NCBI GenBank assembly: GCA_045654405.1
Contig: JAZONH010000044.1
Coordinates: 56,817 to 120,816 of the forward strand
Direction: 5' to 3'
DNA: 64,000 nucleotides
Source: Acutalibacteraceae bacterium
Lineage (GTDB): Bacteria > Bacillota > Clostridia > Oscillospirales > Acutalibacteraceae
The translations under genes and the position numbers were made by a program. The notes under the pieces were generated by a model. The model saw only the letters and a list, made by a program, of their open reading frames with translations. It made no database searches and had not been told where the DNA came from. Below, in pieces: positions 1-64,000 of this stretch (within the stretch, counting starts at the first letter, position 1; each line of letters starts with the position of its first letter).

Positions 1-1230
1 CTTTCAACGGTTATCTGCTTCCTTCCCTACTCAGACCCAACCTCAATTTTCTATAATCAGACACTTGCCAATAACCCGACCCTTCTTTTTGCGGTGTGTA
101 TAGTAACCTACCTTATTTACTGCACAATGTACACCGCTATGAACATTCCATTCGGCTCACTGGCTTCGGTTATTACCGACGACCCCAAGGGCAGAACACT
201 TCTTTCAACATCCCGTTCATTAGGCTCAGGTGTTGGTGGTGCAGTTGTTTCGCTTATTGCACCCTTTATCATTTACGTGGGCACAGGTGTTATGGACCCC
301 GTTACAGGTAAGGAGCAGGAGGTTGCCGACGGTAATCGTATGTTCATTTACGCTCTTTTAATGGGTGTAATGTCAATTGCATTCTACCTTATAGGCCACA
401 GAAACCTTAAAGAGCGTGTGCCTGCATTCGACGAAGAAAAGGTTGATTTCAAGAAAACCTACATCGGTCTTTTCAAATCCCGTCCCTTTGTAATGATTGC
501 AATTTCGGGCGTTCTTATCAGCGGTCAGCTTCAGTTCAACTCCTTTAATACATACCTTTACAAAAACTACTTCACTGAAACAAGTCTTGGTGTTTTAGGT
601 ACTGTATGCACTTACCTTCCTATGGCGGCCTTGATGTTCTTTACACCTAAGTTAGCCGCTAAATTTGGTAAAAAAGAGCTTTGCGGCAATATGTCAATCA
701 TATCCGCCGCCGCTTCAGTTTTCCTCGCAGTTACCGCTAATAGCGAAACCTTCATCAACCTCATTAACCCCTACACAGGTGCACCCGGCACAGGAATTTA
801 TCCCGCTTGGTTGTTTATGGTTTGCCTTCTTCTCATCGGCTTCGGCTACACATTCGTAAGCCTTACCTGTTGGGCAGTTGTTATGGACGTTATCGACTAC
901 CAGGAATGGAAAACAGGCGTAAGAAACGAAAGCGCAGTTTACTCTGCATACACCTTCGGCAGACAGTTAGGTCAGGCAATTGCGGACGCAGGCGGACTTT
1001 TCCTCTTAGAGTGGGCAAAGTACGACAGTGCTACTGCAGGTAACGGCTTTATTACCGCTAACAACACAAGTAATAAAATTATGTTTATCTGCACAATTAT
1101 CCCCGCCATTGTTTACACAGGTGTGTGGCTTATCTTCAAATTCGGCTATCCCCTTACCAAGGAAAAGCTTGAGCCCATCTACAAGGACCTTCGTGAAAAG
1201 CACGAAATGGAAGAAGCCGCAAACGCATAA
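1..1230 (+). CDS. GPH/MFS-type glycoside-pentoside-hexuronide:cation symporter, 5' end outside the window
   Basis: Frame 1 is open from nt 1, with no stop before the first in-track start at 94, so the gene is cut by the window edge. The product is polytopic and hydrophobic. Its loop FGSLASVITDDPKGRTLLST is typical of MelB/YicJ-like carriers. A hairpin terminator follows. Confidence 0.7.
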   Translation, partial: LSTVICFLPYSDPTSIFYNQTLANNPTLLFAVCIVTYLIYCTMYTAMNIPFGSLASVITDDPKGRTLLSTSRSLGSGVGGAVVSLIAPFIIYVGTGVMDPVTGKEQEVADGNRMFIYALLMGVMSIAFYLIGHRNLKERVPAFDEEKVDFKKTYIGLFKSRPFVMIAISGVLISGQLQFNSFNTYLYKNYFTETSLGVLGTVCTYLPMAALMFFTPKLAAKFGKKELCGNMSIISAAASVFLAVTANSETFINLINPYTGAPGTGIYPAWLFMVCLLLIGFGYTFVSLTCWAVVMDVIDYQEWKTGVRNESAVYSAYTFGRQLGQAIADAGGLFLLEWAKYDSATAGNGFITANNTSNKIMFICTIIPAIVYTGVWLIFKFGYPLTKEKLEPIYKDLREKHEMEEAANA

Positions 1231-1241
1231 TAATTGACACT

Positions 1242-1282
1242 AAAAACCACTTCTGAGAAGAAGTGGTTTTTCTTATTTTTTA
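1242..1282 (+). terminator. Rho-independent terminator after the symporter gene
   Basis: AAAAACCACTTCT-GAGA-AGAAGTGGTTTTT perfect stem followed by a T-run (tcttatttttt). Confidence 0.85.
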
Positions 1283-1360
1283 TTGTTTTCTCTTGTTTTA
1301 AAGCACCCTTTCTGCTATACTTTATAATGTATATTTATATTAATTTTCGGAAGTGCGAAT

Positions 1361-2362
1361 ATGAACAAAAAAAGCAGAATTTTTAAACGAGCTGTATCAA
1401 TGGCTATTGCTATATGCTGTCTTGTGGGTGTTTTTGCCTTTTCTTCATGCTCTGTGTTAGAAAAGGAGTCTGCACTTACAATCAACAACACCAAAATCAG
1501 TAACGACGTTTTCACCTATTTCCTTGACCTTGCCATGGTTGAGGAGGGTACGAACGCATCCTACGAAGCCCTCGCAAACAAAGCAGCCGCACTTGCAGGC
1601 ACCTATTATAAAACCAACTCCCTTTTCCACACCTACAAGCTATCCCTTTCAACAGCCGAAAAGGCCGCAGTATCCGAAAAGGTAAATGCAGTGTGGGGTG
1701 TTTACGGCGGCTATTACACCAACATTGGCGTTACTAAGGAAACCCTTACAAAGGTTTACACCGCCGATGCATACCGCGATGCCTTGCTCGTGTATTACTA
1801 CGGCGAGGGCGGCATTGAGGAAATCCCCTTAAGCAGACTTTACGCAAACTTCAAAAGCAATTACATTGTTTTTCAGGTTATTACGGGCTATTTCACCGAA
1901 ACCGACACTGCGGGCAACACCGTAAGATTAAATAAAAACGACACGGAAACCCTTGTGCTTCAATTCCAGAATATGTCTGCAATGGTAAACGCTGGCGAGC
2001 AATCAATGGAGGAAGCCGCCGAATACCTTACACAAAGCGGCTACCCCGGCTCGGTGCAGACGGTTGTGCTTCATAAGGACGACACCTCCTCCTACCCCGA
2101 GGGCTTCTTTGAAAAAATACAGGGCATTGACACCCGCTATGGTGCAATCATTGCATCCAACGACTATATTTTCTTGGTATTAAAGGGCGAGGCGGACGTT
2201 AACAGCTCATTCTTCACCGACAAGAAAACCGAAATCATTAAAGCCCTTGTAGGCACAAGCATCGATGACACTATTGAAGCCGCCTACACCCTTGACGTAA
2301 AAATTTCTCATTCCACGGCAAAGGGCTATTACTCACTGATTATTGAAGAAAAGGGTGCATAA
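1361..2362 (+). CDS. Putative lipoprotein, function unknown
   Basis: 333-aa ORF. N-terminal signal peptide with a lipobox-like FSSC (AICCLVGVFAFSSCSV). No catalytic motif recognised. Confidence 0.6.
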   Translation: MNKKSRIFKRAVSMAIAICCLVGVFAFSSCSVLEKESALTINNTKISNDVFTYFLDLAMVEEGTNASYEALANKAAALAGTYYKTNSLFHTYKLSLSTAEKAAVSEKVNAVWGVYGGYYTNIGVTKETLTKVYTADAYRDALLVYYYGEGGIEEIPLSRLYANFKSNYIVFQVITGYFTETDTAGNTVRLNKNDTETLVLQFQNMSAMVNAGEQSMEEAAEYLTQSGYPGSVQTVVLHKDDTSSYPEGFFEKIQGIDTRYGAIIASNDYIFLVLKGEADVNSSFFTDKKTEIIKALVGTSIDDTIEAAYTLDVKISHSTAKGYYSLIIEEKGA

Positions 2363-2363
2363 T

Positions 2364-2903
2364 ATGAATCCCGTTATTGAAAATATATTGTCACGACAAA
2401 CCATAAGGGAATATACCGACCAACAGATTCCCAACGAGCTGCTTGACATAATTCTCGAATGTGCTATTCGTGCACCAAGCGGCAGAAACACTCAGCCCTG
2501 CCATTTAAGGGTGCTGCAGAATCGCGAAAAGCTCGAGGAAATGAACAAGGATTTCAAAGATATTGTCGGCTGGGATACCCCTGCCTACACAGGGTGGGAT
2601 ATACGTCCCGTTTATCACAACGCCCCCACGTTTATTTTCATTTTTGCTAAGGATAAATCCGATATGGCGGCGGGTCTTATGGCAGAAAACATTGCACTTG
2701 CGGCACATTCGCTCGGGCTTGGCTCGTGTATGATAGGCTCATTGGGTGGGCTTTTTGATAATCCCGAGGGTGCCGAAAAATGGAAGAAAATATTGGACGT
2801 GCCTCAGGACTGGTGCTTCTTACTCGGTCTGACCATCGGCTACCCTAATGAGAAGCCCCCCTTTAAGGACAGAGAAGACGGACACATTAAATTTATCGGA
2901 TAA
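2364..2903 (+). CDS. Nitroreductase-family oxidoreductase
   Basis: The ATG at 2364 follows AAAGGGTG and lies just after the upstream stop (2360-2362). Motifs RQTIREYTD and RAPSGRNTQP are typical of the FMN nitroreductase fold. Confidence 0.8.
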   Translation: MNPVIENILSRQTIREYTDQQIPNELLDIILECAIRAPSGRNTQPCHLRVLQNREKLEEMNKDFKDIVGWDTPAYTGWDIRPVYHNAPTFIFIFAKDKSDMAAGLMAENIALAAHSLGLGSCMIGSLGGLFDNPEGAEKWKKILDVPQDWCFLLGLTIGYPNEKPPFKDREDGHIKFIG

Positions 2904-2911
2904 GGATATTT

Positions 2912-4780
2912 ATGAATTATTTTGCAGGAAATTATGACGTTGCGGTAATCGGTGCAGGTCACGCAGGCATCGAGGCCGCTTTAGCAAGTGCAAGGCTCGG
3001 TGCATCAACGGTTGTTTTCACCGTAAACCTTGACTGGATAGGCAATATGGCTTGTAACCCCTCCATAGGCGGCACGTCTAAGGGACATCTTGTACGTGAA
3101 ATAGATGCCCTTGGCGGTGAAATGGGTAAGGCGGCGGACAAAACCCTTATTCAGAGCCGAATTTTAAATCTTGGCAAGGGCCCTGCGGTGCATTCGTTAC
3201 GCGCACAAATTGACCGTAGAGAATACACGCAATATATGAAGCATTGTCTTGAAATGCAGGACAATCTTGATATGAAGCAGGCAGAAATCATATCACTTAA
3301 AAAGAATGATGACGGCTTGTGGGAATTCACCACTATGCTTGAAGCCACCTACACCGCAAAATGCGTTGTTATTGCCACGGGCACCTTCCTTAAGGGCAAG
3401 GTCTTTGTGGGTGACGTTTCATACGAAAGCGGTCCCGACGGTATGTTCCCCTCAAACAAGCTTTCAGATTCACTTAACGAGCTCTCAGTTCCCTTAAGAA
3501 GATTCAAAACAGGTACCCCTCCCCGTGTTAACAAGCGTAGCGTTGATTATACGGGACTTGAGGAGCAGATAGGCGACGAGGAAATTACACCCTTTTCATT
3601 CGAAACCCCCGAGGGTGCTCTTGAAAATAAGGCCATATGCCACATTACATACACCAACGCAGACACCAAGCAGGTTATTCTTGATAACCTTCACCGTTCC
3701 CCCCTTTATTCACACAAAATTGAGGGTGTGGGACCCCGTTATTGCCCCAGTATTGAGGATAAAATCGTCCGCTTTGCCGAAAAGGGCAGGCACCAGGTTT
3801 TCATTGAGCCCTGCGGTCTTGATACGGAGGAGCTTTATTTACAGGGGCTTTCATCATCACTGCCCGAGGACGTGCAGCTTAAAATACTTAAGAGCATAAA
3901 GGGTCTTGAAAACGTTAAGGTTATGCGTAACGCATACGCCATTGAATACGATTGTGTTGACCCCCTTGCATTAAAATCCACCCTTGAATTTACAAATCTT
4001 GAGGGACTTTACGGTGCGGGTCAGTTTAACGGCTCGTCAGGCTACGAGGAGGCAGCAGCACAGGGTCTTATTGCGGGTATTAATGCCGCGCGTAAAACAC
4101 AGGGCAAGGAGCCATTTACCCTTGACCGAAGCACGTCATATATCGGTACACTTATCGACGACCTTGTAACAAAGGGCTGCCGTGACCCGTACAGAATGAT
4201 GACCTCACGAAGCGAATACAGGCTTATCCTCAGAGAGGATAATGCGGATTTACGTCTTACTGAAATGGGCTATGAGTTAGGGCTTATTTCGCAGGAGCGC
4301 TACGACAGGCTTCAGGAGAAAAAACGACTTATTGAAGAGGAAACCGAAAGAGTTTCAAAAATTACCATCCCCCCCTCAGAAGAGCTTTCAAGAGTTTTAG
4401 AGGAGGCAGGCACTGCACCCACCATAACCGGCTGCAGACTTTCGGAGCTTATAAAGAGACCCCAGCTTTCATACAAGCTTCTGACACCCTTTGACAAGCA
4501 CCGCCCCGATTTACCCCGCGAGGTATTCGAGCAGGTTGAAATCAACCTTAAGTATGCGGGCTACATAAAGCGTCAGCTTGCACAGGTTGAGGAATTAAAA
4601 AGGCTTGAGGTTAAAAAAATACCTGCGGACATTGATTATGACAAGCTCACCAATCTTCGTCTTGAGGCTATTGAAAAGCTTAAAAAGACCCGCCCCGAAA
4701 CCATCGGGCAGGCATCAAGAATCAGCGGTGTTTCCCCTGCGGATATAGCGGTGCTTCTTATTCACTTGAAATCAAACTAA
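2912..4780 (+). CDS. mnmG: tRNA uridine-5-carboxymethylaminomethyl modification enzyme MnmG (GidA)
   Basis: 622 aa. N-terminal FAD dinucleotide fold YDVAVIGAGHAGIEAA. Conserved GQFNGSSGYEEAAAQG and the C-terminal GQASRISGVSPADI signature. Confidence 0.95.
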   Translation: MNYFAGNYDVAVIGAGHAGIEAALASARLGASTVVFTVNLDWIGNMACNPSIGGTSKGHLVREIDALGGEMGKAADKTLIQSRILNLGKGPAVHSLRAQIDRREYTQYMKHCLEMQDNLDMKQAEIISLKKNDDGLWEFTTMLEATYTAKCVVIATGTFLKGKVFVGDVSYESGPDGMFPSNKLSDSLNELSVPLRRFKTGTPPRVNKRSVDYTGLEEQIGDEEITPFSFETPEGALENKAICHITYTNADTKQVILDNLHRSPLYSHKIEGVGPRYCPSIEDKIVRFAEKGRHQVFIEPCGLDTEELYLQGLSSSLPEDVQLKILKSIKGLENVKVMRNAYAIEYDCVDPLALKSTLEFTNLEGLYGAGQFNGSSGYEEAAAQGLIAGINAARKTQGKEPFTLDRSTSYIGTLIDDLVTKGCRDPYRMMTSRSEYRLILREDNADLRLTEMGYELGLISQERYDRLQEKKRLIEEETERVSKITIPPSEELSRVLEEAGTAPTITGCRLSELIKRPQLSYKLLTPFDKHRPDLPREVFEQVEINLKYAGYIKRQLAQVEELKRLEVKKIPADIDYDKLTNLRLEAIEKLKKTRPETIGQASRISGVSPADIAVLLIHLKSN

Positions 4781-4793
4781 AGGAGAGAATATT

Positions 4794-6518
4794 ATGATAC
4801 CAAGAAACGAACATCCCAACCCGGGATTTTATCGCGACAGCTACATTAACCTTAACGGTGAATGGGATTTTGACTTTGACTTCGGCAACTCAGGCGAAGA
4901 ACAGAAATTCCATTTAAACGAGCATAAGCTCAGCAAAAAAATCACTGTTCCCTTCTGCGTTGAAAGTGAATTATCAGGCATCGGCTACAAGGATTTTATT
5001 CCTGCAGTATGGTACAAAAAAACCGTTAATATAACCGAAGAACAGCTTTCGGGTAAGGCATTCATCGTTTTCGGCGCAGTTGATTTCCACGCAAGAGTTT
5101 TTGTTAACGGCGCCTTTGCAGGCGAGCACTTCGGCGGCTACACATCCTTCAGAATTGATGCAACAAAGCACCTTGTTGCAGGCGACAATATTATTGCGGT
5201 TTACGTGCAGGATGACACACGCTCACCCTTACAGGCACGCGGCAAACAGAGTGAGCTTGTATATTCACACGACTGCGACTACACAAGAACAACCGGTATC
5301 TGGCAGACAGTTTACATGGAATTCTGCCCTGTGAACTACATTAAAAGCTTTAAAGTTTTCCCCAATATTGATACTGCAACCATTACAATTACCGCAGAAA
5401 TCGAAGGCAATGGTGAATTTTCTGCTGTCGCTTATTGGGACAAAAAAGAAGTTGGTTCAATTACAACTCCTACCACCGGTCAAACAGTAACAGTAACCCT
5501 TCCTCTTACAGAAAAACACCTTTGGGAGGTTGGTAAGGGCGGTATTTACAGCCTTAAGCTTAACTTCGGTGGCGATGAGGTTACAAGCTACTTCGGTCTT
5601 CGCGAAGTAAAGCTTACTCCCGACAAGGGCATCACCATCAACGGCGAAGCTGTTTTCCAAAGACTTGTGCTTGACCAGGGCTTCTATCCCGACGGTATCT
5701 ACACCGCACCCACCAAGGAAGCTCTTAAGAACGATATCCTTCTTTCAATGAAGGTGGGCTTCAACGGTGCAAGACTTCATCAGAAAATTTTTGAACCTCT
5801 TTTCTTACACTATTGCGATGAATTAGGTTATCTCGTATGGGGTGAACACGGCAACTGGGGTGCTGACCATTCCAACTTCGAATCACTCCGTTACTTCTTA
5901 CTTGAAATTGAAGAAGAAATTGAAAGAGATTTCAATCATCCCTCTTTAATCGGTTGGTGTCCCTACAACGAAACATGGGACGTAAACGGAAGAAAGCAGG
6001 ACGACGACGTTATTAAAATCGTTTATCGTACCGTAAAAAACCTTGACAAAACACGTCCCTGCATCGACACAAGCGGTAACTATCACGTAGAAACTGATAT
6101 TTATGATATCCACAACTACGACCAGGATTACAACAAATTTAAAGCTGATTACGATAAACTCATAAATGAAAATGTTCTTTTCGACCACCAGGGACATCGT
6201 CAGAATTGGAACGGTGAACCCGTATTTATGAGTGAATACGGCGGCATCAGAGTTGAGCTGAGAAACGCTGAGGAAAATGACCGTGAAAAAGCATGGGGCT
6301 ACGGCAACGCCGCAACGTCACTTGAGGAATTCTACGAAAGATACGATGGTCTTACCACCACACTTATCGACAACCCCAAGATGATCGGCTTCTGCTACAC
6401 CCAGCTTACCGACGTTGAACAGGAGCTTAACGGTGTTTACCGTTACGACAGAAGCGAAAAATTCGATTCTGAAATCCTTTACAAAATCAACACAAAGAAA
6501 GCCGCTATTGAGGAATAA
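4794..6518 (+). CDS. Glycoside hydrolase family 2 protein (beta-galactosidase/glucuronidase-like)
   Basis: 574 aa. Acid/base region NHPSLIGWCPYNET and nucleophile region FMSEYGG match the GH2 pattern (NHPS..W...NE / .EYG). N-terminal sugar-binding-like beta domain. Confidence 0.7.
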   Translation: MIPRNEHPNPGFYRDSYINLNGEWDFDFDFGNSGEEQKFHLNEHKLSKKITVPFCVESELSGIGYKDFIPAVWYKKTVNITEEQLSGKAFIVFGAVDFHARVFVNGAFAGEHFGGYTSFRIDATKHLVAGDNIIAVYVQDDTRSPLQARGKQSELVYSHDCDYTRTTGIWQTVYMEFCPVNYIKSFKVFPNIDTATITITAEIEGNGEFSAVAYWDKKEVGSITTPTTGQTVTVTLPLTEKHLWEVGKGGIYSLKLNFGGDEVTSYFGLREVKLTPDKGITINGEAVFQRLVLDQGFYPDGIYTAPTKEALKNDILLSMKVGFNGARLHQKIFEPLFLHYCDELGYLVWGEHGNWGADHSNFESLRYFLLEIEEEIERDFNHPSLIGWCPYNETWDVNGRKQDDDVIKIVYRTVKNLDKTRPCIDTSGNYHVETDIYDIHNYDQDYNKFKADYDKLINENVLFDHQGHRQNWNGEPVFMSEYGGIRVELRNAEENDREKAWGYGNAATSLEEFYERYDGLTTTLIDNPKMIGFCYTQLTDVEQELNGVYRYDRSEKFDSEILYKINTKKAAIEE

Positions 6519-6522
6519 AAAT

Positions 6523-6553
6523 CCCCCCGATTCTCCACAAGGAGCATCGGGGG
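6523..6553. terminator. Hairpin terminator between the GH2 gene and a small minus-strand ORF
   Basis: CCCCCGAT (6524-6531) pairs with ATCGGGGG (6546-6553), with an inner CTCC-ACAA-GGAG stem. The T-tail is weak. Confidence 0.55.
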
Positions 6554-6694
6554 TTATTCTTGGTCGCCCTCAATATAAATTTCTTCCGCACTGATTTGTG
6601 CCTGTTTTAAAATTTCATCTGCTTCTGTTTTTGTTTGGCAATCCAACGCATCTGTTATCGCGTTAAACAAAAGCAAATACATCTTTTTATACAT
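6554..6694 (-). CDS. Possible small ORF (46 aa), unknown function
   Basis: Below the 60-aa track cutoff. ATG preceded by GAGGTGATGAA. Translation MYKKMYLLLFNAITDALDCQTKTEADEILKQAQISAEEIYIEGDQE. Divergent from the XRE gene. Confidence 0.3.
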   Translation of the reverse strand: MYKKMYLLLFNAITDALDCQTKTEADEILKQAQISAEEIYIEGDQE

Positions 6695-6716
6695 TTCATC
6701 ACCTCAAAGGTATGTT

Positions 6717-6757
6717 TATCCCTATTCGGGATATTTTAATTATACCAATTCGGTATA
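6717..6757. promoter_or_regulatory. Two related 17-bp palindromes, a candidate operator pair for the XRE regulator
   Basis: TATCCCTATTCGGGATA (6717-6733) and TATACCAATTCGGTATA (6741-6757), 24 bp centre to centre. The second overlaps a TATAAT (6754-6759) that lies 18 nt before the ATG at 6777. Confidence 0.45.
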
Positions 6758-6776
6758 ATTATGTCAAGGTGATTGT

Positions 6777-6980
6777 ATGAGATTAAAAGAATTGCGTAAG
6801 CAACGCAACATAACACAGCTTAAGCTGGCAATGGATTTGGGGCTTAACCAGAACACTATCAGCCGCTATGAAACCGGCGACCACGAAGCTGACTACAAAA
6901 CCCTTATCCTTATTGCAGATTATTTTAATGTATCAATCGACTACCTTTTAGGAAGAACCGATAACCCCGAAAGAAAATAA
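6777..6980 (+). CDS. XRE-family helix-turn-helix transcriptional regulator
   Basis: 67 aa. MRLKELRKQRNITQLKLAMDLGLNQNTISRYETG is a classic Cro/C1-type HTH. Confidence 0.85.
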   Translation: MRLKELRKQRNITQLKLAMDLGLNQNTISRYETGDHEADYKTLILIADYFNVSIDYLLGRTDNPERK

Positions 6981-7027
6981 AACTGACACTCTCTATTAAC
7001 CATAGCGAATGTCAGTTTTTTTATTTT
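6981..7027. terminator. Bidirectional hairpin terminator
   Basis: ACTGACA ... TGTCAGT stem flanked by an A-run and a T-run (tgtcagttttttt). It sits between convergent genes. Confidence 0.6.
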
Positions 7028-7953
7028 TATCTTACGATTTTTTCGCCGTCAAATACGATGATACCGTGTCCGCTGCCTGTTTTGCCGCCGTTTGTTACAA
7101 CGTGGTCCTTAAACGCCTTACGCAAGGAATTGTCTGCGGGCCAGTTCTTAGGTCTGCCAAAGCCTGCCTTACCAAAGATACGCCATGCATCTGTAAATAC
7201 AGCCTTTTCGTTTTGTTTAACCAATTCAAAGTCACCAATAAACTTAAGGATGTTTGACTTAGCGGGCAAGAACTCTTTGTAGCCGTCCCACAAAAGCCAT
7301 GAGCCACACTCAAAAATCATTAAGCCGTCCTCTCGGCGGAAGTCCTTGAAGAATTCGTAAGCCTTTTTATAAGAGTCAAGGCGAACGTCATCGGTAAGGG
7401 GCACACCTGATGAGGGAATGTGGAAGCCAAGGGTTTTATCACCACGCTTGATTGTCACACCTGCGGATGTTGTGAATTCATCGCACACACCGAAGGTTGA
7501 GTGCTCGTACTGGAATCTGCCAAGGCTGAAGCGCTTAAGTGCATAGAAATCGGTATTCCAGCCTGCAACGAAGGTGCCGTAAACCTCCTTACAATCAACA
7601 CATTCAATAAACTTATATTTTAAGTCCATAATTGTGTTGCGGAAAAGCTCCTCGCTAAGACCCGCCTCTTTATATCTTTCGTGCATAATTTCAGACATAA
7701 TAACAAGCATAACAAAATCAAAGGTGTAGTGCTTAACACCGTGGCGCATTGCCACAAACTTGGTTTTTGCAAAAAGCTCGCCAAAGCTATGTGCTTCGGG
7801 ATACATATGCTGCTTTACTAAGGCATCAACCCTTGCACTGAAGCTTTTGCTTTTGTCAATTTTTTCGGCAGTTTTGCAAAAAACCTCAACCGCTTCCTCG
7901 GGAAGCTCAAGTATTGCAAGAATTTCTCTGAAATGTTCGTTTAAATAACTCAT
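7027..7953 (-). CDS. Conserved hypothetical protein, possibly of the DUF5596 / GNAT-like acyltransferase-domain type
   Basis: 308-aa ORF with a good coding look. The family assignment is from memory of similar Firmicutes proteins and is not verifiable here. Confidence 0.45.
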   Translation of the reverse strand: MSYLNEHFREILAILELPEEAVEVFCKTAEKIDKSKSFSARVDALVKQHMYPEAHSFGELFAKTKFVAMRHGVKHYTFDFVMLVIMSEIMHERYKEAGLSEELFRNTIMDLKYKFIECVDCKEVYGTFVAGWNTDFYALKRFSLGRFQYEHSTFGVCDEFTTSAGVTIKRGDKTLGFHIPSSGVPLTDDVRLDSYKKAYEFFKDFRREDGLMIFECGSWLLWDGYKEFLPAKSNILKFIGDFELVKQNEKAVFTDAWRIFGKAGFGRPKNWPADNSLRKAFKDHVVTNGGKTGSGHGIIVFDGEKIVR

Positions 7954-7966
7954 TTTTTCTATCCCC

Positions 7967-9325
7967 TTAGTTTCTTAAGCTGTTAAGCGGAGCAGGAATT
8001 CTGCCGCCGCGGTTTATAAAGTCAAAGCTACCCTCGCCGTGCACAGGCATAACGGGTGCCGTGCCGAGAAGTCCGCCCATTTCAATGGAATCGCCAACCT
8101 TTTTGCCGGGTGCGGGAATAATTCTGACTGCTGTTGTTTTAGAGTTAATCATACCGATTGCGGCTTCATCCGCAATAATTGCCGCAATTGTTTCGGCACT
8201 TGTGTCACCGGGTACTGCAATCATATCAAGACCAACGGAGCATACGCAGGTCATAGCCTCAAGCTTATCGAGTGTAAGCACACCCTTTTCGGCGGCGGCA
8301 ATCATACCCTCGTCCTCGGACACGGGAATAAATGCACCGGAAAGACCGCCAACGCTTGATGATGCCATAACACCGCCTTTTTTAACTGCGTCGTTAAGCA
8401 TTGCAAGTGCGGCAGTTGTGCCGTGTGTGCCGCAAACGCTTACGCCGATTTCTTCAAGTATTCTTGCAACAGAGTCACCAATTGCGGGAGTGGGCGCAAG
8501 GCTCAAATCCACGATGCCGAACTCGGCACCAAGTCTGCTTGAAGCCTCGCAGGCAATAAGCTGACCCATACGTGTAATTTTAAATGCAGTTTTCTTGATG
8601 GTTTCTGCCACAACGTCAAAGGGTTCACCCTTTACCTTCTTAAGTGCGTTGTAAACAACACCGGGGCCGGAAACACCAACGTTAATGGCACATTCGGGCT
8701 CGCCCACGCCGTGGAAGGCACCTGCCATAAAGGGGTTATCCTCAACCGCATTGCAGAAAACAACAAGCTTTGCACAACCGAATCCGTCACGGACGGCGGT
8801 AATAAGGGCGGTCCTTTTAATGGTTTCACCCATAAGCTTAACCGCATCCATATTAATACCCGCCTTTGTTGAGCCCACGTTTACTGATGAGCACACAAAA
8901 TCGGTTGTTGCCAACGCCTCTGGAATTGAATTTATAAGGCGACGGTCACCAATGGTGAAGCCCTTTTGCACAAGGGCGGAAAAGCCGCCGATAAAGTTAA
9001 CACCGCAGGTCTTTGCCGCATCGTCCATAGCCTTAGCGAAGATTGTGTAATCCTCGGTTTCACAGCTTTCTGCCGCAATGGCGATGGGGGTTACGGATAT
9101 ACGCTTATTGATAATGGGGATACCCATTTCCTTTTCGATATCCTCACCTGTTTTCACAAGGTTTTCGGCATATTTTGTAATTTTATCATACATCTTAGTA
9201 GCGCATACCTTGGGGTCGGGATGCGCACAATTACGCAACGAAATACCCATAGTAATGGTGCGTATATCAAGATGCTGATCATCTATCATATTAAGTGTTT
9301 CAAGAATTTCGTGTTGGTTAAGCAT
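7967..9325 (-). CDS. UPF0210 (DUF711) PFL-like family protein
   Basis: 452 aa. The N-terminus [24 protein letters not shown] is characteristic of UPF0210. It is paired with the ACT-domain gene upstream, as in many Firmicutes. Confidence 0.85.
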
Positions 9326-9333
9326 AGTCCACC

Positions 9334-9603
9334 TCAGATTCTGTGCATTGCTTCAAAAATGTCTTCACGCTGAATACGGATGTTAACGCCAAGGCGCTGA
9401 CCCTCTGCATCAAGGGCATCAACAATCTCAGAATAGCTGACGTTTGCCTCTTTAACGTCAACAAGCATATTCATAGTAAACATATTCTGCATAACAGTCT
9501 GGCTGATATCAAGAATGTTTACGTTGATTTTTTGCAAAACAACACAAACACCCGCCATAATACCAACTTTATCCTTACCTACAACGGTAATAATTGCGTT
9601 CAT
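9334..9603 (-). CDS. ACT-domain protein (UPF0237 family)
   Basis: Start chosen at the ATG at 9603 ([19 protein letters not shown]), preceded by GAGAGGT. 8 nt from the UPF0210 gene. Confidence 0.8.
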
Positions 9604-9676
9604 AGAATCTCTACCTCTCATACCATATATATAAGAGCATTTTAACACACTGATATTGATAATACAACAATATAAT

Positions 9677-9714
9677 AAAAAAAATTCGGTACACCCCCGC
9701 AGGAGTGTACCGAT
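9677..9714 (-). terminator. Rho-independent terminator of the PHP-domain gene
   Basis: On the minus strand, TCGGTACAC-TCCTGCGGGG-GTGTACCGA is followed by TTTTTTTT. Confidence 0.75.
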
Positions 9715-9728
9715 TATTTAAAGATTAA

Positions 9729-11216
9729 TTATTTAATAGCTTCCCAGATGTATTTGAAAATCTCAAGTGAAGCGATGAATCTTACGATAGTATCGGGTAT
9801 GATGCTTGCAAGCCAACCAAAATCGCTTGCATTTTCCTTGTTTTCGTGCTCGGGTGCGCCCTCATAATCAAGGAGCATAGCCTGAGTATAAACAATACCG
9901 CCTTCACCGAAAACCTCGGCTCTTACGTATGCGCCAACCTCGCCTGAGTAATCGTCAAGGTCGATTTCGTCGCCGTAAGCAATTGTTTTACCGTTTGAAA
10001 TCCAACGGATGCAAAGGTCGCCGTCAACGTCAAGCTTAATTGTATCTGCAGTATCATCAACAACGATTTCGCTGATAACGGGTGCTTCAACGTCAAGGGG
10101 AGCCTCGTATTTTGCGTTGTAATCCTCTGCCTGTCTTGCAAGGATGTCTGCACCGATAGCGGCTGCAGCGTCATCGCCGTTTTCAAGAAGGTACAATGCA
10201 ATTTCGTTAAGCTCTTCGTGGTTACCGATATACTTACTTGCAGCAAAGTACTCGCCGTTTTTCATGCTGTTGTAAAGATTATCAACTGTGTTTTCGGGCA
10301 TAAGCATTAATGTGTAGCCTGTATATGCAGCAGTTGTTCTGTGAGCGTCACTTGTTGCAATTGCGAAAACGTTTCTGTCAGCAGGAGCAAGGTCCATAAG
10401 CATAATGTCCCAAAGCTTTCTGTCGAAGCGTGTTCTTGAGTCGCCCTTTGAGTTAATGTCGATACCTAAGCATGAGGGATATTTGAGAAGAAGGCTTTCA
10501 AATTTGTCGATGTAGTATGAATAGCTTTCATCATAAGCGTCTGCAGTATAGTCCTCATCACGTGCGTTTGTGTACTCACCGGGATGGTTGATAACTGAAA
10601 GACCGCCAAGCTCGTCAACAGCCTTGATGGGTGTTTCATAATCGCTTGTACCACCAACGATACCGTGACCGTAGTCAACGAACCATGAGTTAACGTGAGC
10701 ATTGTTAAGTGATGTGGGGTTGTTCTCGATAGCGTAGGGAACACGGAGCATCTTCTGACCGGTTGTACCATCCTCGTATGTCTGGTAGTAATAGTCACCG
10801 CCGTTTTCGGTAACGATATCGTATCTGTTACCGTCAAAGGTCAATCCGCCGCCCTCTTCAAGAGCAACTAACTGTCTTGTACCATCAGCAATACCAAGGA
10901 ATACCTGAATAGCAGGAATAACCTGCTGCTCTGTCCAGCTGTAGCTTACAGTACCGTGGTCTGAAACTGCATAAATATCAAAACCGTAATCATAGTTGGT
11001 TTCGATCATATTTTTAAGAGTGTCGTCACCGTCGGATGCTGTTGTGTGGGTGTGAAGATCAGCCTTATACTGATTCCATGACCAATCAACATTAGCATAG
11101 GGGTTAGTAATTTTGTAATCAACATCGGTCTTTGCGGCAAAGCCAACAACGCCGAATGCACCTGAAAGAATAGCAACAACACAAAGGATTGCTATAAACT
11201 TCTTGGTTTTTCTCAT
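9729..11216 (-). CDS. Secreted PHP-domain (polymerase/histidinol-phosphatase-like) metal-dependent hydrolase
   Basis: Start at the ATG at 11216 after AAAGGTGGA. Signal peptide MRKTKKFIAILCVVAILSGAFGVVGFAA. PHP motif ADLHTHTTASDGDD. Confidence 0.6.
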   Translation of the reverse strand: MRKTKKFIAILCVVAILSGAFGVVGFAAKTDVDYKITNPYANVDWSWNQYKADLHTHTTASDGDDTLKNMIETNYDYGFDIYAVSDHGTVSYSWTEQQVIPAIQVFLGIADGTRQLVALEEGGGLTFDGNRYDIVTENGGDYYYQTYEDGTTGQKMLRVPYAIENNPTSLNNAHVNSWFVDYGHGIVGGTSDYETPIKAVDELGGLSVINHPGEYTNARDEDYTADAYDESYSYYIDKFESLLLKYPSCLGIDINSKGDSRTRFDRKLWDIMLMDLAPADRNVFAIATSDAHRTTAAYTGYTLMLMPENTVDNLYNSMKNGEYFAASKYIGNHEELNEIALYLLENGDDAAAAIGADILARQAEDYNAKYEAPLDVEAPVISEIVVDDTADTIKLDVDGDLCIRWISNGKTIAYGDEIDLDDYSGEVGAYVRAEVFGEGGIVYTQAMLLDYEGAPEHENKENASDFGWLASIIPDTIVRFIASLEIFKYIWEAIK

Positions 11217-11339
11217 AGAAAATCCACCTTTCTGAAACGCAAAATATATATTGCATTGATACATAATACATTTTAATACAATTACCATGTTTTTTCAATT
11301 AACAAGTTGAATAAAAAAACAACCCTAAATATGTACAAA

Positions 11340-11376
11340 ATAAAGAAAGCCCGCAGTCTCGGGACTGCGGGCTTTT
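11340..11376. terminator. Bidirectional hairpin terminator
   Basis: GCCCGCAGTC-TCGG-GACTGCGGGC flanked by A- and T-runs, just downstream of the 575-aa gene. Confidence 0.8.
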
Positions 11377-11391
11377 AAGTATTTTTATTGA

Positions 11392-13119
11392 TTATGCATC
11401 AACAGTAGCGAGGATATCCATAAACTCGCTTACGAATGTTGAACCTGCAGTATAGCTGATAACGTTAATTTCTTCGTTTTCGCTGAGAAGTGAATGATAT
11501 TCGTTATCTCTGAGCACATAGCCTGCCTGGTCGTTACAAAGACCTGCAACCATAATGTACTCGCAGTTTGTGCAGTCTGCAAGCGCGGGTAATTCCCATT
11601 CGCCCTTACCCCAGGAAGCATCGCCTGATGCGGGGCCGCCGAAGATGAGCATAGGATCAAACTCACCGGGGCAAAGGAACATACCAACCTTGTTGCCAAG
11701 CTCCATGTAACCGATTTCGGTAATCATCTTGTATCCTTCGCCGTTTTTAACGATGATTGCGTTAAGAACGTCTTCACGTGCTGCAAGTGTAAGGATACCG
11801 TTATCTGCGTCAAGAGCAACCTCCTGCATAATAACGTTAAGCACGGGATCAAGAGCTTCCTCTTCGTCAATAGCCATAACCTTCTTAGCAAGGATATAGC
11901 CATATTCCTTCATATCCTCGATGCCTGTTCTGCCTTCGTAATCGTGGAGCTTATACCAAAGGTCTGCAGCCTCAGCAATTGTCTTAGCTGTAACAGCTTC
12001 AACACAACCGTTGGGACAAGAAATTGTAACGTCGCCTGCATGCTCAACGTTTGCAATTTCGCCGCATTCTGAACAAAGAACAATATTTCTTGAAGTGATA
12101 GCAAGCTCTGCACCCTGAATGAATACAACGTTTGCGCCTACCTCTTCACGGATAGTCTTTTCGATGTAGTAGGGATAGTCAGCAGTAAGCTCGTCGGGAC
12201 CTGCACCGATACTTGTACAGTGGATAGCTGCCTCAAGAATCCATGTTTCGGTTGAGCCGTCCTCGGGAACGAAGCGGAGTCTCTGGATTTCGGGATCGAT
12301 TGTCTGAGGATCACGCTTATCCTTAATGTAATCTGAAATATCAGCTGCACCGTAGTAAAGGTCGCCCGCCTTCATATTAACAACCGCACGCTTCATAGCA
12401 TAAACAGTTTTTGTGAAAAGATTTTCCATAAACTGCTGATTCTTCTGAACCTTCATATCGTCAAGAAGACCGCCAACTGCAGCGTTACCTGTGTTTGTAA
12501 TAAGAGCCTGTGCAAGGGGAACGTTCATACCAAGTGTATCGATACAAGAGTGCTGATGAAGAACTGAAACGTTGATTGAGATAACGTTATATTTCTCTGC
12601 AAATTCAGCCATTCTTGAACGGATTTCCATAACGTCGCCACGTGAAAGACCAAAGCCGTCGATAACTGCGTGAACAAAAACGCCGTTGCCGTCGCTGATA
12701 GCGTAAACGCGTACACGCTGGTCGTCAAGAACCTTTGTGGGAACACGGCCTGCTATGGGCTCAAGTGAGCCTGCAAGGAAGTAGTCGCCATCCTTGGGGT
12801 CAATACCCTCAAGAAGTGATGCGCCTGCATAGCCAAGCTTCCACTGAGCATCCTCGGCTACCTCACGGTCAAATTCCTCTTCGCCCTTGTAGAAAGCCTC
12901 GGGCTCGTAATTTTCAACATCGCTCCATTTATCCTCATAGCCGGGCCAATACTTATTGAGATAAGTAAGGATAAACGACATAAGCTTTTCAATTACCATT
13001 TCAAAAACGTTTTCAACACTTGTCTCGGGGAGCTGGATATCCGCCGCACCGGCAGGCACCGCAAATGCTGAAAAAACAAGGATGAGAGACAGTACAACTG
13101 CCAATACCTTTTTAGACAT
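11392..13119 (-). CDS. Secreted protein, possibly with a neutral/alkaline ceramidase-like fold
   Basis: Signal peptide MSKKVLAVVLSLILVFSAFAVPAGA. The segment RVRVYAISDGNGVFVHAVIDGFGL...SVLHQHSCIDTLG resembles the ceramidase N-domain pattern by eye only. There is an internal CxxC...CxxxC insert. Confidence 0.4.
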   Translation of the reverse strand: MSKKVLAVVLSLILVFSAFAVPAGAADIQLPETSVENVFEMVIEKLMSFILTYLNKYWPGYEDKWSDVENYEPEAFYKGEEEFDREVAEDAQWKLGYAGASLLEGIDPKDGDYFLAGSLEPIAGRVPTKVLDDQRVRVYAISDGNGVFVHAVIDGFGLSRGDVMEIRSRMAEFAEKYNVISINVSVLHQHSCIDTLGMNVPLAQALITNTGNAAVGGLLDDMKVQKNQQFMENLFTKTVYAMKRAVVNMKAGDLYYGAADISDYIKDKRDPQTIDPEIQRLRFVPEDGSTETWILEAAIHCTSIGAGPDELTADYPYYIEKTIREEVGANVVFIQGAELAITSRNIVLCSECGEIANVEHAGDVTISCPNGCVEAVTAKTIAEAADLWYKLHDYEGRTGIEDMKEYGYILAKKVMAIDEEEALDPVLNVIMQEVALDADNGILTLAAREDVLNAIIVKNGEGYKMITEIGYMELGNKVGMFLCPGEFDPMLIFGGPASGDASWGKGEWELPALADCTNCEYIMVAGLCNDQAGYVLRDNEYHSLLSENEEINVISYTAGSTFVSEFMDILATVDA

Positions 13120-13346
13120 AGGGATTCCTCCTTTTAATTATACAGTGTAATTATATATCCTTTCTTTTAAATAATCAACATCAATTTATCCGGGTTGCTT
13201 TTCTTTGGTATTATTGACCAATTATCCGTATTTAATTTTGTTTATGTTGCTTGACCAAAAGCCATTAAACCTCTCTTATTCTCTTTAAAATTTCGCCCCT
13301 CCCCCATCCGCCGGGCATATATACTTATGATTTTTTAAAATTTGTA

Positions 13347-13375
13347 TTGAAAAAACGTTTATATGAATGTATAAT
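13347..13375 (+). promoter_or_regulatory. SigA-type promoter for the dCMP deaminase/fba genes
   Basis: TTGAAA (13347-13352), 17-nt spacer, TATAAT (13370-13375). Confidence 0.5.
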
Positions 13376-13430
13376 GTAAAAGGCTATGGTTGTTTTTTGA
13401 CACCAATTTTACAAGCAGGGGGTTTTCGGA

Positions 13431-13931
13431 ATGGCTAAACGAGAGGGCTACATATCCTGGGACGAGTTTTTTATGGGCGCAGCTATGCTTTGCGCTAAAA
13501 GAAGCAAGGACCCTAACACTCAGGTTGGTGCCTGTATTGTCAACAATGAAAACAGAATTTTATCCGTAGGTTACAACGGCTTCCCCTCAGGCTGTGACGA
13601 TGATTGCTTCCCCTGGGAACGCAGTGCCGACGATTCTTATGACACAAAATATCCTTACGTCTGCCACGCAGAGCTTAACGCAATTCTTAACTGCCGAGGC
13701 AGAAGCCTTGCAGGCAGCCGTATTTACGTAGCTCTTTTCCCCTGCAACGAATGTGCAAAGGCAATTATTCAGAGCGGCATTACCGAGGTTATTTACCTTT
13801 CAGACAAATATGCCGACACCTCTTCCACCAGAGCCTCAAAGCGTATGTTTGACGCGGCAGGTGTTAAATACACACACCTTGTTCCTGAAAGCAAGGAAAT
13901 CGTGCTCGATTTAAGGGAAGAAAACGTATAA
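13431..13931 (+). CDS. comEB: Deoxycytidylate (dCMP) deaminase
   Basis: 166 aa. Zinc-binding CDA motifs CHAELNAI and PCNECAKAI. Confidence 0.85.
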   Translation: MAKREGYISWDEFFMGAAMLCAKRSKDPNTQVGACIVNNENRILSVGYNGFPSGCDDDCFPWERSADDSYDTKYPYVCHAELNAILNCRGRSLAGSRIYVALFPCNECAKAIIQSGITEVIYLSDKYADTSSTRASKRMFDAAGVKYTHLVPESKEIVLDLREENV

Positions 13932-13970
13932 TAGTTTATAAAAAAATTAAAATAAATAGGAGTGTTTTAA

Positions 13971-14837
13971 ATGCCTTTAGTAAACGCAAAAGACATGCTC
14001 ACAAAAGCAAAAGCAGGCCACTACGCAGTTGGTCAGTTCAACATCAACAACCTTGAATGGACAAAGTGCATCCTTCTTACTGCACAAGAAATGAATGCAC
14101 CCGTTATCCTTGGTGTTTCTGAGGGTGCCGGTAAGTATATGTGCGGCTTCAAGACTGTTGCTGATATGGTTAAAGCAATGATCGAAGACCTTAAGATCAC
14201 TGTTCCCGTTGCACTTCACCTTGACCACGGCTCATACGACGGTGCAAAGGCTTGTATCGAAGCAGGCTTCTCATCAATCATGTTCGACGGTTCACACTAC
14301 TCAATCGACGAAAACATCGCAAAAACAAAAGAGCTCGTTGCTACTTGCGAAGAGTTAGGCCTTTCTCTTGAAGCAGAGGTTGGCTCAATCGGCGGCGAAG
14401 AAGATGGCGTTATCGGTGCAGGCGAATGTGCTGACCCCGACGAATGCAAAATGATCGCTGACCTTGGCGTTACAATGCTTGCAGCAGGTATTGGTAACAT
14501 CCACGGTAAATATCCCGAAAACTGGGCAGGTCTTTCATTCGACACACTTGCAGCTATCCAGGAAAAGACAGGCGCAATGCCCCTCGTTCTTCACGGTGGT
14601 ACAGGTATCCCCGCTGATATGATCAAAAAGGCTATCGACCTTGGTGTTAGCAAGATCAACGTTAACACAGAGTGCCAGCTTGCATTCCAGGAAGCAACAA
14701 GAAAGTACATCGAAGCAGGCAAGGACCTCGAAGGCAAGGGCTTCGATCCCAGAAAGCTTCTTGCTCCCGGTTGCGAAGCAATTAAAGAAACTGTTCGTGA
14801 AAAAATCGAACTTTTCGGCTCAAAAGACAAAGCTTAA
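13971..14837 (+). CDS. fba: Class II fructose-1,6-bisphosphate aldolase
   Basis: 288 aa. YAVGQFNINN, LHLDHG and HGGTGIP motifs of class II FBA. Confidence 0.95.
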   Translation: MPLVNAKDMLTKAKAGHYAVGQFNINNLEWTKCILLTAQEMNAPVILGVSEGAGKYMCGFKTVADMVKAMIEDLKITVPVALHLDHGSYDGAKACIEAGFSSIMFDGSHYSIDENIAKTKELVATCEELGLSLEAEVGSIGGEEDGVIGAGECADPDECKMIADLGVTMLAAGIGNIHGKYPENWAGLSFDTLAAIQEKTGAMPLVLHGGTGIPADMIKKAIDLGVSKINVNTECQLAFQEATRKYIEAGKDLEGKGFDPRKLLAPGCEAIKETVREKIELFGSKDKA

Positions 14838-14848
14838 TTACGAAAAAA

Positions 14849-14880
14849 GAGCCGTACCCTGTGTGGTACGGCTCAATTTA
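14849..14880 (+). terminator. Hairpin terminator after fba
   Basis: GAGCCGTACC-CTGTGT-GGTACGGCTC. The T-tail is weak. Confidence 0.55.
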
Positions 14881-14900
14881 TCAACAGGAGTTCTTTGATT

Positions 14901-15524
14901 ATGGCTAAAAACAAAAAAGCTGTGCTTTTAATTGTAGCTTTTATATGCCTTATTATAGTGGCAACCGTCATGGTGTTGCTGTTAACGCCCTTTGGCAAGC
15001 AGCTTCTGGGCTTCGGCAAAAACGGTGAGCCCATGGGCGAAACCACAACCGAAAGTGTTGTTGAAACAATCGCAACCTCAAGGGAAACCCTTTTATCCCC
15101 CGAGGAAATACCCTCTGTTTCCATACCCGAGCCCACCTCACCTGAGCCTGACGCCGACAAAAACTACACCTTTTTTGTAGATGAAAAGGTCTTCGACCGA
15201 ACTCAGACAAACGGAGCTACAACACTCACGGCAAAGGAAAACAGAAACGTTGTAGTCACTGTTACTCCTTATAAAACGGTAAGCTATGCCGAGCTTTGCA
15301 CAACCACTGCAAAGCTTCACGATGGTGCCGACGACCAGCCCGCGCTTAACACAGATAATCTGTATGCGGTTTACCACTCTGAAACGAATGGCACGGTAAC
15401 CACCGTTTATTGCATAGACGATGGCATCGGGGGAAGCATAAAGCTGAAGCTTGAACGCCCCGCAGGTGCAACGGAATACGACAAGCACTTTGAAATTCTG
15501 GTTTCAATGTTTAAGGTTAAATAA
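14901..15524 (+). CDS. Membrane-anchored hypothetical protein
   Basis: The ATG at 14901 lies 10 nt after CAGGAG. The track start at 14895 is a TTG too close to the RBS. One N-terminal TM (AVLLIVAFICLIIVATVMVLLL). Confidence 0.6.
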   Translation: MAKNKKAVLLIVAFICLIIVATVMVLLLTPFGKQLLGFGKNGEPMGETTTESVVETIATSRETLLSPEEIPSVSIPEPTSPEPDADKNYTFFVDEKVFDRTQTNGATTLTAKENRNVVVTVTPYKTVSYAELCTTTAKLHDGADDQPALNTDNLYAVYHSETNGTVTTVYCIDDGIGGSIKLKLERPAGATEYDKHFEILVSMFKVK

Positions 15525-15527
15525 CTA

Positions 15528-15563
15528 AAATCCCTCCCACACATCAGTATGCGGGAGGGATTT
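15528..15563. terminator. Bidirectional terminator between convergent genes
   Basis: AAATCCCTCCC (15528-15538) pairs with GGGAGGGATTT (15553-15563). Confidence 0.75.
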
Positions 15564-15565
15564 GC

Positions 15566-16402
15566 TTATTTCATTCTCATTGAAATATCAAAGGCTATTA
15601 CGGAATGGGTAAGGGCACCGATTGAAAGAATATCAACACCCAGCTGAGCCACACTCCTTAATCTTTCCTTTGTAAGGTTGCCCGAGGCTTCGAGTAACGC
15701 CTTACCGTCAACGATCTTTACAGCTTCTGCCATAGTTTCGTTTGACATATTGTCGAGCATTATAATATCTGCGCCTGCGGCAAGTGCCTCTTTCACCTCG
15801 TCGAGGGTACGAGTTTCAACCTCGATTTTTACGGTATGGCCGATTTTTTCACGAAGAGCCTTAACTGCGGGAGTAATGCCACCCTTTGCATCAATGTGGT
15901 TATCCTTAAGCATAGCGCAATCAGAAAGATTGTATCTGTGGTTTCTGCCACCACCGCAGGTAACCGCATATTTCTGCAATGAGCGAAGACCGGGAAGTGT
16001 CTTACGTGTGTCGGCAATTGTTGCAGGTGTGCCGATGGTTTCCTTTACGCATTCATTGGTGAGGGTTGCGATGCCGCTCATATGCTGAATGAGGTTAAGT
16101 GCTGTACGCTCGCCCTTTAAAAGCTTAACTGTTTTGCCCTTAAGTTCTGCAATAAGGTCGCCGTTTTTAATAACGTCACCGTCTTTTTTGTGAAGCACGC
16201 AGGTAAAGCTGTTATCAAGAAGCTGAAAAACACGCATTGCCGCGTCAATACCGCAAAGCACGCCCTCTGCCTTGGCAACAAACACTGCCTCGCTTACCTC
16301 ATTTTCATCAAGAAGATAGTCGGTGGCAACGTCTATATAGTTAATATCCTCTTTAATTGCATTTTTAATTAAATCATCAATGTAAAAATCAGGTAAAATC
16401 AT
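15566..16402 (-). CDS. nadC: Nicotinate-nucleotide diphosphorylase (carboxylating), quinolinate phosphoribosyltransferase
   Basis: 278 aa. TRKTLPGLR and GGGRNHR motifs. Overlaps nadB by 4 nt. Confidence 0.9.
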   Translation of the reverse strand: MILPDFYIDDLIKNAIKEDINYIDVATDYLLDENEVSEAVFVAKAEGVLCGIDAAMRVFQLLDNSFTCVLHKKDGDVIKNGDLIAELKGKTVKLLKGERTALNLIQHMSGIATLTNECVKETIGTPATIADTRKTLPGLRSLQKYAVTCGGGRNHRYNLSDCAMLKDNHIDAKGGITPAVKALREKIGHTVKIEVETRTLDEVKEALAAGADIIMLDNMSNETMAEAVKIVDGKALLEASGNLTKERLRSVAQLGVDILSIGALTHSVIAFDISMRMK

Positions 16403-17871
16403 CTGTCTACCTCCTTAAGAATTATATAGGCAACCGTTGCAAGGGAAAGTGCCTCGCAATAGTCCGCCGTAACGGCAAATTTACCGTTTTTAAGTCTGTT
16501 AAGTATGTTTTCAATTCGCTTTTTACCGGTGTGAATTGCGCCCTCGTCGGGAATTACGAAGTATGCACGCTGTAAAATATCGCGAATCTCTGTTCTTGTG
16601 CCCTTGGGAAGGGGCGCACCCGTTTTATCCGCGGGTTTTTCATCCGCAGGCACGGTAGCTTTATAAAATCCTGCTTTAATACAGTTTGTAATATCCTCGG
16701 CGGCCTTTCTACCGAAAACAAGCGCCTCTAAAAGGGAGTTACTTGCTAGGCGGTTTTTGCCGTGGACACCTGTGCAGGCACATTCACCCGCCGCATAAAG
16801 CCTGGGAAGAGTTGTACGTGCGTTAAGGTCAACCTCAATACCGCCCATAAGGTAGTGCTGACACGGGAAAACGGGTATAAGCTCCTTAGAAATATCCACA
16901 CCCTGCCTTAAGCAGCCCGCATAAATACCCGGGAAGCGGTGCTTTATAAATTCCTCGCCCTTGTAACGGATATCAAGATAGAAATTGTTACTGCCAAGAC
17001 GGCGGGATTCCATAATAACCGAGCGAGAAACCACGTCACGGGGTGCAAGCTCAAGACGCTGGTCGTACCTGTCCATAAAGCGTTCCTTGTGGCAGTTAAG
17101 AAGGTAAGCGCCCTCACCCCTTACTGCCTCGCTTATAAGGAATTGCTCACGGTTTGCACCGTTGAATGCAGTGGGGTGAAACTGCACGTAACTTAAGTTT
17201 TTAATAGCCGCACCCATTTCATAGGCAAAGCGGATGCCGTCGCCCGTTGCAACAGATGGGTTGGTGGTGTATTTATAAACTCTGCCGATACCGCCTGATG
17301 CCAAAAGGCAGTAATCCGCATAAACTGTTTTATGCTCGTCGGCACTCATTATGTCAATTTTAAAGCCGTTTTTAATACGGTTCATGGAGGTAACCATGGT
17401 TTCATCTGCAATAGTTACGTTAGGTAGCTTTTCAACGGCAAGCATCAGCTTATCTACCATTTCCTTGCCCGAGGTATCCTTGTGGTGAACAATTCGTCGG
17501 CGACAATGACCACCCTCGAGGGTTTTAACAAGCTCACCATTTTCGTATCGGTCGTATTCAACGCCGTACTCAATGGTTTTAAGCACGTCACCGGGGCCCT
17601 CCTCAACAAGCTGAGTTACGGCATCAAGGTCGTTTGCCCTACCACCCGCAATAAGGGTATCCTCAATATGGAGGGCATAGCTGTCATCCTCTAAATCAAG
17701 CACGCAGGCAACACCACCCTGAGCAAGGGAGCTGTTTGACTGATGCCTTTCTTTTTTAGAGAGCATCAGTATATCAACGTCCTCGGGGAAGTTAAGCGCC
17801 GCATAAAGACCCGCAAGACCGCTACCCACGATTACCACGGTATATTGTTTTTTAATTTCGGAAAGGTTCAT
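16399..17871 (-). CDS. nadB: L-aspartate oxidase
   Basis: 490 aa. FAD fold VVIVGSGLAGLYAA, plus HPTA and RLASNSLLE signatures. Confidence 0.9.
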   Translation of the reverse strand: MNLSEIKKQYTVVIVGSGLAGLYAALNFPEDVDILMLSKKERHQSNSSLAQGGVACVLDLEDDSYALHIEDTLIAGGRANDLDAVTQLVEEGPGDVLKTIEYGVEYDRYENGELVKTLEGGHCRRRIVHHKDTSGKEMVDKLMLAVEKLPNVTIADETMVTSMNRIKNGFKIDIMSADEHKTVYADYCLLASGGIGRVYKYTTNPSVATGDGIRFAYEMGAAIKNLSYVQFHPTAFNGANREQFLISEAVRGEGAYLLNCHKERFMDRYDQRLELAPRDVVSRSVIMESRRLGSNNFYLDIRYKGEEFIKHRFPGIYAGCLRQGVDISKELIPVFPCQHYLMGGIEVDLNARTTLPRLYAAGECACTGVHGKNRLASNSLLEALVFGRKAAEDITNCIKAGFYKATVPADEKPADKTGAPLPKGTRTEIRDILQRAYFVIPDEGAIHTGKKRIENILNRLKNGKFAVTADYCEALSLATVAYIILKEVDR

Positions 17872-17875
17872 TTTA

Positions 17876-18793
17876 TTACCCCAATTCCAACATACGGTTT
17901 ATGCTCACAAGAGCATTTTTTCTTAAATCCTCGGGAAGCTCGATTTTCTCGCCCGCTTCACCGATGATTGCCTTATAAACGTCATCCAATGATATTTTTT
18001 TCATATCCTCACAGCAGAGCTTTTCGGGTGCAAGCTGTATAAATCTTTCACCATTCGGCTCGTTAATCGCAAGGTAGTCAACCACGCCACGCTCGGTACC
18101 GATAATAACCTTACCCACCTGAGCCTTTGCGTAATTTATAATCTCACTTGTAGCTCCCACCATATCCGCAAGCTCCACAACCTCAGCAGGGGATTCGGGA
18201 TGCACCGCAAAAACAGCGTCGGGATGCTTTTTTTTACACTCTAGCACATCCTCCTTGGTAAGCTGAGCGTGTACAGGACAGTAGCCGTCCCAAAGAACAA
18301 TATTTTTATCAGGCAACTTCTCTTTAACAAATGAGCCAAGATGCTGATCGGGAATAAAAAGAATTTCGGGGGCATCAATTTTGCTCACGATTTTAATAGC
18401 GGACGAGCTTGTAACGCAAACGTCACACTCTGCCTTTAATGCGGCGGTAGTGTTAATGTATGCCACAACCTGTGCATCGGGGTTTTCTGCCTTGTATTTA
18501 CGCACACGCTCGGGTAAAATCTGCTCTGCCATGGGGCAGGTTGCCGAGGGCACTGGTAGAATTGTTTCGGTTTCGGGTGAAAGGATTTTAACGCTTTCTG
18601 CCATAAAACGAACTCCGCACATTACAACCCTTTTTGCTTTAATTTCCGCCGCTTTTTTGCTTAAGAAAAAGCTATCGCCGGTAATATCCGCAATATCAAT
18701 TATATCGGGCTCCTGATAGGTGTGCGCAAGAATAACGGTACCTGTTTTCTCCTTGGCTTCAATAATTTTGTTTTTGAGCTCAAAATTTCCCAT
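17876..18793 (-). CDS. nadA: Quinolinate synthase
   Basis: 305 aa. Typical NadA segments (ILAHTYQ, VRFMAES, CPMA). First gene of a nadABC operon. Confidence 0.9.
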   Translation of the reverse strand: MGNFELKNKIIEAKEKTGTVILAHTYQEPDIIDIADITGDSFFLSKKAAEIKAKRVVMCGVRFMAESVKILSPETETILPVPSATCPMAEQILPERVRKYKAENPDAQVVAYINTTAALKAECDVCVTSSSAIKIVSKIDAPEILFIPDQHLGSFVKEKLPDKNIVLWDGYCPVHAQLTKEDVLECKKKHPDAVFAVHPESPAEVVELADMVGATSEIINYAKAQVGKVIIGTERGVVDYLAINEPNGERFIQLAPEKLCCEDMKKISLDDVYKAIIGEAGEKIELPEDLRKNALVSINRMLELG

Positions 18794-19009
18794 AAAAACA
18801 CCCTCTTATATTAACTCATAGTAATTATATCATTATTTTTGCTTAACGCAATATTAAAAATTCAAAAATACTGTACCAAAAACGAATATTTATGGTTATT
18901 TATCCAAAGTTTATTATAAATAAAACAACTTGCATCATTTTTATTGAAATAAATTTTGTTTTATTGTATCATTATAGTGATTTTAGTACTTTAATAAGGG
19001 GGACTTAAA

Positions 19010-20263
19010 ATGAACGCATATCTTGAACAAGATTTTGAACTTCTTAAATCCTACGACCCTGAGCTTTTCGAAGCTTTTGAAAAGGAGCAGGTTCGCCAGA
19101 GCAGAAATATTGAGCTTATCGCAAGCGAAAACTACGCTTCTGCAGCAGTTATGGCAGCAAGCGGTAGCATCCTTACAAACAAATACGCTGAGGGCTACCC
19201 CTCACGCAGATATTACGGCGGTTGCGAATACGTTGACATTGCCGAAAGCCTTGCTATCGAAAGAGCAAAGAAGCTTTTTGGCTGTGAATACGCTAACGTT
19301 CAGCCCCACTCAGGCTCACAGGCTAACTTTGCAGTATATTTTGCACTCCTTCAGCCCGGCGACACAGTTCTCGGCATGAGCCTTGCAGATGGTGGTCACC
19401 TTACCCACGGCTCACCCGTTAACGTAAGTGGTTCATACTTCAACTTTGAAAGCTACGGCGTTGACGAAAAGGGCTTCCTTGACTATGACGCCCTTGAAAA
19501 GAAGGCTGTTGAATGCAAGCCCAAGCTTATTGTTGCAGGTGCTTCTGCATACCCCAGAACAATCGACTTCGCTAAAATCCGCGAAATCGCAGATAAAGTT
19601 GGCGCATTGTTTATGGTTGATATGGCTCACATTGCGGGTCTTATCGCTGCAGACAGACATCCCTCACCCATCCCCCATGCACACGTTGTAACCTCTACAA
19701 CTCATAAAACCCTTCGTGGTCCCCGTGGCGGTCTTATCCTTACAAATGACGAGGAAATTGCTAAAAAGGTTAACAAGGCAATCTTCCCCGGTATTCAGGG
19801 TGGTCCCCTTATGCACATTATCGCCGCTAAGGCAATCTGCTTCGGCGAAGCACTTAAGCCCGAATTCAAGGACTACGGCAAAAAGGTTATTTCAAACTGT
19901 AAGGCACTTGAAAATGCCCTTGCAGCACAGGGTGTTGATATGGTTTCAGGCGGCTCTGACAACCACCTTCTTCTCCTTGACCTCAGAAGCCTTGGCATCA
20001 CAGGTAAGGAGCTTGAAAGACGCCTTGACGAGGTTTATATCACAGTTAACAAGAACGCTATCCCCAACGACCCCGAAAAGCCCTTCGTTACAAGCGGTGT
20101 AAGAATCGGTACTGCCGCCGTTACATCAAGAGGCTTCGAGGCTCAGGATATGATTGATATTGCCGAGTTCATCAAGCTTGCCGCAACAGATTTTGAAAAC
20201 AGCGCTGATTACATCAGAGAGCGTGTTACAAAAATCTGCGACAAATATCCCCTTTACAAATAA
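19010..20263 (+). CDS. glyA: Serine hydroxymethyltransferase
   Basis: 417 aa. IELIASENY and the PLP-lysine region [16 protein letters not shown]. Confidence 0.95.
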
Positions 20264-20277
20264 ATTATAATTAAGCA

Positions 20278-20321
20278 ACACCCCGAGAAGTACACGTCTT
20301 CTTGGGGTGTTTTGTCATTTT
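20278..20321 (+). terminator. Rho-independent terminator after glyA
   Basis: ACACCCCGAGAAG-TACACGT-CTTCTTGGGGTGT followed by TTTTGTCATTTT. Confidence 0.85.
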
Positions 20322-20358
20322 GCCTATATTCTACCATTATTTTTTTACTTATAGTCAA

Positions 20359-20386
20359 TTGAAAAGCAAAATTTTTGTGATATACT
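20359..20386 (+). promoter_or_regulatory. Candidate SigA promoter for fucI
   Basis: TTGAAA (20359-20364), 16-nt spacer ending in TGA, TATACT (20381-20386). Confidence 0.4.
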
Positions 20387-20436
20387 ATTAAATGAAGAAT
20401 TTTGTACACCCGTACAAATGAAAGGATGATAAAACT

Positions 20437-22233
20437 ATGGCAGAGAACAGACTTCTCGGCGATTACCCCGTAATCGGTATTCGTCCCACTATCGACGGCA
20501 GACGCGGCCCCCTCAAGGTTAGAGAATCTCTTGAAGAGCAGACCATGAACATGGCTAAGTCCGCTGCTAAGCTTTTTACAGAAAATCTTAAATATTCAAA
20601 CGGCGAGCCCGTAAAGGTTGTTATCGCTGATACAACTATCGGCCGTGTTGCAGAAGCAGCCGCTTGTGCAGACAAATTCCGCAAGGAGGGCGTAAGCATT
20701 ACACTTACAGTTACTCCCTGCTGGTGCTACGGTTGCGAAACAATGGATATGGATCCCACAACAATCAAGGGCGTTTGGGGCTTCAACGGCACAGAGCGTC
20801 CCGGTGCAGTTTACCTTGCAGCAGTTCTTGCAGCACATGCACAGAAGGGTCTTCCCGCTTTCGGTATCTACGGTCATGACGTTCAGGATGCCGACGACAC
20901 ATCCATCCCCGCAGACGTACAGGAAAAGCTCCTTCGTTTTGCAAGAGCAGCAGTTGCAGCCGCAACAATGAAGGGCACATCTTACCTTCAGATTGGTTCA
21001 ATCTGCATGGGTATTGCAGGCTCATCAATCGACACAGACTTCTTCGAGGAATACCTTGGCATGCGTATCGAATCAATCGACGAGGTTGAGGTTATCCGTC
21101 GAATGTCTGAGGGCATCTATGATGAAGAGGAATATCAGAGAGCTTACAAATGGGTAAGAGAAAACTGCAAGGAAGGCTTCGACAAGAACCCCGACTTCGT
21201 AAAGAAGAGCGACGAGCAGAAAGAAAAAGACTGGGAATTCACAGTTAAGATGATGTGCATCATTAAGGACCTTATGAATGGTAACAAAAACCTTCCCGAG
21301 GGCTGTGAGGAGGAAATGGTTGGCCACAACGCTATCGCAGCAGGCTTCCAGGGTCAGAGACAGTGGACAGACTTCTATCCCAACGCTGACTTTGCAGAGG
21401 CAATGCTCAACACAAGCTTTGACTGGAACGGCGCTCGTGAGCCCTACATCCTTGCAACAGAAAACGATACACTTAACGCTGTAAGCATGCTCTTCATGAA
21501 GCTTCTTACAAACCGAGCTCAGATGTTCGCTGACGTTCGTACCTACTGGAGCCCTGAGGCTCTTAAGAGAGCAACAGGCTACGAGCTTGAAGGCAAGGCA
21601 AAGGAAAGCAAGGGCTTTATCCACCTTATCAACTCAGGTGCTTGCTGTCTTGACGCTTGCGGTGAGGTTAAGGACGAAAACGGCAACGGTATCATCAAGG
21701 AGTGGTACAACGTTACCGACGAGGATATTAAGACAATCAACGATGCTACCGAATGGTGTGCAGCTGACAACGGTTACTTCCGTGGCGGCGGATATTCAAG
21801 CCGTTTCCTTACACGTGCTGAAATGCCCGCAACTATGATCCGTCTTAACCTTGTTAAGGGCCTTGGACCCACACTTCAGATTTGCGAAGGCTACACAGTT
21901 GCTCTTCCCGATGATATTTCACACAAAATCTGGGCAAGAACTGACTACACATGGCCCTGCACATGGTTCGCTCCCACACTTACAGGTAAGGGTCCCTTCA
22001 CCTCTGCTTACGAGGTTATGAACCACTGGGGTGCAAACCACGGCGCTATCTCCTATGGTCACATCGGTGCAGACCTTATTACACTTTGCTCGATGCTCAG
22101 AATCCCCGTTTCAATGCACAACGTTTCTGAAGATAAAATCTTCCGTCCTGCAGTTTGGAACGCATTCGGCACTCAGGACCTTGAAGGCGCAGACTTCCGC
22201 GCTTGCCAGGCCTACGGCCCCCTTTATAAATAA
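20437..22233 (+). CDS. fucI: L-fucose isomerase family protein
   Basis: 598 aa. Full-length similarity by eye to FucI ([14 protein letters not shown]-terminus, [11 protein letters not shown] near the C-terminus). Confidence 0.85.
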
Positions 22234-22246
22234 TTCAAACTACAAC

Positions 22247-22281
22247 AAAACCTTCCTTCGAATTATACGAAGGAAGGTTTT
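22247..22281. terminator. Bidirectional terminator
   Basis: AAAACCTTCCTTCG-AATTATA-CGAAGGAAGGTTTT, a perfect 14-bp stem. Confidence 0.85.
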
Positions 22282-22291
22282 AATTTCTGCT

Positions 22292-23050
22292 TTATTTCTT
22301 TTTACCTTTAACTACCAAAACTACAATCACACATATCACAGCACCGCACATAAGTGCAACCGAAGAAATCACGGCAATAATTATAATGTTTCTTACAATG
22401 GGTTTTACGGGAATGTCAGAGGCCGAATTCTCCTCATACTCTATGTATTCTTCCTCTGCATATTCCTCGTCTTCTGCGTATTCATCATATACTTCGTCCG
22501 CGGATGTGTCATAAACTAAGGGTTCACCCGTCTCCCCGTTAAGCTCCATGTTTTTAACAGCGTTAAGTAAAGAATCATAGGTCATACCATCTTCAATACC
22601 CAATAATTGAACCTCGTAAAAATATTTGCCTCCACAAATAAAAATATCTGCACTCGTATCAGTTGTTTCTGAATAATTATAATCCTCAAGAATAATAGCC
22701 GGATATCCGTCAATGTAGCAATCTGTTATTGTGTAGTATTCTCCATACATCTCTCGCAAATACTCAAGCATGGCAGGATAATCCTCTGGTCCCTCACAAT
22801 ACTGTTCACCCTGCCAATCAAATGCATCATAGTAAATTGTAAATTCGATTTCACCATATCCGGCATATTCATCATCGATTTCCCATTCATACCAATAGGC
22901 ATTCCCCAGATCCTCGTGCCCGAAAACGGCCAGATTCATTCCCGTCTCAAGCTTAATATCGCCCGCGCCCTCGTAGCATGTTGCTGATGCACCTACAATA
23001 AACAAACTGCCCATAATTAATGCCAATAATACTGATACTATCTTTTTCAT
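22292..23050 (-). CDS. Exported acidic protein with a C-terminal membrane anchor
   Basis: Start at the ATG at 23050 (MKKIVSVLLALIMGSLFIVGASA signal peptide). Acidic Y/E-rich tract, then the TM IIIIAVISSVALMCGAVICVIVVLVV and KGKKK. Confidence 0.6.
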   Translation of the reverse strand: MKKIVSVLLALIMGSLFIVGASATCYEGAGDIKLETGMNLAVFGHEDLGNAYWYEWEIDDEYAGYGEIEFTIYYDAFDWQGEQYCEGPEDYPAMLEYLREMYGEYYTITDCYIDGYPAIILEDYNYSETTDTSADIFICGGKYFYEVQLLGIEDGMTYDSLLNAVKNMELNGETGEPLVYDTSADEVYDEYAEDEEYAEEEYIEYEENSASDIPVKPIVRNIIIIAVISSVALMCGAVICVIVVLVVKGKKK

Positions 23051-23075
23051 AAAAACCACCTGATAATTTAATTTT

Positions 23076-23342
23076 TTATTTTGTAATTCCGTATTCCTCA
23101 GCCATCCATCTGTCGTGACATTCTTCACAGACATAGTGACTCACATGCTTCTCAAAAACAAGACTTTTTCTGCAATCGTAACAACGGTAATTGAAAAATG
23201 ATATAACAACCACGCACACAACCGCAACAAGGATTATCAAGAGCAACAAAACCGTCATGGCAAGGGCTATAATAATCTCCTTGCTATTTTCAGACCTTTT
23301 ATTTTCTTGCGATAACTTTTCCACAGTATTTTGATAAAGCAT
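23076..23342 (-). CDS. Small single-TM protein with a C-terminal CxxC...CxxC motif (paralog of 23368-23748)
   Basis: ATG at 23342 after GGAGGAG. 89 aa. C-terminal NYRCYDCRKSLVFEKHVSHYVCEECHDRWMAEEYGITK. Confidence 0.55.
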   Translation of the reverse strand: MLYQNTVEKLSQENKRSENSKEIIIALAMTVLLLLIILVAVVCVVVISFFNYRCYDCRKSLVFEKHVSHYVCEECHDRWMAEEYGITK

Positions 23343-23367
23343 TTTTTCTCCTCCAAAAACACGGTTT

Positions 23368-23748
23368 TCAAGAATCCACTCTTTCTCCGCTAAACGTAAT
23401 ACCGTATTCCTCGGACATCCAAGCATTGTGACATTGGTTGCAAACCCATCGCCCGTACTCTCCGTCATCGGACATAATGATATGCTCCTCAAAAACAACA
23501 AACTTATTGCAATCGGCACAACGGTAGCTGAAAAGCTGTATAATCCCAACAGATACTACTGCAGCAACAATCAGTGAAAACACCAAAAACACAGAAACAA
23601 CTGCAATAATAATCTTTTTCTTGCTTTTTGAAGGCCCTTTGTTTGCTTTTTTCGATTGTAACGAAGCGTTCTGCACAAGCTTCATACCACAATTCGGACA
23701 AAAATCCACAGCCTCAGTAGTTTGGTATCCACATCGTGAACAAAACAT
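23368..23748 (-). CDS. Zinc-ribbon / single-TM protein with a C-terminal CxxC...CxxC motif
   Basis: 126 aa. N-terminal CSRCG..x..CPNCG zinc ribbon, a K-rich stretch, a TM, then SYRCADCNKFVVFEEH...WVCNQCHNAWMSEEYGIT. Confidence 0.6.
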   Translation of the reverse strand: MFCSRCGYQTTEAVDFCPNCGMKLVQNASLQSKKANKGPSKSKKKIIIAVVSVFLVFSLIVAAVVSVGIIQLFSYRCADCNKFVVFEEHIIMSDDGEYGRWVCNQCHNAWMSEEYGITFSGERVDS

Positions 23749-23837
23749 TTTTACATCATCCTTTACTACAAGTCTTATATTTTACATTAAACCATTATTT
23801 TAAAACTAAACCTATTCTGTCCCACCGAATATTTCTA

Positions 23838-23995
23838 CCCATTTTTTCTGCCGTAGGGTATTTACGCCCGACTTTGCGCCCCAAAACTCCTCACTCAAAT
23901 AATCTTGCGGTACGCATAGATGCGTACCCTACGGTTGGGTTGTTTTACTTTTACTTAATTTATAATCGGCACGCAGTGCCCCTTAACTCCTAACT
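23838..23995. repeat. Hairpin-rich intergenic element that shares a core with 54802-54840
   Basis: CCGTAGGGTA (23851-23860) pairs with TACCCTACGG (23925-23934). Inner hairpin GGTACGCAT-AG-ATGCGTACC. The core TTTTACTTT...TATAATCGGCAC-GCA-GTGCCCCTTAA (23943-23986) recurs at 54802-54840. Confidence 0.6.
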
Positions 23996-24029
23996 AAAAA
24001 TCCCCTCGCATATGCGAGAGGATTTTTTG
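23996..24029 (-). terminator. Rho-independent terminator of the 629-aa surface protein gene
   Basis: On the minus strand, ATCCTCTCGCATATGCGAGGGGAT is followed by TTTTT. Confidence 0.8.
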
Positions 24030-24031
24030 TC

Positions 24032-25921
24032 TTAATATTTATCTTTGATTGTAAGACCTTTTGTATTATGTGCACTTGTTGATGAGCCGTAATAAGCCTT
24101 AACGGTGTAGGTGTAGGTTACACCCTTCTTCGCTGTTTTGTCGAGGTAAGTAATTTTACTGTTACCTGAAACTGTTGCAAGCTTAACCCACCCGCCGTTA
24201 CCTGTTTTACGGTAAACGATGTAGCCGCTGGCACCCGTTACCTTGTTCCACTTTGTTGTAACGCCCGCCTTCGCACTTGTTACACTCTTGAGCGTAGGTG
24301 TTGTAAGTCTTCTTACGGCAACACCACTTGTGTTGTAAGCGCTTACGTATGAGCCGTAGTATGCCTTAACAGTGTACTTGTAGGTTGTACCGGCTTTTGC
24401 AGTTTTATCAGTATAAGAAAGTGTGCCTGCGCCCTTAACTGTTGCAACCTTTGTCCAACCACCGGTTGTTTTACGATAAACAATATATCCTGTTGCACCT
24501 GTAGCCTTTGTCCACTTAACCGTTACACCTGCATTTGCGTTGGCTGTTGTGACAGTGGGTCTTGCAAGGAAATATGTTTTAATACCGGTTTTATCATATC
24601 CACTTGCACCGGCTTCGTTAACTGCCTTTACAGTGTAAAGATAATATGTTCCTGACTTTGCGGTTTTATCTACGTAAGAGGCACTTGTGGTTTTACCGAG
24701 GTTTGTCCAGCCACTCCACTTTTTAGTTTTTGCATCGTATGTCTTACGATAAACAACGTAATTATCTGCGCCTTCAACTGCACCCCAGGTTACCTGCACA
24801 CCGCTTGCGGTGTTTGCAATTTTTGTAAGCTTGGGGGTTGCAGGCTTAAGCTGAGGGATTTCTCCAACAAAAAGTTCTTCGCCGCACAAAGTACATTCGG
24901 TATAAAACCAGCCTGCACTATACACGCTCGCATCCTCACCAATATAACAATCAGATTCATAATGACCCGGGCACTCATCTGCCCAATACTCTATACAAAA
25001 GTTTACAACGTATTCATCGTCTTCTGTTCTGTAGTTATCGTCAACAATCGCGTAAATATAATCACCTGCGTCAAGATATAAACCACCGTCAAATTCGTAG
25101 CTATCGTAGCAATCATCGAAAGTTATCTCCTCACCATTAACGGTAATCTCGATAAATGGATCCCCTTCGTTTTCAAAAGAAACAAAGCGATAATATCCAT
25201 CTTCGTTAGCTGTAAAAAAGAAGTCATATCCTGCATCTGCCGTATAGTCAACGTCCGCCTCTAAATTACCGTATGCACGAATTCCAAAATTCACATAGAA
25301 TTCTTCATAATCTGCAACGGTACAGATTATTTCCTCGCCTTCGCTAAGAGCCAGGAGAACATTGAACTCGCAATTATCTTCGCTTATATCATCAAAAATC
25401 TCAACTGTACCGTCTTCGTACACAACCTTTAAAACGGGGTCTGCGTTGTCAAAGGAATAAAACTCATATGTACCCATTTCTTCGGCAACAAACTTAAACT
25501 GGTAATCCGTAGCAACCTGATATTCCTCATCTGCGGATAATACCTCATAATATCTTTCTATATAAAAAGAAACGTCGTTATTTTCACCATCTTCAACCGT
25601 ACAGAAGATTTCTTCTCCTGCCTCCAGCTCAATAATACAACTGAACTCATAATCAAGGTTATCAAAATCCACATCGTCATACACAATAACGCTTCCGTCA
25701 GAAAATTCAACCGTCAATCTGGGGTCAAAATTATCGTAGGACGTAAATTCATACGCTCCACTTTCCTGAGCCCGGAAAAAAAAGTTTGTTCCACTTTCCA
25801 CCAGGTATTCTTCGCCACAATAAAACTGCCTGTAAAACGTTGCATTTACGCACACACCCAAACTTGACATAACGGAAAGTACCATAATTAATGCCAACAA
25901 CACACTGATTGTTTTCTTCAT
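24032..25921 (-). CDS. Secreted modular protein: three acidic beta-domain repeats, a Cys-rich linker, then three Fn3-like repeats
   Basis: Signal peptide MKKTISVLLALIMVLSVMSSLG. Repeats are seen directly in the translation (YEFTSYDNFDPRL.., YEFYSFDNADPVL.., YRFVSFENEGDPF..; GYIVYRKT..YTDKTAK..YTYTVKAYYG x3). Confidence 0.7.
   Translation of the reverse strand: MKKTISVLLALIMVLSVMSSLGVCVNATFYRQFYCGEEYLVESGTNFFFRAQESGAYEFTSYDNFDPRLTVEFSDGSVIVYDDVDFDNLDYEFSCIIELEAGEEIFCTVEDGENNDVSFYIERYYEVLSADEEYQVATDYQFKFVAEEMGTYEFYSFDNADPVLKVVYEDGTVEIFDDISEDNCEFNVLLALSEGEEIICTVADYEEFYVNFGIRAYGNLEADVDYTADAGYDFFFTANEDGYYRFVSFENEGDPFIEITVNGEEITFDDCYDSYEFDGGLYLDAGDYIYAIVDDNYRTEDDEYVVNFCIEYWADECPGHYESDCYIGEDASVYSAGWFYTECTLCGEELFVGEIPQLKPATPKLTKIANTASGVQVTWGAVEGADNYVVYRKTYDAKTKKWSGWTNLGKTTSASYVDKTAKSGTYYLYTVKAVNEAGASGYDKTGIKTYFLARPTVTTANANAGVTVKWTKATGATGYIVYRKTTGGWTKVATVKGAGTLSYTDKTAKAGTTYKYTVKAYYGSYVSAYNTSGVAVRRLTTPTLKSVTSAKAGVTTKWNKVTGASGYIVYRKTGNGGWVKLATVSGNSKITYLDKTAKKGVTYTYTVKAYYGSSTSAHNTKGLTIKDKY
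24035..24847 (-). repeat. Three in-frame ~90-aa Fn3-like coding repeats
   Basis: aa 359-629. The recurring block is V(T/Q)V(K/T)W..V.GA.GY(I/V)VYRKT...W..LA/GT......Y.DKTAK.G..Y.YTVKA. Confidence 0.7.
24992..25819 (-). repeat. Three in-frame ~90-aa acidic repeats
   Basis: aa 35-310. The recurring block is Y.F.SFDN.DP.L.V.Y.DG.V.IFDD....EF...L.L..GEEI.CTV.D. Confidence 0.6.
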
Positions 25922-26137
25922 TTTGTCTCCTCTTTTCTACATTATAAGCTTCTAACGAAATTGCATCACAATAGCAAATTTCATGCTTTTTTATATTAAA
26001 TCACTATTCTACCTCCAAATCTATTCTATGGCACAGTACAGTTTTCGAATTTTTTCTTTATTTGATTTTTTATCTTATTGACATTAATTCTAAAATACTT
26101 TATCTTAGATATTAATGGATATTAAGGTGGGTTATAT

Positions 26138-27667
26138 TTGTACAAAAAGTGTCCGAAATGCGGAGCAGAAATCCCCAAGGAATCGGCTTTCTGTTTGAAA
26201 TGTTTTTCCTCTGTTGAGGTTATTGAGCCTCTTACCGAAAAGGAAAACCACACCGCATTTTTTATGATTTGGTCTAAATTTTTAAATATCTTTAAATCAC
26301 GTCGTTTCAGAGCAAGCCTGATCGGATTAGTGGTGTTTTTTATACTTATGGGTAGCTGTATTCTGCTCATAAAAAACGCTAAAACACCGCCACCCATTAT
26401 TCCCGAAACAAGCATATTACATTTAACTGAAACCGTTGCAGTAACACAGAGCAACGGAGAGTTTGTAACTGCAGAAAACGGCGAACAGGTTTTCAACGTT
26501 GTTGACGTTACACAAGCAATAACCATTGCGCCCACTTCAACTACCGAAAAGCAAGGCTTTCTTGCCAATATATTCAACGACAAAACCACCCAAGGCAACT
26601 CAACCGTAACACTTGAAGAAACAACTGAAAAAAAGGGCTTTTGGGAAAATCTTTTTGGTAGCGCCGAAACCACCGAAGCAGGATATCAATCCACTATTAC
26701 CGAAACCACCCCTATAACTACTATACCGGAAACCACAAAGCCCACAACTACTCTCCCCCCTACAACAACTTCGGCTCAAATATCGGCAAAGGACTTTGAG
26801 TACACTATCTCAGGAAATTTTGCTACTATCACCAAATACACCGGCCAGTCTTCAACGGTTATTATTCCTGCAGTAATAGAGGGCTGTGCGGTTACACGAA
26901 TAAAGCAAAACACCTTCCAAAATAATAACTCTATTGTAACCGTTTCCTTTGAAACCAACTCCAAACAACCCTATTTATGGGTAGAACAGCAGACCTTTAA
27001 CAATTGCCCGAATCTTAGATTCATAAATTTTTCAGAAACCGATCTTGGTATCATTAACAACTTTGCCACTGATTGCTTAAGCGTTGAAAACATAAGCGTT
27101 ACAGGCTATCAATTCAAATGCATTGACGGCACGTTGTACTACAATACCGGTTCCACTTGGAAGGTGCGTTACCATTGCCCGGCAAGTCCCACCACAGAAA
27201 TAAAGCTCCCAAATAACTGTGCCGGTTTTGAATCTGCAACTAATCTTAAAGAGGCTAAAAATGTTAAAAACATTTATTTCGGCAAAAATGCGGTTTCCTT
27301 CCCTGCCTCCAACCAGTTACCGCCTAATTGCGAAAACCTTTTTGTCGATTCGGAAAATTCTGCGGCATATGATATAGGTGGTGTAGTTTTTTTGAAAAAC
27401 GGCAGTCAATATAATTGTATTTATCCTCCACAAAACAAAAGCCACTCACTTACCTTACCCGAAAACACATTGATTTACTTCCAACAGATAAAAAACCCTT
27501 ATCTGAAAACCCTTTACATACCATCAACAACAAACGCACAATATCTTGACAATGTTCTGTCACTAAAAACCTTTTCATCTCTTGAAAATCTTTATTTCGG
27601 CTCAGGGCATTCTAAAGCCGAGTACGTTTTAGTTCACAGTGACGTTCCTAACACACAATTATATTAA
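26138..27667 (+). CDS. Zinc-ribbon / TM / Thr-rich linker / BspA-type leucine-rich-repeat surface protein
   Basis: TTG start 7 nt after AAGGTGG. CPKCG..x..CLKC. TM LIGLVVFFILMGSCILLI. TTxPxTT linker. LRR units such as VIIPAVIEGCAVTRIKQNTFQNN.SIVTVSF. Confidence 0.65.
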   Translation: MYKKCPKCGAEIPKESAFCLKCFSSVEVIEPLTEKENHTAFFMIWSKFLNIFKSRRFRASLIGLVVFFILMGSCILLIKNAKTPPPIIPETSILHLTETVAVTQSNGEFVTAENGEQVFNVVDVTQAITIAPTSTTEKQGFLANIFNDKTTQGNSTVTLEETTEKKGFWENLFGSAETTEAGYQSTITETTPITTIPETTKPTTTLPPTTTSAQISAKDFEYTISGNFATITKYTGQSSTVIIPAVIEGCAVTRIKQNTFQNNNSIVTVSFETNSKQPYLWVEQQTFNNCPNLRFINFSETDLGIINNFATDCLSVENISVTGYQFKCIDGTLYYNTGSTWKVRYHCPASPTTEIKLPNNCAGFESATNLKEAKNVKNIYFGKNAVSFPASNQLPPNCENLFVDSENSAAYDIGGVVFLKNGSQYNCIYPPQNKSHSLTLPENTLIYFQQIKNPYLKTLYIPSTTNAQYLDNVLSLKTFSSLENLYFGSGHSKAEYVLVHSDVPNTQLY

Positions 27668-27681
27668 ACACGGAGAAACTT

Positions 27682-28116
27682 ATGGCTTTAAAACGAACCG
27701 ACGATTTGATTGAACAATTAAAATCCCAGGAAATTTCTTATGAAGAGTATCTCTCAGACAATGAGGATGCTTTTGAGGTAAATGACATTTCACTTTTCTG
27801 GAAAAAAATCATCAAAAAAAGTAAAATGTCTAAAATTGACATCATAAATAATGCTGATATAGGGTACACGTATTTTTATAATATTATCGGTGGCAAAAGT
27901 GTGCCCGCAAGAGATACAATTATAAAAATATTTTTAAGCATGCCCGTTGGCTTAGAACTTTGCCAGGAAGCACTCAAGATGTATAATTGGGCTTCCCTTT
28001 ATCCTAAAAATAAGCGAGACAGCATTCTTATTTATGCTTTGACCCACAATTTATCCTTATATGAAACCGAAGATATGCTTACGTCACAAGGTGAAAAGGG
28101 ATTCAAATCAATATGA
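27682..28116 (+). CDS. Putative helix-turn-helix protein
   Basis: 144 aa. MSKIDIINNADIGYTYFYNIIGGKSVPARDTIIKI looks like an XRE-type HTH. Its stop overlaps the next start (ATGA, 28113-28116). Confidence 0.5.
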   Translation: MALKRTDDLIEQLKSQEISYEEYLSDNEDAFEVNDISLFWKKIIKKSKMSKIDIINNADIGYTYFYNIIGGKSVPARDTIIKIFLSMPVGLELCQEALKMYNWASLYPKNKRDSILIYALTHNLSLYETEDMLTSQGEKGFKSI

Positions 28117-28850
28117 GCCGATACGAAGAATTCATAAAATCTACCTTGGCGGATGATTACACGCATATTGAATGTGCTAAAGACTGTGATGCTACAAAAA
28201 TTGATATATATACACACAAGGCTTCTCAAAATAAGTTGGTTTGCATATATTCTACAAACCGCAACGACCATATTTTCAGAATATTGAAGGGCATACGTAC
28301 CCCGCACCTTCCCGTTATATACGACATATGCTCATGTGAAAAAAATCTTCTGGTGTTGGAAAGCTATGTGGAAGGTAAAACTCTTGCAGAAATACTTAAA
28401 ACCAATCCACCCACACCACGAAAAGCAGTTGCGTACACTTTACAAATCTGTGAAGCTTTAAAATTTTTGCATTCAAAGCAAATCATGCATAGGGATATAA
28501 AGCCTGAAAATATAATAATTACACCTGATGACACGGCTATTCTTATTGACTTGTCAGCCGCTCGCCTTCTTACAGAAAAAGACCCCGAGCAAGCTGATAC
28601 TGTTAACCTTGGCACAGTCGGATACGCCGCACCCGAGCAATATGGCATACGCCAATCCACACCACCTACCGATATATATGCCGTGGGTGTGCTCCTTAAC
28701 GAGCTTACTGCCAGATGCCATCCCACTATAAAAACTCCCCCGGGAAGGTTGGGCAAAATTATAAAAAAATGTACGGAAACACAAATTTATAACAGATATC
28801 AGACTGTTGAAAAACTTGTTTCAGATCTGAAAAAAATCAGACGATTTTAA
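28113..28850 (+). CDS. Short Hanks-type kinase-fold protein with a degenerate N-lobe (possible pseudokinase)
   Basis: 245 aa. Catalytic loop HRDIKPENIII, DLS in place of DFG, GTVGYAAPEQ. No glycine-rich loop and no obvious VAIK lysine (KLVCIYS). Confidence 0.65.
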   Translation: MSRYEEFIKSTLADDYTHIECAKDCDATKIDIYTHKASQNKLVCIYSTNRNDHIFRILKGIRTPHLPVIYDICSCEKNLLVLESYVEGKTLAEILKTNPPTPRKAVAYTLQICEALKFLHSKQIMHRDIKPENIIITPDDTAILIDLSAARLLTEKDPEQADTVNLGTVGYAAPEQYGIRQSTPPTDIYAVGVLLNELTARCHPTIKTPPGRLGKIIKKCTETQIYNRYQTVEKLVSDLKKIRRF

Positions 28851-28882
28851 GATGCATCCATCGCGATGCATCTTTTTCTTTT
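28851..28882 (+). terminator. Rho-independent terminator
   Basis: GATGCATC-CATCGC-GATGCATC followed by TTTTTCTTTT. Confidence 0.75.
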
Positions 28883-28883
28883 A

Positions 28884-28912
28884 TTGACTTGCACAGTGAA
28901 AAATAATATAAT
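28884..28912 (+). promoter_or_regulatory. SigA-type promoter of the WG-repeat/OmpA lipoprotein gene
   Basis: TTGACT (28884-28889), 17-nt spacer, TATAAT (28907-28912). Confidence 0.55.
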
Positions 28913-28988
28913 ATGTATCATCGGAGGGTATTTATAATACTTATATCCGATGATATACTTGTTATACATTATAAAAGGAGATGTTTTT

Positions 28989-30917
28989 ATGAAAGCAAGA
29001 AAATGGTTAGCTTTAATTCTTGTTGGTGTTATGCTTCTTTCCTTCGCAGCTTGTGGCGGAAAAGACAACCCCGACAACGAAATTAACGAATTAACCGAAG
29101 GCGCAATGCCCGACAACCTTATGGTTGAAAAGGTTGGTAGCCTTGACACAGATGATTTCAGCACTGCAGAGGGTGGTCTTTACTATCAGGATGACACCAC
29201 AGGAAAATATGGTGTTATGTCCTTGGACGGTAACTACGACACCGGTGCAATTTACTCAGATTGCACACCCAGCGGTATCTACTTCAAGGTTTCTACATCA
29301 CGCGACCGCAGATCCACTGATCCCGCATCATTAAACGACACAGGTCTTATTGACGGTAAGGGTAACGTTCTTGTTCCCAATGCATATGCTTATCTTCAGA
29401 ATATGAACGACAGATATATCCTTGCTATCAAGGCTACAGACATCGTTGGCTCAAAGGAAAGAGCTCTTGTTTCTTATAATGAGGGTGACCTTTCCGTTGC
29501 TTACTCAGGTTCATTTGGTAATGAGGAGGAAGACTTCTTATACGGTGGCCAATGGTTTGTTTACGACAAGACCACAGGTAAGACCGTTCCTGGTATCACA
29601 GGTACCTCTGACCAGAGCGTTGTTGCATACGGTAACTTCGTTGTATATAACGATGATGAAGGCAACCGCCACGTTGTAGACGCAAACGGCAAAGAACTCG
29701 AACATGACGAGCTCTTCGACGACGGCTCATACCGTATTGAAGGCAAGGTTGGCACAGTTTATGATACCAACGGCGAAAAATTGTTCGACTACGACGTAGC
29801 ATCATATATCCCCACTCGTATTGACGGCGATTACTACACTGCATCTATGTACGTAGATGGTGCAACCAAATACGTTGTTATGGATAAAACCGGTAAGGTA
29901 TTATCTCCCGAATTCGATTCATATCCCTCCTTCCACGGCAACTTAATTTTAGTTGACGGTACTGTTTATGACGTTACCGGCAAAAACGTTATCAAGGGCT
30001 CTTATGAATACATCGCAACAAACAAGATGTTCGGCGACTACTATTTCCTCCAAAACAATGATACATATACCTTGATTAACGCAAAGGGCGAGGTATTGTT
30101 TGAGGATACCGAAAAGAAAGACAAGAGCGTTTACACCGATGAATTTGTTGCATTCGATAAAATCGATGGTGACTACGTATATTATTCATACAAGGATGCA
30201 GACTACACAATCAAGGGCTACAGCTTCGCTCCCTGGATTGTTAAAACACCCTCAACAAACAACCTTTACAACCTTGTAAGCGTAATTACAGGCGAGACAA
30301 TCCTTGAAAATTACGATTCTTACACATACACAACCGTTCGCGGCACCGCTTACTACGTATATGCTAAATACACAGGCGGTACAGATATTTACCTTATCGT
30401 TGACGAAGCTCAGCTTGCAGAATTAATGGCTAAAAAGGATAACCTCCTTAACGACCTTATTGCAAGCTTCGAAAAAGAAGGCATTTCAGTTACAGTTAAT
30501 AAGGAAACAGGCGAGCTTGCAATGGATTCATCCGTATTGTTTGGCGGCGACTCTGCAGAGCTTACTGCAGAAGGTAAGGCTTTCCTCGATAAATTCGTAA
30601 GAGCTTATACATCTATCGCATACTCAGAGGAATATGACGGCTTCATTTCTAAAACATTCGTTGAAGGTCATACAGCACCCACAGCCGATGCTACATACGC
30701 AAGCGATATGCAGCTTTCTGTTGACCGTGCAACAAACGTTAAAAACTACTGCGTATCAACAACAGACGGCGCAGCAGTTGCTCGCTTCATCGATACACTT
30801 GATGCTGTTGGTTATTCAAATAGCCAGCCCATCTACAACTCTGACGGAAGCGTTAATATGGACGCATCACGCCGTGTTTCATTCCGCTTCATGCTCAACA
30901 TCGACCTTTTAAACTGA
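28989..30917 (+). CDS. Lipoprotein with WG-type beta-propeller-like repeats and a C-terminal OmpA-like peptidoglycan-binding domain
   Basis: ATG at 28989 after AAAGGAG. Lipobox LLSFAACGG. Repeats of the form KYGVMSLDGN.., GLIDGKGNVLVP.., VVMDKTGKVLSP... OmpA_C pattern FGGDSAELT...VEGHTAP...LSVDRATNV...ASRRVSFRF. Confidence 0.65.
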   Translation: MKARKWLALILVGVMLLSFAACGGKDNPDNEINELTEGAMPDNLMVEKVGSLDTDDFSTAEGGLYYQDDTTGKYGVMSLDGNYDTGAIYSDCTPSGIYFKVSTSRDRRSTDPASLNDTGLIDGKGNVLVPNAYAYLQNMNDRYILAIKATDIVGSKERALVSYNEGDLSVAYSGSFGNEEEDFLYGGQWFVYDKTTGKTVPGITGTSDQSVVAYGNFVVYNDDEGNRHVVDANGKELEHDELFDDGSYRIEGKVGTVYDTNGEKLFDYDVASYIPTRIDGDYYTASMYVDGATKYVVMDKTGKVLSPEFDSYPSFHGNLILVDGTVYDVTGKNVIKGSYEYIATNKMFGDYYFLQNNDTYTLINAKGEVLFEDTEKKDKSVYTDEFVAFDKIDGDYVYYSYKDADYTIKGYSFAPWIVKTPSTNNLYNLVSVITGETILENYDSYTYTTVRGTAYYVYAKYTGGTDIYLIVDEAQLAELMAKKDNLLNDLIASFEKEGISVTVNKETGELAMDSSVLFGGDSAELTAEGKAFLDKFVRAYTSIAYSEEYDGFISKTFVEGHTAPTADATYASDMQLSVDRATNVKNYCVSTTDGAAVARFIDTLDAVGYSNSQPIYNSDGSVNMDASRRVSFRFMLNIDLLN

Positions 30918-30936
30918 TAGGTTGTAATTAAATATC

Positions 30937-30975
30937 AATCCCCGTGAGTATCGTTACTCACGGGGATTCTTTGTA
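30937..30975 (+). terminator. Rho-independent terminator after the OmpA-like gene
   Basis: AATCCCCGTGAGTA-TCGT-TACTCACGGGGATT, a 14-bp stem, followed by CTTTGTAT. Confidence 0.75.
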
Positions 30976-30984
30976 TACAAACGA

Positions 30985-31022
30985 GTGGCTTGTGCAACGT
31001 ATGCACAAGCCACCTGTTTTTT
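30985..31022. terminator. Second hairpin between convergent genes, likely the essC terminator and a backup plus-strand terminator
   Basis: GTGGCTTGTGCA-ACGTA-TGCACAAGCCAC. The T-run (ctgtttttt) is on the plus side and touches the essC stop. Confidence 0.55.
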
Positions 31023-34000
31023 ATTGCTGTGTTAAAACACTTTTAATTTTCTGACAGTCATTTTCCTTAATGAAGTAACAATCACCCTGGTCAATGGGTT
31101 TCTTGAACTCACGCATTACTGCCAACGGCAGGTCAACTATCTTCATATTAGAAATGTCATCAAAGTACATAAATCTACGTGCATCACGAATACTCTTAAT
31201 AAGCTCGGGTGACGCATAAGAGATGTTGGTGTTTTCATATCCGCCGAAGATTACACAAACGTTCATATTCTTATACTTGCCAACAATATTCTTATATGCA
31301 TCCATTGCGCCCATATTATTGCTTATACACTGCATTGCATCTGCACTGTTAACAATAAGAACAAGAAGCTTTGATTCCACAAGAATATCATCTTCACCTG
31401 CGGCAAGACGAGAATATCTTGACTGCAGCTCTTCTTCAATAGCCTTAATTGTATCCACACTCTTTTCAGGCATAACCTCATAAGAAACAACGTTTTCTTT
31501 AAACTTCAACGGCATAAGCTTCTTATTTATACCATCTATAATGTGAACCTCTGTTTTGTCTGCATAATACTCATCAAGTGAACTAACAATGTACTTGATA
31601 AAGTTATGCTTACCTGAGCCGTCTCTACCGGTAATTGTAAGGGGTCCGCCCATATTACCAAGCTCAAGCACAAAGGGGCTGACTGACGCATAATCAAGAC
31701 CTGCAACAACTGAGAATGAATCCTGCATATATCCTGTTAGATTCTCTCTTACGAAGCTTTCTGTCAACAACTCGGGTATTACAGGAATCATCTTTGCGAA
31801 TGATTTCTTGTACTTGCTATTTGTTTCTTCAATAAACGTCTTGATTTCTTTTACTCGGTCAATTTCTTTTTCGCCGCGGAATGCAAGGTATGCCTGACAA
31901 TCAAGATGAGTTTTGTCGATTTCAACAATACATCTACCGTGAATGTCATCAATACGCTGGCTACAATGGTCAAACAATGAGCTGTACTCGTTTGAATCGT
32001 TGCAGAACAATGCAATACGTGTTGAGAAATTAGAAAGATATTTATAACCGATTCCCTGTGTATGTGCGTTTGCAATAATAATACTTATACCAACGGATAA
32101 GCCCTCGCGGCAAATTGCCAGAAGCTCGTCATCATCCTGGAAGTAAAGCTCTTTGAGAGCGGTAAGGTTATCTATCATCAATACAATCTGAGGAAGGTCT
32201 GTTCTGCCTGCCTCACGATATGCTGAGAATGAGCTTACGCCCACTGAAAGAAGCTTTTCTTTTCTCTGTGCAATTTCTGTATTAATTAGCTTAAACAGGT
32301 TCTTAAGCTTTTCATCCTCAGAGGATGTTACAACGCCACCAACGTGGTTAAGCTTTTCAAAGTTCTTAAGCACCATTGATGCAAAGTCTATAATGTAAAT
32401 AGAAACCTCATCGGGTGTATACTTTGTTGACAAGCCACGAATGATATTTTGTAAAATGTTGGTTTTACCGCTTTGTGCAGAACCGATAAGCATAACGTTC
32501 TGGTTGCCGATATCGATTTTATAAGTTCCCTGATACTGGTTATCGGGATCATCATATACACCGATTTCAACCTCGATTTTGCCGTTATCAACCTTTTCGT
32601 GATTAACAAAATCTATACATGTATCCAAGGACGGCAAGCAAATATCAGGTAATTTTTCCAAATGCTTGCTTTCAAAATGATTGTGAACATACTGAACAAT
32701 TGCATCAAGCTGTGTAGAGCCACCGTCTTTTTTGTCCTTTTTCTGCACGTATACAGGAACACGCTTGCCTGAATCTGTGATCTGGAAAATTGAGAATTCT
32801 TTAACCTTGCTTTCGTCAGCCTTTTCAGAAGCACCACTGTACGCAGACTGGAACAATTCGAAAATTTCGTTATTACCAACCTGTAAATATGCACGACCGG
32901 GCTCTTTAATTTCAGCCGCAAGGGGTGATTTAAGAACCTCGTTACTATCCTCGGGACCCTGAACCTTAAGACAAAGCTTGAATCTTGAGTTACTCCAGAT
33001 CTGCTCGTTAACCTGACCTGCAGGCTTCTGTGTGGCAAGAATAAGGTGTACACCAAGGCTTCGACCGATACGAGCCGCAGAAATAAGCTCCTTCATAAAC
33101 TCGGGCTGCTCTGCTTTAAGCTCGGCAAACTCGTCAACAATGATAATAAGGTGGGGCAACGGAATTTGTGTTTCGCCCGCTTTGTATTTCTTGATGTATT
33201 TATCAATATGGTTTACGTCTGCATCGGCAAAAAGTCTCTGACGCTTCTGAAGCTCTGCTTTAATTGATTTAAGTGAACGGTTAATTTCCTTACCATCGAT
33301 GTTGGTAATAGCACCCATCATATGGGGTAATTCTCTGAACTGGTTTGCCATACCACCGCCCTTAAAGTCGATAATTACAAAGCCGACCTCATAGGGATGG
33401 AAAAGGGTTGCCATTGAAAGAATGTATGTCTGAAGAATTTCAGATTTACCTGAACCGGTGGTACCTGCAACAAGACCGTGGGGGCCGTGTGCCTTATCGT
33501 GCAGGTCAAGATAAACCGTACCTGTTTTTGAAACACCCAAGGGTGCTGACATAGACTTAAATACCTGTGAGGTCTGCCAACGCCTGTCAAGGTCAATATC
33601 ATCAACCGCAAGAATATTGAGCATTTCAAACAAGGATATGCTCTTTGTAAGCGAGCCTTCAAGTGAAATCTCCTCTGTATAAACAGGTGCAAGAATACGT
33701 ACAATATCAGCCGCGGATGCATTGTCAATCTTAGGATATGTGAACGCCTCTGTTTTGCTTCTATCCTCGGTATGTATAAGGTTTGCGGTGCTGTTGCCCT
33801 GAATATCGATTATATATGAGCAGCCCATAGGAACGTCCGCTCTTGTGTTACCGAAGAACACAAAAATCACGCCTAAATCCTTAGCTTCGTCGATGAATCT
33901 TGAAATAGGATGATTCTGGAAGCCGTATTCATCGTGGAAGAATACCACGATACGATTTTCAAATTTCTTTTCCTGCTTTCTGAAGGAAAGCTCTTTGTAA

Positions 34001-35529
34001 AGGTACTCGAAAACAAAGTTCTTGCTTTCATCGTCTGTAACAATAAGACGGCTACCCAATTCCTCAGAATATGCGTGGGGTAACATACGCAACCAACGCA
34101 CGTTTTTAGCGTGTCTTTTTTCTGCTACAAAAATCATCTTAACGTCGCTATGATACTGTCTTGCGGCAATATCAACGATAAGATTCTTCATTATTTCAAA
34201 GCGCTCGTATTTGTCACCGATAACGCCGATTGCGTTTGCCTCTTTAAGGTCACACACAATGGGAGCATTGCCGATATATTTGTAATCCTCGCTGAGCTTT
34301 TCGGGCATCTGCTGAAGGTCGTCGCCTACCTCAAGCTTTTCCTGCTTTTTGTAATTGATTTCACGGGTTGCCTCAACAAGACCGTTACCCAATCTTACAC
34401 AAAGGAAATCCTCGTCTGTGGGACGTCTGTCAAACAAATCTGAGGAGAATGCGCCTAAGCGCTGTCTTTCAATATCCTGAGAAACATAAATATCTTCGCG
34501 AACCCTATGCTCCTCAGCACGGCACTGCTCAATTTCCTTGCGCTTCTGTGCTATATACGCATTGTAGGTATCTCTGCGCTCCTTAAGACTGTTTTCGTAG
34601 TCCTTTTGTCCCTCTCGTTTGTTTAAAAATACAGTGGCCAATGATATACCGATGGAAAAAAGGCTAACCACTATCATAAGGGGATTTACTACTACCATCA
34701 TAAGTGATGATACTACCATACTTAATGATGGCAACAACTTTGTAAGAAGATTACCCTTCTTCGGCTTCTGGGGCTTTGCCGAAGGATCAAGAATTTCAAT
34801 TTTTTCGTCGTTTATAACAGCCTTAATTCGTGTGTTTCTGTTGAATTTAGGATAAGAATTCTTTTCAGGCGAATCCTTGAATGATATAGCGTTCAAGCCC
34901 ATATCATCCCTTATCTGAGTCCAGATTTTACCGTCCTTGTAATAGAAGAAATAATCCGAAAGAGAGAAGAAGTCGCCGTTTTTGATAACCTCGTTACCCA
35001 CGGCTTTTTTACCATTATGGTAAACGCCGTATTGGCTATAGCCTATTTTAAGCTGATAGCCATCGCCTCTTTTTACCAATGTAATAGCATCGTTTTTAAT
35101 AAAGGGACTTGCAAGCACAATATTGCTATCTGCTCTTGCGCCGATAGAAATGGTGCTCAAGCTTGCAACGTCAAGAACTCGCTCGTACTTAAGCTTACCA
35201 TTATCAAAGTCGATAAGGAATTCGATAGTGAAGGCAGTAATATCAGAATCCTGATACTTAACGTCGATAATATCGCCGTTTCGTAAGGATATATTCATAA
35301 GCTTCCTTACGTCGCCAACCGAAAGATATAAATTGTCTGCACAGAATACAGACCACTGACCATTATTTTTTGTAAATAATAATTCAATGGGGCCAAAAAA
35401 CAATTTTTTGTGCAAACGAGCCTCGCAATCAACACCCGTACCTATTTTATATTGGTTACATTCAGGTGTTAATTCAACCTCTTTATATAAATTCTGGTTT
35501 GAAATTATAATTTTATATCTGCTATTCAC
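31021..35529 (-). CDS. essC: Type VII secretion (T7SSb-type) FtsK/SpoIIIE-family ATPase EssC
   Basis: 1502 aa with a GTG start 7 nt after AAGGGGGG. Two N-terminal FHA-like beta domains. Two TM segments (LLPSLSMVVSSLMMVVVNPLMIVVSLFSIGISLATVFL). Three P-loop modules (GLVAGTTGSGKSE with IIIVDEFAEL; LIGSAQSGKTN with VLMIDNL; ITGRDGSGKHN with LVLIVNSAD). Preceded by a YukD-like gene. Confidence 0.9.
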   Translation of the reverse strand: MNSRYKIIISNQNLYKEVELTPECNQYKIGTGVDCEARLHKKLFFGPIELLFTKNNGQWSVFCADNLYLSVGDVRKLMNISLRNGDIIDVKYQDSDITAFTIEFLIDFDNGKLKYERVLDVASLSTISIGARADSNIVLASPFIKNDAITLVKRGDGYQLKIGYSQYGVYHNGKKAVGNEVIKNGDFFSLSDYFFYYKDGKIWTQIRDDMGLNAISFKDSPEKNSYPKFNRNTRIKAVINDEKIEILDPSAKPQKPKKGNLLTKLLPSLSMVVSSLMMVVVNPLMIVVSLFSIGISLATVFLNKREGQKDYENSLKERRDTYNAYIAQKRKEIEQCRAEEHRVREDIYVSQDIERQRLGAFSSDLFDRRPTDEDFLCVRLGNGLVEATREINYKKQEKLEVGDDLQQMPEKLSEDYKYIGNAPIVCDLKEANAIGVIGDKYERFEIMKNLIVDIAARQYHSDVKMIFVAEKRHAKNVRWLRMLPHAYSEELGSRLIVTDDESKNFVFEYLYKELSFRKQEKKFENRIVVFFHDEYGFQNHPISRFIDEAKDLGVIFVFFGNTRADVPMGCSYIIDIQGNSTANLIHTEDRSKTEAFTYPKIDNASAADIVRILAPVYTEEISLEGSLTKSISLFEMLNILAVDDIDLDRRWQTSQVFKSMSAPLGVSKTGTVYLDLHDKAHGPHGLVAGTTGSGKSEILQTYILSMATLFHPYEVGFVIIDFKGGGMANQFRELPHMMGAITNIDGKEINRSLKSIKAELQKRQRLFADADVNHIDKYIKKYKAGETQIPLPHLIIIVDEFAELKAEQPEFMKELISAARIGRSLGVHLILATQKPAGQVNEQIWSNSRFKLCLKVQGPEDSNEVLKSPLAAEIKEPGRAYLQVGNNEIFELFQSAYSGASEKADESKVKEFSIFQITDSGKRVPVYVQKKDKKDGGSTQLDAIVQYVHNHFESKHLEKLPDICLPSLDTCIDFVNHEKVDNGKIEVEIGVYDDPDNQYQGTYKIDIGNQNVMLIGSAQSGKTNILQNIIRGLSTKYTPDEVSIYIIDFASMVLKNFEKLNHVGGVVTSSEDEKLKNLFKLINTEIAQRKEKLLSVGVSSFSAYREAGRTDLPQIVLMIDNLTALKELYFQDDDELLAICREGLSVGISIIIANAHTQGIGYKYLSNFSTRIALFCNDSNEYSSLFDHCSQRIDDIHGRCIVEIDKTHLDCQAYLAFRGEKEIDRVKEIKTFIEETNSKYKKSFAKMIPVIPELLTESFVRENLTGYMQDSFSVVAGLDYASVSPFVLELGNMGGPLTITGRDGSGKHNFIKYIVSSLDEYYADKTEVHIIDGINKKLMPLKFKENVVSYEVMPEKSVDTIKAIEEELQSRYSRLAAGEDDILVESKLLVLIVNSADAMQCISNNMGAMDAYKNIVGKYKNMNVCVIFGGYENTNISYASPELIKSIRDARRFMYFDDISNMKIVDLPLAVMREFKKPIDQGDCYFIKENDCQKIKSVLTQQ

Positions 35530-35542
35530 TTTTTCGCCCCCC

Positions 35543-35797
35543 TTACTCAGTAAAATTTATTACGCTACCGTTGCGTATGCCGTATTCCTTCAGGGTTTTG
35601 TTACCTCGGAGCAACGCAATGGGATTTTCTGCCTTAAGATAGCAATTTTTAATATCCGCCGTATCAATACCCAATTGGTACGCCTGATTAAGAGCAATTG
35701 TAAGGTCGTTGCCCGAAATATCCAGCGGCACCTCTAAATCTGCCGTAAAGCCTCTGTTTAAAATATTAAAAATAATTATTGCCGTGTCCTTAGCCAT
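35543..35797 (-). CDS. esaB: EsaB/YukD-like ubiquitin-fold T7SS accessory protein
   Basis: ATG at 35797 after GAGGGGGA. 84 aa. The pattern DLEVPLDISGNDLTIALNQAY...LLRGNKTLKEYGIRNGSVINF matches EsaB/YukD. Its stop is embedded in the essC RBS. Confidence 0.75.
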   Translation of the reverse strand: MAKDTAIIIFNILNRGFTADLEVPLDISGNDLTIALNQAYQLGIDTADIKNCYLKAENPIALLRGNKTLKEYGIRNGSVINFTE

Positions 35798-35832
35798 AAT
35801 ATTTCCCCCTCGCAATTATGCGATTTTTTAAA

Positions 35833-36891
35833 TCATATAAGTAAAAATGTTGTTTTCTGTACGCCCTTTTGACTTGAAAAATCATCCGGCTTCATTTTTG
35901 AATATTCTGAAAAATGCTCAATATATTCATTGACCGCAAATTTAATAGTAACATCTGATGAAACCAGAGCGTTTGCGCTCTTTCTGTCAAAGTCATTACA
36001 AACAAACATATACTTTTCTGCATTCAGGCCGTTTATGTTGGAAGCAAGTATATTCGTTGCATAAACTGAACCCATATCCTGCTTGGTAACAATAATTACC
36101 CTGTCCGCTACATTAAGCAACGTTGCCTTAAAATCATCAAAAGCGACATCTGCATCCACAACGATGTAATCATACTCTTTTGATTTTTTAGCCGCGGTTG
36201 CAAGCTCAGAAAACACCATGTAGCTTATACCCAAAGACATCAATGATGCTTTGAACGGCGGTATATAGCTGAAAAGCTCTTTTCTTACTACGTGCTTTAT
36301 TTCAGAGAACACAAGTGATGAATGATTAGTAAATCTTGCGTACACGTCCAGCGCCGTTATAGGTGTTTTGTTGTCGAGCAAATGTTGAAAATGCTGCAAG
36401 CGGTCTGCGTTGATATACAAAACCTTTTTATAGTTTTTTGTAAGACAAGCACTGATGCCCAAAGCAACGGTTGTTTTACCTGTACCGCCGCAAGCAGAGG
36501 TCACAAGTATAATCTGCGGTTCCTTTTTTTCACCGCTCTTAACCCTTAAAGAGCCCTGACTTTTACCAATAATTTCAGTAAAAATCTCTTTTATGCTTGT
36601 ATATTTATATATATGGCTTACGTTAAGTTGAGCGGTAGATTCCTCAGTGTATTGCTCAGTCATAATAAAAATCTGACCAATATCGTGCCTCAACACACTG
36701 TCATCAAACAAATCCTCAGAAACAATAAGAATTTCTGCCTTTTTTGGCTCAGAAAAATATTGATTAAAATAACCTTCCTCGGTTATAACTTCAATATCTA
36801 CCTTTTCAAAAAACTCTTCTACAAACTTATATTGTATGGGAACTATATAATCCCTGTCGTAATCAGCAATTATAATTTTGGGTTTTGCCAT
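35833..36891 (-). CDS. TadZ/CpaE-like protein: an N-terminal receiver-like domain plus a ParA/MinD-type P-loop ATPase domain
   Basis: 352 aa. The N-terminal alternating beta/alpha pattern KIIIADYDRDY...AEILIVSEDLF is receiver-like with degenerate acidic residues. P-loop ILVTSACGGTGKTTVALG, with Cys where the deviant-Walker-A signature Lys sits. DYIVVDAD looks like Walker B. Confidence 0.6.
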   Translation of the reverse strand: MAKPKIIIADYDRDYIVPIQYKFVEEFFEKVDIEVITEEGYFNQYFSEPKKAEILIVSEDLFDDSVLRHDIGQIFIMTEQYTEESTAQLNVSHIYKYTSIKEIFTEIIGKSQGSLRVKSGEKKEPQIILVTSACGGTGKTTVALGISACLTKNYKKVLYINADRLQHFQHLLDNKTPITALDVYARFTNHSSLVFSEIKHVVRKELFSYIPPFKASLMSLGISYMVFSELATAAKKSKEYDYIVVDADVAFDDFKATLLNVADRVIIVTKQDMGSVYATNILASNINGLNAEKYMFVCNDFDRKSANALVSSDVTIKFAVNEYIEHFSEYSKMKPDDFSSQKGVQKTTFLLI

Positions 36892-36914
36892 GCCAATTTA
36901 TACCCCTTTGTAGT

Positions 36915-37847
36915 TTATTCTATAACAAATTGGAAATCGCTGTTTGCCAAGCGAACAATATCGCCGTTCTTAATATAATACGGCTTATTAGGCTCTAGCT
37001 TTGCGTTGTTAATATACGTACCATTAGCGCTTTTAAGGTCGGTAATTGTGTATTTGCTCCTATATTTTTCTATACGGCAATGGGTTTTGCTTATCATACC
37101 GTTAAAGGTTACAACACCATCTGCCGCGCCCGAGCTTCTGCCAATAAGGAAGCTATCTTTATTAATAACAAATTCCGTCGGTGTGGGTGAATTCATCGCA
37201 ACAAGCCTTGCTGTACGATCCAGAATGGATTTACGTATCGGGCTTTCAGGTCTTCTGTACGTGCTGGTTGCAGAGCCGCCCGTTTTACCGATGCCGTTAT
37301 AAACATCCTCCAACGTTTTCGTGCCGTCGGATAAATCCGACTGAAGTCTTAAAAGCTCAGGCGTAGCAAAGCTGTGGAAAGCGGAAATTGTTTTTATTAA
37401 CGTAGTTCTTAATTCACTTTCAAAGGAAGCGTAATCAGTAAACATACCCTTCTCTACGGGAACATAAACAAGATTAACCTTGTAGGTGTTTGCATCAACA
37501 AAAATATGCTCAAATGATATATCGATATTTTCACAGCTCAAAAAGCCGTTATTCTTTACTGACAGAATTGAAGCAAATAAATTCGAAACCACAGTAATAA
37601 AATTATCGGGCGAAATGCCTGACATCATACTGAGAAGCGGCTTGTTTGAATTAACGATATAGAACAACTGTATTTTGCCGTTATATTTCATCTTCATACA
37701 CCTTAAAAGGCTGTTGCTGCCCTGGCTTTGCAGCACCTTATATTCGGTTGTCAAAAACAGACTGTTGTCATTTAATATGTATGAAAAATTAGATCCACAC
37801 GCTAATTCTTCAAGCAATCCTTTTTGAACTAATGAATTCATAAACAT
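36915..37847 (-). CDS. FHA-domain protein with a conserved N-terminal domain (DUF6382-like), paralog of 48083-49822
   Basis: 310 aa. The C-terminal FHA has canonical GR / SKTH / SANGTYIN residues. The ATG at 37841 (MNSLVQ..) is better spaced from AGGGG than the one at 37847. Confidence 0.75.
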   Translation of the reverse strand: MFMNSLVQKGLLEELACGSNFSYILNDNSLFLTTEYKVLQSQGSNSLLRCMKMKYNGKIQLFYIVNSNKPLLSMMSGISPDNFITVVSNLFASILSVKNNGFLSCENIDISFEHIFVDANTYKVNLVYVPVEKGMFTDYASFESELRTTLIKTISAFHSFATPELLRLQSDLSDGTKTLEDVYNGIGKTGGSATSTYRRPESPIRKSILDRTARLVAMNSPTPTEFVINKDSFLIGRSSGAADGVVTFNGMISKTHCRIEKYRSKYTITDLKSANGTYINNAKLEPNKPYYIKNGDIVRLANSDFQFVIE

Positions 37848-37918
37848 ACCCCTACATCATACTTTTTGTTTATCTGAAGTAAAAACACAAAAATGCCCTT
37901 ACTTCAAATAAACCTTCT

Positions 37919-37945
37919 CCCCGGTGCAGGCTGCCCTGCACCGGG
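37919..37945 (-). terminator. Strong GC hairpin in the only large gap of the operon, possibly a partial terminator or processing site
   Basis: CCCGGTGCAGG-(4 nt)-CCTGCACCGGG. On the minus strand it is followed by GAGAAGGTTTATTTG, and then by a second stem GAAGTAA..TTACTTC. Confidence 0.4.
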
Positions 37946-37964
37946 TTTGGTTTAGTTAATTATT

Positions 37965-40900
37965 TTATTTGGAATCTTTCTTTTTGCGTTTTTTCAAAGC
38001 AATGAGAAGGATTACAAGTGCTGCTGCACCAAGTGTTCCGCCAACAACACCCCAGAATACGGGCTGGTCGTTCCAGAAGCGAACGAAGAAGTTGGTTGAT
38101 ACAAGTACGCTTCCTGTGAAGCTGTCGGGAATGTTGTCTTTTGCTTCATCAGTTTTGCTTGTATCAAGAACTCTGCCTGAAAGGTCGGTAACCTTGATAA
38201 CAACTTTTTGCTGATTCTTGCTTTCTGCAAGTTCTATTTTACCAACAAAGTTATTGATATCATCACCTAAGGCTTCGCCCTCGTATGTTTTGCTATTGCC
38301 ATCAATAATAACTTCTACCTTTGCAATACCAATTGCATCGTAAACGGTGAATTCAACCTCTGTACCCTCGGCATTGATTTCAGTATACTTATTGTCTTTA
38401 TTTTTAGCTTCATCATTAAATGAAATATTTGTGATTGAAGGTAATGTCTTATCAACCTTGAACCACAGAACATCCTTAACCTGAGCAAATTTTTTATTAA
38501 ACGTGTTCTTATCCTCTTTATTCTGAGAATCATTGTTCACTTCGTCAGTTGAGGAAACAGTGATTTTATAAAGACCTTCAGCATTGAAGTTTTCGGCATT
38601 GATGGTATGAGCATATTCGTACCAACCTGTATTTTTACCAGGTGCGTTTGATGAAACAACATCATCGACAGGTCTACCGTCTCTTGAAATTTCAACCTTC
38701 AATGAACCGTCCTTAAGCTTGTTTGCATTGTACTCTGTAATAACAAGGTCGTCATTTACATCCTGAACATAACGATCATTAATAAGGTCAATAAGTGCAT
38801 CGCTGTAAACGTAAACAGAACCGAAACGGTTTACAACGAAGGTTCTTGAGGTTGTACTGCTATGATCAACCATATCGGTCATTTTTACAGTTAAGGTGTA
38901 AACGCCATCGTTATCACGAATCTTTTCAAATGTATTAAAGGTTCCCGAGCCGCCGTTTGCATTAATTACAACGCGGTTTCCGATGAACTTATCCTTTACA
39001 TCAACATCCTTTTCGTCAAAGCGTGTTCTTGTAAGAGTAATCTGATAGCTCTTATAGTTATCATCCTCAAATTTAACTCCGGGAATAACCTCGTCATCAA
39101 AGCCTAAGCCACCATTCGAGTTGCCCTGGAATGTAATAACAGGAGCATTGATCTTGGTATCGATAGTAAGCTGATTTGATTTGTAATCAGCCATATTGTT
39201 AGTTGCCTTATCTGCATATTTTGCGGTAAGAATGTAGTCGCCATCAGCGGTGAGTGTGAATGTTGCCACATGAGTGTTTACACTCTTATGAGTCCATTCA
39301 AGCTCAATTCTCTTATTCTTTGCACCGTCTTTTGAATATGCAACGTAGAAATCCTCGGGATTGTCAAAGTTTGCTTCGGTTACTGTGATTGTACCGGTAA
39401 TTTCGCCATTGTAGTAAGAAATACCGTTTGCAGTTGCATAAGGCTTGCTGTACTCAATTTTTGCCTTGGGTGAAATGTTATCCACAATAACACCTGTAAC
39501 GCTCTTTGTTTCAGCGTTATCTGCAGAGCTGTTTCCTGCTCTGTCTTTTGCAACAAAGTCAACTGCACCATGCATATTTTTCTTATCAGTCTTCAAAACA
39601 GTAACGGGCAACTTAAATGTTGTTGTTGCTGTTTTTCCGTCATCAGAAATTTTAATCTTATCAGCATTTACAGTCTGAACTTCAGCATCCTTATTTACTG
39701 TGCTTGTTCCTTCTGTCTTCTCATATGTAGCAGTAACGATATCAGCAAATGAAATATCATCCTCAACAGTAACCTCTATCTCAGCCTTCGCATTTTTATC
39801 CTTTGCGCCGCCAAAATAGCCGAATGTAATATTGTTAAGGATTGTTGTTGCTACATTGTTTATCTGCTTAACAGAAAGCACGGGGGCTGTTTTATCAACT
39901 GTAAAGTAATCGGGTGCGTAATCAGCTGCATCATTTTCAGCAAGGTCTGTGTAATCAATGTCAAATGTGTAGTTTGCACTGCCGGGATAGGTGATTGTCA
40001 TTGTATGAACATCACCGTCAGATGACCATTCTGATTCAGTACGAGTCTGATCTACATCTTCACCCGAAACATCCTGCTCGAGAATAGGAAGCTGAACCTC
40101 ATCAGCATTGAAGTTGTGCTCTGTGATTGTAATTGTAGCAACCTGTGTATCATCAAAATACTTTCTGTCTGCCTCAACGTGAGGATCGGGAAGAATATTC
40201 TTTACATCTGTATTTGCATATGCAACGTTAATCACGGGAGCTGTTGTATCGATAACGATTACTTCTGATTCATACGCTACAGCTTCGTTTGTTGACTTAT
40301 CTGTGTATGTAACCTTTACAACATAATCGCCGTCTGCAGAGTGATCTTCAGTAGCGGGAAGCTGGAATTCACCCTTAAATGTATCGGCAATAACTGTACC
40401 GTCGGCTTCTGTTGCCTGAGTCCATGTAATAGCGGGTGCTTCGATTTCAACGTTATCCTTTGTAACAACAAGCTTAACGTCTTCTTCATAGAAGTTAGCT
40501 TCTGTTGCTGTGATTGTACCTATAACAGTATCGTTATAGTAATGCTTGTTATTTACCTCGCGGTGTTCAGCATTGTATGAAACGCTTACCTCGGGAGCAA
40601 TGTTATCTACAACAGTAACTGTACCATCGTCTGTTACTGTTTCGGATTTGATACCATGATTATCAACAGCGTATGCGGTTAAGCTACCACGAAGCTGATC
40701 GAACTCAGCCATTGTCATGCTCTTGGGTAAAACAACTGTAGCTTCAAAGATATGCTTGTTGTTTTTATCCTGTACGGGTTTTACGTTGTCGATAATGATT
40801 TGTTCTTTATTTTTCTCGCTTGCGCCGTCTTCACGATTATACTCAAGAACGAATTTCTGCATTCCTGATGTGGCATCGGTTGAAGCAATAGTGATTTTTG

Positions 40901-43900
40901 TAGGAGCCTTAAAGAATTTGTATAAGATTTCCTTTACTTCGTCCTCAGCTAAGCCCAATGTTGCAACCTTTGCGATTACCTCAGCCACGGGAGTTTCGTA
41001 ACCGATTTTGGGTGCTGTAGGAGCCACTGTATCAATAACGAAGGTGTCGCTATTAACTGTAATAACATTAGCAGCAAGATCTGTATAAACAAACTCAATA
41101 TTATATACTGCATCGGGAAGCACGCCCGCTACATCATATGTAAGCACGCATTCATATTTGTTTGCGTCTGCCGGGGCCTTGGTCCAGTTATCAGGATTTT
41201 GAATATACGCATTTAACTTGTCTACAGTAACGTCCTTGCCATTGATATCCTTTGCATCAACGTTTACAACGAAGCCTGCAGCATCAAAGTTAACCTCAGT
41301 AACGGTTAATTTAACCATATAGTCTTCGCAAATACTGTTTGCATTGTTATGCTCAGCTTCCTCGTAAGTGAAAACGATTTCTGCATCTGTTACGTCGATG
41401 ACCATCTGGTCAGAAACAAATACGTCAATCTCTTTATCGTCAACCTTCATAACGTTTGTTGACTTATCCTTGTAAGAAGCCTCTACGGTATAAACACCTT
41501 CATTTTCAACTGTCGAGGGAACAGTTACGGTGAATACGTCAAACTCGCCTTCTCTTGCATAGTCGATTTGTACATCCGCAACCTCTGCGCCGTCCTTAAG
41601 AACACGGATATCACCGTTTTCTTTAAAGCCGTTGGTTTCTTTAACCTTTACTTTATATACAAGAGGTGCACTTTCGTTGAAATAATAAGTTTTTACAGAT
41701 GTTTCTTCATCTGTAACAGCGTTAACAGTATTAATATACTCAACGCTCATTTCGGGAGATACGTAGTCAATAATAACAGTATCGTCGCCTGTTTTCTTTG
41801 TTACGTTGCCCGCACGGTCATATGCTTCAAAGGAAACCTTGCTCTTGTACTCTTCGCCTTCTGCGATGGTAATTGTAGCGGTTGCCCTTGCGGTCTTACC
41901 GTCTTCAAGGTATTCGAAGTTTTCTACAGGGATTTCTTTATCACCATATTTGCAAACGAATCTCTGAATACCTGATAATTTATCAGTTGCTTCAAGTGTA
42001 ACTGTAACTGTATCCTTGAAGAACAATGTTTTAATGATGTCGCCGATAGAATCTTTTTCGGTGGAATATTCAATCTTCATTGATGCGGCATCAGGATTAT
42101 GCCTGTCAATTTTAAGATCCTGTAATACGCCGTTAATATTAATCTTTACATCAACGGGTGCATAGATATAACCCTCTTCATCGCAAAGATATACACTACG
42201 CTTATTCTGACCGTCGTCACCGAATTTAACACTGCTTGTAAATGCACTGTCAAGAGCTGCCTTAATCTGAGCTTCGTCATCAGCGATTTCAATTTTTTCG
42301 TGAGAAATAATTGTTGTATCCTGGCCATACTTCTGAGCCTTTGCAATTGTATAACCAGCCTTGGGAGTTACCTCAACCTCAGAATTAATCCAGCCTGTGC
42401 CTGTTAAAGACATAGCTAAGGTAAAGGGAGATTCGGAAGCGTTACAATAGCGAATATTGATAACGTAATAATCGGAATCGCTAATCGCAATCTTACCCTC
42501 GTTCTTTGTAGCAACTACCTTAATCTTAAGAAGGCCATTTGCTCTGTTAAGGTAAGCAATAAAGCTGTCAATATTGCTGATATAAACCTTACCTGTTGTA
42601 GCGTCGCAAGCAATACCACCGAAGGGCTTGTCGGATTCTACTGCAAAAATCTTGTAGGTAATATTTGAATCGTCGGAAGCCTTAATTGTTGTTGTAGCAG
42701 CAATATCGGATATTACATTGCTGTTTTTATTAACAAAATAATCGATTTCATCAGTTTCACCAAAGTCAACAAATGCTACACGATCGCCATTTGTATCCTT
42801 GGGAACAACTCTTACGTTAAGCTCGTGTGAAATTTCTTTTTCTGCATAGTTTGATGTTGCCGCAATTGTGGCAGTAACCTTGAATGTGCCGGGCTCTGTA
42901 ACAACAAGAAGACCCTTTGAGTCAATTGTTGCCTTACCGTCTGCACCAACAACCTCAACCTTATAAGCTACCTTTTCAGTTTTTGCCTGCTCTTCAGCGG
43001 TTGCGGCAAAATTGTATGCCTTGTTTATGGTGATTACATCACCAACCATAGATACGATTTCTGCATTTGATTTTGATGCTGCATTAGCATTAAAGGTAGA
43101 ATTGTCAAATTTGAATTCTCTGTCACCTGCGGTAATCATTGCAGTGACGTCGTATTCTGTAGCCACATAGTTTTTGTCATCAAGCTCTACACGAACCTTA
43201 ACGGGGTATGTACCAGCATCTTTAATTACGGGTACTGCCTGAGTCCATGTAGCGCCGTCATCAACGCTATATTCCGCCTGCTTTAATGACTTGCCTTCAG
43301 CGGGCTTAACCTCTACTGCTGCGTGAGAATTTGCATCATACGCACCACTGTAGGGAGCAAGTGTAACAACACCTGCGTTTAACTGTGCGGGTGTAATTGT
43401 AGCGGTAAATGTCTTTTCGATTTCGGATAAACCTTCGAATGATGATTTACCTACAACCTTTACGGCATATTCACCAACGTCTGTCTTTTCAGGAATAGTT
43501 GTGGTCTTTTCTTCACCGATATAGAAATCAAAGCTATAGCCATAGTATTTGGTTAAACCGGTAAAGTTTGTCTCTTTAAGAAGCTCCTGGGGCTCACCTG
43601 TGAAAACACCTGTTGTTGTTTTTGCAGTGAAGGTGATGTCAATTATTTTTGCAGTAACCTCAGTTACAAAATCCGTATAACCCGCTCTTTTTACGGTAAC
43701 CATCACCTTATATGTACCGGGCTTTGAAATCTGAGGTACTGTCTTGGTTGCCTCAGAGCCATCTATCTGGTAGAAAACCTCATCACCCTCCATTGTGCCC
43801 TGAACGCCAACTGCATCAAACAGCTGTGCCTTGCCTGTTGCATTGTCAGGCTTGCACTGTGTATTGAGAGGTGTAACAACAATACCTGTAATCTCGTTTG

Positions 43901-44285
43901 CTGTCATTACCACGTCGATATTTGCGTTTGCGGAAGCAATAGCCTCGCTGATATTTTTTGTTGCGTAGCCGTCCTTTGTAACGGTTGCTTCAACAGTAAG
44001 ACCATCTGCATAGTCAGCAGATGCAAGAATTGCTACTGCACCGTTGGCGTTTGTTGTCGCAGTGCCGCTTGTAACCTCGGCATCTGCGCTATCTTTAATA
44101 GTAAACGATACTGTGGCACCGCTTACCACTTCACCGCCGTCTTTAACGGTTACGGTAATAGCTTCGGGATAGTCCGTAGTTGCTGCTGAAACAGGAATAG
44201 CAGAAACGGGAACCATACCGAATACAAGTAACATTGTAAGTATTGCTGCTAAAACTTTTTTAGTAGCATTACCCATTTTACTCAT
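37965..44285 (-). CDS. Giant (2106 aa) Ig-like-repeat cell-surface protein with a Sec signal peptide and a C-terminal TM anchor
   Basis: Signal peptide KKVLAAILTMLLVFGMVPVSAIPVSA|AT. At least 8 modules bounded by D-x-x-(A/S)P-x-x-x-(V/I)-x-Y and containing T(I/V)TE.NF and Y..D.(A/S).N motifs. C-terminal WGVVGGTLGAAALVILLIAL + KKRKKKDSK. No LPXTG. Confidence 0.8.
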   Translation of the reverse strand: MSKMGNATKKVLAAILTMLLVFGMVPVSAIPVSAATTDYPEAITVTVKDGGEVVSGATVSFTIKDSADAEVTSGTATTNANGAVAILASADYADGLTVEATVTKDGYATKNISEAIASANANIDVVMTANEITGIVVTPLNTQCKPDNATGKAQLFDAVGVQGTMEGDEVFYQIDGSEATKTVPQISKPGTYKVMVTVKRAGYTDFVTEVTAKIIDITFTAKTTTGVFTGEPQELLKETNFTGLTKYYGYSFDFYIGEEKTTTIPEKTDVGEYAVKVVGKSSFEGLSEIEKTFTATITPAQLNAGVVTLAPYSGAYDANSHAAVEVKPAEGKSLKQAEYSVDDGATWTQAVPVIKDAGTYPVKVRVELDDKNYVATEYDVTAMITAGDREFKFDNSTFNANAASKSNAEIVSMVGDVITINKAYNFAATAEEQAKTEKVAYKVEVVGADGKATIDSKGLLVVTEPGTFKVTATIAATSNYAEKEISHELNVRVVPKDTNGDRVAFVDFGETDEIDYFVNKNSNVISDIAATTTIKASDDSNITYKIFAVESDKPFGGIACDATTGKVYISNIDSFIAYLNRANGLLKIKVVATKNEGKIAISDSDYYVINIRYCNASESPFTLAMSLTGTGWINSEVEVTPKAGYTIAKAQKYGQDTTIISHEKIEIADDEAQIKAALDSAFTSSVKFGDDGQNKRSVYLCDEEGYIYAPVDVKININGVLQDLKIDRHNPDAASMKIEYSTEKDSIGDIIKTLFFKDTVTVTLEATDKLSGIQRFVCKYGDKEIPVENFEYLEDGKTARATATITIAEGEEYKSKVSFEAYDRAGNVTKKTGDDTVIIDYVSPEMSVEYINTVNAVTDEETSVKTYYFNESAPLVYKVKVKETNGFKENGDIRVLKDGAEVADVQIDYAREGEFDVFTVTVPSTVENEGVYTVEASYKDKSTNVMKVDDKEIDVFVSDQMVIDVTDAEIVFTYEEAEHNNANSICEDYMVKLTVTEVNFDAAGFVVNVDAKDINGKDVTVDKLNAYIQNPDNWTKAPADANKYECVLTYDVAGVLPDAVYNIEFVYTDLAANVITVNSDTFVIDTVAPTAPKIGYETPVAEVIAKVATLGLAEDEVKEILYKFFKAPTKITIASTDATSGMQKFVLEYNREDGASEKNKEQIIIDNVKPVQDKNNKHIFEATVVLPKSMTMAEFDQLRGSLTAYAVDNHGIKSETVTDDGTVTVVDNIAPEVSVSYNAEHREVNNKHYYNDTVIGTITATEANFYEEDVKLVVTKDNVEIEAPAITWTQATEADGTVIADTFKGEFQLPATEDHSADGDYVVKVTYTDKSTNEAVAYESEVIVIDTTAPVINVAYANTDVKNILPDPHVEADRKYFDDTQVATITITEHNFNADEVQLPILEQDVSGEDVDQTRTESEWSSDGDVHTMTITYPGSANYTFDIDYTDLAENDAADYAPDYFTVDKTAPVLSVKQINNVATTILNNITFGYFGGAKDKNAKAEIEVTVEDDISFADIVTATYEKTEGTSTVNKDAEVQTVNADKIKISDDGKTATTTFKLPVTVLKTDKKNMHGAVDFVAKDRAGNSSADNAETKSVTGVIVDNISPKAKIEYSKPYATANGISYYNGEITGTITVTEANFDNPEDFYVAYSKDGAKNKRIELEWTHKSVNTHVATFTLTADGDYILTAKYADKATNNMADYKSNQLTIDTKINAPVITFQGNSNGGLGFDDEVIPGVKFEDDNYKSYQITLTRTRFDEKDVDVKDKFIGNRVVINANGGSGTFNTFEKIRDNDGVYTLTVKMTDMVDHSSTTSRTFVVNRFGSVYVYSDALIDLINDRYVQDVNDDLVITEYNANKLKDGSLKVEISRDGRPVDDVVSSNAPGKNTGWYEYAHTINAENFNAEGLYKITVSSTDEVNNDSQNKEDKNTFNKKFAQVKDVLWFKVDKTLPSITNISFNDEAKNKDNKYTEINAEGTEVEFTVYDAIGIAKVEVIIDGNSKTYEGEALGDDINNFVGKIELAESKNQQKVVIKVTDLSGRVLDTSKTDEAKDNIPDSFTGSVLVSTNFFVRFWNDQPVFWGVVGGTLGAAALVILLIALKKRKKKDSK

Positions 44286-44300
44286 GTTTTTCTCCCCTTT

Positions 44301-44762
44301 TTATTTTTTTCTTTTTATTTCATTATAAATGTTTCCGTTTAATACGCCATGAAGACCCAAAGAAACAATCATTAAAAATAACAAAACGTAAATCACATAA
44401 GTATTATTATACTTTGTGAACATAAGCGCAATAAATGATATTACACTTGCCAAAAACACACCGTCGGCAATTGAGGCATACATATTTTTAAAAAACCTCA
44501 ACACACCGGGTATTTTTCTCTTAGGGATCTCATCCCCATGCTCCTGCTCGTGCCATTTTTTGTATTTCCATATCATTAACACAAAAAACACCAAGCTGAA
44601 TAAAAATCCTGCCCAAAAAACCGAGCCCACTATAATTACGGATATGTTGCTCTGAGCCTGCACCGAAAAAGGCATTGCCAGAAACGATGCACCTAAAAGC
44701 ACTGTAAAAAACAGGTACAAGCTCATTAACCGCCTGATTGTGGATTTTTTAATCCGCTTCAT
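44301..44762 (-). CDS. Small 4-TM membrane protein, unknown function
   Basis: 153 aa with four hydrophobic segments. Its start overlaps the upstream stop by 4 nt. Confidence 0.65.
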   Translation of the reverse strand: MKRIKKSTIRRLMSLYLFFTVLLGASFLAMPFSVQAQSNISVIIVGSVFWAGFLFSLVFFVLMIWKYKKWHEQEHGDEIPKRKIPGVLRFFKNMYASIADGVFLASVISFIALMFTKYNNTYVIYVLLFLMIVSLGLHGVLNGNIYNEIKRKK

Positions 44763-45547
44763 TCAATCACCTCGGCAGTATGAATCAGCATAACGTCATC
44801 AAGCGCCGACATTTCCTTCATAGGCACGAAGCTGGGCTTTTCTGTTGATTCATCGGTGAGAAGTGCGGTTTCATTAAGCGCCGCAGTCTCATCCCACGAA
44901 TCGTTATTATCCTGTACGTATAATGGTGCTGTCTCATCAAGAGGTGCGGTTTCGTCGCTCGACATAGCAGGCCTTGACTGCACGGGAACGTTGAGAGGTG
45001 CAGTTTCATTCAAGGGTGCGGTTTCGTCGCTACCGGCAAAATCCCTTGCGCTTACAGGAACGTTAAGAGGAGCCGTCTCGTTAAGGGGTGCAGTTTCCTC
45101 ACTACCTGTAAAGTCCCTTGAAAATACGGGAACGTTAAGGGGTGCAGTTTCATTGAGGGGTGCGGTTTCCTCCGACCCTATGCCTGCGCTGCGATTGTCC
45201 GCCGCAACGGGCATTGCAACCGGCTGAGGTGCTCTTTTGGCTGCTTTCTTTGCCTCTTTAGGCTCCTTTACAGCCTGCTTAGGTGCAGGTTTAGCTACAC
45301 TCTGCTCCATTGTTGCCGTAAGCTTACCGCGATTCTGGTTAACCTGGCTTGACTTATGTTCCTTTTTACCCGACTTTTCATTAAATTCACGCATCTGAGC
45401 AATGGATTTACGAGCAGTTTTACCGGATAAATCACCTATTACACTAGGGATTTTGAATTTTATAAATAGTATTACTGCTAAAAGGAGTGCAATCCCCGCA
45501 AAAACGAAGGAGATAATTGAAATTATTGATAGTACTTCTGCTGCCAT
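44759..45547 (-). CDS. N-terminally membrane-anchored protein with a tandem ETAPL-repeat tail
   Basis: 262 aa. TM VLSIISIISFVFAGIALLLAVILFI followed by KFK, which suggests a cytoplasmic C-terminus. A Lys/Pro-rich linker. Ten ETA(P/A/L)L motifs. Confidence 0.7.
   Translation of the reverse strand: MAAEVLSIISIISFVFAGIALLLAVILFIKFKIPSVIGDLSGKTARKSIAQMREFNEKSGKKEHKSSQVNQNRGKLTATMEQSVAKPAPKQAVKEPKEAKKAAKRAPQPVAMPVAADNRSAGIGSEETAPLNETAPLNVPVFSRDFTGSEETAPLNETAPLNVPVSARDFAGSDETAPLNETAPLNVPVQSRPAMSSDETAPLDETAPLYVQDNNDSWDETAALNETALLTDESTEKPSFVPMKEMSALDDVMLIHTAEVIE
44852..45175 (-). repeat. 72-nt (24-aa) in-frame tandem repeat, about 4.5 copies
   Basis: SEETAPLNETAPLNVPVFSRDFTG / SEETAPLNETAPLNVPVSARDFAG / SDETAPLNETAPLNVPVQSRPAMS / SDETAPLDETAPLYVQDNNDSW / DETAALNETALLTDE. 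Confidence 0.85.
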
Positions 45548-45550
45548 AAT

Positions 45551-47284
45551 TTATTTCTCCTCCTTGAATTTATATTCGTTTTCTATCTTAACTTTATAGT
45601 TTTGGTGTTCACTGATGATTTTTTGTTTCATCTCTTTAGTGTACTTGTTGGAACCGCCATCCTTAACATCATTAGCCATTTCGTATACCCTGTCTAATAA
45701 GTCTATGAGTGTTCCTTTTTCAACATCAACACCGCTAAATTTTTCCTTGCAACTATTAAGCAGGCAAAATACTGCATAATAATAGCTAACTCTTTCGTAG
45801 TTACCTATTGTTGTATCATCTTCTATAGAATCAAGAGCTTTGTTTATGCCAACAAATAGCTTTTCACACTCATCCGTTGTAAGGTCGTACTTTGTATCCT
45901 CCGGTATGTAATGCTTCTGGAATTCACAAATTTCATACAAACTGTTTTCGTAGTATGACGGGGTATAGTTTTCGATTCCTTTGTTACGGTCAAGATATAT
46001 TATAGCTTTGTTGCATCGCTCTATAACACCATCATTTAACTGACCATCTTCATTTATGGAAACATAATCGAAATAACAAAGTATTGCCATTCGGAAATTG
46101 ATATCTGCGTAAACATCAGGCTTAGCTTTTTGAAGTTCAGCGCTATGGTTTTTCATTATATTACCATCTTCGTCTTTATTTCCGCCGTGGTAAATTCCTT
46201 CAAATTTAGCAAGGTCAACAGAGGTAAAGCCTTTTCCTTCGGAAACCTTGTCTTCATAATATTCTACTAATTTGAGATAAGCCTCTTCACGCTCAGGATA
46301 TAAAATAACCGCCTTTTGATACAAATCCAAATCCCCTGTACGATTAACATAAGCATCGTAGTTGTTTTCGTTGATTGCCTTTGCAGCCAATGCAGTACCA
46401 AGACCCGAAAAAGCCATAATTACGCTGAGTACGAACGGCACAACCGTAGCTATAACCTTACGCTTCTGCTTCTTCTTGTATCCTGATGTAATAAGGTCGG
46501 GATGCTCAAGGTCATAAATAAGGTCTGCGCAGCTCTGATATCTGTTTTCCTCGGCGGGCTGCACGCACTTGTCAATAATAAGCTCAATACCTTCTGAAAG
46601 GTTGGGGTTAATCTGTCTTACGGGGATATAACCATCACCCATTCTGGGGTCAACACCTGTAAGAAGGTTGTGCATTGTCATACCCAATGAGTAAATATCC
46701 GACCTGGGTGTTGTCTGGCCGTTGTATGCCTCGGGAGGAGCGAAGCCACGTGTACCAAGAACCTTTGTATCTGAAAGATTCTGCTCCTTATACTCACGTG
46801 CAATACCGAAGTCGATAATCTTAATGTTACCCTCGGGCTTAAGCATAATGTTAGCCGGCTTCATATCGCGGTAAACGATGGGACGGGGCTTCTGTGAATG
46901 GAGGTAGCTGAGCGCGTCACAAACCTGCTTAGCCCAGTCAATAACCTTTTCTTCGTCCTGAACGCCGAACTCTTTTAAGATTTTATCTAAAGATTCGCCT
47001 TCGATATAGTCCATAACAACGTAGATTGTAATACCGTTGTCAATGATATCAACTATACGGGGCAATGCGGGGTGGTCAAGGCGCTTCATAAGGTTGGCCT
47101 CAGCAAGCAAGCTGTTTACAACAATTTCATCGTTAGCGCCTGTTCCCTTTTTTCTGATTTCCTTAACAGCCCACTGCTTGTTAAGACGACGGTCCATCGC
47201 AAGGTAAACCGTGGACATACCGCCGCGTCCTATTTCTTTAAGTACTTCGTACTTACCATCAATTATTGTTCCTATCTCTGTCAT
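45551..47284 (-). CDS. Transmembrane Hanks-type Ser/Thr protein kinase
   Basis: 577 aa. GRGGMSTVY, WAVKEI, YRDMKPANIML, DFGIAREY, GTRGFAPPEAY. One TM (VIATVVPFVLSVIMAFSGLGTALAA). A ~270-aa helical extracytoplasmic domain. Confidence 0.85.
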   Translation of the reverse strand: MTEIGTIIDGKYEVLKEIGRGGMSTVYLAMDRRLNKQWAVKEIRKKGTGANDEIVVNSLLAEANLMKRLDHPALPRIVDIIDNGITIYVVMDYIEGESLDKILKEFGVQDEEKVIDWAKQVCDALSYLHSQKPRPIVYRDMKPANIMLKPEGNIKIIDFGIAREYKEQNLSDTKVLGTRGFAPPEAYNGQTTPRSDIYSLGMTMHNLLTGVDPRMGDGYIPVRQINPNLSEGIELIIDKCVQPAEENRYQSCADLIYDLEHPDLITSGYKKKQKRKVIATVVPFVLSVIMAFSGLGTALAAKAINENNYDAYVNRTGDLDLYQKAVILYPEREEAYLKLVEYYEDKVSEGKGFTSVDLAKFEGIYHGGNKDEDGNIMKNHSAELQKAKPDVYADINFRMAILCYFDYVSINEDGQLNDGVIERCNKAIIYLDRNKGIENYTPSYYENSLYEICEFQKHYIPEDTKYDLTTDECEKLFVGINKALDSIEDDTTIGNYERVSYYYAVFCLLNSCKEKFSGVDVEKGTLIDLLDRVYEMANDVKDGGSNKYTKEMKQKIISEHQNYKVKIENEYKFKEEK

Positions 47285-47296
47285 TTACCCCTCACC

Positions 47297-48067
47297 TCAC
47301 GACATTGTTTTAACAAGTAAAACTGAAATATTATCACGCTCACCACGTGATTTCACCAACTCAATAACGTGCTTTGCGTTGCTATGCATAGCCTGCTTAT
47401 GAGGAAGGACGCTTGCATCAAAATATTGTGCCAGCTCCTGGGGTGAAACCTGATGCCTGAATCCATCAGAGCAAAGCAGGTACACACCATTCTGTGTTTC
47501 GCCCACAATAACCTCAGGTTCAACGTCTCTTGAAGCACCAACGCATTGAAGAAGAAGATTTCGGCGACTGTCAACCCTTGCTTGCTCGGGAGTCATATTG
47601 CCGCGCCTTACTTCTCTTTCTACAAAGCTCTGGTCAATTGTCAGTTGCTTGAGACCCTTGTTTACGTAATATGCACGGGTGTCACCTACGTGAACGATAA
47701 GGTATTTACCCTCTACAAAAAGCATACCGGTAAAGGTTGTGCCCATATTCACGCCGATGCTTGCACCAAATTGTGAAATCTTAACGTTAAGCTGCTTGAG
47801 CATATGAGTCCACTTACCGCCGATAACCTCTAAATTGAGGTTACCTAATTCGTAGGGAAGCTCTTCTTCAAACCATCTTGAAAATTCTCTGATAACGGTA
47901 GCGCTTGCAAGCTCACCCTTCGCAAGTCCGCCCATACCGTCACAAACAACGGCAAGCATAACCTGCTTGTTATCCTTGTCATAAACAGCCTGCTTAACCA
48001 AAAGGCTGTCCTGATTAGTTTTTTTAACGATACCAACGTCGGTATCTGCAGTTGCTATATAATGCAT
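47297..48067 (-). CDS. PP2C-family (PPM) Ser/Thr phosphatase
   Basis: 256 aa. TDVGIVKKTNQDS, VVCDGMGG, VGDTRAY, LCSDGF, DNISVLLV. Confidence 0.85.
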   Translation of the reverse strand: MHYIATADTDVGIVKKTNQDSLLVKQAVYDKDNKQVMLAVVCDGMGGLAKGELASATVIREFSRWFEEELPYELGNLNLEVIGGKWTHMLKQLNVKISQFGASIGVNMGTTFTGMLFVEGKYLIVHVGDTRAYYVNKGLKQLTIDQSFVEREVRRGNMTPEQARVDSRRNLLLQCVGASRDVEPEVIVGETQNGVYLLCSDGFRHQVSPQELAQYFDASVLPHKQAMHSNAKHVIELVKSRGERDNISVLLVKTMS

Positions 48068-48082
48068 TTTTTAACCCCCTGT

Positions 48083-49822
48083 TTATACTTTAAACAAAAA
48101 GTCTTCATTAGCCAGTGTAATAGTGTCACCATCAAATATTTCTATTTCACAGTTGGGCATTACCATTCTGCCGTTAATGTAAGTCTTGTTTTTGGAATTC
48201 AGGTCTGTAATAAAATATCTGTTATCTCTGATAACAATATCCGCGTGGCTTCGGCTGATAACGTTACTGTTGCTTACGAAATAATCAACGTAACTACGCT
48301 CCTTGCCGATTCTGAAAACGGGCTTTGATATTTTAACAACCTCACCATTGAAAATACGCTTAAGAGTGGGATATTTAATATACTCTTTTGCCGGTGCAGG
48401 ACCATTACTATATGTATCCATTGGTGCAAAGGGCTCATCTGTAAGAAGATCTGTTTTGTCCTCTTCAAAAGCACCCGACATTACTGCAGGCTGGGGAGCC
48501 GGAGCAGGCTGCACGGGCTGGGGTGCGGGCCTTGCCGCAGGCTGGGGCGCCGGAGCAGGTTGCACGGGTTGGGGTGCGGGCCTTGCCGCAGGCTGGGGAG
48601 CCGGAGCAGGTTGTTTTATCTGATTAATCTCGCTTGAGTGAAGCTCATAAGCGGGCTTCATAGCAGGAGCATTGCCTGTAGGCTGTGCAACAGGGCGTGC
48701 GGGCTGGGGAACCGGAGCGGGTTGCACGGGCTGAGGTACCGGAGCAGGTTTTACTACAGGTGCCACCGGTGCTGCAACAGGCTGCGGTGCAGGAATGGGT
48801 TTAGCTACAGGAGCTTCGACGGGCTGAGGTGCAGGAACGGGCTGAGGCGCCGCTACAGGCTTAGCCACAGGAGCCGCAGGCTCATCTTCGATTAATAATC
48901 CTGTATTATCTTCCTCATCAACAATAGGAAGAACGGGCTGAGCCACAGGAGCAACGGGTGCTGCAACAGGCTGCGGCGCAGGAATGGGTTTAGCTACAGG
49001 AGCTTCGACGGGCTGAGGTGCAGGAATGGGCTGAGGCGCCGGTACAGGCTTAGCAACAGGTGCTTCAACAGGCTGGGGTGCCGGTGCAGGCACAGCCACA
49101 GGGACCTCGGGCTCATCCTCGACCAATAAAGCTGTGTTTTCTTCCTCGGCGAAAAGATCATCATCCATCATATCAGCGATATTTATTTCAGGCACGTTAT
49201 TGATATTAACCTCTTTAATAACGGGCTCCGGAGTAGGCTGTACAACTTTCTTGGGAGGATGACTCTTGTTAACAGCGTCAACCACCTTTGCATCCTCTGC
49301 TAAAATATATTGTTCAACAAGCTTATAATCATACTCTGCCATTGACTTAAGGAATGCACCGAATCGCTGGGCATATTCCATATCTGCCTCACGGAAGGGC
49401 TTAGCCATTGCTGAGATTGCTGATAAAAAGTTTATTAAATTATTTGCATTAGCTTTTGCCGTAGCAGGAACGTATGCCAATTGTAAATCCCAGGTTGTTT
49501 CATTTATGAAAATATATCTGAAATCCAACAACAGTTTATCGGGAGATAAGTTCAGTGACTTAATGTCGCGTACAATAGCCGCCGCCTGCTGCATAAGAAG
49601 CAAAAACTGAACCTTAGACATGGGCTCTCTGAGTCTCTCGCCTAAGGGAGTGCCATTCATACAAACAAACTGTACACCACTGCTCTGAACAGATGAACCA
49701 AGAATACCCTTTATGGGAGTCTGGGATACATACTTTGCTTCACCATTGATAAAGCCATCTGTTGGAGCAAACTCTAAAGAAAGAATCGTTGAATTTCCAT
49801 TTTTAGATATGTTAAATTGCAT
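48083..49822 (-). CDS. FHA-domain protein: DUF6382-like N-domain, a long Pro-rich repeat region, and a C-terminal FHA
   Basis: 579 aa. First gene after the consensus promoter. The FHA has GK (not GR), SRSH and SKNKTYING. Three acidic E(E/D).T.LL..DEP motifs. Confidence 0.75.
   Translation of the reverse strand: MQFNISKNGNSTILSLEFAPTDGFINGEAKYVSQTPIKGILGSSVQSSGVQFVCMNGTPLGERLREPMSKVQFLLLMQQAAAIVRDIKSLNLSPDKLLLDFRYIFINETTWDLQLAYVPATAKANANNLINFLSAISAMAKPFREADMEYAQRFGAFLKSMAEYDYKLVEQYILAEDAKVVDAVNKSHPPKKVVQPTPEPVIKEVNINNVPEINIADMMDDDLFAEEENTALLVEDEPEVPVAVPAPAPQPVEAPVAKPVPAPQPIPAPQPVEAPVAKPIPAPQPVAAPVAPVAQPVLPIVDEEDNTGLLIEDEPAAPVAKPVAAPQPVPAPQPVEAPVAKPIPAPQPVAAPVAPVVKPAPVPQPVQPAPVPQPARPVAQPTGNAPAMKPAYELHSSEINQIKQPAPAPQPAARPAPQPVQPAPAPQPAARPAPQPVQPAPAPQPAVMSGAFEEDKTDLLTDEPFAPMDTYSNGPAPAKEYIKYPTLKRIFNGEVVKISKPVFRIGKERSYVDYFVSNSNVISRSHADIVIRDNRYFITDLNSKNKTYINGRMVMPNCEIEIFDGDTITLANEDFLFKV
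48490..49145 (-). repeat. In-frame Pro-rich coding repeats
   Basis: A 51-nt unit in ~2.4 copies (48490-48612). A 189-nt unit in 2 copies (48768-48956 and 48957-49145) whose first ~104 nt differ at only a few positions. Confidence 0.8.
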
Positions 49823-49888
49823 AAAAATTCTCCTTTATCCAATTTTGAATATATTTTCTCAACATAATTTTTCATTATAATCGTTTTG

Positions 49889-49917
49889 ATTATATTCCCA
49901 AACAAAAAATTTGTCAA
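49889..49917 (-). promoter_or_regulatory. Consensus SigA promoter of the FHA...EssC operon
   Basis: The minus strand reads TTGACA (49917-49912), a 17-nt spacer, TATAAT (49894-49889). A ~60-nt leader ends in AAAGGAGAA before the ATG at 49822. Confidence 0.65.
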
Positions 49918-49990
49918 TTAAATGCGGCGTTTTTTTTCGCATTTAATATGATTTATATATTATATATAAAGAGAGTGCATTTGTTTTGTC

Positions 49991-50037
49991 AAAAAAGCCG
50001 TATCCTCCGATAGAACAATGTTCTGCCGGAGGATATG
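49991..50037 (-). terminator. Rho-independent terminator of the glnA / SGNH-FHA-kinase transcription unit
   Basis: TATCCTCCG / CGGAGGATA outer stem with an inner AGAACA/TGTTCT stem. On the minus strand it is followed by TTTTTT. Confidence 0.75.
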
Positions 50038-50048
50038 TTTTCTTAATA

Positions 50049-52157
50049 TTATACAGTTTTTTTAAGATCTTCTGCCAAATCACTGCAACTGCCGTATCGT
50101 GCAGATGGGCTTATGGCAACACATTTATCGATTATTTCTTCAAGCTCTATCGACAACAACGGATTAATCTGTCGTATAGGTCTGTATTCATATTTTTTAG
50201 TGTTAGGCCCAACACCAGTCACTAAATGGTGCAAGGTCATACCCAGTGCATACACGTCGGTTCGTGCATCTGATTGTCGTCTGCCGAACTGCTCGGGAGC
50301 CGCGTAGCCCTTTGTTCCGAAGCAAGCGGTGTCGCTTTTTTTCTGCGCATCGTAACAACGCATAATGCCAAAATCTATAAGGGTTAAGCGCCCGTCATCC
50401 CTGCACATAATATTCGCAGGCTTAAGATCCCTGAATATTCTTGGGGGATTAAGTGTGTGCAGATAACCTAACACTTCACATAGCTGCATACCCCAATCAA
50501 CAACACGTTCCGGATCCTGAGCAGAATCCCTGTTAACAATTGCCTCCAGGGTTTCGCCCGTAATATATTCCTCAATAATGCACAAAAACTCGTCCGTTTC
50601 AACTATTTCATATATTTTGGGTATCATTGGATGGTCCAGTTCTTTTACTGCCGCAGTTTCCTTGAACACCATATCCCTAACAATTTTTGTGTATTTTTTA
50701 TCCTGCTTAAAGCACATTTTAGCAGCATAAAGTGCACCATCGGAAACATCCTCAACAAGGTATACTCTGAACGTTCCGCCCTTGCCCAACATACGCAAAA
50801 CTCTATAGCTGTTATCAAGCATAGAGCCTACAATATTTTTTTCGTTCAACAGCTTTTTCTTTTCGGGCTTGTGAGGAATTTGCTCTTCCTTATAGAAAAC
50901 AAATTTCTCGACGTGAGCAAAATCGATAACGTCGTTAATGCATAATTTGTGCATCTCACCCTTTTCGATTTTCTTGGAATTTATCCAAACGCCGTTAGTA
51001 GATGAATCCTTTATGAACCACGTATAATCGTCATAGTAAAACGTTGCGTGATTTCTTGAAATTTTAGGGCTGCTGATAACAATATCGTTATCCTCTGTTC
51101 GCCCTACTATAATTCTGCCTTTTTTAATAGCGGTAGTTGATCTGTTTTCCGACCACAAAACAAGGGTATCTGAGAAAAGCCTTTCTGTATGATGCTCCTC
51201 GGGCGGTACCTCAAACACACCCACTCGTGCTTCCTTTTTAAATCTGCCGCATTTATGGCAGCACAGTTGATTTTCCGTAGGTGTTTTACCAACAACCGAA
51301 AATTCATGGGCGTTATTTTTGCAATCCAGATATTTGTTGCCTCTTTCATCGGCAATTTCTCTAACCGCAAGAACCGCCATACTTTTCATTCCCGATACAT
51401 TCGGGTTTACTCCATCAAAGGTATCTATATGGATTTTAAATTTACTGAAATCAATTAATTTGCAATCATTTTTAACCGCAACTTCCCGTATTGCTCTGTT
51501 GAATTTTTCGATATCCTTATCTTTAAACTGCTTGAAAAAATCAAACTCAGGGTTTTGGGACATACAGGTAGTAAACAACGTAGCACACCATACCGCTGCA
51601 CTAGGATAACGTGCCTTGATATTATTCAGCATAATATCGTACGCAAAGGTAAATGACGTCTCATCCTCAACGTACCCGTACATATTTTTACCTATTTCCT
51701 CGTTGAAATAATTTTCAACACAACCGGTAACGGCAACGTCGCCAAGCCAGTCGCCGGCTCCCATTAAAACCATAATTACATCGGGTTCGATTGCGCCGGA
51801 ATGCAAATTGTACGTCCGCTCCTTGGAGCATCCGGATGGGAATAATTCTGCAAGGTCGGGCATTTTGGTAACGCGACTGTAGGCATAGGAATTATTAACT
51901 AATAATTCGCCACCGAAATAGTTTATAACCCTCTGCCACCAGGTACGGTTTTTATCTGAAATACCTGCTTTTACACAGTTTTCACCCTGATAAAATATTT
52001 GATATCCCGGGGGATTGAAGCCTGCAAAGGTGCTTACGGAGTCACCTAACACAGAAAATCTTTTACCGTAATATTTATTTGCTTTTCGCCAATCGGCAAA
52101 CTGCACGTTGCCTATACCGGCTAATCTTTCACTGGTTTTATCGTTATACACAGCCAC
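50049..52157 (-). CDS. Three-part fusion: SGNH/GDSL-like domain (probably inactive), FHA domain, and Hanks-type Ser/Thr kinase
   Basis: 702 aa with a GTG start 8 nt after AAAGGAGG. GDS block FSVLGDSVS. The block V position reads DGVNPN, not DGVHPN. FHA with VGR / SRNH / STNGVWIN. Kinase motifs GKGGTFRVY, YAAKMC, FRDLKPANIM, DFGIMR, GYAAPEQF. No signal peptide or TM. Confidence 0.75.
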   Translation of the reverse strand: MAVYNDKTSERLAGIGNVQFADWRKANKYYGKRFSVLGDSVSTFAGFNPPGYQIFYQGENCVKAGISDKNRTWWQRVINYFGGELLVNNSYAYSRVTKMPDLAELFPSGCSKERTYNLHSGAIEPDVIMVLMGAGDWLGDVAVTGCVENYFNEEIGKNMYGYVEDETSFTFAYDIMLNNIKARYPSAAVWCATLFTTCMSQNPEFDFFKQFKDKDIEKFNRAIREVAVKNDCKLIDFSKFKIHIDTFDGVNPNVSGMKSMAVLAVREIADERGNKYLDCKNNAHEFSVVGKTPTENQLCCHKCGRFKKEARVGVFEVPPEEHHTERLFSDTLVLWSENRSTTAIKKGRIIVGRTEDNDIVISSPKISRNHATFYYDDYTWFIKDSSTNGVWINSKKIEKGEMHKLCINDVIDFAHVEKFVFYKEEQIPHKPEKKKLLNEKNIVGSMLDNSYRVLRMLGKGGTFRVYLVEDVSDGALYAAKMCFKQDKKYTKIVRDMVFKETAAVKELDHPMIPKIYEIVETDEFLCIIEEYITGETLEAIVNRDSAQDPERVVDWGMQLCEVLGYLHTLNPPRIFRDLKPANIMCRDDGRLTLIDFGIMRCYDAQKKSDTACFGTKGYAAPEQFGRRQSDARTDVYALGMTLHHLVTGVGPNTKKYEYRPIRQINPLLSIELEEIIDKCVAISPSARYGSCSDLAEDLKKTV

Positions 52158-52198
52158 TCCGCTCGCCTCCTTTACAAAAAAATTAAGTGATTTATTAA

Positions 52199-53623
52199 TT
52201 AAAGATTATAGTACTTTTCGAACTCAACGGGGTGAGGAACCTTTGAAATTTCGCTGCACTCCGCACGCTTTGCCTTGATGAAGTTCTTAATAAGCTCCTC
52301 GGGGAATACGCCGCCTGCAGTAAGGTAACCGTAGTCTGCCTCAAGAGCATCAAGAGCTGCCTCAAGTGAAGTGGGAAGACCCTTAAGCTTTGCCTTTTCC
52401 TCCTCGGGAAGGTTGAAAAGGTTAAAGTCGTAGGGACCCCAACCGTTTGTACGGGGATCAATCTTATTCTTGATACCGTCAAGACCTGCCATAAGAATTG
52501 CTGCATAGCAGAAATAGGGGTTGCAGGTTGCATCGGGGTTACGAAGCTCGAAGCGACGCTTCACGGGAGCCTTTGCATAAGCAGGAATACGGATAACCGC
52601 ACTTCTGTTTGAGGTTGCATAACCAACGGTTACGGGAGCCTCGAAGCCGGGAACAAGACGCTTGAAGGAGTTTGTGCTGGGGTTTGTAATAGCACAAAGT
52701 GAAGAAATATGCTTAAGAAGACCACCGATGAAATAGTGAGCGGTTTCGCTAAGATTTGAGTAGCCGTTATCGTCGGAGAATACGGGCTCGCCTTCTTTGA
52801 ACAACTGAATATGAACGTGCATACCGCTACCTGCTTCACCATAAATGGGCTTGGGCATAAAGGTTGCGGTTTTGCCGTATTTAAGGGCAGTGTTACGGAT
52901 GATGTACTTGATCCACATTGTGTTGTCTGCCATTTTGGACATCTGACCGAGCTGGGGCTCAATCTCAAACTGACCTGATGCAGCAACCTCGGGGTGATGG
53001 TAGTTGATTTCGATGCCTGCGTCTGCCATATGTAAGCACATTTCGCTACGGCACTCATAGGTAAGGTCGAAGGGCTTTGCAATGTGGTAGTTCTTCTGCT
53101 TGGGAACTATAACGCCATCCCCTGCAACTGCACTGTTCCAGTATGACTGCTTAGCGTCAACGTCTGCGCTGATATTGTCGGGAGAAACGTTCCAGCCTGC
53201 CTGGTCGAAGAGATAAAATTCAAATTCGGGAAGAATGAGCATTGTATCTGCAATGCCGCTGTCCTTCATATACTGCTCAGCCGCAAGAACGATGTTTCTG
53301 GGGTACTGAGCCAGAGGTCTGTTGGCAGGTGAGTCAATAATCATTGCGTTACCTGTCATAGACAACGTGGGAATTGAGCAGAAGGGGTCGACAATGGCTG
53401 TATCGGGATCGGGGATAAACACCATATCGCTCTTTTCAACAACGGCATAGCCATAGTTTGAAGCGTCAAAGCCGATACCACTCTTCATGGTTTCCTCAGA
53501 AAAGTTCTCTGCTGGAATTGTAACGTGGCGGTACTGACCATTGATGTCAACCATCTTGAAGTCCACCATTTTGATGTCCTTTTCTTTGATAAGTTCAATA
53601 ATCTTATTAATTTTTTCTTGCAT
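52199..53623 (-). CDS. glnA: Glutamine synthetase, type I
   Basis: 474 aa. KPIYGEAGSGMHVHIQLF, RIPAYA, ELRNPDATCNPY signatures. Confidence 0.9.
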   Translation of the reverse strand: MQEKINKIIELIKEKDIKMVDFKMVDINGQYRHVTIPAENFSEETMKSGIGFDASNYGYAVVEKSDMVFIPDPDTAIVDPFCSIPTLSMTGNAMIIDSPANRPLAQYPRNIVLAAEQYMKDSGIADTMLILPEFEFYLFDQAGWNVSPDNISADVDAKQSYWNSAVAGDGVIVPKQKNYHIAKPFDLTYECRSEMCLHMADAGIEINYHHPEVAASGQFEIEPQLGQMSKMADNTMWIKYIIRNTALKYGKTATFMPKPIYGEAGSGMHVHIQLFKEGEPVFSDDNGYSNLSETAHYFIGGLLKHISSLCAITNPSTNSFKRLVPGFEAPVTVGYATSNRSAVIRIPAYAKAPVKRRFELRNPDATCNPYFCYAAILMAGLDGIKNKIDPRTNGWGPYDFNLFNLPEEEKAKLKGLPTSLEAALDALEADYGYLTAGGVFPEELIKNFIKAKRAECSEISKVPHPVEFEKYYNL

Positions 53624-53662
53624 TTGAACAACGACCTTTCTAAGTCTTATTTCACATTTTTT

Positions 53663-53690
53663 ATTATAATATTTTTACTTTATTTGTCAA
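53663..53690 (-). promoter_or_regulatory. SigA-type promoter of glnA
   Basis: The minus strand reads TTGACA (53690-53685), a 16-nt spacer, TATAAT (53668-53663). Confidence 0.55.
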
Positions 53691-53722
53691 TAAAAATGGC
53701 TACTGCTTTTCAGCAATAGCCA
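53691..53722 (-). terminator. Terminator of the sugar-phosphate isomerase gene
   Basis: TGGCTATTGCT-GAAAA-GCAGTAGCCA (one mismatch), followed on the minus strand by TTTTTATT. Confidence 0.65.
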
Positions 53723-53730
53723 AATTTTTA

Positions 53731-54594
53731 CTATTTATAGCTTTCAAATTTTGCTACAAGGTGTCTGCCTGTTTTTGCCATAAAGCTTGCGTAATCCGCC
53801 AATAGCTCGTCGGGCTTATCGTTCATAAACTTGTCGGCCTCAAAGGTAAGGTCGCCCTTATAATCAATTTCTGCAAGAGCCTTCATCACCTTATCCCAAT
53901 TTACCGCACCGCCGAAATAGGGCAGAGTATGTAAATCATCGGTGCCGTCAACGTCGTGCACGTGCAAGCACTGAAGCCTTTTATTTCCCAGAGCCTTAAT
54001 AAAATCACCTGCATCCTCTCTTACCAAGGCAGCGTGACCAAGGTCAAGGCAGGCAACAAATGCGTCGTTATTAAGAGCATCAACGTATTTTATAAACTCT
54101 GCGGGGCGTGAGCAGGTTGAGTGGTTAATCATACCCGTGTACTGCCACATATTTTCAAGCGCTACCCTTATACCATACTCCTCACAATAGGGAAGAAGTC
54201 TGTTATAGAAACCCATATTGTACTCGAATAATCTTTCGGGGTTACCCTCAGCATCGTATTCAAGGTGCTGGCACGGATGAACAACAATATTCTTTACGCC
54301 TAAATAGGAGGCTCTTTTTATAGCAAGCACGATTTCATCAAATCGCTTTGCAGTTCTTGCCTCGTCAGCATAGGATGACGAAAAGGGGGCGTGGGACTGA
54401 TTGAAGCAAAGCCCCTTGTCCTCTGCATATTTTCTTATCTCAACGTAGTAATCCTTGTTGTGCTCTGCGGCATAAACCTTTTCTTCAGTTTGCGAAAAAT
54501 CAATAGCATCGTACCCTGCTTCACTTAAAATATCAATAGCCCTGTGAAGGCCGAATTTGCAGTGAAGCTTGTCGGTTGTTGATGAAAGCTTCAT
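53731..54594 (-). CDS. Sugar phosphate isomerase/epimerase (xylose-isomerase-like TIM barrel)
   Basis: 287 aa with a typical AP-endonuclease-2/TIM pattern (GYDAIDF, NIVVHP, ALENM, LHVHD). Confidence 0.7.
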   Translation of the reverse strand: MKLSSTTDKLHCKFGLHRAIDILSEAGYDAIDFSQTEEKVYAAEHNKDYYVEIRKYAEDKGLCFNQSHAPFSSSYADEARTAKRFDEIVLAIKRASYLGVKNIVVHPCQHLEYDAEGNPERLFEYNMGFYNRLLPYCEEYGIRVALENMWQYTGMINHSTCSRPAEFIKYVDALNNDAFVACLDLGHAALVREDAGDFIKALGNKRLQCLHVHDVDGTDDLHTLPYFGGAVNWDKVMKALAEIDYKGDLTFEADKFMNDKPDELLADYASFMAKTGRHLVAKFESYK

Positions 54595-54654
54595 AATATC
54601 ACCTTATTAGAATTTGTGTTTTGCAATGCAAAATACTATATGTTCTATCCAATT

Positions 54655-54895
54655 GAAGATTAACCGAAAGAGAACTACCCACCACCAAAAGCGGAGCTTT
54701 TGGTCCCCCTCCCTATTTGCTAAAGCAAACAGGGATGATAGGATCTCCCACCACCTGACGGTGGTCCCCCCTCCTCCTTACGCAGGAGGGCGAGGACTCG
54801 CTTTTACTTTATCTATAATCGGCACTTAGTGCCCCTTTAATTACGAATTATGCATTACGAATTACGCATTATAATTCGGCGTTATCCCCTTAATT
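54655..54895. repeat. Hairpin-rich, C/G-tract intergenic element related to 23838-23995
   Basis: A series of short stem-loops: CCAAAAGC-GGA-GCTTTTGG, TTTGCT-AA-AGCAAA, CCACC-TGAC-GGTGG, CCTCCT-TACGC-AGGAGG, GGCAC-TTA-GTGCC. Also the tandem ATTACGAATTA(T/C)GC. The core at 54802-54840 matches 23943-23986. Confidence 0.6.
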
Positions 54896-54901
54896 TTGCA
54901 T

Positions 54902-55675
54902 TTATATATGCGCCTTACCTTCCCATTCCTTTGCAGGGGGAACATCTAAAAGCTTTGCAATTGTAACAGCAACGTCCTTGATGGATACGTCAAAAATTTC
55001 CTTGTTCTTTTCAAAGGGCTTGCCACAGAAAAGAATCGGGATTGTCATATCCTCGGGCATATCGGAGCCGTGACTTCTGTCGTGACCGCCGTGGTCGGCA
55101 AGAAGGATAATTGTGTAATCATCAGAAATGCTGTTCTGCAATTTTTCAACACAGGAAAGAGCCTTGCTTACGCTCTTCATATACTGCTCACTCATCCAGC
55201 CACAATCGTGACCGCCAACCTCGTCAGTTTCACCAAGGTATAAGAAAAGGAAGTCGGGTACTGCTTCGTTAATATATTTAATAGCCGCATCGGTGATTTT
55301 AATATCTGTGTCGCTCTGCTTGTGCTGATTTATGCAAAGAGAAACATCAAGATGGTCAAATCTGCATAAATCACGAAGCTCCTCCCAGGTATAGAAGAAG
55401 GCGCACTTTTTATCGTAATCATCAAAACGGTCAAACATACCCTTTATGGGGCGAACCTGGGGAACGTAGCCGTTGGTTAAAATACCGTGACGCTCGGGGT
55501 CAACGCTATGAAAAAGTGACATATGACAAGGAAGTGTAACAGAGGGCATTACAGTTCTTGCCTTTAATGAATACGTACTGTTCTCAACCAATTTTTGTGC
55601 AAAGGGGTTGCCGCACTGCATCATACCATCGGGACGCATACCGTCAACGAGCACAAGAATAACTTTTTCTGACAT
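54902..55675 (-). CDS. Alkaline-phosphatase-superfamily protein (nucleotide pyrophosphatase/phosphodiesterase-like)
   Basis: ATG at 55675 after AAAGGTGA. LVLVDGMRPDG, GETDEVGGHDCG and LADHGGHD metal-site motifs. No signal peptide. Confidence 0.7.
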   Translation of the reverse strand: MSEKVILVLVDGMRPDGMMQCGNPFAQKLVENSTYSLKARTVMPSVTLPCHMSLFHSVDPERHGILTNGYVPQVRPIKGMFDRFDDYDKKCAFFYTWEELRDLCRFDHLDVSLCINQHKQSDTDIKITDAAIKYINEAVPDFLFLYLGETDEVGGHDCGWMSEQYMKSVSKALSCVEKLQNSISDDYTIILLADHGGHDRSHGSDMPEDMTIPILFCGKPFEKNKEIFDVSIKDVAVTIAKLLDVPPAKEWEGKAHI

Positions 55676-55702
55676 AATAATCACCTTTTTATATTATTTT
55701 CT

Positions 55703-56617
55703 TTACTTTTTTATTACGCTTGCAGGAAGCTCATACACCTGACGACAGGTTTCAACTTCAGTATTTAAATATTCCACTATAATCTGTGAACCGTCCTCAG
55801 AAAAATATGCCGAGGAAATATTTTCAACAAAAGTAGCAATAGGTTCATCAAAATCATCAATCGTATAAACAATTTCTCCGCTGAAAATATCAGAAACTTC
55901 AACAATGCCTGAACCCGTGTTGCAGGTAAGGTTACCGTAACTATCGGTCTGACCGCTATAAGTCGGTGAAATCTCACCTGTTTTTATGTTGTAATACACA
56001 CTGTTCCTCGCATAAATTCCCGTGCCACCCTGAATCCACCGGCAAACTATATCTTCACTTTCTCTTGTTATGTGAGGAGCACGTAAACTGATATCACAAA
56101 CCAATACGGTCCCCTCTATATCATACACACCGTATTCATATCTTTGAGTAACCGGCGTTGTACCTTTTCTGTAATATGAATCTGTTTCCGAAAATATTGG
56201 CTCAAGATACTCATTCAGTTTTTCAAAAATGCCCTCACTGATGAAACTCTCTTTATTAATAAAGCCGTCTACAGATAACTCTATAACATCGTTAGTATAA
56301 AAGGTTATCCCTATGCTTTCCCAATCAGACGTTAAAAAACGGATATAAAAATGTTCATCTGTTGTTTGAGCTTCTGTTACGGGTTTCATCTCAAACCCAT
56401 TTAAAAACTCAGAAAAATCTTTTACGTACGGTTTATATTTATTATTGAAATCATACTCCCTATTGTCATAGTTTATAGTAAGCATGGTGTTTCTTGCATC
56501 AAATGCAAAATTTTGTCCCGAAACCACTTGCTTGAAGGTTGTTTTGTTTTCACTATTGCCACAACCACTTATACATATAAGCAAAAATACAACAAGTAAT
56601 ATTGACACTTTTTTCAT
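55703..56617 (-). CDS. Lipoprotein, unknown function
   Basis: 304 aa. Signal peptide and lipobox LLICISGCGN. Confidence 0.6.
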   Translation of the reverse strand: MKKVSILLVVFLLICISGCGNSENKTTFKQVVSGQNFAFDARNTMLTINYDNREYDFNNKYKPYVKDFSEFLNGFEMKPVTEAQTTDEHFYIRFLTSDWESIGITFYTNDVIELSVDGFINKESFISEGIFEKLNEYLEPIFSETDSYYRKGTTPVTQRYEYGVYDIEGTVLVCDISLRAPHITRESEDIVCRWIQGGTGIYARNSVYYNIKTGEISPTYSGQTDSYGNLTCNTGSGIVEVSDIFSGEIVYTIDDFDEPIATFVENISSAYFSEDGSQIIVEYLNTEVETCRQVYELPASVIKK

Positions 56618-56644
56618 AACTGCAACAACCTTTCCGAGAAATTT

Positions 56645-56676
56645 AAAAAAAGACCCCTAACTAAAAGTCAGGGGTG
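56645..56676 (-). terminator. Rho-independent terminator
   Basis: On the minus strand, CACCCCTGAC-TTTTAG-TTAGGGGT (one mismatch) is followed by CTTTTTTT. Confidence 0.7.
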
Positions 56677-56682
56677 ATTTTC

Positions 56683-56928
56683 TTATTCAAGCGGAATGCC
56701 TGCTGCGAATGTGCCTTTTCTTTCAGCGTATTCTTCATCAGTCATCTTAAGGATTTCGATACCGAGGATGATACCCTTAATCATATTGATGATGCCGATA
56801 ACGCCACAAGAAACGAAACCGTAAACGATTCTTAAGATACCTGCTTTAACATTACCCTGAATGAAGCAAGGAACACCGTAAGAATTCAAAAGAAGTGTTA
56901 AAACACCGAATAAAACTCTGTTATCCAT
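56683..56928 (-). CDS. Small two-TM membrane protein (TM2-like)
   Basis: ATG at 56928 after AAAGGAGAA. 81 aa, hydrophobic. Confidence 0.5.
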   Translation of the reverse strand: MDNRVLFGVLTLLLNSYGVPCFIQGNVKAGILRIVYGFVSCGVIGIINMIKGIILGIEILKMTDEEYAERKGTFAAGIPLE

Positions 56929-57043
56929 TTTTATTCTCCTTTGAAAAAATATTTTGTACAATTATAATAACATATCCAAAAAAAATGTCAATAGATATAT
57001 AAAATTTGGTTAATTAATATGAAAAAACCAATAAAAATATTAC

Positions 57044-58492
57044 TTATTTCAAAGGTGCAAGGTTAAGATTTTCGTCAGCAATCATAAACTGAGGATACTG
57101 GCTGAAGGTCTTAACTGTGGGCTGTGTTTCGCTTTCAAGAAGTGTGAATGTGAACTCGCTGAAGCCTGTGCCGTAATCTGCCGCAACGTGGGGAGCATCC
57201 TTAACAAACCATGTGTTGTCGGGGCAAAGTGCAGTTGAAGCGTCAATAACCTTGTCAGCAGAAACGTATTTGTAGTGTGCCGCCGCAAGCTGGTCTGCAG
57301 TAAGAATTTCTCTTAAGGGGGCAACTGTTGCGAAGTTTGATGTAAGCTCTGTTTCAAGAACGCCGTCACCATTTACGCCTGCCTTTGCGTGAACGGGTGT
57401 AAGTGTGCCGTTGTAGTTGGAAACGAAGGAGATTTTAACACCGTCTGCCATAGCATCGGTAATTGTTTCCTCGGTGCTGTAAACAAAGGTCTTTGTTTCC
57501 TCTAATTTTTCAAGTAATACGGGGTATTCTTCCTCGTGACCGCCGAAGATTGTTTCCAAAGCACCCTCAAAGTCAGCATCGGGACAAAGTGCCCAGAAGC
57601 CGCAAAGTGTACCGAAGCAATCACGTAAAACTCTGTCGTTTGCTTCGTCAAAGCTATCAACAACAATATCGTTTACAATGGCTGTCAATGAATCAAACAC
57701 ACCAAGACCATCAAAGATACCTAAGAACAATTTTAAGAACATATTATCATCGGTAGACTCGTAAATAAGGTTGAGAAGAATATCGGTATCAAAAACGATT
57801 CTGCCGTTAAGGGCTTCACCGCAAACGTAGGTGCCGTTCTGTGCACCTGAAAGGTAAACGATGGATTCAACACTGTCTGTGCCGTAATAGTACATATAAG
57901 CGGTTGTTACCATACCACCCATTGAAGCACAGATAATATTAACCTTATCCTTGCCACTGTCACTCTTTGCAGTGTCAATAAAGCCTTTGAGCTCCTCTGC
58001 AAGAAGGGCGGGTGTTTTACGCCAGTCGTATGTGAAGTAATAGGTGTTTTCTGCACCGTATCTTTCAACTGCGGTTTTAACAATGCCGGGCTCGCCGCCG
58101 TCAGTAAGGCTTGCAACGAACTCGGGGTGGTTTGCCATTGAGCCGGGGTACTGCACCATAGAAATGGGCTCGATTGTGTTACCCTCTTTATCGCAGGCAA
58201 GTGGTGAAAGAATTTCGTATGCTACGTCAAGAGCCGTATCCATAACAATGCTCTCGTCAATAACGTTCATACGAGCAAAAAGTGACTGGAACAAAAGGGG
58301 TACTATTGAGCCTAACTCAACGTTCAATGCCTTGCTTCCGTCCTCGTAGGTAAGACCTGCAAAATCAATACCTCTTACGATAACAACGGGGTTGCCGTCG
58401 TAATTTGCAGTGGTCTGACCCTGAGCAAATACGGGAATTGTAATAGAGAATACTAATACAACTGCCAAAACTACAGAAACTATCTTTTTCAT
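57044..58492 (-). CDS. Secreted alpha/beta-hydrolase (lipase/esterase-like)
   Basis: Signal peptide MKKIVSVVLAVVLVFSITIPVFA. Nucleophile elbow IICASMGG (AxSxG). Confidence 0.6.
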   Translation of the reverse strand: MKKIVSVVLAVVLVFSITIPVFAQGQTTANYDGNPVVIVRGIDFAGLTYEDGSKALNVELGSIVPLLFQSLFARMNVIDESIVMDTALDVAYEILSPLACDKEGNTIEPISMVQYPGSMANHPEFVASLTDGGEPGIVKTAVERYGAENTYYFTYDWRKTPALLAEELKGFIDTAKSDSGKDKVNIICASMGGMVTTAYMYYYGTDSVESIVYLSGAQNGTYVCGEALNGRIVFDTDILLNLIYESTDDNMFLKLFLGIFDGLGVFDSLTAIVNDIVVDSFDEANDRVLRDCFGTLCGFWALCPDADFEGALETIFGGHEEEYPVLLEKLEETKTFVYSTEETITDAMADGVKISFVSNYNGTLTPVHAKAGVNGDGVLETELTSNFATVAPLREILTADQLAAAHYKYVSADKVIDASTALCPDNTWFVKDAPHVAADYGTGFSEFTFTLLESETQPTVKTFSQYPQFMIADENLNLAPLK

Positions 58493-58518
58493 CCTTTAAT
58501 CTCCTTAAAATTAAAAGT

Positions 58519-59382
58519 TTATACTAATTCATTATACTGATAAACTCTTACATAATCAACTATAAATTGTACTTCCTCAGCAAAAATATTTTCTCTTTGA
58601 GAAGGAATGCCGTTTTCACCCTTCATTTCTACGGAAAGAATCAGGTATTCTTCGTTTTGACTGACTCCGCCGAAGTCCGTGCGGAAGGTTTCAACACCAT
58701 TAATATAGAAAATGTACTCATCCTCATTCCATTCAAGGCCGTAGGTGTTAAACTCCTCATAGGGGTTATTATCAAGGTAGCTCTTTTTGGCACCCATTGC
58801 CTTGTGAGCGTCGCCGTAGCCATCATAATGAAGGTTGCTTGTGACTGCGTTGTTGAGTAAATCACCGTAGCAATCACTTTCAAAAATATCTATCTCAGTA
58901 CCGTCGGTGCCGGTGCCGTTTTCGTTATAAACGCCGTCATTCATAAGCCAGAAGGCGCTCCAAATATCAGCACCCTCGGGAAGAATGCAACGACACTCAA
59001 AATAGCCATATTTCTGGCTAAAGCCGTTGGGCGCATCCCCATCGGTATCGATACCTGCACTGTACCAGCCTGCACCCTTGCCACCCATACCATCTTCAAG
59101 GTATTTAACGGGGATTACAAGACTTCCGTCCTCAGTGTAAGCAAGGTACTGATTCCAATAGCTACCCTTTCGGGCTTCCGTAACATCACCGTACTGATAA
59201 TGTCCCGACCACACGCTACGGTCAAGCTCATCCTCAAACTCCTCACTGAAGGTAAGTGAAAATTTTTCTGTCGGTAACGGATTATTGCCGCCCGGAGAAA
59301 AAGAGGGTATGTTCAATATTGAGGCTAAAAAAACCATAATTGAACTAAAAAACGATATTATTGTCTGAAAAATATCACTCAC
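58519..59382 (-). CDS. Glycoside hydrolase family 16 (beta-glucanase/laminarinase-like)
   Basis: GTG start 7 nt after AAGGAGG. Catalytic GTEIDIFE (ExDxxE) motif. N-terminal hydrophobic anchor. Confidence 0.75.
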   Translation of the reverse strand: MSDIFQTIISFFSSIMVFLASILNIPSFSPGGNNPLPTEKFSLTFSEEFEDELDRSVWSGHYQYGDVTEARKGSYWNQYLAYTEDGSLVIPVKYLEDGMGGKGAGWYSAGIDTDGDAPNGFSQKYGYFECRCILPEGADIWSAFWLMNDGVYNENGTGTDGTEIDIFESDCYGDLLNNAVTSNLHYDGYGDAHKAMGAKKSYLDNNPYEEFNTYGLEWNEDEYIFYINGVETFRTDFGGVSQNEEYLILSVEMKGENGIPSQRENIFAEEVQFIVDYVRVYQYNELV

Positions 59383-59439
59383 TGACAGTCCTCCTTATTT
59401 AAGGTCGCATTATTTATGCCTTATTTTTATAAATGTCTG

Positions 59440-60417
59440 TTATTTTGTAGATACCACAAAGGTCATTCTTTCCTGAATGCTTTCGTCGCCGTGACCCGAG
59501 CCGTAGCCGCCATGGTCTGATGTAAGAATAATAAGCCAATCCTCCTGAGCATAGGTTTCCCTCTGCTTTATTGCATTAATTGTTTCGAGGGCGTATGCAT
59601 CTGCAGTAACAAATGCCTCCTTATACCTTGGATTGTTGTATGAAAAGCCGTAATCATGGCCCGTTGAATCTGTGGGCTCATAAATAACGAAAATAAAGTC
59701 CTGACAATTTTCCTTGCTGATAGCGTCAACGGTATATTCTAAGGATTTTGCATCGTCCTCACATTTGTTGAAGGTAACGTTGAGCGCATTATCCTCGCAA
59801 TATTTCTTTTCGTCGTTATAGGTTGCATCTTCTCTTGAAAAATGACCTGCCCAACGGGTAACAAAAAGGGAGCCTTCGATTGTGCCATCCTCTACAAGGG
59901 TGGTAAGAAGTGTTTTGGGCTCGACGCTTTTCACAATATCATTTGCGGTAATACCTGTTTTATCCGCCCACTCGCCCGTAAGAATCGAACACCATCCGGG
60001 AGCCGTTGAGGTTGCCTGAGTATTAGCCTGCGGATAATTAACGCCGCCGCAATAGGCAAGCTTAAGGGACGCGCCCTCATCCACCAACAGTGCTATACCA
60101 CTGTTATCCGACTGTATTTCAGTAAGTATATCTGCCCTGCAGCCATCATATCCGATAACAATAGCCTTCTTCTGGGTTTTGCCCTCGGGAAGCTCCGACT
60201 TAAAATGCCCGTCTATAATTGCATATAAGTCTGTCTGCGGTATAGCGGTTTCAATGGTATTTTCATAATTGACCGCTTCCACGTTTTTTCTGTATAATTC
60301 CTCGGTATCCTTGAAATCGATTCTGAATTTAAGTGAATCCCAAGCAATTGCTCCGCCCACAATGCTTAAAACAAGCACTACTGCCACAATTGCTACTGCT
60401 AATTTCTTTTTATTCAT
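59440..60417 (-). CDS. Membrane-anchored alkaline-phosphatase-superfamily protein (NPP-like)
   Basis: N-terminal TM LAVAIVAVVLVLSIVGGAIA. IVIGYDGCRAD, TSTAPGW, DSTGHDYG, TSDHGG. Confidence 0.7.
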   Translation of the reverse strand: MNKKKLAVAIVAVVLVLSIVGGAIAWDSLKFRIDFKDTEELYRKNVEAVNYENTIETAIPQTDLYAIIDGHFKSELPEGKTQKKAIVIGYDGCRADILTEIQSDNSGIALLVDEGASLKLAYCGGVNYPQANTQATSTAPGWCSILTGEWADKTGITANDIVKSVEPKTLLTTLVEDGTIEGSLFVTRWAGHFSREDATYNDEKKYCEDNALNVTFNKCEDDAKSLEYTVDAISKENCQDFIFVIYEPTDSTGHDYGFSYNNPRYKEAFVTADAYALETINAIKQRETYAQEDWLIILTSDHGGYGSGHGDESIQERMTFVVSTK

Positions 60418-60437
60418 AATATCACCTCAAAAACATT

Positions 60438-62009
60438 TTACCACGTCAGGGCTTCGTCAAAGATTTTAATGCCGCTGTTATCAAACGCCTCAATTAAAAT
60501 TTCCTTTTCGCCGAAGGTAACAAAGGATGCCACGTATTCATCATTGGAATATCCGCCTACTACGTAGCTTGCAATATCGGGAAATCTGCTTGACATTGCC
60601 TGCTCTTTTTCGTCACCCGTGCCTAAAAATCTGCATTGGTGAATGTGCCCCGACATAATAAGCCTTGCGCCAAGTCGGTCAAGCTCGCCCCAGCCTGCAA
60701 GGGACAAATCCTCCTCAATATCGCTGATTGCCCACGAATGGCACAGAGCAACCACCCTGTCATTCTTAACCTCAACGGTCTTAAGCCAATCAATCATATC
60801 CTCACGGTATTTTTTGTACTCGGTCATACCGCCGTATTCGGGGTGGGTGTCAACCTTATCCTCACCGCTATCAAGCACCACGAAGGAAACACCGCCCACG
60901 TCTGCAGTATAATAAAACTCATCAAGCCCTAAGGCTTCAAGAATTTTGCCTGCATATTCACCACGGGTTTCGTGGTTGCCCCTGGCATAAATTACGGGCT
61001 TTGCACCCATTGAAAGCTCGCCTGCAAAATTAACAACATTGCTTACAACCTGCTCCTCAAAATCCACACCCGGTGTAGCATCGCCCAAAAGGATTATTGC
61101 ATCGTAATCTCCGCCGTATGAAATAGCATCAAACGCCTTTTTGGTGTAGGTGTGCCAGTCAGAAATTACAAGGCAGGTCATATTTTCTGATTTCGGGGGT
61201 GTGAGCTTATACTCCCCCGAGGTAACAGTTTTACCCGTGTGACTGCCGTAGCTATATTGCTCCATAACCCTTTGAGAGCCGATTTTGTAGGTGTTATTTT
61301 CAAGATGCTCGTAGGGTATATTTACACTGTGAATTTTACTGTCGCTTTTTAATCTGCCGCCGTTTTCATCAAAAATTTTATAATCCTTACCGCCGTAGCT
61401 GTATTCAACAAAGCCTGTGCCGTATTCATTGGTGGAAAAAACAACGCTGTAATCCTTGCCCGTATCAATAACCATCGGGTGTGACGTAAGCTTATATGGT
61501 GTAAGGGGAAAAAGATTGAATACCACAATAACAAGCGTTACTGCTAAGGCTACCGCCACAACACCCTTACGGGCTTTACCCTTAATAAAACCGAGAAACA
61601 GTGCAAGCAGTGGCACCGCACCGAAGAAAAATGCATTCAAAAGTGACTTTTTAAGGTAGAGAAGATAACCCTCCTTAGCCTCGCCCCTGCCGTTTAACAA
61701 GGCAAAGACCAATGCTACCATAAAAAGAAGCAGCGTAATTGCATATTCAATAATGCATATAATTTTAAAGACTTTTTTGTTGCAAATCGCCTCGTTTTTG
61801 AGTCGGACAAAGAGCAAGACCCCAAGAATCACGCAATTAAGAATCATCACGTAAAGAAGCCCGAAGGTAAAGCTCTCGATATTCACCGAAATATCAACAA
61901 AAACCCAGGTTGCTCTTGCGGCATAATAGATAACGGGTGATATAACCGACAAAGCCAATAAAAGCCAGGTAAATAAAGGACTCTTTAAAAAATCTTTTAT
62001 TTTTTTCAT
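60438..62009 (-). CDS. Polytopic membrane protein with a C-terminal calcineurin-like metallophosphoesterase domain
   Basis: About 5 N-terminal TMs. LVISDWHT, LLGDATPG, RGNHE, SGHIH motifs. Confidence 0.7.
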   Translation of the reverse strand: MKKIKDFLKSPLFTWLLLALSVISPVIYYAARATWVFVDISVNIESFTFGLLYVMILNCVILGVLLFVRLKNEAICNKKVFKIICIIEYAITLLLFMVALVFALLNGRGEAKEGYLLYLKKSLLNAFFFGAVPLLALFLGFIKGKARKGVVAVALAVTLVIVVFNLFPLTPYKLTSHPMVIDTGKDYSVVFSTNEYGTGFVEYSYGGKDYKIFDENGGRLKSDSKIHSVNIPYEHLENNTYKIGSQRVMEQYSYGSHTGKTVTSGEYKLTPPKSENMTCLVISDWHTYTKKAFDAISYGGDYDAIILLGDATPGVDFEEQVVSNVVNFAGELSMGAKPVIYARGNHETRGEYAGKILEALGLDEFYYTADVGGVSFVVLDSGEDKVDTHPEYGGMTEYKKYREDMIDWLKTVEVKNDRVVALCHSWAISDIEEDLSLAGWGELDRLGARLIMSGHIHQCRFLGTGDEKEQAMSSRFPDIASYVVGGYSNDEYVASFVTFGEKEILIEAFDNSGIKIFDEALTW

Positions 62010-62021
62010 TCTTTTACCCTC

Positions 62022-63131
62022 TTACTTTGTTATTGCTTCAAGATATTGGGGATATTCGAGCGTAAGGGTGTTACGGTCGATTATGCCGAAGGACTCGCCG
62101 TTATCCCACACCATACACGAAAAGCCTAATTTTTCTGCAAGCTCCAGGTAATATTTTGCGTTGACTGTAAGATTATCTATATTTTCGCGGTCAGTCCAGC
62201 CATACTCGCTTTTTACTACACCGTAGCCCTTTTGGATATAGCAATCGTGCATTGTTCTGAAAATTTTATATAGCTCAAGCTTCTCACTGATTCCCCATTC
62301 CTTTTCGGCATCAGGAAATTCAGACTGATGGGCAGTGCCGAAATAATAATGCACTGACACAATAACCCTTTCATCCTCGGGAAGCTCAAGGGCTTTAACG
62401 TTTTCAGGAAGTCCGCTTGCGGCATACGTAGGAATTAAAACGTAGCGTGTTGCGTTATTACCGCCACTTTTTCTTATGGTATCAAGGGCGGCAAGGTTAA
62501 GGTAATTCACAACCTCACGGGTTTCGGGGTTGCCCTGCCATTCGTCCTCGGCACCCTCAACACGGGGCTCATTCATGGTTTCAAACACAAGGCTTTCGTC
62601 GTAATCTTTGAACCTGCAGGCAATCTGTGCCCACACCTTAGTGAGAATCTCCTCTGAGGATTCCTTGTGCGCGTTGTCGGTTATAAGCCAGAAGGCATCG
62701 TCGTGGTGAACGTTTATAATCACCTTTAAATCAAGCTCAAGTGCCCAATCCACAACCTGATTCACACGGTCAAGCCACGCCTCATCAATTGTGTAATCGG
62801 GTGCATCACCCAAATGCTGAGCCCAGGTTATGGGGATTCGCACACTGTCGAAGCCGCATTCCTTAACGTAGGCAAAAAGCTCCCTTGTGGTTTCGGGGTT
62901 GCCCCACATAGTTTCGGTTTCAAGCCCCGCCTTTTGGGTTGAATGCTTTTCGCAGGCATCAAAGGTGTTACCGAGATTCCAACCACGCCCCAGGGACTGA
63001 GCAAATTTTATAGAATCAGTCATTTCATAGTCGGGGTATAATATTTCATCCCTCATAGCAAAAATCACTCCGCTTAAAATAATTGCAACCGCCAGAACAA
63101 CAGACAATATCTTAACAATTTTCTTTTTCAT
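62022..63131 (-). CDS. Glycoside hydrolase family 5 endoglucanase-like
   Basis: N-terminal anchor. GWNLGNTFDA, INVHHD, FETMNEPR (acid/base NEP). Confidence 0.8.
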   Translation of the reverse strand: MKKKIVKILSVVLAVAIILSGVIFAMRDEILYPDYEMTDSIKFAQSLGRGWNLGNTFDACEKHSTQKAGLETETMWGNPETTRELFAYVKECGFDSVRIPITWAQHLGDAPDYTIDEAWLDRVNQVVDWALELDLKVIINVHHDDAFWLITDNAHKESSEEILTKVWAQIACRFKDYDESLVFETMNEPRVEGAEDEWQGNPETREVVNYLNLAALDTIRKSGGNNATRYVLIPTYAASGLPENVKALELPEDERVIVSVHYYFGTAHQSEFPDAEKEWGISEKLELYKIFRTMHDCYIQKGYGVVKSEYGWTDRENIDNLTVNAKYYLELAEKLGFSCMVWDNGESFGIIDRNTLTLEYPQYLEAITK

Positions 63132-63135
63132 TGTA

Positions 63136-63801
63136 TCATTCCTCTATCTGCATTTGCTCCTTGTGAAATTTACGCACGGTTATAAACGCACCGATTACGC
63201 AATACAGGGCATAAACACCGTATATCAGATAGGTTAATTGACTTATGTCGTTGGCAACCATCTGTATATTCAGGAAAAGCCCCATAACCGCCTGTACAAT
63301 CCACAAATAGGTGTACTCGATATATGCGAGCATTGTAAGCACGGGAATAATAAAGCCAAAAAGCAGTGTGATGCTGTCAAGCACCGCATATTCATACTTA
63401 AAGTAATGTAATATCGCCGCAAGAATTGCCCAAAGGGCTAAGCCGCCAATACCTGCAACAACACGCACCTTGTTGGACATTCTTTTAAAAACAGCCGTTT
63501 TTGTTTTTTTGTAGGCGTTTTTCTTCCAGTTAAAGAAGGTCATAAGCTGTAGGGGGAAGCTGAAAAGGAATGCGGATGCCGCCGAGCCGTAAACACCCAT
63601 AAAAATATATGTAACCGTGTATAAAACCGCGTTACACGCTCCGATTAAAGCGCCGATTCGGTTTGCCTCGGACTGAAAGGACATAACGAAAAGGGAAACA
63701 AATAAGGGAAGCATAAGAAAAAACCTCTGCCTTGTAAGTATCCCTGCAACCAGTATGGCAACGCCCGTAAGAACGATTATTATGATTTTGGATTTTTTCA
63801 T
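63136..63801 (-). CDS. pnuC: Nicotinamide riboside transporter PnuC family
   Basis: 221 aa with 7-8 TMs. The W-rich FFNWKKN loop and overall pattern resemble PnuC. Confidence 0.65.
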   Translation of the reverse strand: MKKSKIIIIVLTGVAILVAGILTRQRFFLMLPLFVSLFVMSFQSEANRIGALIGACNAVLYTVTYIFMGVYGSAASAFLFSFPLQLMTFFNWKKNAYKKTKTAVFKRMSNKVRVVAGIGGLALWAILAAILHYFKYEYAVLDSITLLFGFIIPVLTMLAYIEYTYLWIVQAVMGLFLNIQMVANDISQLTYLIYGVYALYCVIGAFITVRKFHKEQMQIEE

Positions 63802-63925
63802 TTAATCACCACTTTTGTAATATTTTAGCACAGTGTTGATATAATTGCAATTTTAAAATACTATTTACTTATATACAAACAAGTAGTATAATATAGCCTG
63901 TAAACTCCCGAAAGGACTTGATAAT

Positions 63926-64000
63926 ATGTTAAAGTATATCGGCATTGCATTGCTTGTTGTGCTTGCAGTTATTGTTTTGCTCCTTATAATTGCCGCTTTA
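63926..64000 (+). CDS. Start of a membrane protein gene (3' end outside the window)
   Basis: The ATG at 63926 follows GAAAGGA. MLKYIGIALLVVLAVIVLLLIIAAL is open to the window end. Confidence 0.4.
   Translation, partial: MLKYIGIALLVVLAVIVLLLIIAAL

Follow-up and report, generated by a model that had tools for sequence, protein, structure and literature searches.

The ten-gene minus-strand operon in the 64-kb stretch of Acutalibacteraceae DNA analysed here (the window) probably encodes a functional T7SS that is neither T7SSa nor T7SSb, in which a T7SSf-like core is combined with a module like that of T7SSe and T7SSj, with the esxA island lost or moved and the substrates encoded elsewhere. T7SS subtypes c to j were named by Garrett, Higginson, and Palmer in 2024 (PMC11217815), and these lack EssA, EssB, and EsaA and feature membrane kinases, PP2C phosphatases, DUF6382-FHA proteins, giant Ig-like wall proteins, and TadZ-like ATPases. 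Profile matches confirm the original prediction of a noncanonical T7SS operon with a built-in FHA, Hanks kinase, and PP2C module. The novelty claimed for it stands only in part, as such subtypes had already been named (PMC11217815); the exact combination of a T7SSf core with a T7SSe/j module is absent from that paper, and a literature search found no later papers on T7SSe, T7SSf, or T7SSj.

Organization of the operon

The ten ORFs sit where they were originally predicted, and their order, spacing, and consensus promoter are borne out by ORF coordinates and direct reading (Table 1; gene products are referred to by the single letters given there). All ten genes are intact, and the intergenic gaps are, from J1 to EssC, 15, 12, 3, -4, 15, 117, 23, 17, and 13 nt. 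YukD homologues are 84 aa long, versus the 90-aa ORF as first called, and the true YukD probably has that length too, its start codon being the ATG at 35797; the gap between V and YukD would then be 35 nt. The promoter is the only 12/12 match within 30.5 to 50.3 kb, and the gene upstream of it terminates in a hairpin followed by a T-run. The I-J2 intergenic region is 79% identical among four species, and five base pairs of its hairpins are preserved despite changes on both sides; it includes a GC-rich stem at 37920-37945. No Rfam families were found in the 64-kb window.

Table 1. Features of the operon and its surroundings, with positions numbered along the window
Feature	Positions	Strand	Basis
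Four genes convergent with essC: Zn-ribbon TM protein (509 aa), 144-aa protein, kinase-like protein, lipoprotein	26138..30917	+	Pfam
Terminator-like hairpin directly 3' of essC	30984..31014	-	13-bp stem
C, EssC, 1502 aa; two degenerate FHA domains, 2 TM, three P-loops	31021..35529	-	TIGR03928
B, YukD/EsaB ubiquitin-like protein, 90 aa as called	35543..35815	-	PF08817, 31.5 bits vs cut-off 27
V, ParA/MinD-type ATPase, 352 aa; N-terminal TadZ-like receiver-like domain	35833..36891	-	AAA_31 E 1.7e-12, CbiA
J2, 310 aa; kinase-like-fold DUF6382 (predicted) and FHA	36915..37847	-	PF19909 35.8 bits; FHA 3e-16
I-J2 intergenic region, 117 nt; two conserved hairpins	37848..37964	-	comparison across four species
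I, 2106 aa; signal peptide, Ig-like extracytoplasmic region, C-terminal TM, basic tail	37965..44285	-	hydropathy, Big_13
m, 153 aa; 4 TM segments	44301..44762	-	hydropathy; weak Pfam matches only (8xMP, E 0.001)
H, 262 aa; N-terminal TM anchor, acidic disordered tail	44759..45547	-	hydropathy, motif counts
D, membrane Hanks kinase, 577 aa	45551..47284	-	Pkinase E 1.1e-50
F, PP2C/PPM Ser/Thr phosphatase, 256 aa	47297..48067	-	NF033484 Stp1_PP2C E 1.5e-49; PF13672
J1, 579 aa; DUF6382 and FHA	48083..49822	-	Pfam
Sigma-70-type promoter (predicted), TTGACA-17-TATAAT	49889..49917	-	read directly from sequence
GDSL/SGNH hydrolase-FHA-Hanks kinase fusion, 702 aa, outside operon	50049..52157	-	Pfam

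Genes on either side are possibly associated with the operon. Upstream is the GDSL/SGNH hydrolase fusion; we note that a related T7SS island (L063) has a PARG-GDSL-Zn-ribbon-kinase fusion at its edge. The four genes convergent with essC, whose products include a 245-aa short kinase-like protein and a 655-aa WG-repeat/OmpA lipoprotein, occupy the same place in the sister species (L005), where they are 73 to 80% identical. In two other loci, L060 and L062, the far end of the toxin island carries an OmpA homologue (50% identical) together with genes for Zn-ribbon, kinase, and PP2C proteins.

EssC and YukD

The 1502-aa product is EssC rather than a DNA translocase, as originally predicted. It matches TIGR03928 over residues 225 to 1496 with 1136 bits (cut-off 778), versus 64 bits for the FtsK profile and 29 for TraB, and it contains an FtsK_SpoIIIE domain (Pfam). 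P-loops are present at 689 (GTTGSGKS), 1016 (GSAQSGKT), and 1301 (GRDGSGKH), the third being degenerate. The YukD/EsaB gene adjoins essC on its upstream side.

The EssC FHA domains match Pfam weakly (E 0.007), and both the window protein and 40 aligned relatives lack GR and SxxH while keeping NG; the signature is 'IGT' and 'IG[SAT]', no SxxH, and a conserved 'YGVYxNG'. Because these domains lack phosphothreonine-binding motifs, the kinase is unlikely to act through them, and any phospho-switch would therefore have to operate through the separate DUF6382-FHA proteins. The ligand of EssC FHA domains had been regarded as unresolved, which no longer holds, as in canonical T7SSb the YukC pseudokinase domain binds YukB FHA2 together with YukD (PMC12637312).

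The kinase, phosphatase, FHA, and membrane proteins

The FHA, PP2C, and Hanks kinase domain calls all hold in Pfam and NCBIfam scans, and hydropathy agrees with the predicted TM counts of one for the kinase, one for H, four for m, and two for EssC. Phosphatase F has the metal-binding motifs NQD, DGMGG, GDTR, and SDG, and kinase D has the VAVK Lys, a YRD catalytic loop, and DFG, all seen by eye. In D, the kinase domain (12-256) is followed by a single TM segment (~277-295) and an extracytoplasmic domain of ~280 aa; residues 301-577 have no Pfam match, TPR included, at E<=5.

J1 and J2 have no hydrophobic segment and no TM helices by hydropathy. The J1 FHA domain matches at E 1.7e-14, and DUF6382 scores 24.2 bits on the full-length protein, rising to 27.2 bits when only the N-terminal 200 aa are used. 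The J1 FHA loops are GK, SRSH, and NK, with Lys replacing Arg and NK replacing NG, whereas J2 retains GR, SKTH, and NG; most J2 homologues have GK in place of GR. J1 contains the motifs EEENTALLVEDE, DEEDNTGLLIEDE, and EEDKTDLLTDEP, and acidic TxxL motifs similar to those of J1 are present in 7/9 J1 homologues. An AF2 model of full-length J2 has a pLDDT of 86 and finds only FHA domains with Foldseek, whereas the N-domain modelled alone (pLDDT 71) gives weak matches to protein kinases and to an EssB-like TraF N-domain (E 0.03-0.1, TM up to 0.5). The published Foldseek table likewise labels TsfJ kinase-like (PMC11217815). A profile search with the J alignment against PDB sequences recovered only FHA domains, and did not find EssB or YukC. 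The ATPase V has ACGGTGKT as its Walker A motif and a subthreshold match to the TadZ-like_ARD receiver (E 0.07), and corresponds to the T7SSf component TsfV (PMC11217815).

In H, a TM segment at 11-29 is followed by a basic juxtamembrane motif and a tail predicted to be acidic, disordered, and cytoplasmic. H carries ten [DE]TxxL motifs (ETAPL) versus 0.87 +/- 0.92 in shuffled sequences, an enrichment of at least 10-fold, and 28/32 H homologues have at least one. It ends in IHTAEVIE, and an HTxE motif is near-universal at the C terminus of its homologues. The protein m has no counterpart among the component lists of PMC11217815; its homologues occupy the same position in about 20 loci. The description of I as an Ig-repeat surface protein is partly sustained: it has hydrophobic segments at 12-30 (a Sec signal peptide) and 2079-2097 (a TM anchor), and a VxDxxAPxxxV boundary motif recurs seven times. 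The repeats themselves are weakly seen, with subthreshold Big_13 matches in four stretches (26 bits versus a cut-off of 27), together with Y_Y_Y, and no internal repeats on self-BLAST of the 2106-aa protein. In its signal peptide, Ig-like region, and C-terminal TM, I fits the published description of the giant protein TsxI (PMC11217815).

Absence of esxA and selection on the machinery

The operon was predicted to lack a WXG100 gene, and this extends to the whole 64-kb window. Inspection of ORFs in the operon and the window revealed none, an HMM trained on 37 esxA homologues from related loci found none in the six-frame translation (best E = 5.4), and tblastn of the window with the EsxA, Lap, and LXG proteins of relatives gave no match. 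The predicted absence of EssA, EssB/YukC, and EsaA was also upheld, as none of the ten products matched these families in Pfam or NCBIfam at E<=0.01.

The lack of WXG100 is nonetheless a quirk of this lineage and not, as had been proposed, a property of the system. Of 39 related loci, 27 have esxA no more than 1 kb past essC, followed by LXG, reverse-lipase, and Lap modules, and in the closest relatives (EssC 90 to 91% identical) esxA begins 271 to 311 nt past essC, with Lap, LXG-toxin, and immunity genes beyond it. Homology by blastn to two relatives (L002 and L003) stops at window position 31017, right by the essC stop codon, so that synteny with esxA-bearing relatives ends at the terminator-like hairpin; the sister species L005 has the same esxA-less junction. 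Its presence in a different species rules out an assembly artefact. We also considered a mobile element, but the flanks contain only housekeeping genes, with no integrase or transposase.

The machinery is under strong purifying selection, with dN/dS about 0.04. Compared with L005, at dS ~0.9-1.0, dN/dS falls from 0.052 (EssC) and 0.047 (J2) through 0.039 (kinase) and 0.034 (V) to 0.009 (YukD), values that are approximate with dS near saturation (about 1). They equal those of an esxA-bearing pair (L004 and L006); YukD ranges from 0.009 to 0.019, and I, at 0.15 to 0.21, is the fastest-evolving gene of the operon. Since the local esxA has been lost in both species while the machinery stays under selection, the substrates and the WXG100 protein are probably encoded elsewhere in the genome.

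Distribution and relationship to T7SSf

Examination of gene neighbourhoods shows the operon order to be widespread, and most related loci differ by the presence of esxA after essC. The order (J1)-F-D-H-(m)-I-J2-V-B-C is found in named genomes of Oscillospiraceae, Acutalibacteraceae, and Lachnospiraceae, and also in Clostridium nigeriense, C. sartagoforme, C. folliculivorans, and C. polynesiense. The combination of core and module recurs in about 45 species-level loci, and this operon type is common in gut and rumen Clostridia. In 45 of 55 loci the gene for I closely precedes J2-V, though in two of these it is separated from J2 by a kinase gene; J1 can be seen in 12. A single esxA lies directly past essC in most related loci, and some have tandem copies. 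One relative (L062) has a short form, F-J-V-B-C plus substrates, with neither kinase nor I; its components are 48 to 75% identical to those of the window, a distance the same as that of long forms.

The published components include the kinase TsxD, PPM phosphatase TsxF, DUF6382-FHA protein TsxJ, TM-plus-disordered protein TsxH, and TadZ-like ATPase TsfV (PMC11217815). Our assignment of a T7SSf-like core rests on gene content and the FHA motif profile, compared with these published descriptions. The window has each of F, J2, V, B, and C, with V between J2 and B and flanked by T7SS genes, and the window EssC resembles TsfC, whose GR, SxxH, and NG motifs are conserved at 0, 0, and 88%, respectively (PMC11217815). 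Relatives of the window have esxA and polymorphic toxins after essC, as in T7SSf, which occurs in Clostridia (the type of Clostridium acetobutylicum and C. felsineum), and the short-form locus has exactly the published T7SSf layout. The window differs from T7SSf in having a membrane Hanks kinase, which that subtype is stated to lack (PMC11217815), and in its second J paralogue, H, 4-TM protein, and giant I. TsfJ is predicted to have two TM helices whereas J1 and J2 have none, and the window lacks esxA.

Alternative interpretations

The kinase, PPM phosphatase, DUF6382-FHA proteins, giant Ig-like I, and (for T7SSe) the TM-plus-disordered protein overlap sufficiently with T7SSe and T7SSj that the locus could simply be a member of one of them, but we consider this unlikely. 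The FHA domains of TseC (GR, SxxH, and NG at 98, 99, and 90%) and TsjC (100% conserved) keep the phosphothreonine-binding motifs (PMC11217815) that EssC of the window and its 40 relatives do not, and a TadZ-like ATPase is described for neither subtype. T7SSe has paired WXG100 genes (A1 and A2) and a 1-TM TseK; the window has D, F, I, J, and an H-like protein, but no WXG100 gene, most of its relatives have a single esxA though some loci carry tandem copies, and its small membrane protein has four TM segments. T7SSj lacks H and its kinase TsjD has C-terminal TPRs, whereas the window has an H-like protein and its kinase no TPR match. Moreover, the TscC to TsjC accession lists of PMC11217815 do not contain any of five RefSeq accessions for EssC proteins in this family; ten metagenome EssC clusters have no RefSeq accession.

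The missing island invites two other readings, both improbable. One, that the operon is an orphaned remnant decaying towards pseudogenes after loss of its esxA, toxin, and immunity genes, accounts for the failure to find esxA, Lap, or LXG in the window and for homology to esxA-bearing relatives ending exactly at the essC stop, yet ten ORFs remain intact behind a perfect promoter, and the junction is shared with L005 at dS of about 0.9-1.0 while EssC, YukD, J2, V, and the kinase show dN/dS of 0.01 to 0.05, no higher than in esxA-bearing pairs. The other, to which we give marginally less credence, is that the machine runs without any WXG100 protein, perhaps exporting other cargo or serving the giant I. 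Purifying selection continuing without a local esxA in two species is consistent with this, as is the lack of a clear esxA in T7SSi (PMC11217815); in that case the requirement for EsxA would not be universal, and a kinase/H/J phospho-scaffold or I itself might replace its activating role. However, the window covers only 64 kb of the genome, most relatives retain esxA beside essC, I bears its own Sec signal peptide, and EsxA is regarded as essential in the T7SSs studied so far (PMC11217815). Finally, the FtsK_SpoIIIE domain and ParA-family ATPase might suggest a DNA-translocation or conjugation-type apparatus instead of protein secretion, but this is highly implausible given the EssC equivalog score, the YukD partner, the WXG100, LXG, and Lap islands of relatives, and a window with no relaxase, integrase, or T4SS genes.

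A proposed model for phospho-regulated assembly

We thus favour a functional T7SS with a T7SSf-like core (F, J2, V, B, and C) into which an accessory module resembling T7SSe and T7SSj (J1, D, H, m, and I) has been inserted, although the lack of any WXG100 or substrate gene in 64 kb counts against this explanation, and its function would depend on genes outside the window. In the mechanism we propose, the extracytoplasmic domain of kinase D would detect a signal from the envelope or from contact, and the kinase would phosphorylate Thr residues in the acidic TxxL motifs of H (its ten copies plus HTxEVI at the C terminus) and in those of the J1 linker, with phosphatase F reversing these modifications. 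J1 and J2 retain the Ser and His of SxxH in their FHA domains, and these domains may dock onto the phosphothreonines of H and J1, recruiting the kinase-like DUF6382 domains to the membrane, where they would act as the EssB/YukC pseudokinase does in T7SSb. DUF6382 and YukD could then clamp the phospho-blind EssC FHA domains, licensing assembly of the EssC channel. V would position or nucleate the secretion complex, and I may fill the wall-spanning role proposed for EsaA.

From their sequences, the conserved acidic TxxL motifs of H and J1 are candidate phospho-docking sites. The enrichment of [DE]TxxL in H, its conservation in H and J1 homologues, and the intact FHA motifs of J2 all favour such a mechanism, as do the likeness of the DUF6382 model to kinases and the EssB-like TraF N-domain and the binding of YukC, YukD, and FHA2 in T7SSb (PMC12637312). 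Counting against it are the Lys in place of the FHA Arg in J1 and most J2 homologues, NK for NG in J1, and the weakness of the DUF6382 Foldseek matches (E 0.03-0.1) from a model with a pLDDT of 71.

The system shares with canonical T7SSb (the S. aureus ess and B. subtilis yuk loci) an EssC with two phospho-blind FHA domains and a YukD/EsaB protein, and in the relatives of the window also EsxA, LXG toxins and their Lap partners, and immunity genes. EssB/YukC, EssA/YueC, and EsaA/YueB were not detected in the window, and the roles of these T7SSb membrane components could be covered by J (kinase-like), H and m (as anchors), and I (wall-spanning). Phospho-regulation has been proposed for T7SSe and T7SSj, with an analogy drawn to T6SS (PMC11217815). 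The logic proposed here is the same as that of PpkA/PppA/Fha1 in P. aeruginosa and PpkA-TssL-Fha in A. tumefaciens, in which a membrane Hanks kinase and a PP2C phosphatase act with an FHA adaptor, and the secretion machine is licensed to assemble when this adaptor binds a membrane component that has been phosphorylated. The machines are unrelated, however, with homology limited to the signalling domains. In the operon, the putative FHA adaptor also carries a kinase-like domain, and multicopy TxxL motifs are its candidate targets.

Implications

The idea that a kinase, phosphatase, and FHA module with a giant Ig-like protein substitutes for EssA, EssB, and EsaA is already published, and no new category is needed. 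What is new is the union of a T7SSf-type core and a T7SSe/j-type kinase/H/I module as one conserved ten-gene operon, which occurs in numerous uncultured Clostridia of the gut and rumen as well as in a few Clostridium species that can be cultivated; this softens the published statement that T7SSf lacks a kinase. The TxxL arrays of H and the J1 linker provide concrete candidate phosphosites and FHA ligands, and C. nigeriense, C. sartagoforme, and C. folliculivorans, which have the same operon, are possible experimental models.

Composition and layout of the operon

The original prediction described an operon in which EssC and YukD are combined with FHA, Hanks-kinase, and PP2C components, and ten co-directional minus-strand ORFs are indeed found at exactly the coordinates proposed: J1 (579 aa), F (PP2C), D (kinase), H (262 aa), m (153 aa), I (2106 aa), J2 (310 aa), V (a ParA-like ATPase), B (YukD), and C (EssC). 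Profile searches uphold the domain calls, with both FHA and DUF6382 in J1 and J2, a Stp1-type PP2C in F, a Hanks kinase in D, AAA_31/ParA in V, a YukD match exceeding the family cut-off, and an EssC match of 1136 bits to TIGR03928 (cut-off, 778), with just 64 bits to FtsK. Hydropathy backs the predicted membrane topologies. The catalytic motifs of D and F are intact by eye, the third P-loop of EssC is degenerate, and the match of V to a TadZ-like receiver is below threshold; the Ig character of I is based on sub-threshold Big_13 matches together with a recurrent boundary motif. Pro-rich PAPQPVEAPVAKP-type repeats at residues ~230-470 account for the length of J1. These repeats look lineage-specific; nine J1 homologues from other loci are 228 to 436 aa long (some clipped by the locus edge), contain 2 to 8% Pro, and retain acidic TxLL motifs.

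Successive genes are separated by 15, 12, 3, -4, 15, 117, 23, 17, and 13 nt, the V-to-YukD distance being 35 nt if ATG is taken as the YukD start. The promoter, confirmed by direct reading of the sequence, is the sole 12/12 match within 20 kb, and a 13-bp hairpin lies 3' of essC. A further promoter-like site (11/12) is located immediately ahead of V. The operon's single long intergenic stretch, between I and J2, is 79% identical among four species with synonymous sites near saturation, and it folds into two hairpins in which five pairs are preserved despite changes on both sides. It has no Rfam match. Possible roles are those of an attenuator, a processing site, or a stabiliser setting the ratio of the two operon halves.

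Locations of features in the window and in related loci of other genomes (L-prefixed)
Feature	Coordinates	Strand	Remark
J1	48083-49822	-
Promoter	49917-49889		TTGACA-17-TATAAT
Promoter-like site	36896-36869
I-J2 gap	37848-37964	-
GDSL/SGNH hydrolase-FHA-Hanks kinase fusion	50049-52157	-	702 aa; directly upstream of operon
Four-gene cluster	26138-30917	+	convergent with essC
Equivalent cluster	L005:16934-20930		sister species
Far end of toxin island	L060:6135-12000
Far end of toxin island	L062:20734-24430
Kinase variants	L015:2896-5800
Kinase variants	L045:12149-15400
Kinase fusions at island edge	L063:21361-24491
Candidate reverse lipase	L063:19259-20917
Candidate reverse lipase	L064:16424-18115
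Candidate reverse lipase	L001:23243-24497

Relationship to published T7SS subtypes

The original description of the gene set was accurate, but its interpretation has been overtaken in part by the classification that Garrett, Higginson & Palmer published in 2024 (PMC11217815), in which T7SSc to T7SSj are defined. Because these include subtypes with a kinase, a phosphatase, DUF6382-FHA proteins, I, and V, the refutation that the original prediction itself named, an architecture already curated as a named subtype, largely applies; phospho-regulation and the T6SS analogy are both discussed there. [quoted passage not shown]

The subtypes are separable by the phosphothreonine motifs of the EssC FHA domains (Table S1, PMC11217815): GR, SxxH, and NG are present in 98%, 99%, and 90% of T7SSe proteins (TseC), in 100% of T7SSj proteins for all three (TsjC), and in 0%, 0%, and 88% of T7SSf proteins (TsfC). 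In the window EssC and 40 relatives, these domains carry "IGT" and "IG[SAT]" and a conserved "YGVYxNG", and SxxH is absent. This profile is that of TsfC, and the J2-V-B-C block corresponds to the T7SSf core. Moreover, a related locus (L062) with an EssC 66% identical to that of the window shows precisely the order F-J-V-B-C, after which come toxin modules and a pair of WXG100 genes; kinase and I are absent from it, and its components are 48 to 75% identical to the window's, as near as those of long-form loci. For these reasons, the window can be read, from FHA motifs and gene layout, as a T7SSf-type core to which a J1, D, H, m, and I module has been added. The lists of PMC11217815 include none of five RefSeq EssC accessions that belong to this family; their sources are C. 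nigeriense, C. sartagoforme, C. folliculivorans, C. fungisolvens, and C. polynesiense.

There are over 1000 strong EssC homologues, and the best 120 are 63 to 91% identical, mostly from metagenomes. When species-representative genomes were scanned with a J alignment, 55 loci emerged, and two more long-form loci were found via EssC look-ups. I lies just upstream of J2-V in 45 of the 55, a kinase gene separating I and J2 in two of those; about 22 show F-D-H, and 12 with a long enough flank show J1. The accessory module is evolutionarily plastic, and the novelty of the operon is a combination of known parts rather than a new kind of system. Among loci L015, L036, L045, and L031/L040, some lack I and have far larger kinases (974-1434 aa) in its place, and others have a 630-aa kinase between I and J2.

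A possible phospho-docking mechanism

Judged by the motif analysis of the window and its relatives, the EssC FHA domains cannot serve as phospho-readers. The J2 FHA domain retains GR, SxxH, and NG, and that of J1 is partly degenerate. H has an N-terminal anchor and then an acidic cytoplasmic tail that carries [DE]TxxL motifs of the ETAPL type ten times (0.87 expected); such motifs occur in 28 of 32 H homologues, among which a C-terminal HTxEVI is near-universal, and acidic "DDEATGLL"-type motifs are found in the J1 linkers of seven of nine homologues. Because FHA domains often prefer pT with a hydrophobic residue at +3, the TxxL motifs of H and J1 are plausible FHA ligands. The DUF6382 structure model has a truncated kinase-like fold, and a Foldseek table in PMC11217815 likewise calls TsfJ kinase-like. 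The model has weak Foldseek matches to PknB, to the pseudokinase STK40, and to the N-domain of TraF, which is EssB-like. In the B. subtilis system, the pseudokinase YukC acts with YukD as a clamp on the FHA domains of YukB (PMC12637312). Taken with the H and J1 motifs and the kinase-like DUF6382, this raises the proposal that H and J1, once phosphorylated, would bring in J by way of its FHA domain, and that the kinase-like domain of J, with YukD, would engage EssC.

Neighboring genes

The upstream fusion gene has its own terminator (a hairpin and T-run), and its product has no TM segment. In L063, a related T7SS island is bordered by genes for an 871-aa PARG-GDSL-Zn-ribbon-kinase fusion and an 848-aa Zn-ribbon-kinase. 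The cluster facing essC encodes a Zn-ribbon TM protein (509 aa), a 144-aa protein, a short kinase-like protein (245 aa), and a WG-repeat/OmpA lipoprotein (655 aa). This cluster occupies the same junction in L005 (73-80% identity). In L060 and L062, an OmpA homologue (50% identical), accompanied by Zn-ribbon, kinase, and PP2C genes, stands at the toxin island's far end; these genes may form a recurring module, accessory or sensory, in this T7SS family. Candidate "reverse" lipase-type toxins (Phospholipase-like/Mbeg1-like, ~550 aa) in L063, L064, and L001 adjoin small genes resembling Lap and esxA in one to three tandem copies, and LXG toxins are also encoded in these loci.

Absence of WXG100

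The predicted lack of a WXG100 gene is true within the 64-kb window, where neither tblastn nor a six-frame search with an HMM built from the esxA genes of its T7SS relatives gave a match, but does not hold as a design feature of the system. The same HMM places esxA ≤1 kb from essC in 27 of 39 distinct loci, with four more at ≤4 kb. In the closest relatives (L002, L004/L007, and L006; EssC 90-91% identical), esxA (97 aa, PF06013) lies 271 to 311 nt past essC, followed by YwqH-like, DUF5344, LXG-WHH toxin, SUKH immunity, and DUF4176 genes, and blastn homology with the window ends at the essC stop codon. The missing WXG100 is probably a lineage-specific loss.

The esxA-less junction is real and inherited, because L005, from a different species (EssC 92% identical), shares it, with essC facing the convergent OmpA-like cluster and esxA absent. 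For YukD, V, the kinase, J2, and EssC, the window and L005 diverge at a dN/dS of 0.009 to 0.052, matching that of an esxA-bearing pair, which argues against decay. Loss or relocation of the variable esxA/toxin island is the parsimonious explanation, and the substrates would therefore be encoded beyond the 64 kb visible.

Follow-up and report, generated by a model that had tools for sequence, protein, structure and literature searches.

The locus analysed here raises the question of why a small membrane protein, encoded between a transmembrane (TM) Hanks-type kinase and a 4-TM protein, carries ten acidic T-x-x-L motifs, and which proteins of the same locus might read them. The gene lies in a 64-kb window (the whole stretch of DNA that was analysed); a sequence-only reading of this window had proposed that the protein is a phosphothreonine docking scaffold for FHA domains encoded nearby. 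T7SS variants with kinase, PP2C and FHA genes were catalogued in 2024, where control by phosphorylation was put forward as a conjecture (PMC11217815); the present analysis supplies a set of conserved candidate phospho-sites together with a dedicated candidate scaffold protein for phospho-control of the T7SS. T7SS-mediated antagonism probably shapes gut Clostridia communities, and the scaffold, if correctly recognized, would provide a route by which phosphorylation could switch the T7SS on; as a multivalent short-linear-motif scaffold whose copy number varies among strains, it would stand out for its clarity among bacterial examples.

Architecture of the repeat protein and its motif

Behind its N-terminal TM helix, the repeat protein has a basic juxtamembrane module, a variable linker, the motif array and a C-terminal module (Table 1); Pfam and NCBIfam scans of the protein return no family. 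The ORF and the motif list bear out the sequence-only reading of ten ETAxL-type motifs with Leu at +3 in a one-TM protein: eight are ETAPL, one is ETAAL and one is ETALL. The array is made of four 24-aa tandem units, starting at aa 124, 148, 172 and 196, and a terminal DETAALNETALLTDE; the 24-aa repeat that had been described is recovered by Tandem Repeats Finder as a 72-nt period with 3.4 copies and 76-78% matches over 44925-45172. From aa 80 onward the AlphaFold2 model is coil with a pLDDT of about 45-55, and the motif-bearing tail is predicted to be disordered. Between the four repeat units, the motif part displays 35 synonymous versus 7 non-synonymous codon-pair differences and the spacers display 15 versus 42; the Thr and +3 Leu codons differ 18 times synonymously and 0 times non-synonymously. 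This pattern indicates purifying selection on the motifs, which are thus more than recent copies.

Table 1. Features of the T7SS locus in the window and of the repeat protein, in order of coordinates (sub-features follow the gene that contains them).
Feature	Coordinates	Strand	Basis
EssC-type T7SS ATPase, 1502 aa	31021..35529	(-)	TIGR03928 T7_EssCb_Firm
YukD/EsaB-like small protein (TsxB)	35543..35815	(-)	tblastn
ParA/MinD-like ATPase with N-terminal extension (TsfV-like)	35833..36891	(-)	AAA_31 and CbiA matches
Downstream DUF6382+FHA protein, 310 aa; proposed reader/adaptor	36915..37847	(-)	Pfam matches
Giant surface protein, 2106 aa (TsdI/TseI description)	37965..44285	(-)	Sequence; PMC11217815
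4-TM protein, 153 aa	44301..44762	(-)	4-nt overlap; translationally coupled to the repeat protein
Repeat protein, suggested TseH-type T7SS component, 262 aa	44759..45547	(-)	ORF call
N-terminal TM helix, aa 2-30	45458..45544	(-)	AlphaFold2 helix, pLDDT >90; predicted N-out/C-in signal anchor
Conserved basic juxtamembrane module, aa 31-80	45308..45457	(-)	Alignment columns and modelled helices
Variable Lys/Ala/Pro-rich linker, aa 81-123	45179..45307	(-)	Length-variable, unaligned; low-pLDDT coil
Array of ten acidic T-x-x-L motifs, aa 124-233	44849..45178	(-)	Tandem Repeats Finder, motif list
Conserved C-terminal module, aa 234-262	44759..44848	(-)	Alignment; ...LDDVMLIHT[DEN]EVI
TM Hanks-type Ser/Thr kinase (TsxD-like); proposed writer	45551..47284	(-)	Pkinase E=1e-50
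PP2C phosphatase (TsxF-like); proposed eraser	47297..48067	(-)	PP2C_2 above curated cut-off
Upstream DUF6382(weak)+FHA protein (TsxJ-like), 579 aa	48083..49822	(-)	FHA E=2e-14
ENTALL, aa 228, Pro-rich linker of upstream FHA protein	49124-49141	(-)	
DNTGLL, aa 305, Pro-rich linker of upstream FHA protein	48893-48910	(-)	
DKTDLL, aa 455, Pro-rich linker of upstream FHA protein	48443-48460	(-)	
SGNH hydrolase-FHA-kinase fusion; proposed soluble extra reader/writer	50049..52157	(-)	Pfam matches

The juxtamembrane module has the consensus KIPxVIGDLSGRTARKSIAxMRxxNEKSG...RGKLTxTM and is modelled by AlphaFold2 with helices at aa 43-58 and 68-78; its invariant or near-invariant alignment columns are I33, I37, D39, L40, A45, I49, R53, N56, G60, R73 and T77. 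The C-terminal module of the repeat protein reads ...LDDVMLIHTAEVIE; in the family alignment H256 is invariant while T257 and E259 are near-invariant, and the module again carries a Thr with Val or Ile at +3, HT..V being found in 210 of 270 members. These two conserved modules are absent from the sequence-only reading.

The family consists of 2958 clusters at 50% identity, has no Pfam or NCBIfam model and is found in at least 166 species genomes; it is widespread among Clostridia of the human and animal gut, with carriers in Lachnospiraceae, Oscillospiraceae, Ruminococcaceae and Clostridium. Cultivable carriers include Clostridium sartagoforme, C. nigeriense, C. folliculivorans and Eubacterium ramulus (loci L038, L028, L081 and L085). 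Over the tails of 270 members, Leu occupies the +3 position of 57% of Thr residues versus 9.5% of Ser residues, the background frequency of Leu being 10.7%; T..L occurs 1323 times versus 239±13 in shuffled tails, an enrichment of about 5.5-fold. The enrichment of Leu around Thr is confined to +3 (0.59) and +2 (0.33). The Thr and the +3 Leu, whose conservation among homologs had been anticipated, are kept while the +1 and +2 residues drift by lineage (GL, AP, TV, EV, EL, TP), and Ser does not substitute for Thr. The number of motif copies per member ranges from 0 to 15 with a median of 4, and a few members have only 0 to 2; the anticipated variation in repeat number is also seen, as copy number differs between near-identical proteins. 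An origin of the ten motifs by chance or by recent duplication was considered and rejected on the codon pattern and these family-wide statistics.

The family motif fits the M. tuberculosis Hanks-kinase consensus XααααTX(X/V)φ(P/R)I (quoted in PMC6888350), having acidic residues from -4 to -1 and a large hydrophobic residue at +3. FHA domains are specific for phospho-Thr (pThr) and select on pT+3 (PMC3953482, PMC5549992); the motif likewise agrees with the pT-x-x-hydrophobic pattern, with Thr rather than Ser at position 0 and a selected residue at +3.

The T7SS locus and its relation to T7SSe

The gene of the repeat protein belongs to a T7SS locus; the window EssC reaches 1136 bits with TIGR03928 T7_EssCb_Firm, an NCBIfam equivalog whose curated cut-off is 778. 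The gene order in the window runs from FHA protein, PP2C, TM kinase, repeat protein, 4-TM protein and 2106-aa surface protein through DUF6382-FHA protein, ParA-like ATPase and YukD to EssC. This order recurs in a set of 86 loci, which is made up of 6 metagenome contigs and 80 loci fetched from other genomes, of 166 matched; none of the 80 loci listed is from Actinobacteria. The ORF coordinates confirm the spacing first given for the gene, 3 nt after the TM kinase gene and with a 4-nt overlap (ATGA) with the next gene. The kinase lies directly upstream of the repeat-protein homolog in 83 of the 86 loci, and in about 78 of those 83 the kinase stop is at most 17 nt from the homolog start; the association with a TM Hanks kinase, a PP2C and FHA proteins, to which the sequence-only reading had pointed, is thus kept almost always across loci. 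PP2C is present in 79/86 loci, the giant surface protein is found downstream in 76/86, and the ParA/MinD-like ATPase is present in 40; a homolog of the 4-TM protein occurs in 34/86 and also in a T7SSe-type locus, L087. The YukD-like gene of the window matches, by tblastn, genes of loci L001 and L005 whose products carry PF08817 YukD. Alignment of the two N-terminal FHA-like domains of the window EssC shows neither GR nor S-x-x-H; in EssC of the window type, G[ASTC]x replaces GR, and KNDA or RNEA replaces S-x-x-H. Neither tblastn with the WXG100 proteins of L087 nor a scan for small W-x-G ORFs revealed a WXG100-like ORF in the 64-kb window; such searches are a weak test for small, divergent proteins.

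TseH and TsdH of T7SSe and T7SSd are described as having one TM helix and an unstructured cytoplasmic region, with no motif, repeat or function given (Garrett et al. 2024, PMC11217815). By locus position and description, the family of the repeat protein probably corresponds to TseH/TsdH; the evidence for homology is indirect and comes through a T7SSe-type locus. The repeat protein shares the single TM helix and, as judged from AlphaFold2 and charge bias, a disordered cytoplasmic region; it is likewise encoded with a TsxD kinase, a TsxF PP2C, a TsxI giant protein, a TsxJ DUF6382-FHA protein, YukD and EssC. The published FHA region of TseJ, used as a query, led not to the identical protein but to L087, a locus of T7SSe type with two WXG100 genes; the TseJ of L087 shares 73% identity with the query, and a family member with nine ATEVL motifs occupies the TseH position there. 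The window has counterparts of TseB (YukD), TseD, TseF, TseI and TseJ; however, T7SSe has two WXG100 genes (TseA1/A2) where none was found in the 64-kb window, its EssC carries an FHA domain with the pThr consensus (GR...SGRH...NG in L087) that the window EssC lacks, and the window has in addition a second J protein and the TsfV-like ParA ATPase. Taken as a whole, the sequence-only reading is partly supported: it held in all its comparative predictions, and it missed the T7SS locus and the listing of such proteins as TseH/TsdH (PMC11217815).

Kinase and FHA partners

The TM kinase of the window has the activation loop DFGIAREYKEQNLSDTKVLGTRGFAPPE; of 23 activation loops extracted from homologous loci, 22 contain [AS]DTxxL, in the pattern L[AS]DTxxLGT. 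The motif is also found in the upstream FHA protein, where the three xTxLL motifs that had been pointed out are present in the linker (Table 1); in most loci this linker has 1 to 8 copies of [ED]xTGLL or GETTVL. The flavour of the motif partly tracks between the two proteins, as ETTVL in the repeat-protein homolog accompanies GETTVL in the upstream FHA protein; a mismatch is seen in L010, L019 and L060, which have ETAPL in the former and DATGLL in the latter.

The downstream FHA protein displays the canonical GR, S-x-x-H and NG when aligned to the RNF8 FHA domain, and among 38 downstream FHA domains the H and the N-G-T are kept. Its AlphaFold2 model has a pLDDT of 85.8 and Foldseek matches that include FHA-phosphopeptide complexes; the structural neighbours of the FHA domain are phosphopeptide complexes of GarA, OdhI, FhaA and DgcB, with PDB 3oun among the matches. 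The linker of the downstream FHA protein in the window contains no T-x-x-L, and the downstream linkers of 40 loci contain no repeated acidic TxLL, with a few isolated T..L (NGTLSL, DQTARL). With the full-length model, all of the top 50 Foldseek matches fall on the FHA half and none on DUF6382; PDB sequence searches by single domain and by profile, bearing on the idea that DUF6382 is an EssB-like pseudokinase and a binder of the degenerate EssC FHA domains, gave FHA or spurious TAL-repeat matches.

The upstream FHA domains keep S-R-x-H and N in at least 90% of 54 sequences and carry G-K-E-R where the canonical G-R is expected; the FHA domain of the extra FHA-kinase keeps G-R, S-R-x-H and N. The co-encoded FHA domains are predicted to be competent as pThr readers, the upstream one with GK(ER) rather than GR, and this agrees with the earlier proposal of the locus FHA domains as docking partners: S-R-x-H and N are kept, with G-R in the downstream protein and the FHA-kinase and G-K in the upstream protein. 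By tblastn, a separate copy of the SGNH hydrolase-FHA-kinase was detected in L008 and L009 only, both among the closest relatives.

Phospho-dependent docking and its alternatives

The repeat protein is considered a probable multivalent phospho-Thr docking scaffold for FHA components, which would link T7SS assembly to the TM kinase and PP2C. From sequence statistics and synteny we infer phosphorylation, FHA binding and an effect on secretion in the following manner. The extracellular domain of the membrane Hanks kinase (TsxD) presumably senses a signal; the kinase would then phosphorylate the Thr residues of the repeat-protein tail, the identical motifs in the upstream FHA linker and its own activation loop. 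The DUF6382-FHA proteins, through their pThr-competent FHA domains, would bind phospho-Thr with Leu at +3, as would the FHA domain of EssC in T7SSe-type loci; such binding may recruit or cluster cytoplasmic parts of the machine at the membrane, and the PP2C phosphatase would reset the system. The docking model covers the motif array; the juxtamembrane and C-terminal modules are outside its account.

A further proposal, tentative and on balance doubtful, is that kinase activation could network the repeat protein (H) and the DUF6382-FHA proteins (J) head-to-tail into a membrane cluster or condensate that nucleates T7SS assembly. Both H (mostly 3 to 15 copies) and upstream J (up to 8) carry the motif in multivalent form, hence phospho-dependent networking would be possible; repeat copy number would then tune the threshold and PP2C would dissolve the cluster. 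If true, a bacterial system would have its counterparts in the multivalent phospho-scaffolds of eukaryotes, such as LAT or nephrin.

The tail of the repeat protein is predicted to be cytoplasmic, with the N-terminus outside, on the basis of the charge distribution and the presence of the same motif in a soluble FHA protein. Across 300 members the net charge is -0.7 before the TM helix and +3.9 in the 30 aa after it, which supports the cytoplasmic tail of the sequence-only reading as a prediction; the mean K+R before the hydrophobic segment is 0.09, i.e. there is no basic n-region. It is very improbable that this segment is instead a signal peptide or an N-in anchor and the tail extracellular, with the repeats serving as a wall-spanning spacer or as glycosylation sites near the giant surface protein; envelope-protein neighbours (the giant surface protein and the 4-TM protein) and the Thr/Pro-containing repeats known in wall-associated proteins would be in keeping with such a role, but it was rejected on the charge distribution and on the same motif array in the linker of an FHA protein with neither TM nor signal peptide. 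The tail of TseH/TsdH is likewise predicted to be cytoplasmic (PMC11217815).

Among readings with a cytoplasmic tail, it is considered unlikely that the T-x-x-L sites are phosphorylation-independent docking motifs and that the kinase, PP2C and FHA proteins act elsewhere. The partners would be DUF6382, the degenerate EssC FHA-like domains, YukD or the ParA-like ATPase; FHA-like domains of T7SSb EssC bind partners without phosphate (PMC11217815) and those of the window EssC are without GR and S-x-x-H, DUF6382 drew no fold match in the searches above, and the hydrophobic and acidic character of the motif is like that of many non-phospho short linear motifs. However, selectivity for Thr over Ser is a demand of the FHA pThr pocket and is unusual for plain hydrophobic docking; the motif also occupies the site of autophosphorylation in the activation loop of the kinase, and in nearly all loci the gene shows translational coupling to that of the kinase. 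More unlikely still is a tail that is phosphorylated without FHA docking. Such a tail might buffer the output of the kinase as a phospho-sink or decoy, or serve as a charge switch, with up to 10 added phosphates changing how it contacts the membrane, EssC or the basic juxtamembrane module. The fit of the motif to the Hanks-kinase consensus, the very acidic tail beside a very basic juxtamembrane segment, and a copy number that is free to vary, as a bulk-charge or sink function predicts, all agree with this; the +3 Leu in all lineages and the pThr residues of two FHA proteins are most simply explained by reading of the sites, although a kinase preference for a hydrophobic residue at +3 could account for part of the Leu conservation.

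Phospho-dependent docking of FHA components on the repeat protein, as preferred here, has its closest functional likeness in the T6SS of Agrobacterium, in which TssL phosphorylated at T14 is bound by Fha (PMC3953482). TssL is a membrane core component with a cytoplasmic phospho-acceptor in its N-terminal region; the TM Hanks kinase PpkA writes, the PP2C PppA erases and an FHA protein reads, with assembly and activation of the secretion machine as the outcome, and the same roles and outcome are proposed for the repeat protein and its partners. The secretion system is a different one, however, and the proteins are unrelated; TssL has a single site (DLPpTVVEI) on the N-terminal peptide of a folded protein, whereas members of the repeat-protein family mostly carry 3 or more motifs, arrayed on what would be a dedicated disordered scaffold, and the motif is found on the linker of the putative reader as well. 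In M. tuberculosis, FhaA-MviN (Rv3910) and Rv1747 also feature an FHA domain that docks on a membrane protein, through a pThr that PknB-type kinases write in its cytoplasmic part (PMC5549992); these are single sites on multidomain proteins, without a link to a secretion ATPase. The upstream J protein, with acidic Thr motifs in a disordered stretch beside its FHA domain, has the same layout as GarA/OdhI (ETTS motif) and EsrG1 of Schaalia. In an Esx-linked pathway, EsrG1 is phosphorylated on its disordered linker at T152 (PMC13622651), and in proteins of the GarA/OdhI type a Hanks kinase phosphorylates the segment, which the FHA domain can bind in cis or in trans. GarA has one site and regulates metabolic enzymes, whereas J homologs of the window system have up to 8 sites and are accompanied by a separate candidate membrane scaffold with the same motif.

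A T7SS operon around the target gene

The target protein, H, is encoded within a type VII secretion system (T7SS) locus. A word-indexed search returned more than 453 homologs of 157-271 aa, all annotated as "hypothetical" and none with a Pfam domain; when 1.84 billion representatives were searched with the family profile, 2958 clusters scored E ≤ 1e-3, of which 1682 reached E ≤ 1e-10, and a scan of one genome per species matched the family in 166 genomes. These include Oscillospiraceae, Acutalibacteraceae, Ruminococcaceae and many Lachnospiraceae, as well as Clostridium nigeriense, C. sartagoforme, C. folliculivorans, Eubacterium ramulus, Anaerovoracaceae, Bulleidia and uncultured "Bacilli". 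Through tblastn of the window proteins against 86 collected loci, a recurring order was found of FHA protein, PP2C, kinase, H, (4-TM protein), giant protein, DUF6382-FHA protein, ParA, YukD and EssC; of the 86 loci, 83 have the kinase, 79 PP2C, 77 an FHA protein and 76 the giant protein, and those missing these genes are mostly cut by contig ends. The kinase stop lies at most 17 nt from the H start in about 78 of 83 loci, and H is a member of a large unannotated family fixed in the T7SS operon.

Features of the target protein and of its operon in the window
Feature	Position	Strand	Remark
SGNH/GDSL hydrolase-FHA-Ser/Thr kinase fusion	50049-52157	minus	heads the operon; without TM
DUF6382-FHA protein, 579 aa (upstream J protein)	48083-49822	minus	
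PP2C	47297-48067	minus	
TM kinase	45551-47284	minus	activation loop at aa 158-186
Target protein H, 262 aa	44759-45547	minus	
H, N-terminal hydrophobic segment			AEVLSIISIISFVFAGIALLLAVILFI, then KFK
H, basic stretch			after KFK; then Lys/Ala/Pro-rich linker
H, repeat region			four 24-aa tandem units, each GS[ED]ETAPLNETAPLNVPV plus a variable 6-mer
H, last motif stretch			DETAALNETALLTDE, after the four units
H, C-terminal tail			STEKPSFVPMKEMSALDDVMLIHTAEVIE; absent from the sequence-only reading
H family, module (i)			TM helix + KIPxVIGDLSGRTARKSIAxMRxxNEKSGxKxYxxSxxNxxRGKLTxTM
H family, module (ii)			acidic T-x-x-L array behind variable basic linker; usual opening PETGLL
H family, module (iii)			GGKKLxMLDxVMLIHT[DEN]EVI at extreme C-terminus
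H, two conserved threonines outside the repeat array	44759-44800; 45308-45330	minus	
4-TM protein, 153 aa	44301-44762	minus	downstream of target
Giant surface protein, 2106 aa	37965-44285	minus	
DUF6382+FHA protein, 310 aa (downstream J protein)	36915-37847	minus	downstream of target
ParA/MinD-like ATPase	35833-36891	minus	downstream of target
YukD-like protein, 90 aa	35543-35815	minus	downstream of target
FtsK/SpoIIIE ATPase, 1502 aa	31021-35529	minus	downstream of target
Three genes just past the operon end	26138-28850	plus	opposite strand

The 1502-aa ATPase scores 1136 bits with the curated NCBIfam equivalog for EssC, whose cut-off is 778. The sequence-only reading had recognized the kinases, PP2C and FHA domains and missed the rest of the T7SS operon; its spacing of the neighboring genes is borne out, as the kinase ends 3 nt before the target and the 4-TM gene overlaps it by 4 nt. 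The 4-TM protein is translationally coupled to the target through this ATGA overlap and is matched in 34 of the 86 loci, and L087, a locus of T7SSe type, also has a homolog (E=2e-8); it is not among the T7SSe components given in PMC11217815, and its Pfam match to 8xMP, an octameric membrane protein family, is weak and sub-threshold (E=1e-3; 19 bits, cut-off 30). The SGNH-FHA-kinase is an unusual three-domain fusion, and a separate copy of its gene was detected in just two of the closest relatives (L008 and L009).

Architecture of H and its T-x-x-L array

H contains ten T-x-x-L motifs, the number counted in the sequence-only reading; by Tandem Repeats Finder the period is 72 nt, repeated 3.4 times with 76-78% identity. 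Family alignment A1 displays three conserved modules. Threonines are the most conserved tail residues; T77 is invariant and T112, T128, T200, T227 and T257 are near-invariant. AlphaFold2 modeling with this alignment features a confident TM helix from aa 2-30 (pLDDT above 90) and further helices at 43-58 and 68-78; from aa 80 to the end no structure is predicted (pLDDT about 45-55). Among 300 family members the segment preceding the TM has a net charge of -0.7 and a mean K+R of 0.09, and the 30 residues behind it a net charge of +3.9; from this bias and the positive-inside rule, the tail is predicted to be cytoplasmic. Two of the conserved threonines stand apart from the array: T257, within the C-terminal ...LIHT[DEN]EVI, is followed by Val at +3 in 210 of 270 members, and T77, within RGKLTxTM, by Met at +3; these may be extra sites of a different class, or structural contacts.

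Motif statistics were drawn from 270 full-length unique family members. T..L occurs 1323 times in their tails, against 239±13 after per-tail shuffling, and Leu stands at +3 for 57% of tail Thr versus 9.5% of tail Ser, the latter figure matching the Leu background of 10.7%. Around Thr, only +3 (0.59) and +2 (0.33) show Leu enrichment; the residue at -1 is E (57%) or A, E/D/N predominate at -2 and -4, and E/D stands at +5. The conservation check proposed in the sequence-only reading finds both Thr and the +3 Leu kept across lineages, with +1/+2 lineage-variable (ETGLL, ETAPL, ETTVL, ATEVL, GTELL, ETTPL). Members carry 0 to 15 motif copies, with a median of 4; the repeat-number variation likewise raised there is displayed by near-identical homologs of 252, 261 and 270 aa (P0046, P0011 and P0017), which differ solely in having 3, 4 or 5 units of the 9-aa EAEET[AT]PLR, a strain-level copy-number variation of the array. 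Among the four units of H the motif codons show 35 synonymous versus 7 non-synonymous differences, the spacer codons 15 versus 42, and the Thr and +3 Leu codons 18 versus 0; because of this pattern, the motifs are not merely young copies. Chance or low complexity as the source of the motifs is ruled out by the shuffling statistics and the codon differences.

Kinase and FHA partners and a proposed phospho-docking model

The T-x-x-L motif recurs in the partners of H. In most loci the DUF6382-FHA linker of the upstream FHA protein, 5' of PP2C, contains [ED]xTGLL or GETTVL in 1 to 8 copies; such repeats are absent from the downstream 305-aa J protein. H and J motif flavors partly co-vary: H with ETTVL pairs with J carrying GETTVL (L055, L065, L075, L059-L062) and H with ETGLL with EATGLL J, and where H with ETAPL or ETTPL pairs with DATGLL J the flavors differ. 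In the window, the three xTxLL motifs reported for the 579-aa FHA protein were found at aa 228, 305 and 455. They interrupt a long Pro/Ala/Val/Gln repeat (PAPQPVEAPVAKP...) in its linker (aa ~235-450), which is much longer than in most homologs (whole proteins of about 355-440 aa).

The kinase activation loop reads DFGIAREYKEQNL[AS]DTxxLGTKGY in 22 of 23 loops extracted from the loci, and SDTKVL in the window kinase; the usual autophosphorylation position is occupied by an acid-flanked T-x-x-L of the same pattern as the H motifs. By direct reading, the window kinase has a Gly-rich loop, VAIK-type Lys, YRDMKPANI, DFG and APE. The window FHA domains align to those of RNF8 and DgcB; GR, S-x-x-H and NG are all present in the 310-aa J protein and the SGNH-FHA-kinase, and the 579-aa J protein has GKER, SRSH and NKT. 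S-R-x-H and N are at least 90% conserved among 54 upstream FHA domains, as are H and NGT among 38 downstream ones, and FHA-phosphopeptide complexes of GarA, FhaA, OdhI and DgcB can be superposed with the modeled 310-aa protein (pLDDT 85.8); readers (FHA) and writer (kinase) both look functional. The DUF6382 region of the same protein (aa 1-190) has a confident AlphaFold2 model (pLDDT about 90) in the order β-β-α-β-β-long α-β-β-α-α-α, and its segment NGFLSCENIDISFEHIFVD recalls a kinase catalytic-loop region; the Foldseek matches listed for the full-length model all fell on its FHA half, and DUF6382 might be an EssB-like pseudokinase.

An invariant Thr not replaceable by Ser, an invariant +3 hydrophobic residue, an acidic upstream flank and a disordered cytoplasmic tail are predicted by two independent specificities, the M. 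tuberculosis Hanks-kinase substrate consensus XααααTX(X/V)φ(P/R)I, as quoted in PMC6888350, and the FHA-domain rule on pThr and pT+3 (PMC3953482, PMC5549992). With the fixed kinase-H pair, PP2C and two FHA proteins, this pattern makes a phospho-acceptor model the simplest, and phospho-docking by H is considered fairly probable. H would serve the T7SS as a multivalent phospho-acceptor tethered to the membrane; H and the J linker would be phosphorylated by the TM kinase, the FHA domains of J proteins (in T7SSe, that of EssC itself) would dock on phospho-H, and PP2C would reverse this. In the window-type variant EssC has lost its pThr pocket and a second, motif-free J protein is encoded beside ParA, YukD and EssC; we infer that this J protein is the adaptor between phospho-H and the EssC ATPase. 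Among worked examples the Agrobacterium T6SS comes nearest: there, PpkA phosphorylates the membrane protein TssL on Thr14, and phosphorylated TssL is bound by Fha, which activates secretion; in a Schaalia Esx-linked sensing pathway, an FHA protein is phosphorylated on a Thr of its disordered linker (PMC13622651, 2026 preprint).

Docking of the H motifs to another partner independently of phosphorylation is unlikely, as both the Thr/Ser selectivity and the kinase activation-loop match argue against it. It is quite unlikely that the tail, once phosphorylated, acts as a phospho-sink or charge switch without FHA reading, and an extracellular tail is highly improbable given the charge bias and the presence of the motif in the soluble FHA protein. 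As an extension of phospho-docking, phospho-driven multivalent networking of H and J could nucleate the secretion machine, which is regarded as a doubtful possibility.

Relation to TseH and the T7SS subtypes

T7SS subtypes c to j were defined by Garrett, Higginson & Palmer 2024 (PMC11217815; preprint on bioRxiv), with the kinase TsxD, the PP2C TsxF, the DUF6382-FHA protein TsxJ and the giant envelope protein TsxI as T7SSd/e components; threonine phosphorylation is speculated there to control these systems, with no sites named. TseH/TsdH is described in that work as one TM helix and an unstructured cytoplasmic region. Using the published TseJ FHA segment as a query, locus L087 was retrieved, which has T7SSe hallmarks: a canonical FHA domain in EssC (GR...SGRH...NG), a small gene product of 89 aa at the YukD position without a Pfam match on record, two WXG100 genes, PP2C, kinase, and a TseJ with 73% identity to the published one that carries SETTVL and GGTTVL. 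Directly 3' of its kinase is a 239-aa protein that unmistakably belongs to the H family: its N-terminus has IPAIIGDLTGRTVAREIKAIR...RGMLTEKV, its C-terminus has ...VIVHSDEVIE, and it carries nine ATEVL-type motifs. Next come a 4-TM protein of 157 aa and a giant protein of 2015 aa. Since this H-family member sits right after the kinase in a T7SSe-type locus, the family is very probably TseH, and H is held with high confidence to be a TseH-type core T7SS component.

The H family and its T7SS-locus position, as TseH without an assigned function, and FHA-pThr switches on secretion systems are already known. New are a dedicated scaffold bearing a conserved T-x-x-L array of variable copy number, the motif common to H, FHA adaptor and kinase loop, and the complementary loss of the pThr pocket in the window-variant EssC; these provide concrete, mutable candidate sites for the T7SS phosphoregulation hypothesis in a family common in gut Clostridia.

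The window system is not a textbook T7SSe. Neither tblastn with the two L087 WXG100 proteins nor a W-x-G small-ORF scan found a WXG100 (EsxA-like) gene in the 64-kb window, and the substrate genes must lie elsewhere or be too divergent for these searches. The FHA-like domains of window-type EssC lack GR and S-x-x-H in 26 of 26 aligned sequences, a second J protein is present, and the ParA-like ATPase resembles TsfV of T7SSf. The two FHA-like domains of the window EssC lie in its N-terminal ~220 aa (L087 counterpart, L087:615-1335), and the pThr-residue loss coincides with the second, motif-free DUF6382-FHA protein beside ParA, YukD and EssC. In one Oscillospiraceae lineage (L003 and L004, 1-6142) a small integrative, mobilizable element lies directly upstream of the T7SS operon, carrying two integrases, Mob_Pre, a NikA-like gene and TnpV. 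The three plus-strand genes past the operon end in the window encode a 509-aa zinc-ribbon and 1-TM protein, possibly a TseK-like component, a 144-aa protein and a 245-aa stand-alone kinase domain (HRDIKPENI, DLSAAR); zinc-ribbon proteins flank locus L005 as well.

Follow-up and report, generated by a model that had tools for sequence, protein, structure and literature searches.

A soluble SGNH–FHA–kinase fusion protein beside a type VII secretion locus of an Acutalibacteraceae bacterium: a putative accessory kinase with a predicted non-catalytic SGNH domain

A 64,000-nucleotide stretch of DNA from an Acutalibacteraceae bacterium (the window) holds, next to a type VII secretion (T7SS) locus, a gene whose product joins an SGNH/GDSL-like hydrolase domain to an FHA domain and a Hanks kinase. 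The locus raises the question of whether the SGNH domain is still an enzyme and whether the protein serves the neighbouring secretion machine. The gene (50049..52157, minus strand) runs from a GTG start to a TAA stop and encodes 702 residues; a ribosome-binding site, AAGGAGG (52166..52172, minus strand), lies 8 nt before the GTG. Start codon and ribosome-binding site are conserved in three orthologous loci (L001-L003), in which the proteins are 79–82% identical. Pfam assigned Lipase_GDSL_2 to aa 37–241 (41.7 bits, cut-off 32.9), FHA to aa 349–413 (66.9 bits) and Pkinase to aa 451–689 (135 bits), which bears out the three-part anatomy proposed in a first-pass annotation; the motifs quoted there (VLGDSVS, LMGAGDW, FDGVNPNVSG, the Cys cluster, GR/SRNH/NG, GKGGTF, AAK, FRDLKPAN, DFG and APEQ) were all present in the translation. 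The maximal mean Kyte-Doolittle hydropathy over 19 residues was 1.37, so that the protein has no transmembrane-like segment, in agreement with the cytoplasmic location assumed earlier. As far as sequence can do so, this confirmed the protein as a soluble Hanks kinase with a pThr reader and a pseudo-SGNH domain; a putative zinc ribbon lies in between. An exact-sequence look-up of the 702 residues returned no record, and NCBIfam gave no family-level name, every match falling far below its cut-off.

The SGNH domain (aa 31–272; 51342..52067, minus strand), delimited from Pfam, alignments and the AlphaFold2 fold, retains Ser40 of block I (VLGDSVS), the Ser of the GDS motif that is invariant across this SGNH family, and Asp248 of block V. 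Other catalytic positions were assessed in an alignment of 101 sequences (100 full-length homologous domains plus the query). The block II oxyanion Gly (present in 99/101) is replaced by Tyr93, the block III Asn of GxND (100/101) by Gly135 in LMGAGDW, and the block V His (100/101) by Asn251 in FDGVNPNVSG; at both of the latter positions the query is the sole exception. The alignment confirmed the substitutions N135G and H251N suspected before and added G93Y, which had been missed; the neighbourhood of block II is altered as well, from NNSWSGS to NNSYAYS. Tyr93 and Asn251 are common to all four orthologues, the fusion included, and position 135 is either Gly or Ser among them. A sequencing error was rejected as the source of the substitutions, as these are three independent codon changes that are fixed in four species. 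The S-G-N-D-H signature was intact in 146 of 177 domains, with most of the others truncated, and in 97 of 102 loci, one locus having SGNEH. The His was missing only in the window protein and L001 (SYGDN) and in L002, L003 and P0121 (SYSDN); among about 280 homologous domains, its loss was seen in the fusion and its close orthologues only.

Catalytic residues of pseudo-enzymes sometimes migrate, and a non-canonical esterase or acyltransferase that works with Ser40, Asp248 and a relocated base could be imagined from the retention of Asp248 and of Ser40 in its GDS. Such cases are noted in PMC10211241. However, the general base (His) disappeared together with the two residues of the oxyanion hole, no compensating His was identified in the fusion, and in the characterised SGNH lipase SrL replacement of either the Asn of block III or the His of block V by Ala is enough to abolish activity (PMC10779480). 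Retained activity is, in our judgement, highly improbable; with its catalytic residues lost, the domain is predicted to have no esterase activity and thus to be unable to hydrolyse esters.

The AlphaFold2 model of aa 2–340 had a pLDDT of 85 and a pTM of 0.82, with a pLDDT >95 in the SGNH core. The best PDB matches of the model in Foldseek were the SGNH proteins 4m8k and 4nrd (E of 2e-12, TM of 0.81 on the target), uncharacterised GDSL-like proteins of Bacteroides that share with the fusion not only the fold but also the GDS of block I and the Asp of block V. SGNH hydrolases differ from the fusion in that the latter has lost the residues of blocks II, III and V described above, is cytoplasmic and is fused to signalling domains. 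In comparisons of the orthologues dN was 0.08–0.15 for the SGNH part and 0.065–0.12 for the kinase, while the linker between FHA and kinase (aa 426–448) was about threefold faster; synonymous sites were saturated, and therefore these values allow comparison of dN between domains but not of dN/dS. A dead SGNH domain that evolves as slowly as the kinase indicates a conserved pseudo-enzyme. These data bear on the possibility that the domain is a structural relic without ligand or partner, serving as a scaffold for folding or dimerisation in a protein that acts as an FHA-kinase. FHA-kinase proteins without SGNH are indeed common among the closest kinase homologues, and the three catalytic losses together with the NNSYAYS sequence suggest relaxed constraint on the active site, but one would expect a mere spacer to erode or vanish, whereas this domain has kept pace with the kinase over about 20% protein divergence, with Y93 and N251 fixed and position 135 held to two residues. 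We regard a relic as quite unlikely and take the pseudo-SGNH domain to be a putative non-catalytic binding module, which may be a ligand-binding one, as had been proposed. Use of an SGNH active site for non-catalytic binding has a precedent in a CE2 esterase, to judge from the title of PDB entry 2w9x.

Among Clostridia of gut and rumen, at least 19 lineages join the SGNH family of the fusion to a kinase. The commonest plan is PARG-like–SGNH–FHA–kinase with both PARG and SGNH signatures intact, and the full plan of the family is [PARG-like]-SGNH-[Zn ribbon]-FHA-[SseB]-kinase: relatives with the order SGNH-FHA-kinase usually have the N-terminal PARG-like domain too and sometimes SseB. This order, which the first-pass annotation had presented as unfamiliar, recurs in 15 of the 33 lineages of the locus set and, with clustering at 50% identity, in at least 20 clusters; that part of the claim did not hold, whereas a description of [PARG]-SGNH-FHA-kinase proteins was indeed not found in the literature searched. 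The family is thus widespread in Clostridia and apparently undescribed. The fusion matches P0127, P0132, P0133, P0134 and P0154 over the full length and collinearly (33–45% identity), and its SGNH domain shows 37–47% identity to its counterparts in PARG-SGNH and PARG-SGNH-FHA-kinase proteins. Fusions of a microbial-type PARG (PF10021/TIGR02452) to SGNH, seen in 22 of the 33 lineages and in roughly one in four of the best SGNH homologues, form the parent family of its N-terminal domain. Most of these relatives keep the PARG signature GGG-x8-QEE (19 of 21 checked) as well as S-G-N-D-H; in the fusion, by contrast, no PARG domain was found by Pfam or by alignment to relatives, and the SGNH site is dead. 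Judged from these domains and residues, the fusion is a reduced member of the family. The dead esterase is limited to one clade and other members keep S-G-N-D-H, and a degenerate esterase as sensor is therefore not the general logic of the family, as might have been concluded from the window protein.

The recurrent PARG domains suggest another function, that of an ADP-ribose or NAD-signal sensor, or of a kinase coupled to the erasure of post-translational modifications, which would act independently of secretion. The SGNH domain would then be a former ADP-ribose-ester enzyme that has become a binder, and ADP-ribosylating toxins, phage attack or NAD depletion might be the triggers. Apart from the PARG fusions with intact signature, one SGNH relative is fused to a macro domain; P0134, an FHA-kinase with intact SGNH, has a PARG+ADP-ribosylglycohydrolase fusion as its neighbour, and no T7SS gene was seen nearby; and a gene of the Tpt1/KptA family lies directly upstream of the L002 orthologue. 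However, a PARG-like gene was found neither in the window nor in L001-L003, PADLOC matches were of the generic kinase-domain type, and such sensing could coexist with a role in T7SS. As a function separate from secretion we consider it distinctly improbable.

Between the SGNH and FHA domains lies a Cys/His cluster, the putative zinc ribbon (aa 277–310; 51228..51329, minus strand), with C279, H284, C299, C300 and C303 in the spacing C279-x19-C299-C300-x2-C303. The cluster is invariant in the four orthologues, is modelled as a three-stranded beta element (AlphaFold2 strands at 285–309) and coincides with the position at which relatives carry Pfam Zn_Ribbon_1 or DZR. In the FHA domain (aa 320–425; 50883..51200, minus strand) the pThr-contact residues (G352-R353, S367-R-N-H370 and N388-G389) align with those of Rv1747 FHA-1 and FhaA (Rv0020c), which are the best PDB matches; the FHA of Mek1 was also among the matches listed. 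The domain is predicted to be intact and competent to bind pThr. The Hanks-type RD Ser/Thr kinase domain (aa 449–702; 50052..50813, minus strand), assigned from Pfam and an end-to-end alignment to PknB, its best PDB match (E of 4e-26), has a complete set of motifs (GKGGTF, AAK with K480, E500, FRD577LKPAN582, D595-F-G and APE(Q)) and an activation loop with T610/T615. The His of the HRD motif is replaced by Phe; PKA has Tyr at this position. The kinase is predicted to be catalytically competent and of the RD type, and Pfam scores, key residues and PDB alignments together uphold the earlier view that FHA domain and kinase are intact. A pThr reader and a kinase also occur in one chain in Rad53, Chk2 and Mek1, which belong to other kinase groups, and the FHA of Rv1747, an ABC transporter and not a kinase, binds pThr-x-x-hydrophobic motifs in disordered linkers, a mode of binding that we propose for the fusion as well. 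Unlike the fusion, neither these proteins nor FhaA have an SGNH domain or a zinc ribbon.

The secretion locus itself can be compared with the T7SS variants of Garrett et al. 2024, who noted kinases, phosphatases and FHA proteins and proposed phospho-regulation of T7SSe/f/j via TsxD, TsxF and TsxJ. The parts of T7SSe, T7SSj and T7SSf are TsxC (EssC), TsxB (YukD), the membrane Ser/Thr kinase TsxD, the PPM phosphatase TsxF, TsxJ (DUF6382+FHA), the single-pass TsxK, the giant envelope protein TsxI and the TadZ-like ATPase TsfV (PMC11217815). Every one of them has a counterpart in the window, all on the minus strand. Closest to the fusion is a TsxJ-like protein (48083..49822; named after PMC11217815) with a DUF6382 N-terminus, a Pro-rich linker that holds three [DE]xT[AGD]LL motifs, and a C-terminal FHA. 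It is followed by a TsxF-like PP2C/PPM phosphatase (47297..48067, assigned by Pfam), a TsxD-like membrane Hanks kinase (45551..47284) with the kinase N-terminal, a transmembrane segment at aa 275–304 and a helical C-terminal region, and a TsxK-like single-pass protein (44759..45547) with at least 12 Thr-x-x-Leu motifs of the ETAPL(N/D) type in its cytoplasmic tail. The remainder of the locus (31021..44285) encodes a 2106-aa giant envelope protein, a second TsxJ-like FHA protein, a TadZ/MinD-like ATPase, YukD and EssC. EssC scored 1136 bits against TIGR03928 (T7_EssCb_Firm, cut-off 778), and the YukD/EsaB-like protein 31.5 bits against PF08817 (cut-off 27); DUF6382 scored 35.8 bits in the 310-aa protein (cut-off 26.7) and a sub-threshold 24.2 bits in the 579-aa protein. 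The fusion kinase is a paralogue of the TsxD-like membrane kinase of the locus, being 42% identical to it and sharing idiosyncratic motifs with it. The locus differs from T7SSe/j/f in that the fusion gene forms a transcription unit of its own and in that WXG100 was not found: none of the 14 small ORFs left free in the window has a W-x-G motif, and the WXG100 gene may lie elsewhere in the genome. Moreover, PMC11217815 lists no SGNH, GDSL, PARG or soluble FHA-kinase component.

The TsxK-like protein is the one referred to as the ETAxL protein in the first-pass annotation. Its repeats were recovered, together with those of the TsxJ-like protein, and in orthologues of both the Thr-x-x-Leu motifs are conserved inside fast-evolving linkers; the TsxK-like tail is a candidate kinase substrate and FHA ligand. 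The FHA-like domains of EssC look degenerate by eye, and phospho-control may therefore spare EssC itself. An anti-phage defence reading of the locus was rejected, as PADLOC returned only generic kinase-domain (mad6, PD-T4-6) and weak PP2C matches.

The association with T7SS genes is not confined to the window. T7SS markers (DUF6382-FHA, EssC, YukD, WXG100, DUF4176 or a TsxK-like gene, searched with single-sequence phmmer queries) were found ≤10 kb from the SGNH-family gene in 19 of 33 lineages, which are phylogenetically not fully independent, and in 13 of the 19 lineages with a kinase. In the other 14 of the 33 no marker was present within 10 kb; 4 of these are on contigs <7 kb. The presence of T7SS genes near the family in 19/33 lineages supports a regulatory link of the fusion to the EssC/YukD/TsxJ/PP2C/kinase locus, as had been suggested from the window, and is consistent with the fusion kinase being a functional component of the T7SS. 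In L015-L018 the operon comprises TsxJ, PARG-SGNH, DUF805, PP2C, kinase, a small protein and a giant protein, so that the PARG-SGNH gene sits within an operon plan that matches the T7SS locus of the window.

The fusion gene lies next to the EssC operon, as the first-pass annotation had it, but is set apart from it in transcription. Directly after its stop codon lies an intrinsic terminator (49991..50035, minus strand; a hairpin of 16 bp with a T6 run behind it), in which two pairs show compensatory double changes across the four species, and a promoter-like TTGACA-17-TATAAT (49889..49917, minus strand) precedes the TsxJ-like gene and the T7SS operon. Terminator and separate promoter are present in all four species and therefore place the fusion outside the EssC operon transcript. 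On the other side, 41 nt upstream, lies glnA (glutamine synthetase by Pfam; 52199..53623, minus strand), which is preceded by a promoter-like TTGACA-16-TATAAT (53663..53690, minus strand) and, before that, a terminator (53722-53697). No terminator was found in the 41-nt gap, and the fusion gene is probably co-transcribed with glnA. An Rfam scan of the whole window found no RNA family, so that a riboswitch or leader does not explain the glnA-fusion unit.

This arrangement is the basis for viewing the fusion as a kinase of nitrogen or glutamine metabolism, which would regulate glutamine synthetase or amino-acid metabolism via FHA-pThr contacts, its proximity to the T7SS being incidental. Adjacency to glnA is held in all four species, and the perfect promoter before glnA and the conserved terminator after the fusion frame the two genes. 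A parallel is offered by PknG, a soluble actinobacterial Hanks kinase with a metal-binding Cys motif N-terminal to the kinase, with the FHA protein GarA/OdhI for pThr signalling and with linkage to glutamine genes in the glnX-glnH-pknG operon; the 310-aa FHA protein of the locus has a weak NCBIfam match to OdhI. PknG, however, has TPR and neither FHA nor SGNH, and the homology to it seen here goes no further than the kinase fold. Furthermore, glnA neighbours the fusion in only one clade of the 33 lineages, as against 19 lineages with T7SS genes, and in L002 the two genes are separated by an inserted gene of the Tpt1/KptA-like, NAD-dependent family. Since the four species are closely related, their shared glnA synteny carries little weight, and we hold a primary role in nitrogen metabolism to be unlikely.

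Overall, the data favour a role of the fusion protein as a soluble, accessory kinase in the Thr-phosphorylation module of the T7SS, its SGNH domain serving for binding and not for catalysis; we would give this reading a probability of roughly 0.55. What was established directly is which domains the protein has, the state of their key residues, how selection acts on these domains and the association with T7SS genes in the genome; from this we infer the following mechanism. The neighbouring T7SSe/j-like machine would be under the control of a Thr-phosphorylation module, which the cytoplasmic fusion kinase would serve as an accessory and which consists of the TsxD-like membrane kinase, the TsxF-like PP2C, the TsxJ-like FHA adaptors and the TsxK-like Thr-x-x-Leu repeat protein. 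Either the membrane kinase or the fusion kinase itself would prime pThr-x-x-Leu motifs, whether in the TsxK tail, in the linkers of TsxJ or in the activation loop of a kinase, and the FHA domain of the fusion would dock on these. Docking would concentrate the kinase at the apparatus, where phosphorylation could propagate until the PP2C phosphatase resets the system. The pseudo-SGNH domain, kept by purifying selection, would act as a non-catalytic binding or regulatory module; its ligand may be a protein partner or the ester substrate of its active relatives, perhaps a group that is acylated or linked to ADP-ribose. The fusion gene would be transcriptionally uncoupled from the secretion operon and ride with glnA.

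Type VI secretion systems provide an analogy, as there too the genes for the secretion machine are accompanied by those for a Hanks kinase, a PP2C and an FHA adaptor: PpkA, PppA and Fha1 (TagH) in Pseudomonas, and TssL-Fha in Agrobacterium. A weak match to the FHA of TagH was found in NCBIfam. In the Thr-phosphorylation pathway of the T6SS, docking of pThr on FHA is the assembly switch, as cited in PMC11217815. In the window, secretion system and phylum are different, and the fusion kinase is soluble, has its own FHA and pseudo-esterase, and has a second, membrane-bound kinase alongside.

The first-pass annotation saw in the fusion an input device of the T7SS, which it may be. A wider and more speculative version, which we think improbable, is that [PARG]-SGNH-FHA-kinase proteins form an input branch of T7SS control in Clostridia that had gone unrecognised, and couple the removal or sensing of ester modifications to assembly or firing driven by Thr phosphorylation. 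The modifications could be ADP-ribosyl or O-acyl groups derived, for instance, from incoming ADP-ribosyltransferase or NADase toxins or from endogenous NAD-dependent enzymes. The whole would resemble, by analogy, the TagQRST-PpkA pathway of the T6SS, as a damage-sensing, fire-back circuit. If so, the window protein would be an end-point, an eraser turned into a pure reader that binds without cleaving.

With kinase and reader intact and an esterase that is dead yet conserved, the fusion is a clean case of a pseudo-enzyme recruited for bacterial signalling, and a natural separation-of-function variant of its family. Since members of the family often carry apparently active PARG-like and esterase domains, they suggest concrete input signals and phospho-sites that can be put to the test. 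To the question of how the T7SS of Firmicutes are switched on after translation, the family adds a recurrent, soluble multi-domain kinase that had not previously been listed as a component.

The fusion gene (50049–52157, minus strand) is the sole long ORF at its position and encodes 702 residues from a GTG start, which lies 8 nt behind the ribosome-binding site AAGGAGG; both elements are kept in three orthologous loci. Pfam assigned residues 37–241 to Lipase_GDSL_2 (41.7 bits versus a cut-off of 32.9), residues 349–413 to FHA (66.9 bits) and residues 451–689 to Pkinase (135 bits). The maximal hydropathy over 19-residue windows was 1.37; none of the windows is membrane-like and the protein is therefore soluble. 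All motifs quoted in the first-pass annotation were found in the translation, and its description of the protein is confirmed and extended by the ORF, the Pfam domains, the hydropathy and the residue alignments. The FHA domain retains Gly-Arg, Ser-x-x-His and Asn-Gly, and its best alignments were to the FHA domains of Rv1747 and FhaA, which bind pThr. The kinase domain aligned end to end with PknB (E 4e-26); Lys480, Glu500, Arg-Asp577, Asn582, Asp595-Phe-Gly and APE are present, and the activation-loop threonines are 610 and 615. Judged by these residues, the FHA reader and the kinase writer are intact. The Cys/His cluster between the SGNH and FHA domains (C279, H284, C299, C300 and C303) is invariant among orthologues and was placed on a three-stranded element in an AlphaFold2 model; relatives give Pfam zinc-ribbon matches at this position.

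The state of the SGNH domain was assessed from 152 homologues of residues 1–330, of which 100 with a full-length domain were aligned (n = 101 with the query). Ser40 and Asp248 are family-invariant and kept in the window protein. Asn in block III and His in block V (each in 100/101 sequences) are replaced by Gly135 and Asn251, in agreement with what had been noted by eye, and the block II Gly (99/101) is additionally replaced by Tyr93. The complete Ser, Gly, Asn, Asp and His signature (S-G-N-D-H) was present in 146 of 177 domains of a wider set, which adds matches from 1.84 billion representatives searched exhaustively, the remainder being mostly truncated; it was also complete in 97 of 102 metagenome loci (one has SGNEH). 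In both sets, the only domains that lack the His are those of the window protein and of its close orthologues. These orthologues (79–82% identity) come from three uncultured Clostridia, with MAGs labelled Clostridia, Acutalibacteraceae and Oscillospiraceae, and share Tyr93 and Asn251, and position 135 is occupied by Gly or Ser. For one characterised SGNH lipase, changing either the Asn or the His to Ala is enough to abolish activity (PMC10779480). Here the general base is lost together with the two oxyanion residues, which makes hydrolysis very unlikely; a cryptically active esterase, for which the retained Ser40 and Asp248 could be invoked, is accordingly the least probable of the alternatives weighed in this work. 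The same losses would suit an inert relic. However, the non-synonymous divergence between orthologues in the SGNH part (0.08–0.15) is close to that in the kinase (0.065–0.12), and is about three-fold faster in the linker (residues 426–448); synonymous sites were saturated. The dead domain is thus under purifying selection, and we consider a relic improbable. The AlphaFold2 model of residues 2–340 (69-sequence alignment; pLDDT 85, pTM 0.82, core >95) falls among SGNH structures in Foldseek, with 4m8k and 4nrd as best matches (TM 0.81); both are uncharacterised Bacteroides proteins, for which a sequence match was also seen. The SGNH domain is predicted to be a genuine, conserved pseudo-enzyme.

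The order of domains had seemed unfamiliar in the first-pass annotation but is not unique, as the exhaustive search yielded many collinear full-length matches. Domain mapping and Pfam gave PARG_cat_microb – SGNH – (Zn ribbon) – FHA – (SseB) – Pkinase as the family plan. At 75% identity of the SGNH-bearing ORF, the 102 loci form 33 lineages: PARG-SGNH-FHA-kinase (11 lineages); the shorter plans SGNH-FHA-kinase (4, window included), PARG-SGNH-kinase (3), SGNH-kinase (1), PARG-SGNH-FHA (3) and PARG-SGNH (5); and also SGNH-FHA (2) and SGNH alone (4). GGG-x8-QEE, which we take to be the PARG catalytic signature, was found in the PARG domain of 19 relatives out of 21 examined. Relatives P0123, P0124 and P0131 have an SseB N-terminal-type domain (PF07179) between FHA and kinase, and in P0122, which has no FHA, a tandem pair of SGNH domains precedes the zinc ribbon and the kinase. 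A PARG gene was looked for near the fusion gene and none is encoded there; with PARG and SGNH catalysis both lost, the window protein is a minimal family member. No publications on these fusions were found in the literature searched, and the family appears to be undescribed.

Downstream of the fusion gene and on the same strand are encoded a TsxJ-like DUF6382/FHA protein (48083–49822), a PP2C phosphatase, a membrane Hanks kinase, a single-pass protein with an array of ETAPL(N/D) motifs as its tail, a 4-TM protein, a 2106-aa envelope protein, a second DUF6382/FHA protein, a TadZ/MinD-like ATPase, YukD and a bona fide EssC (31021–35529; TIGR03928, 1136 bits versus a cut-off of 778). The gene set agrees with the T7SSe/j/f variants described by Garrett et al. 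(2024; PMC11217815), who proposed phospho-regulation of these systems and mention for them neither SGNH nor PARG nor a soluble FHA-kinase component. Between the kinase domain of the fusion and the membrane kinase encoded at the locus, sequence identity is 42%. Among orthologues, the Thr-x-x-Leu motifs in the tail of the TsxK-like protein (44759–45547, minus strand) and the [DE]xT[AGS]LL motifs in the TsxJ-like linker are constant while their low-complexity surroundings vary; in this they behave like short linear phospho or FHA motifs. FHA domains prefer a hydrophobic residue at pT+3. The TsxJ-like linker carries long Pro/Ala/Val/Gln-rich repeats (PAPQPV...) and the TsxK-like tail tandem ETAPLNETAPLNVP units, the repeat number varying among orthologues with the Thr motifs retained. 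A search of the 64-kb window for small WXG100-like ORFs gave none, though the EssC/YukD/TsxJ/TsxD/TsxF set is complete, so that secreted substrates or WXG partners would be encoded elsewhere or be too divergent to detect. Two FHA-like regions in EssC residues 1–250 (IGTGVD..., IGARADS...) appear by eye to be without canonical GR and SxxH, and the Pfam FHA match of this N-terminus has an E of only 0.007; this is in contrast to the T7SSe/j TsxC proteins, which are described as conserved. Just beyond essC, on the opposite (plus) strand, lies a third kinase module (26138–30917), comprising a 509-aa zinc-ribbon protein (26138–27667), a 144-aa ORF without family (27682–28116), a 245-aa short Pkinase-domain protein (28113–28850) and a 655-aa OmpA/WG-repeat protein (28950–30917). 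At the locus of P0123 (L011) an OmpA-like protein is encoded two genes upstream of the relative, with an HD-domain gene between.

Transcription of the fusion gene was analysed from its flanks. A 16-bp hairpin with a T-run directly follows the stop codon and is kept in four species, where two of its base pairs show compensatory double changes, and a perfect TTGACA-17-TATAAT lies between this hairpin and the TsxJ-like gene. On the other side, glnA has its own perfect promoter and ends 41 nt before the fusion GTG, with no terminator between. From these signals, the fusion gene is most likely co-transcribed with glnA and not with the secretion operon, which makes the wording 'part of the operon' less apt, though it leaves the argument for a functional link unaffected. 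Co-transcription would suit a glnA-linked metabolic kinase; however, glnA neighbours the SGNH-family gene only in the window clade among the 33 lineages, and we regard this reading as unlikely. T7SS markers (DUF6382-FHA, EssC, YukD, WXG100, DUF4176 or a TsxK-like gene) were found within 10 kb in 19 of 33 lineages and in 13 of the 19 that bear a kinase; 4 of the 14 marker-negative lineages are on contigs <7 kb. A T7SS locus makes up roughly 1–2% of such a genome (a rough estimate), so the enrichment is large. In L015–L018, a PARG-SGNH gene occupies a slot within the operon plan shared with the window locus, in the order TsxJ, PARG-SGNH, DUF805, PP2C, kinase, small protein, giant protein. The recurrent association of the SGNH family is with T7SS genes, not with glnA. 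L015–L018 are a human-gut lineage (e.g. L015:5867–15731) whose PARG-SGNH gene is without FHA or kinase; their T7SSe/j-like operon, with a small protein of 170 aa and a Big_13 giant protein, adjoins integrase and toxin-antitoxin genes.

ADP-ribose-related genes also occur near family members. P0134, encoded by an intact SGNH-FHA-kinase gene, adjoins a convergent gene for a 718-aa protein in which microbial PARG is fused to an ADP-ribosylglycohydrolase (DraG/ARH-like; L008:12393–14549, also L009), and no T7SS gene was found within 10 kb at these loci. In L002, the Acutalibacteraceae orthologous locus, a Tpt1/KptA-family ORF of 159 aa (L002:9478–9957; PF01885, 33.5 bits versus a cut-off of 26; weak DarT similarity) lies between glnA and the orthologue, directly upstream of the latter. 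The Tpt1/KptA family is NAD-dependent and has an ADP-ribosyltransferase fold. Such neighbours would suit a T7SS-independent sensor of an ADP-ribose signal, a reading that we hold to be improbable. The window also contains nadC-, nadB- and nadA-like NAD biosynthesis genes and a PnuC-like NMN-transporter gene (15566–18793 and 63136–63801, minus strand), probably by coincidence.

The domain content and residue states of the fusion protein are firm, as are the selection on its domains, its family membership and its genomic association. We propose that, within the Thr-phosphorylation module of the T7SS, it may serve as a soluble accessory kinase. Through the FHA domain it would be tethered to primed pThr-x-x-Leu arrays, carried by the TsxK-like protein and the TsxJ-like protein, or to the activation loop of a kinase; the tethered kinase would amplify phosphorylation and the PP2C phosphatase would reset it. 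The pseudo-SGNH domain may be a binding or regulatory module, possibly for an ester ligand that relatives hydrolyse. The earlier interpretation as a putative input device of the secretion system is thus supported in part: the T7SS link and the pseudo-SGNH domain hold up, and the architecture is not unique. The fusion protein joins known kinds, a Hanks kinase with an FHA domain and phospho-control of a secretion system, and its dead esterase is, taken alone, a modest twist. What is new lies at the level of the family, where domains that process ADP-ribose and esters are linked to FHA-kinases and to T7SS loci, and this link offers testable handles on T7SS activation.
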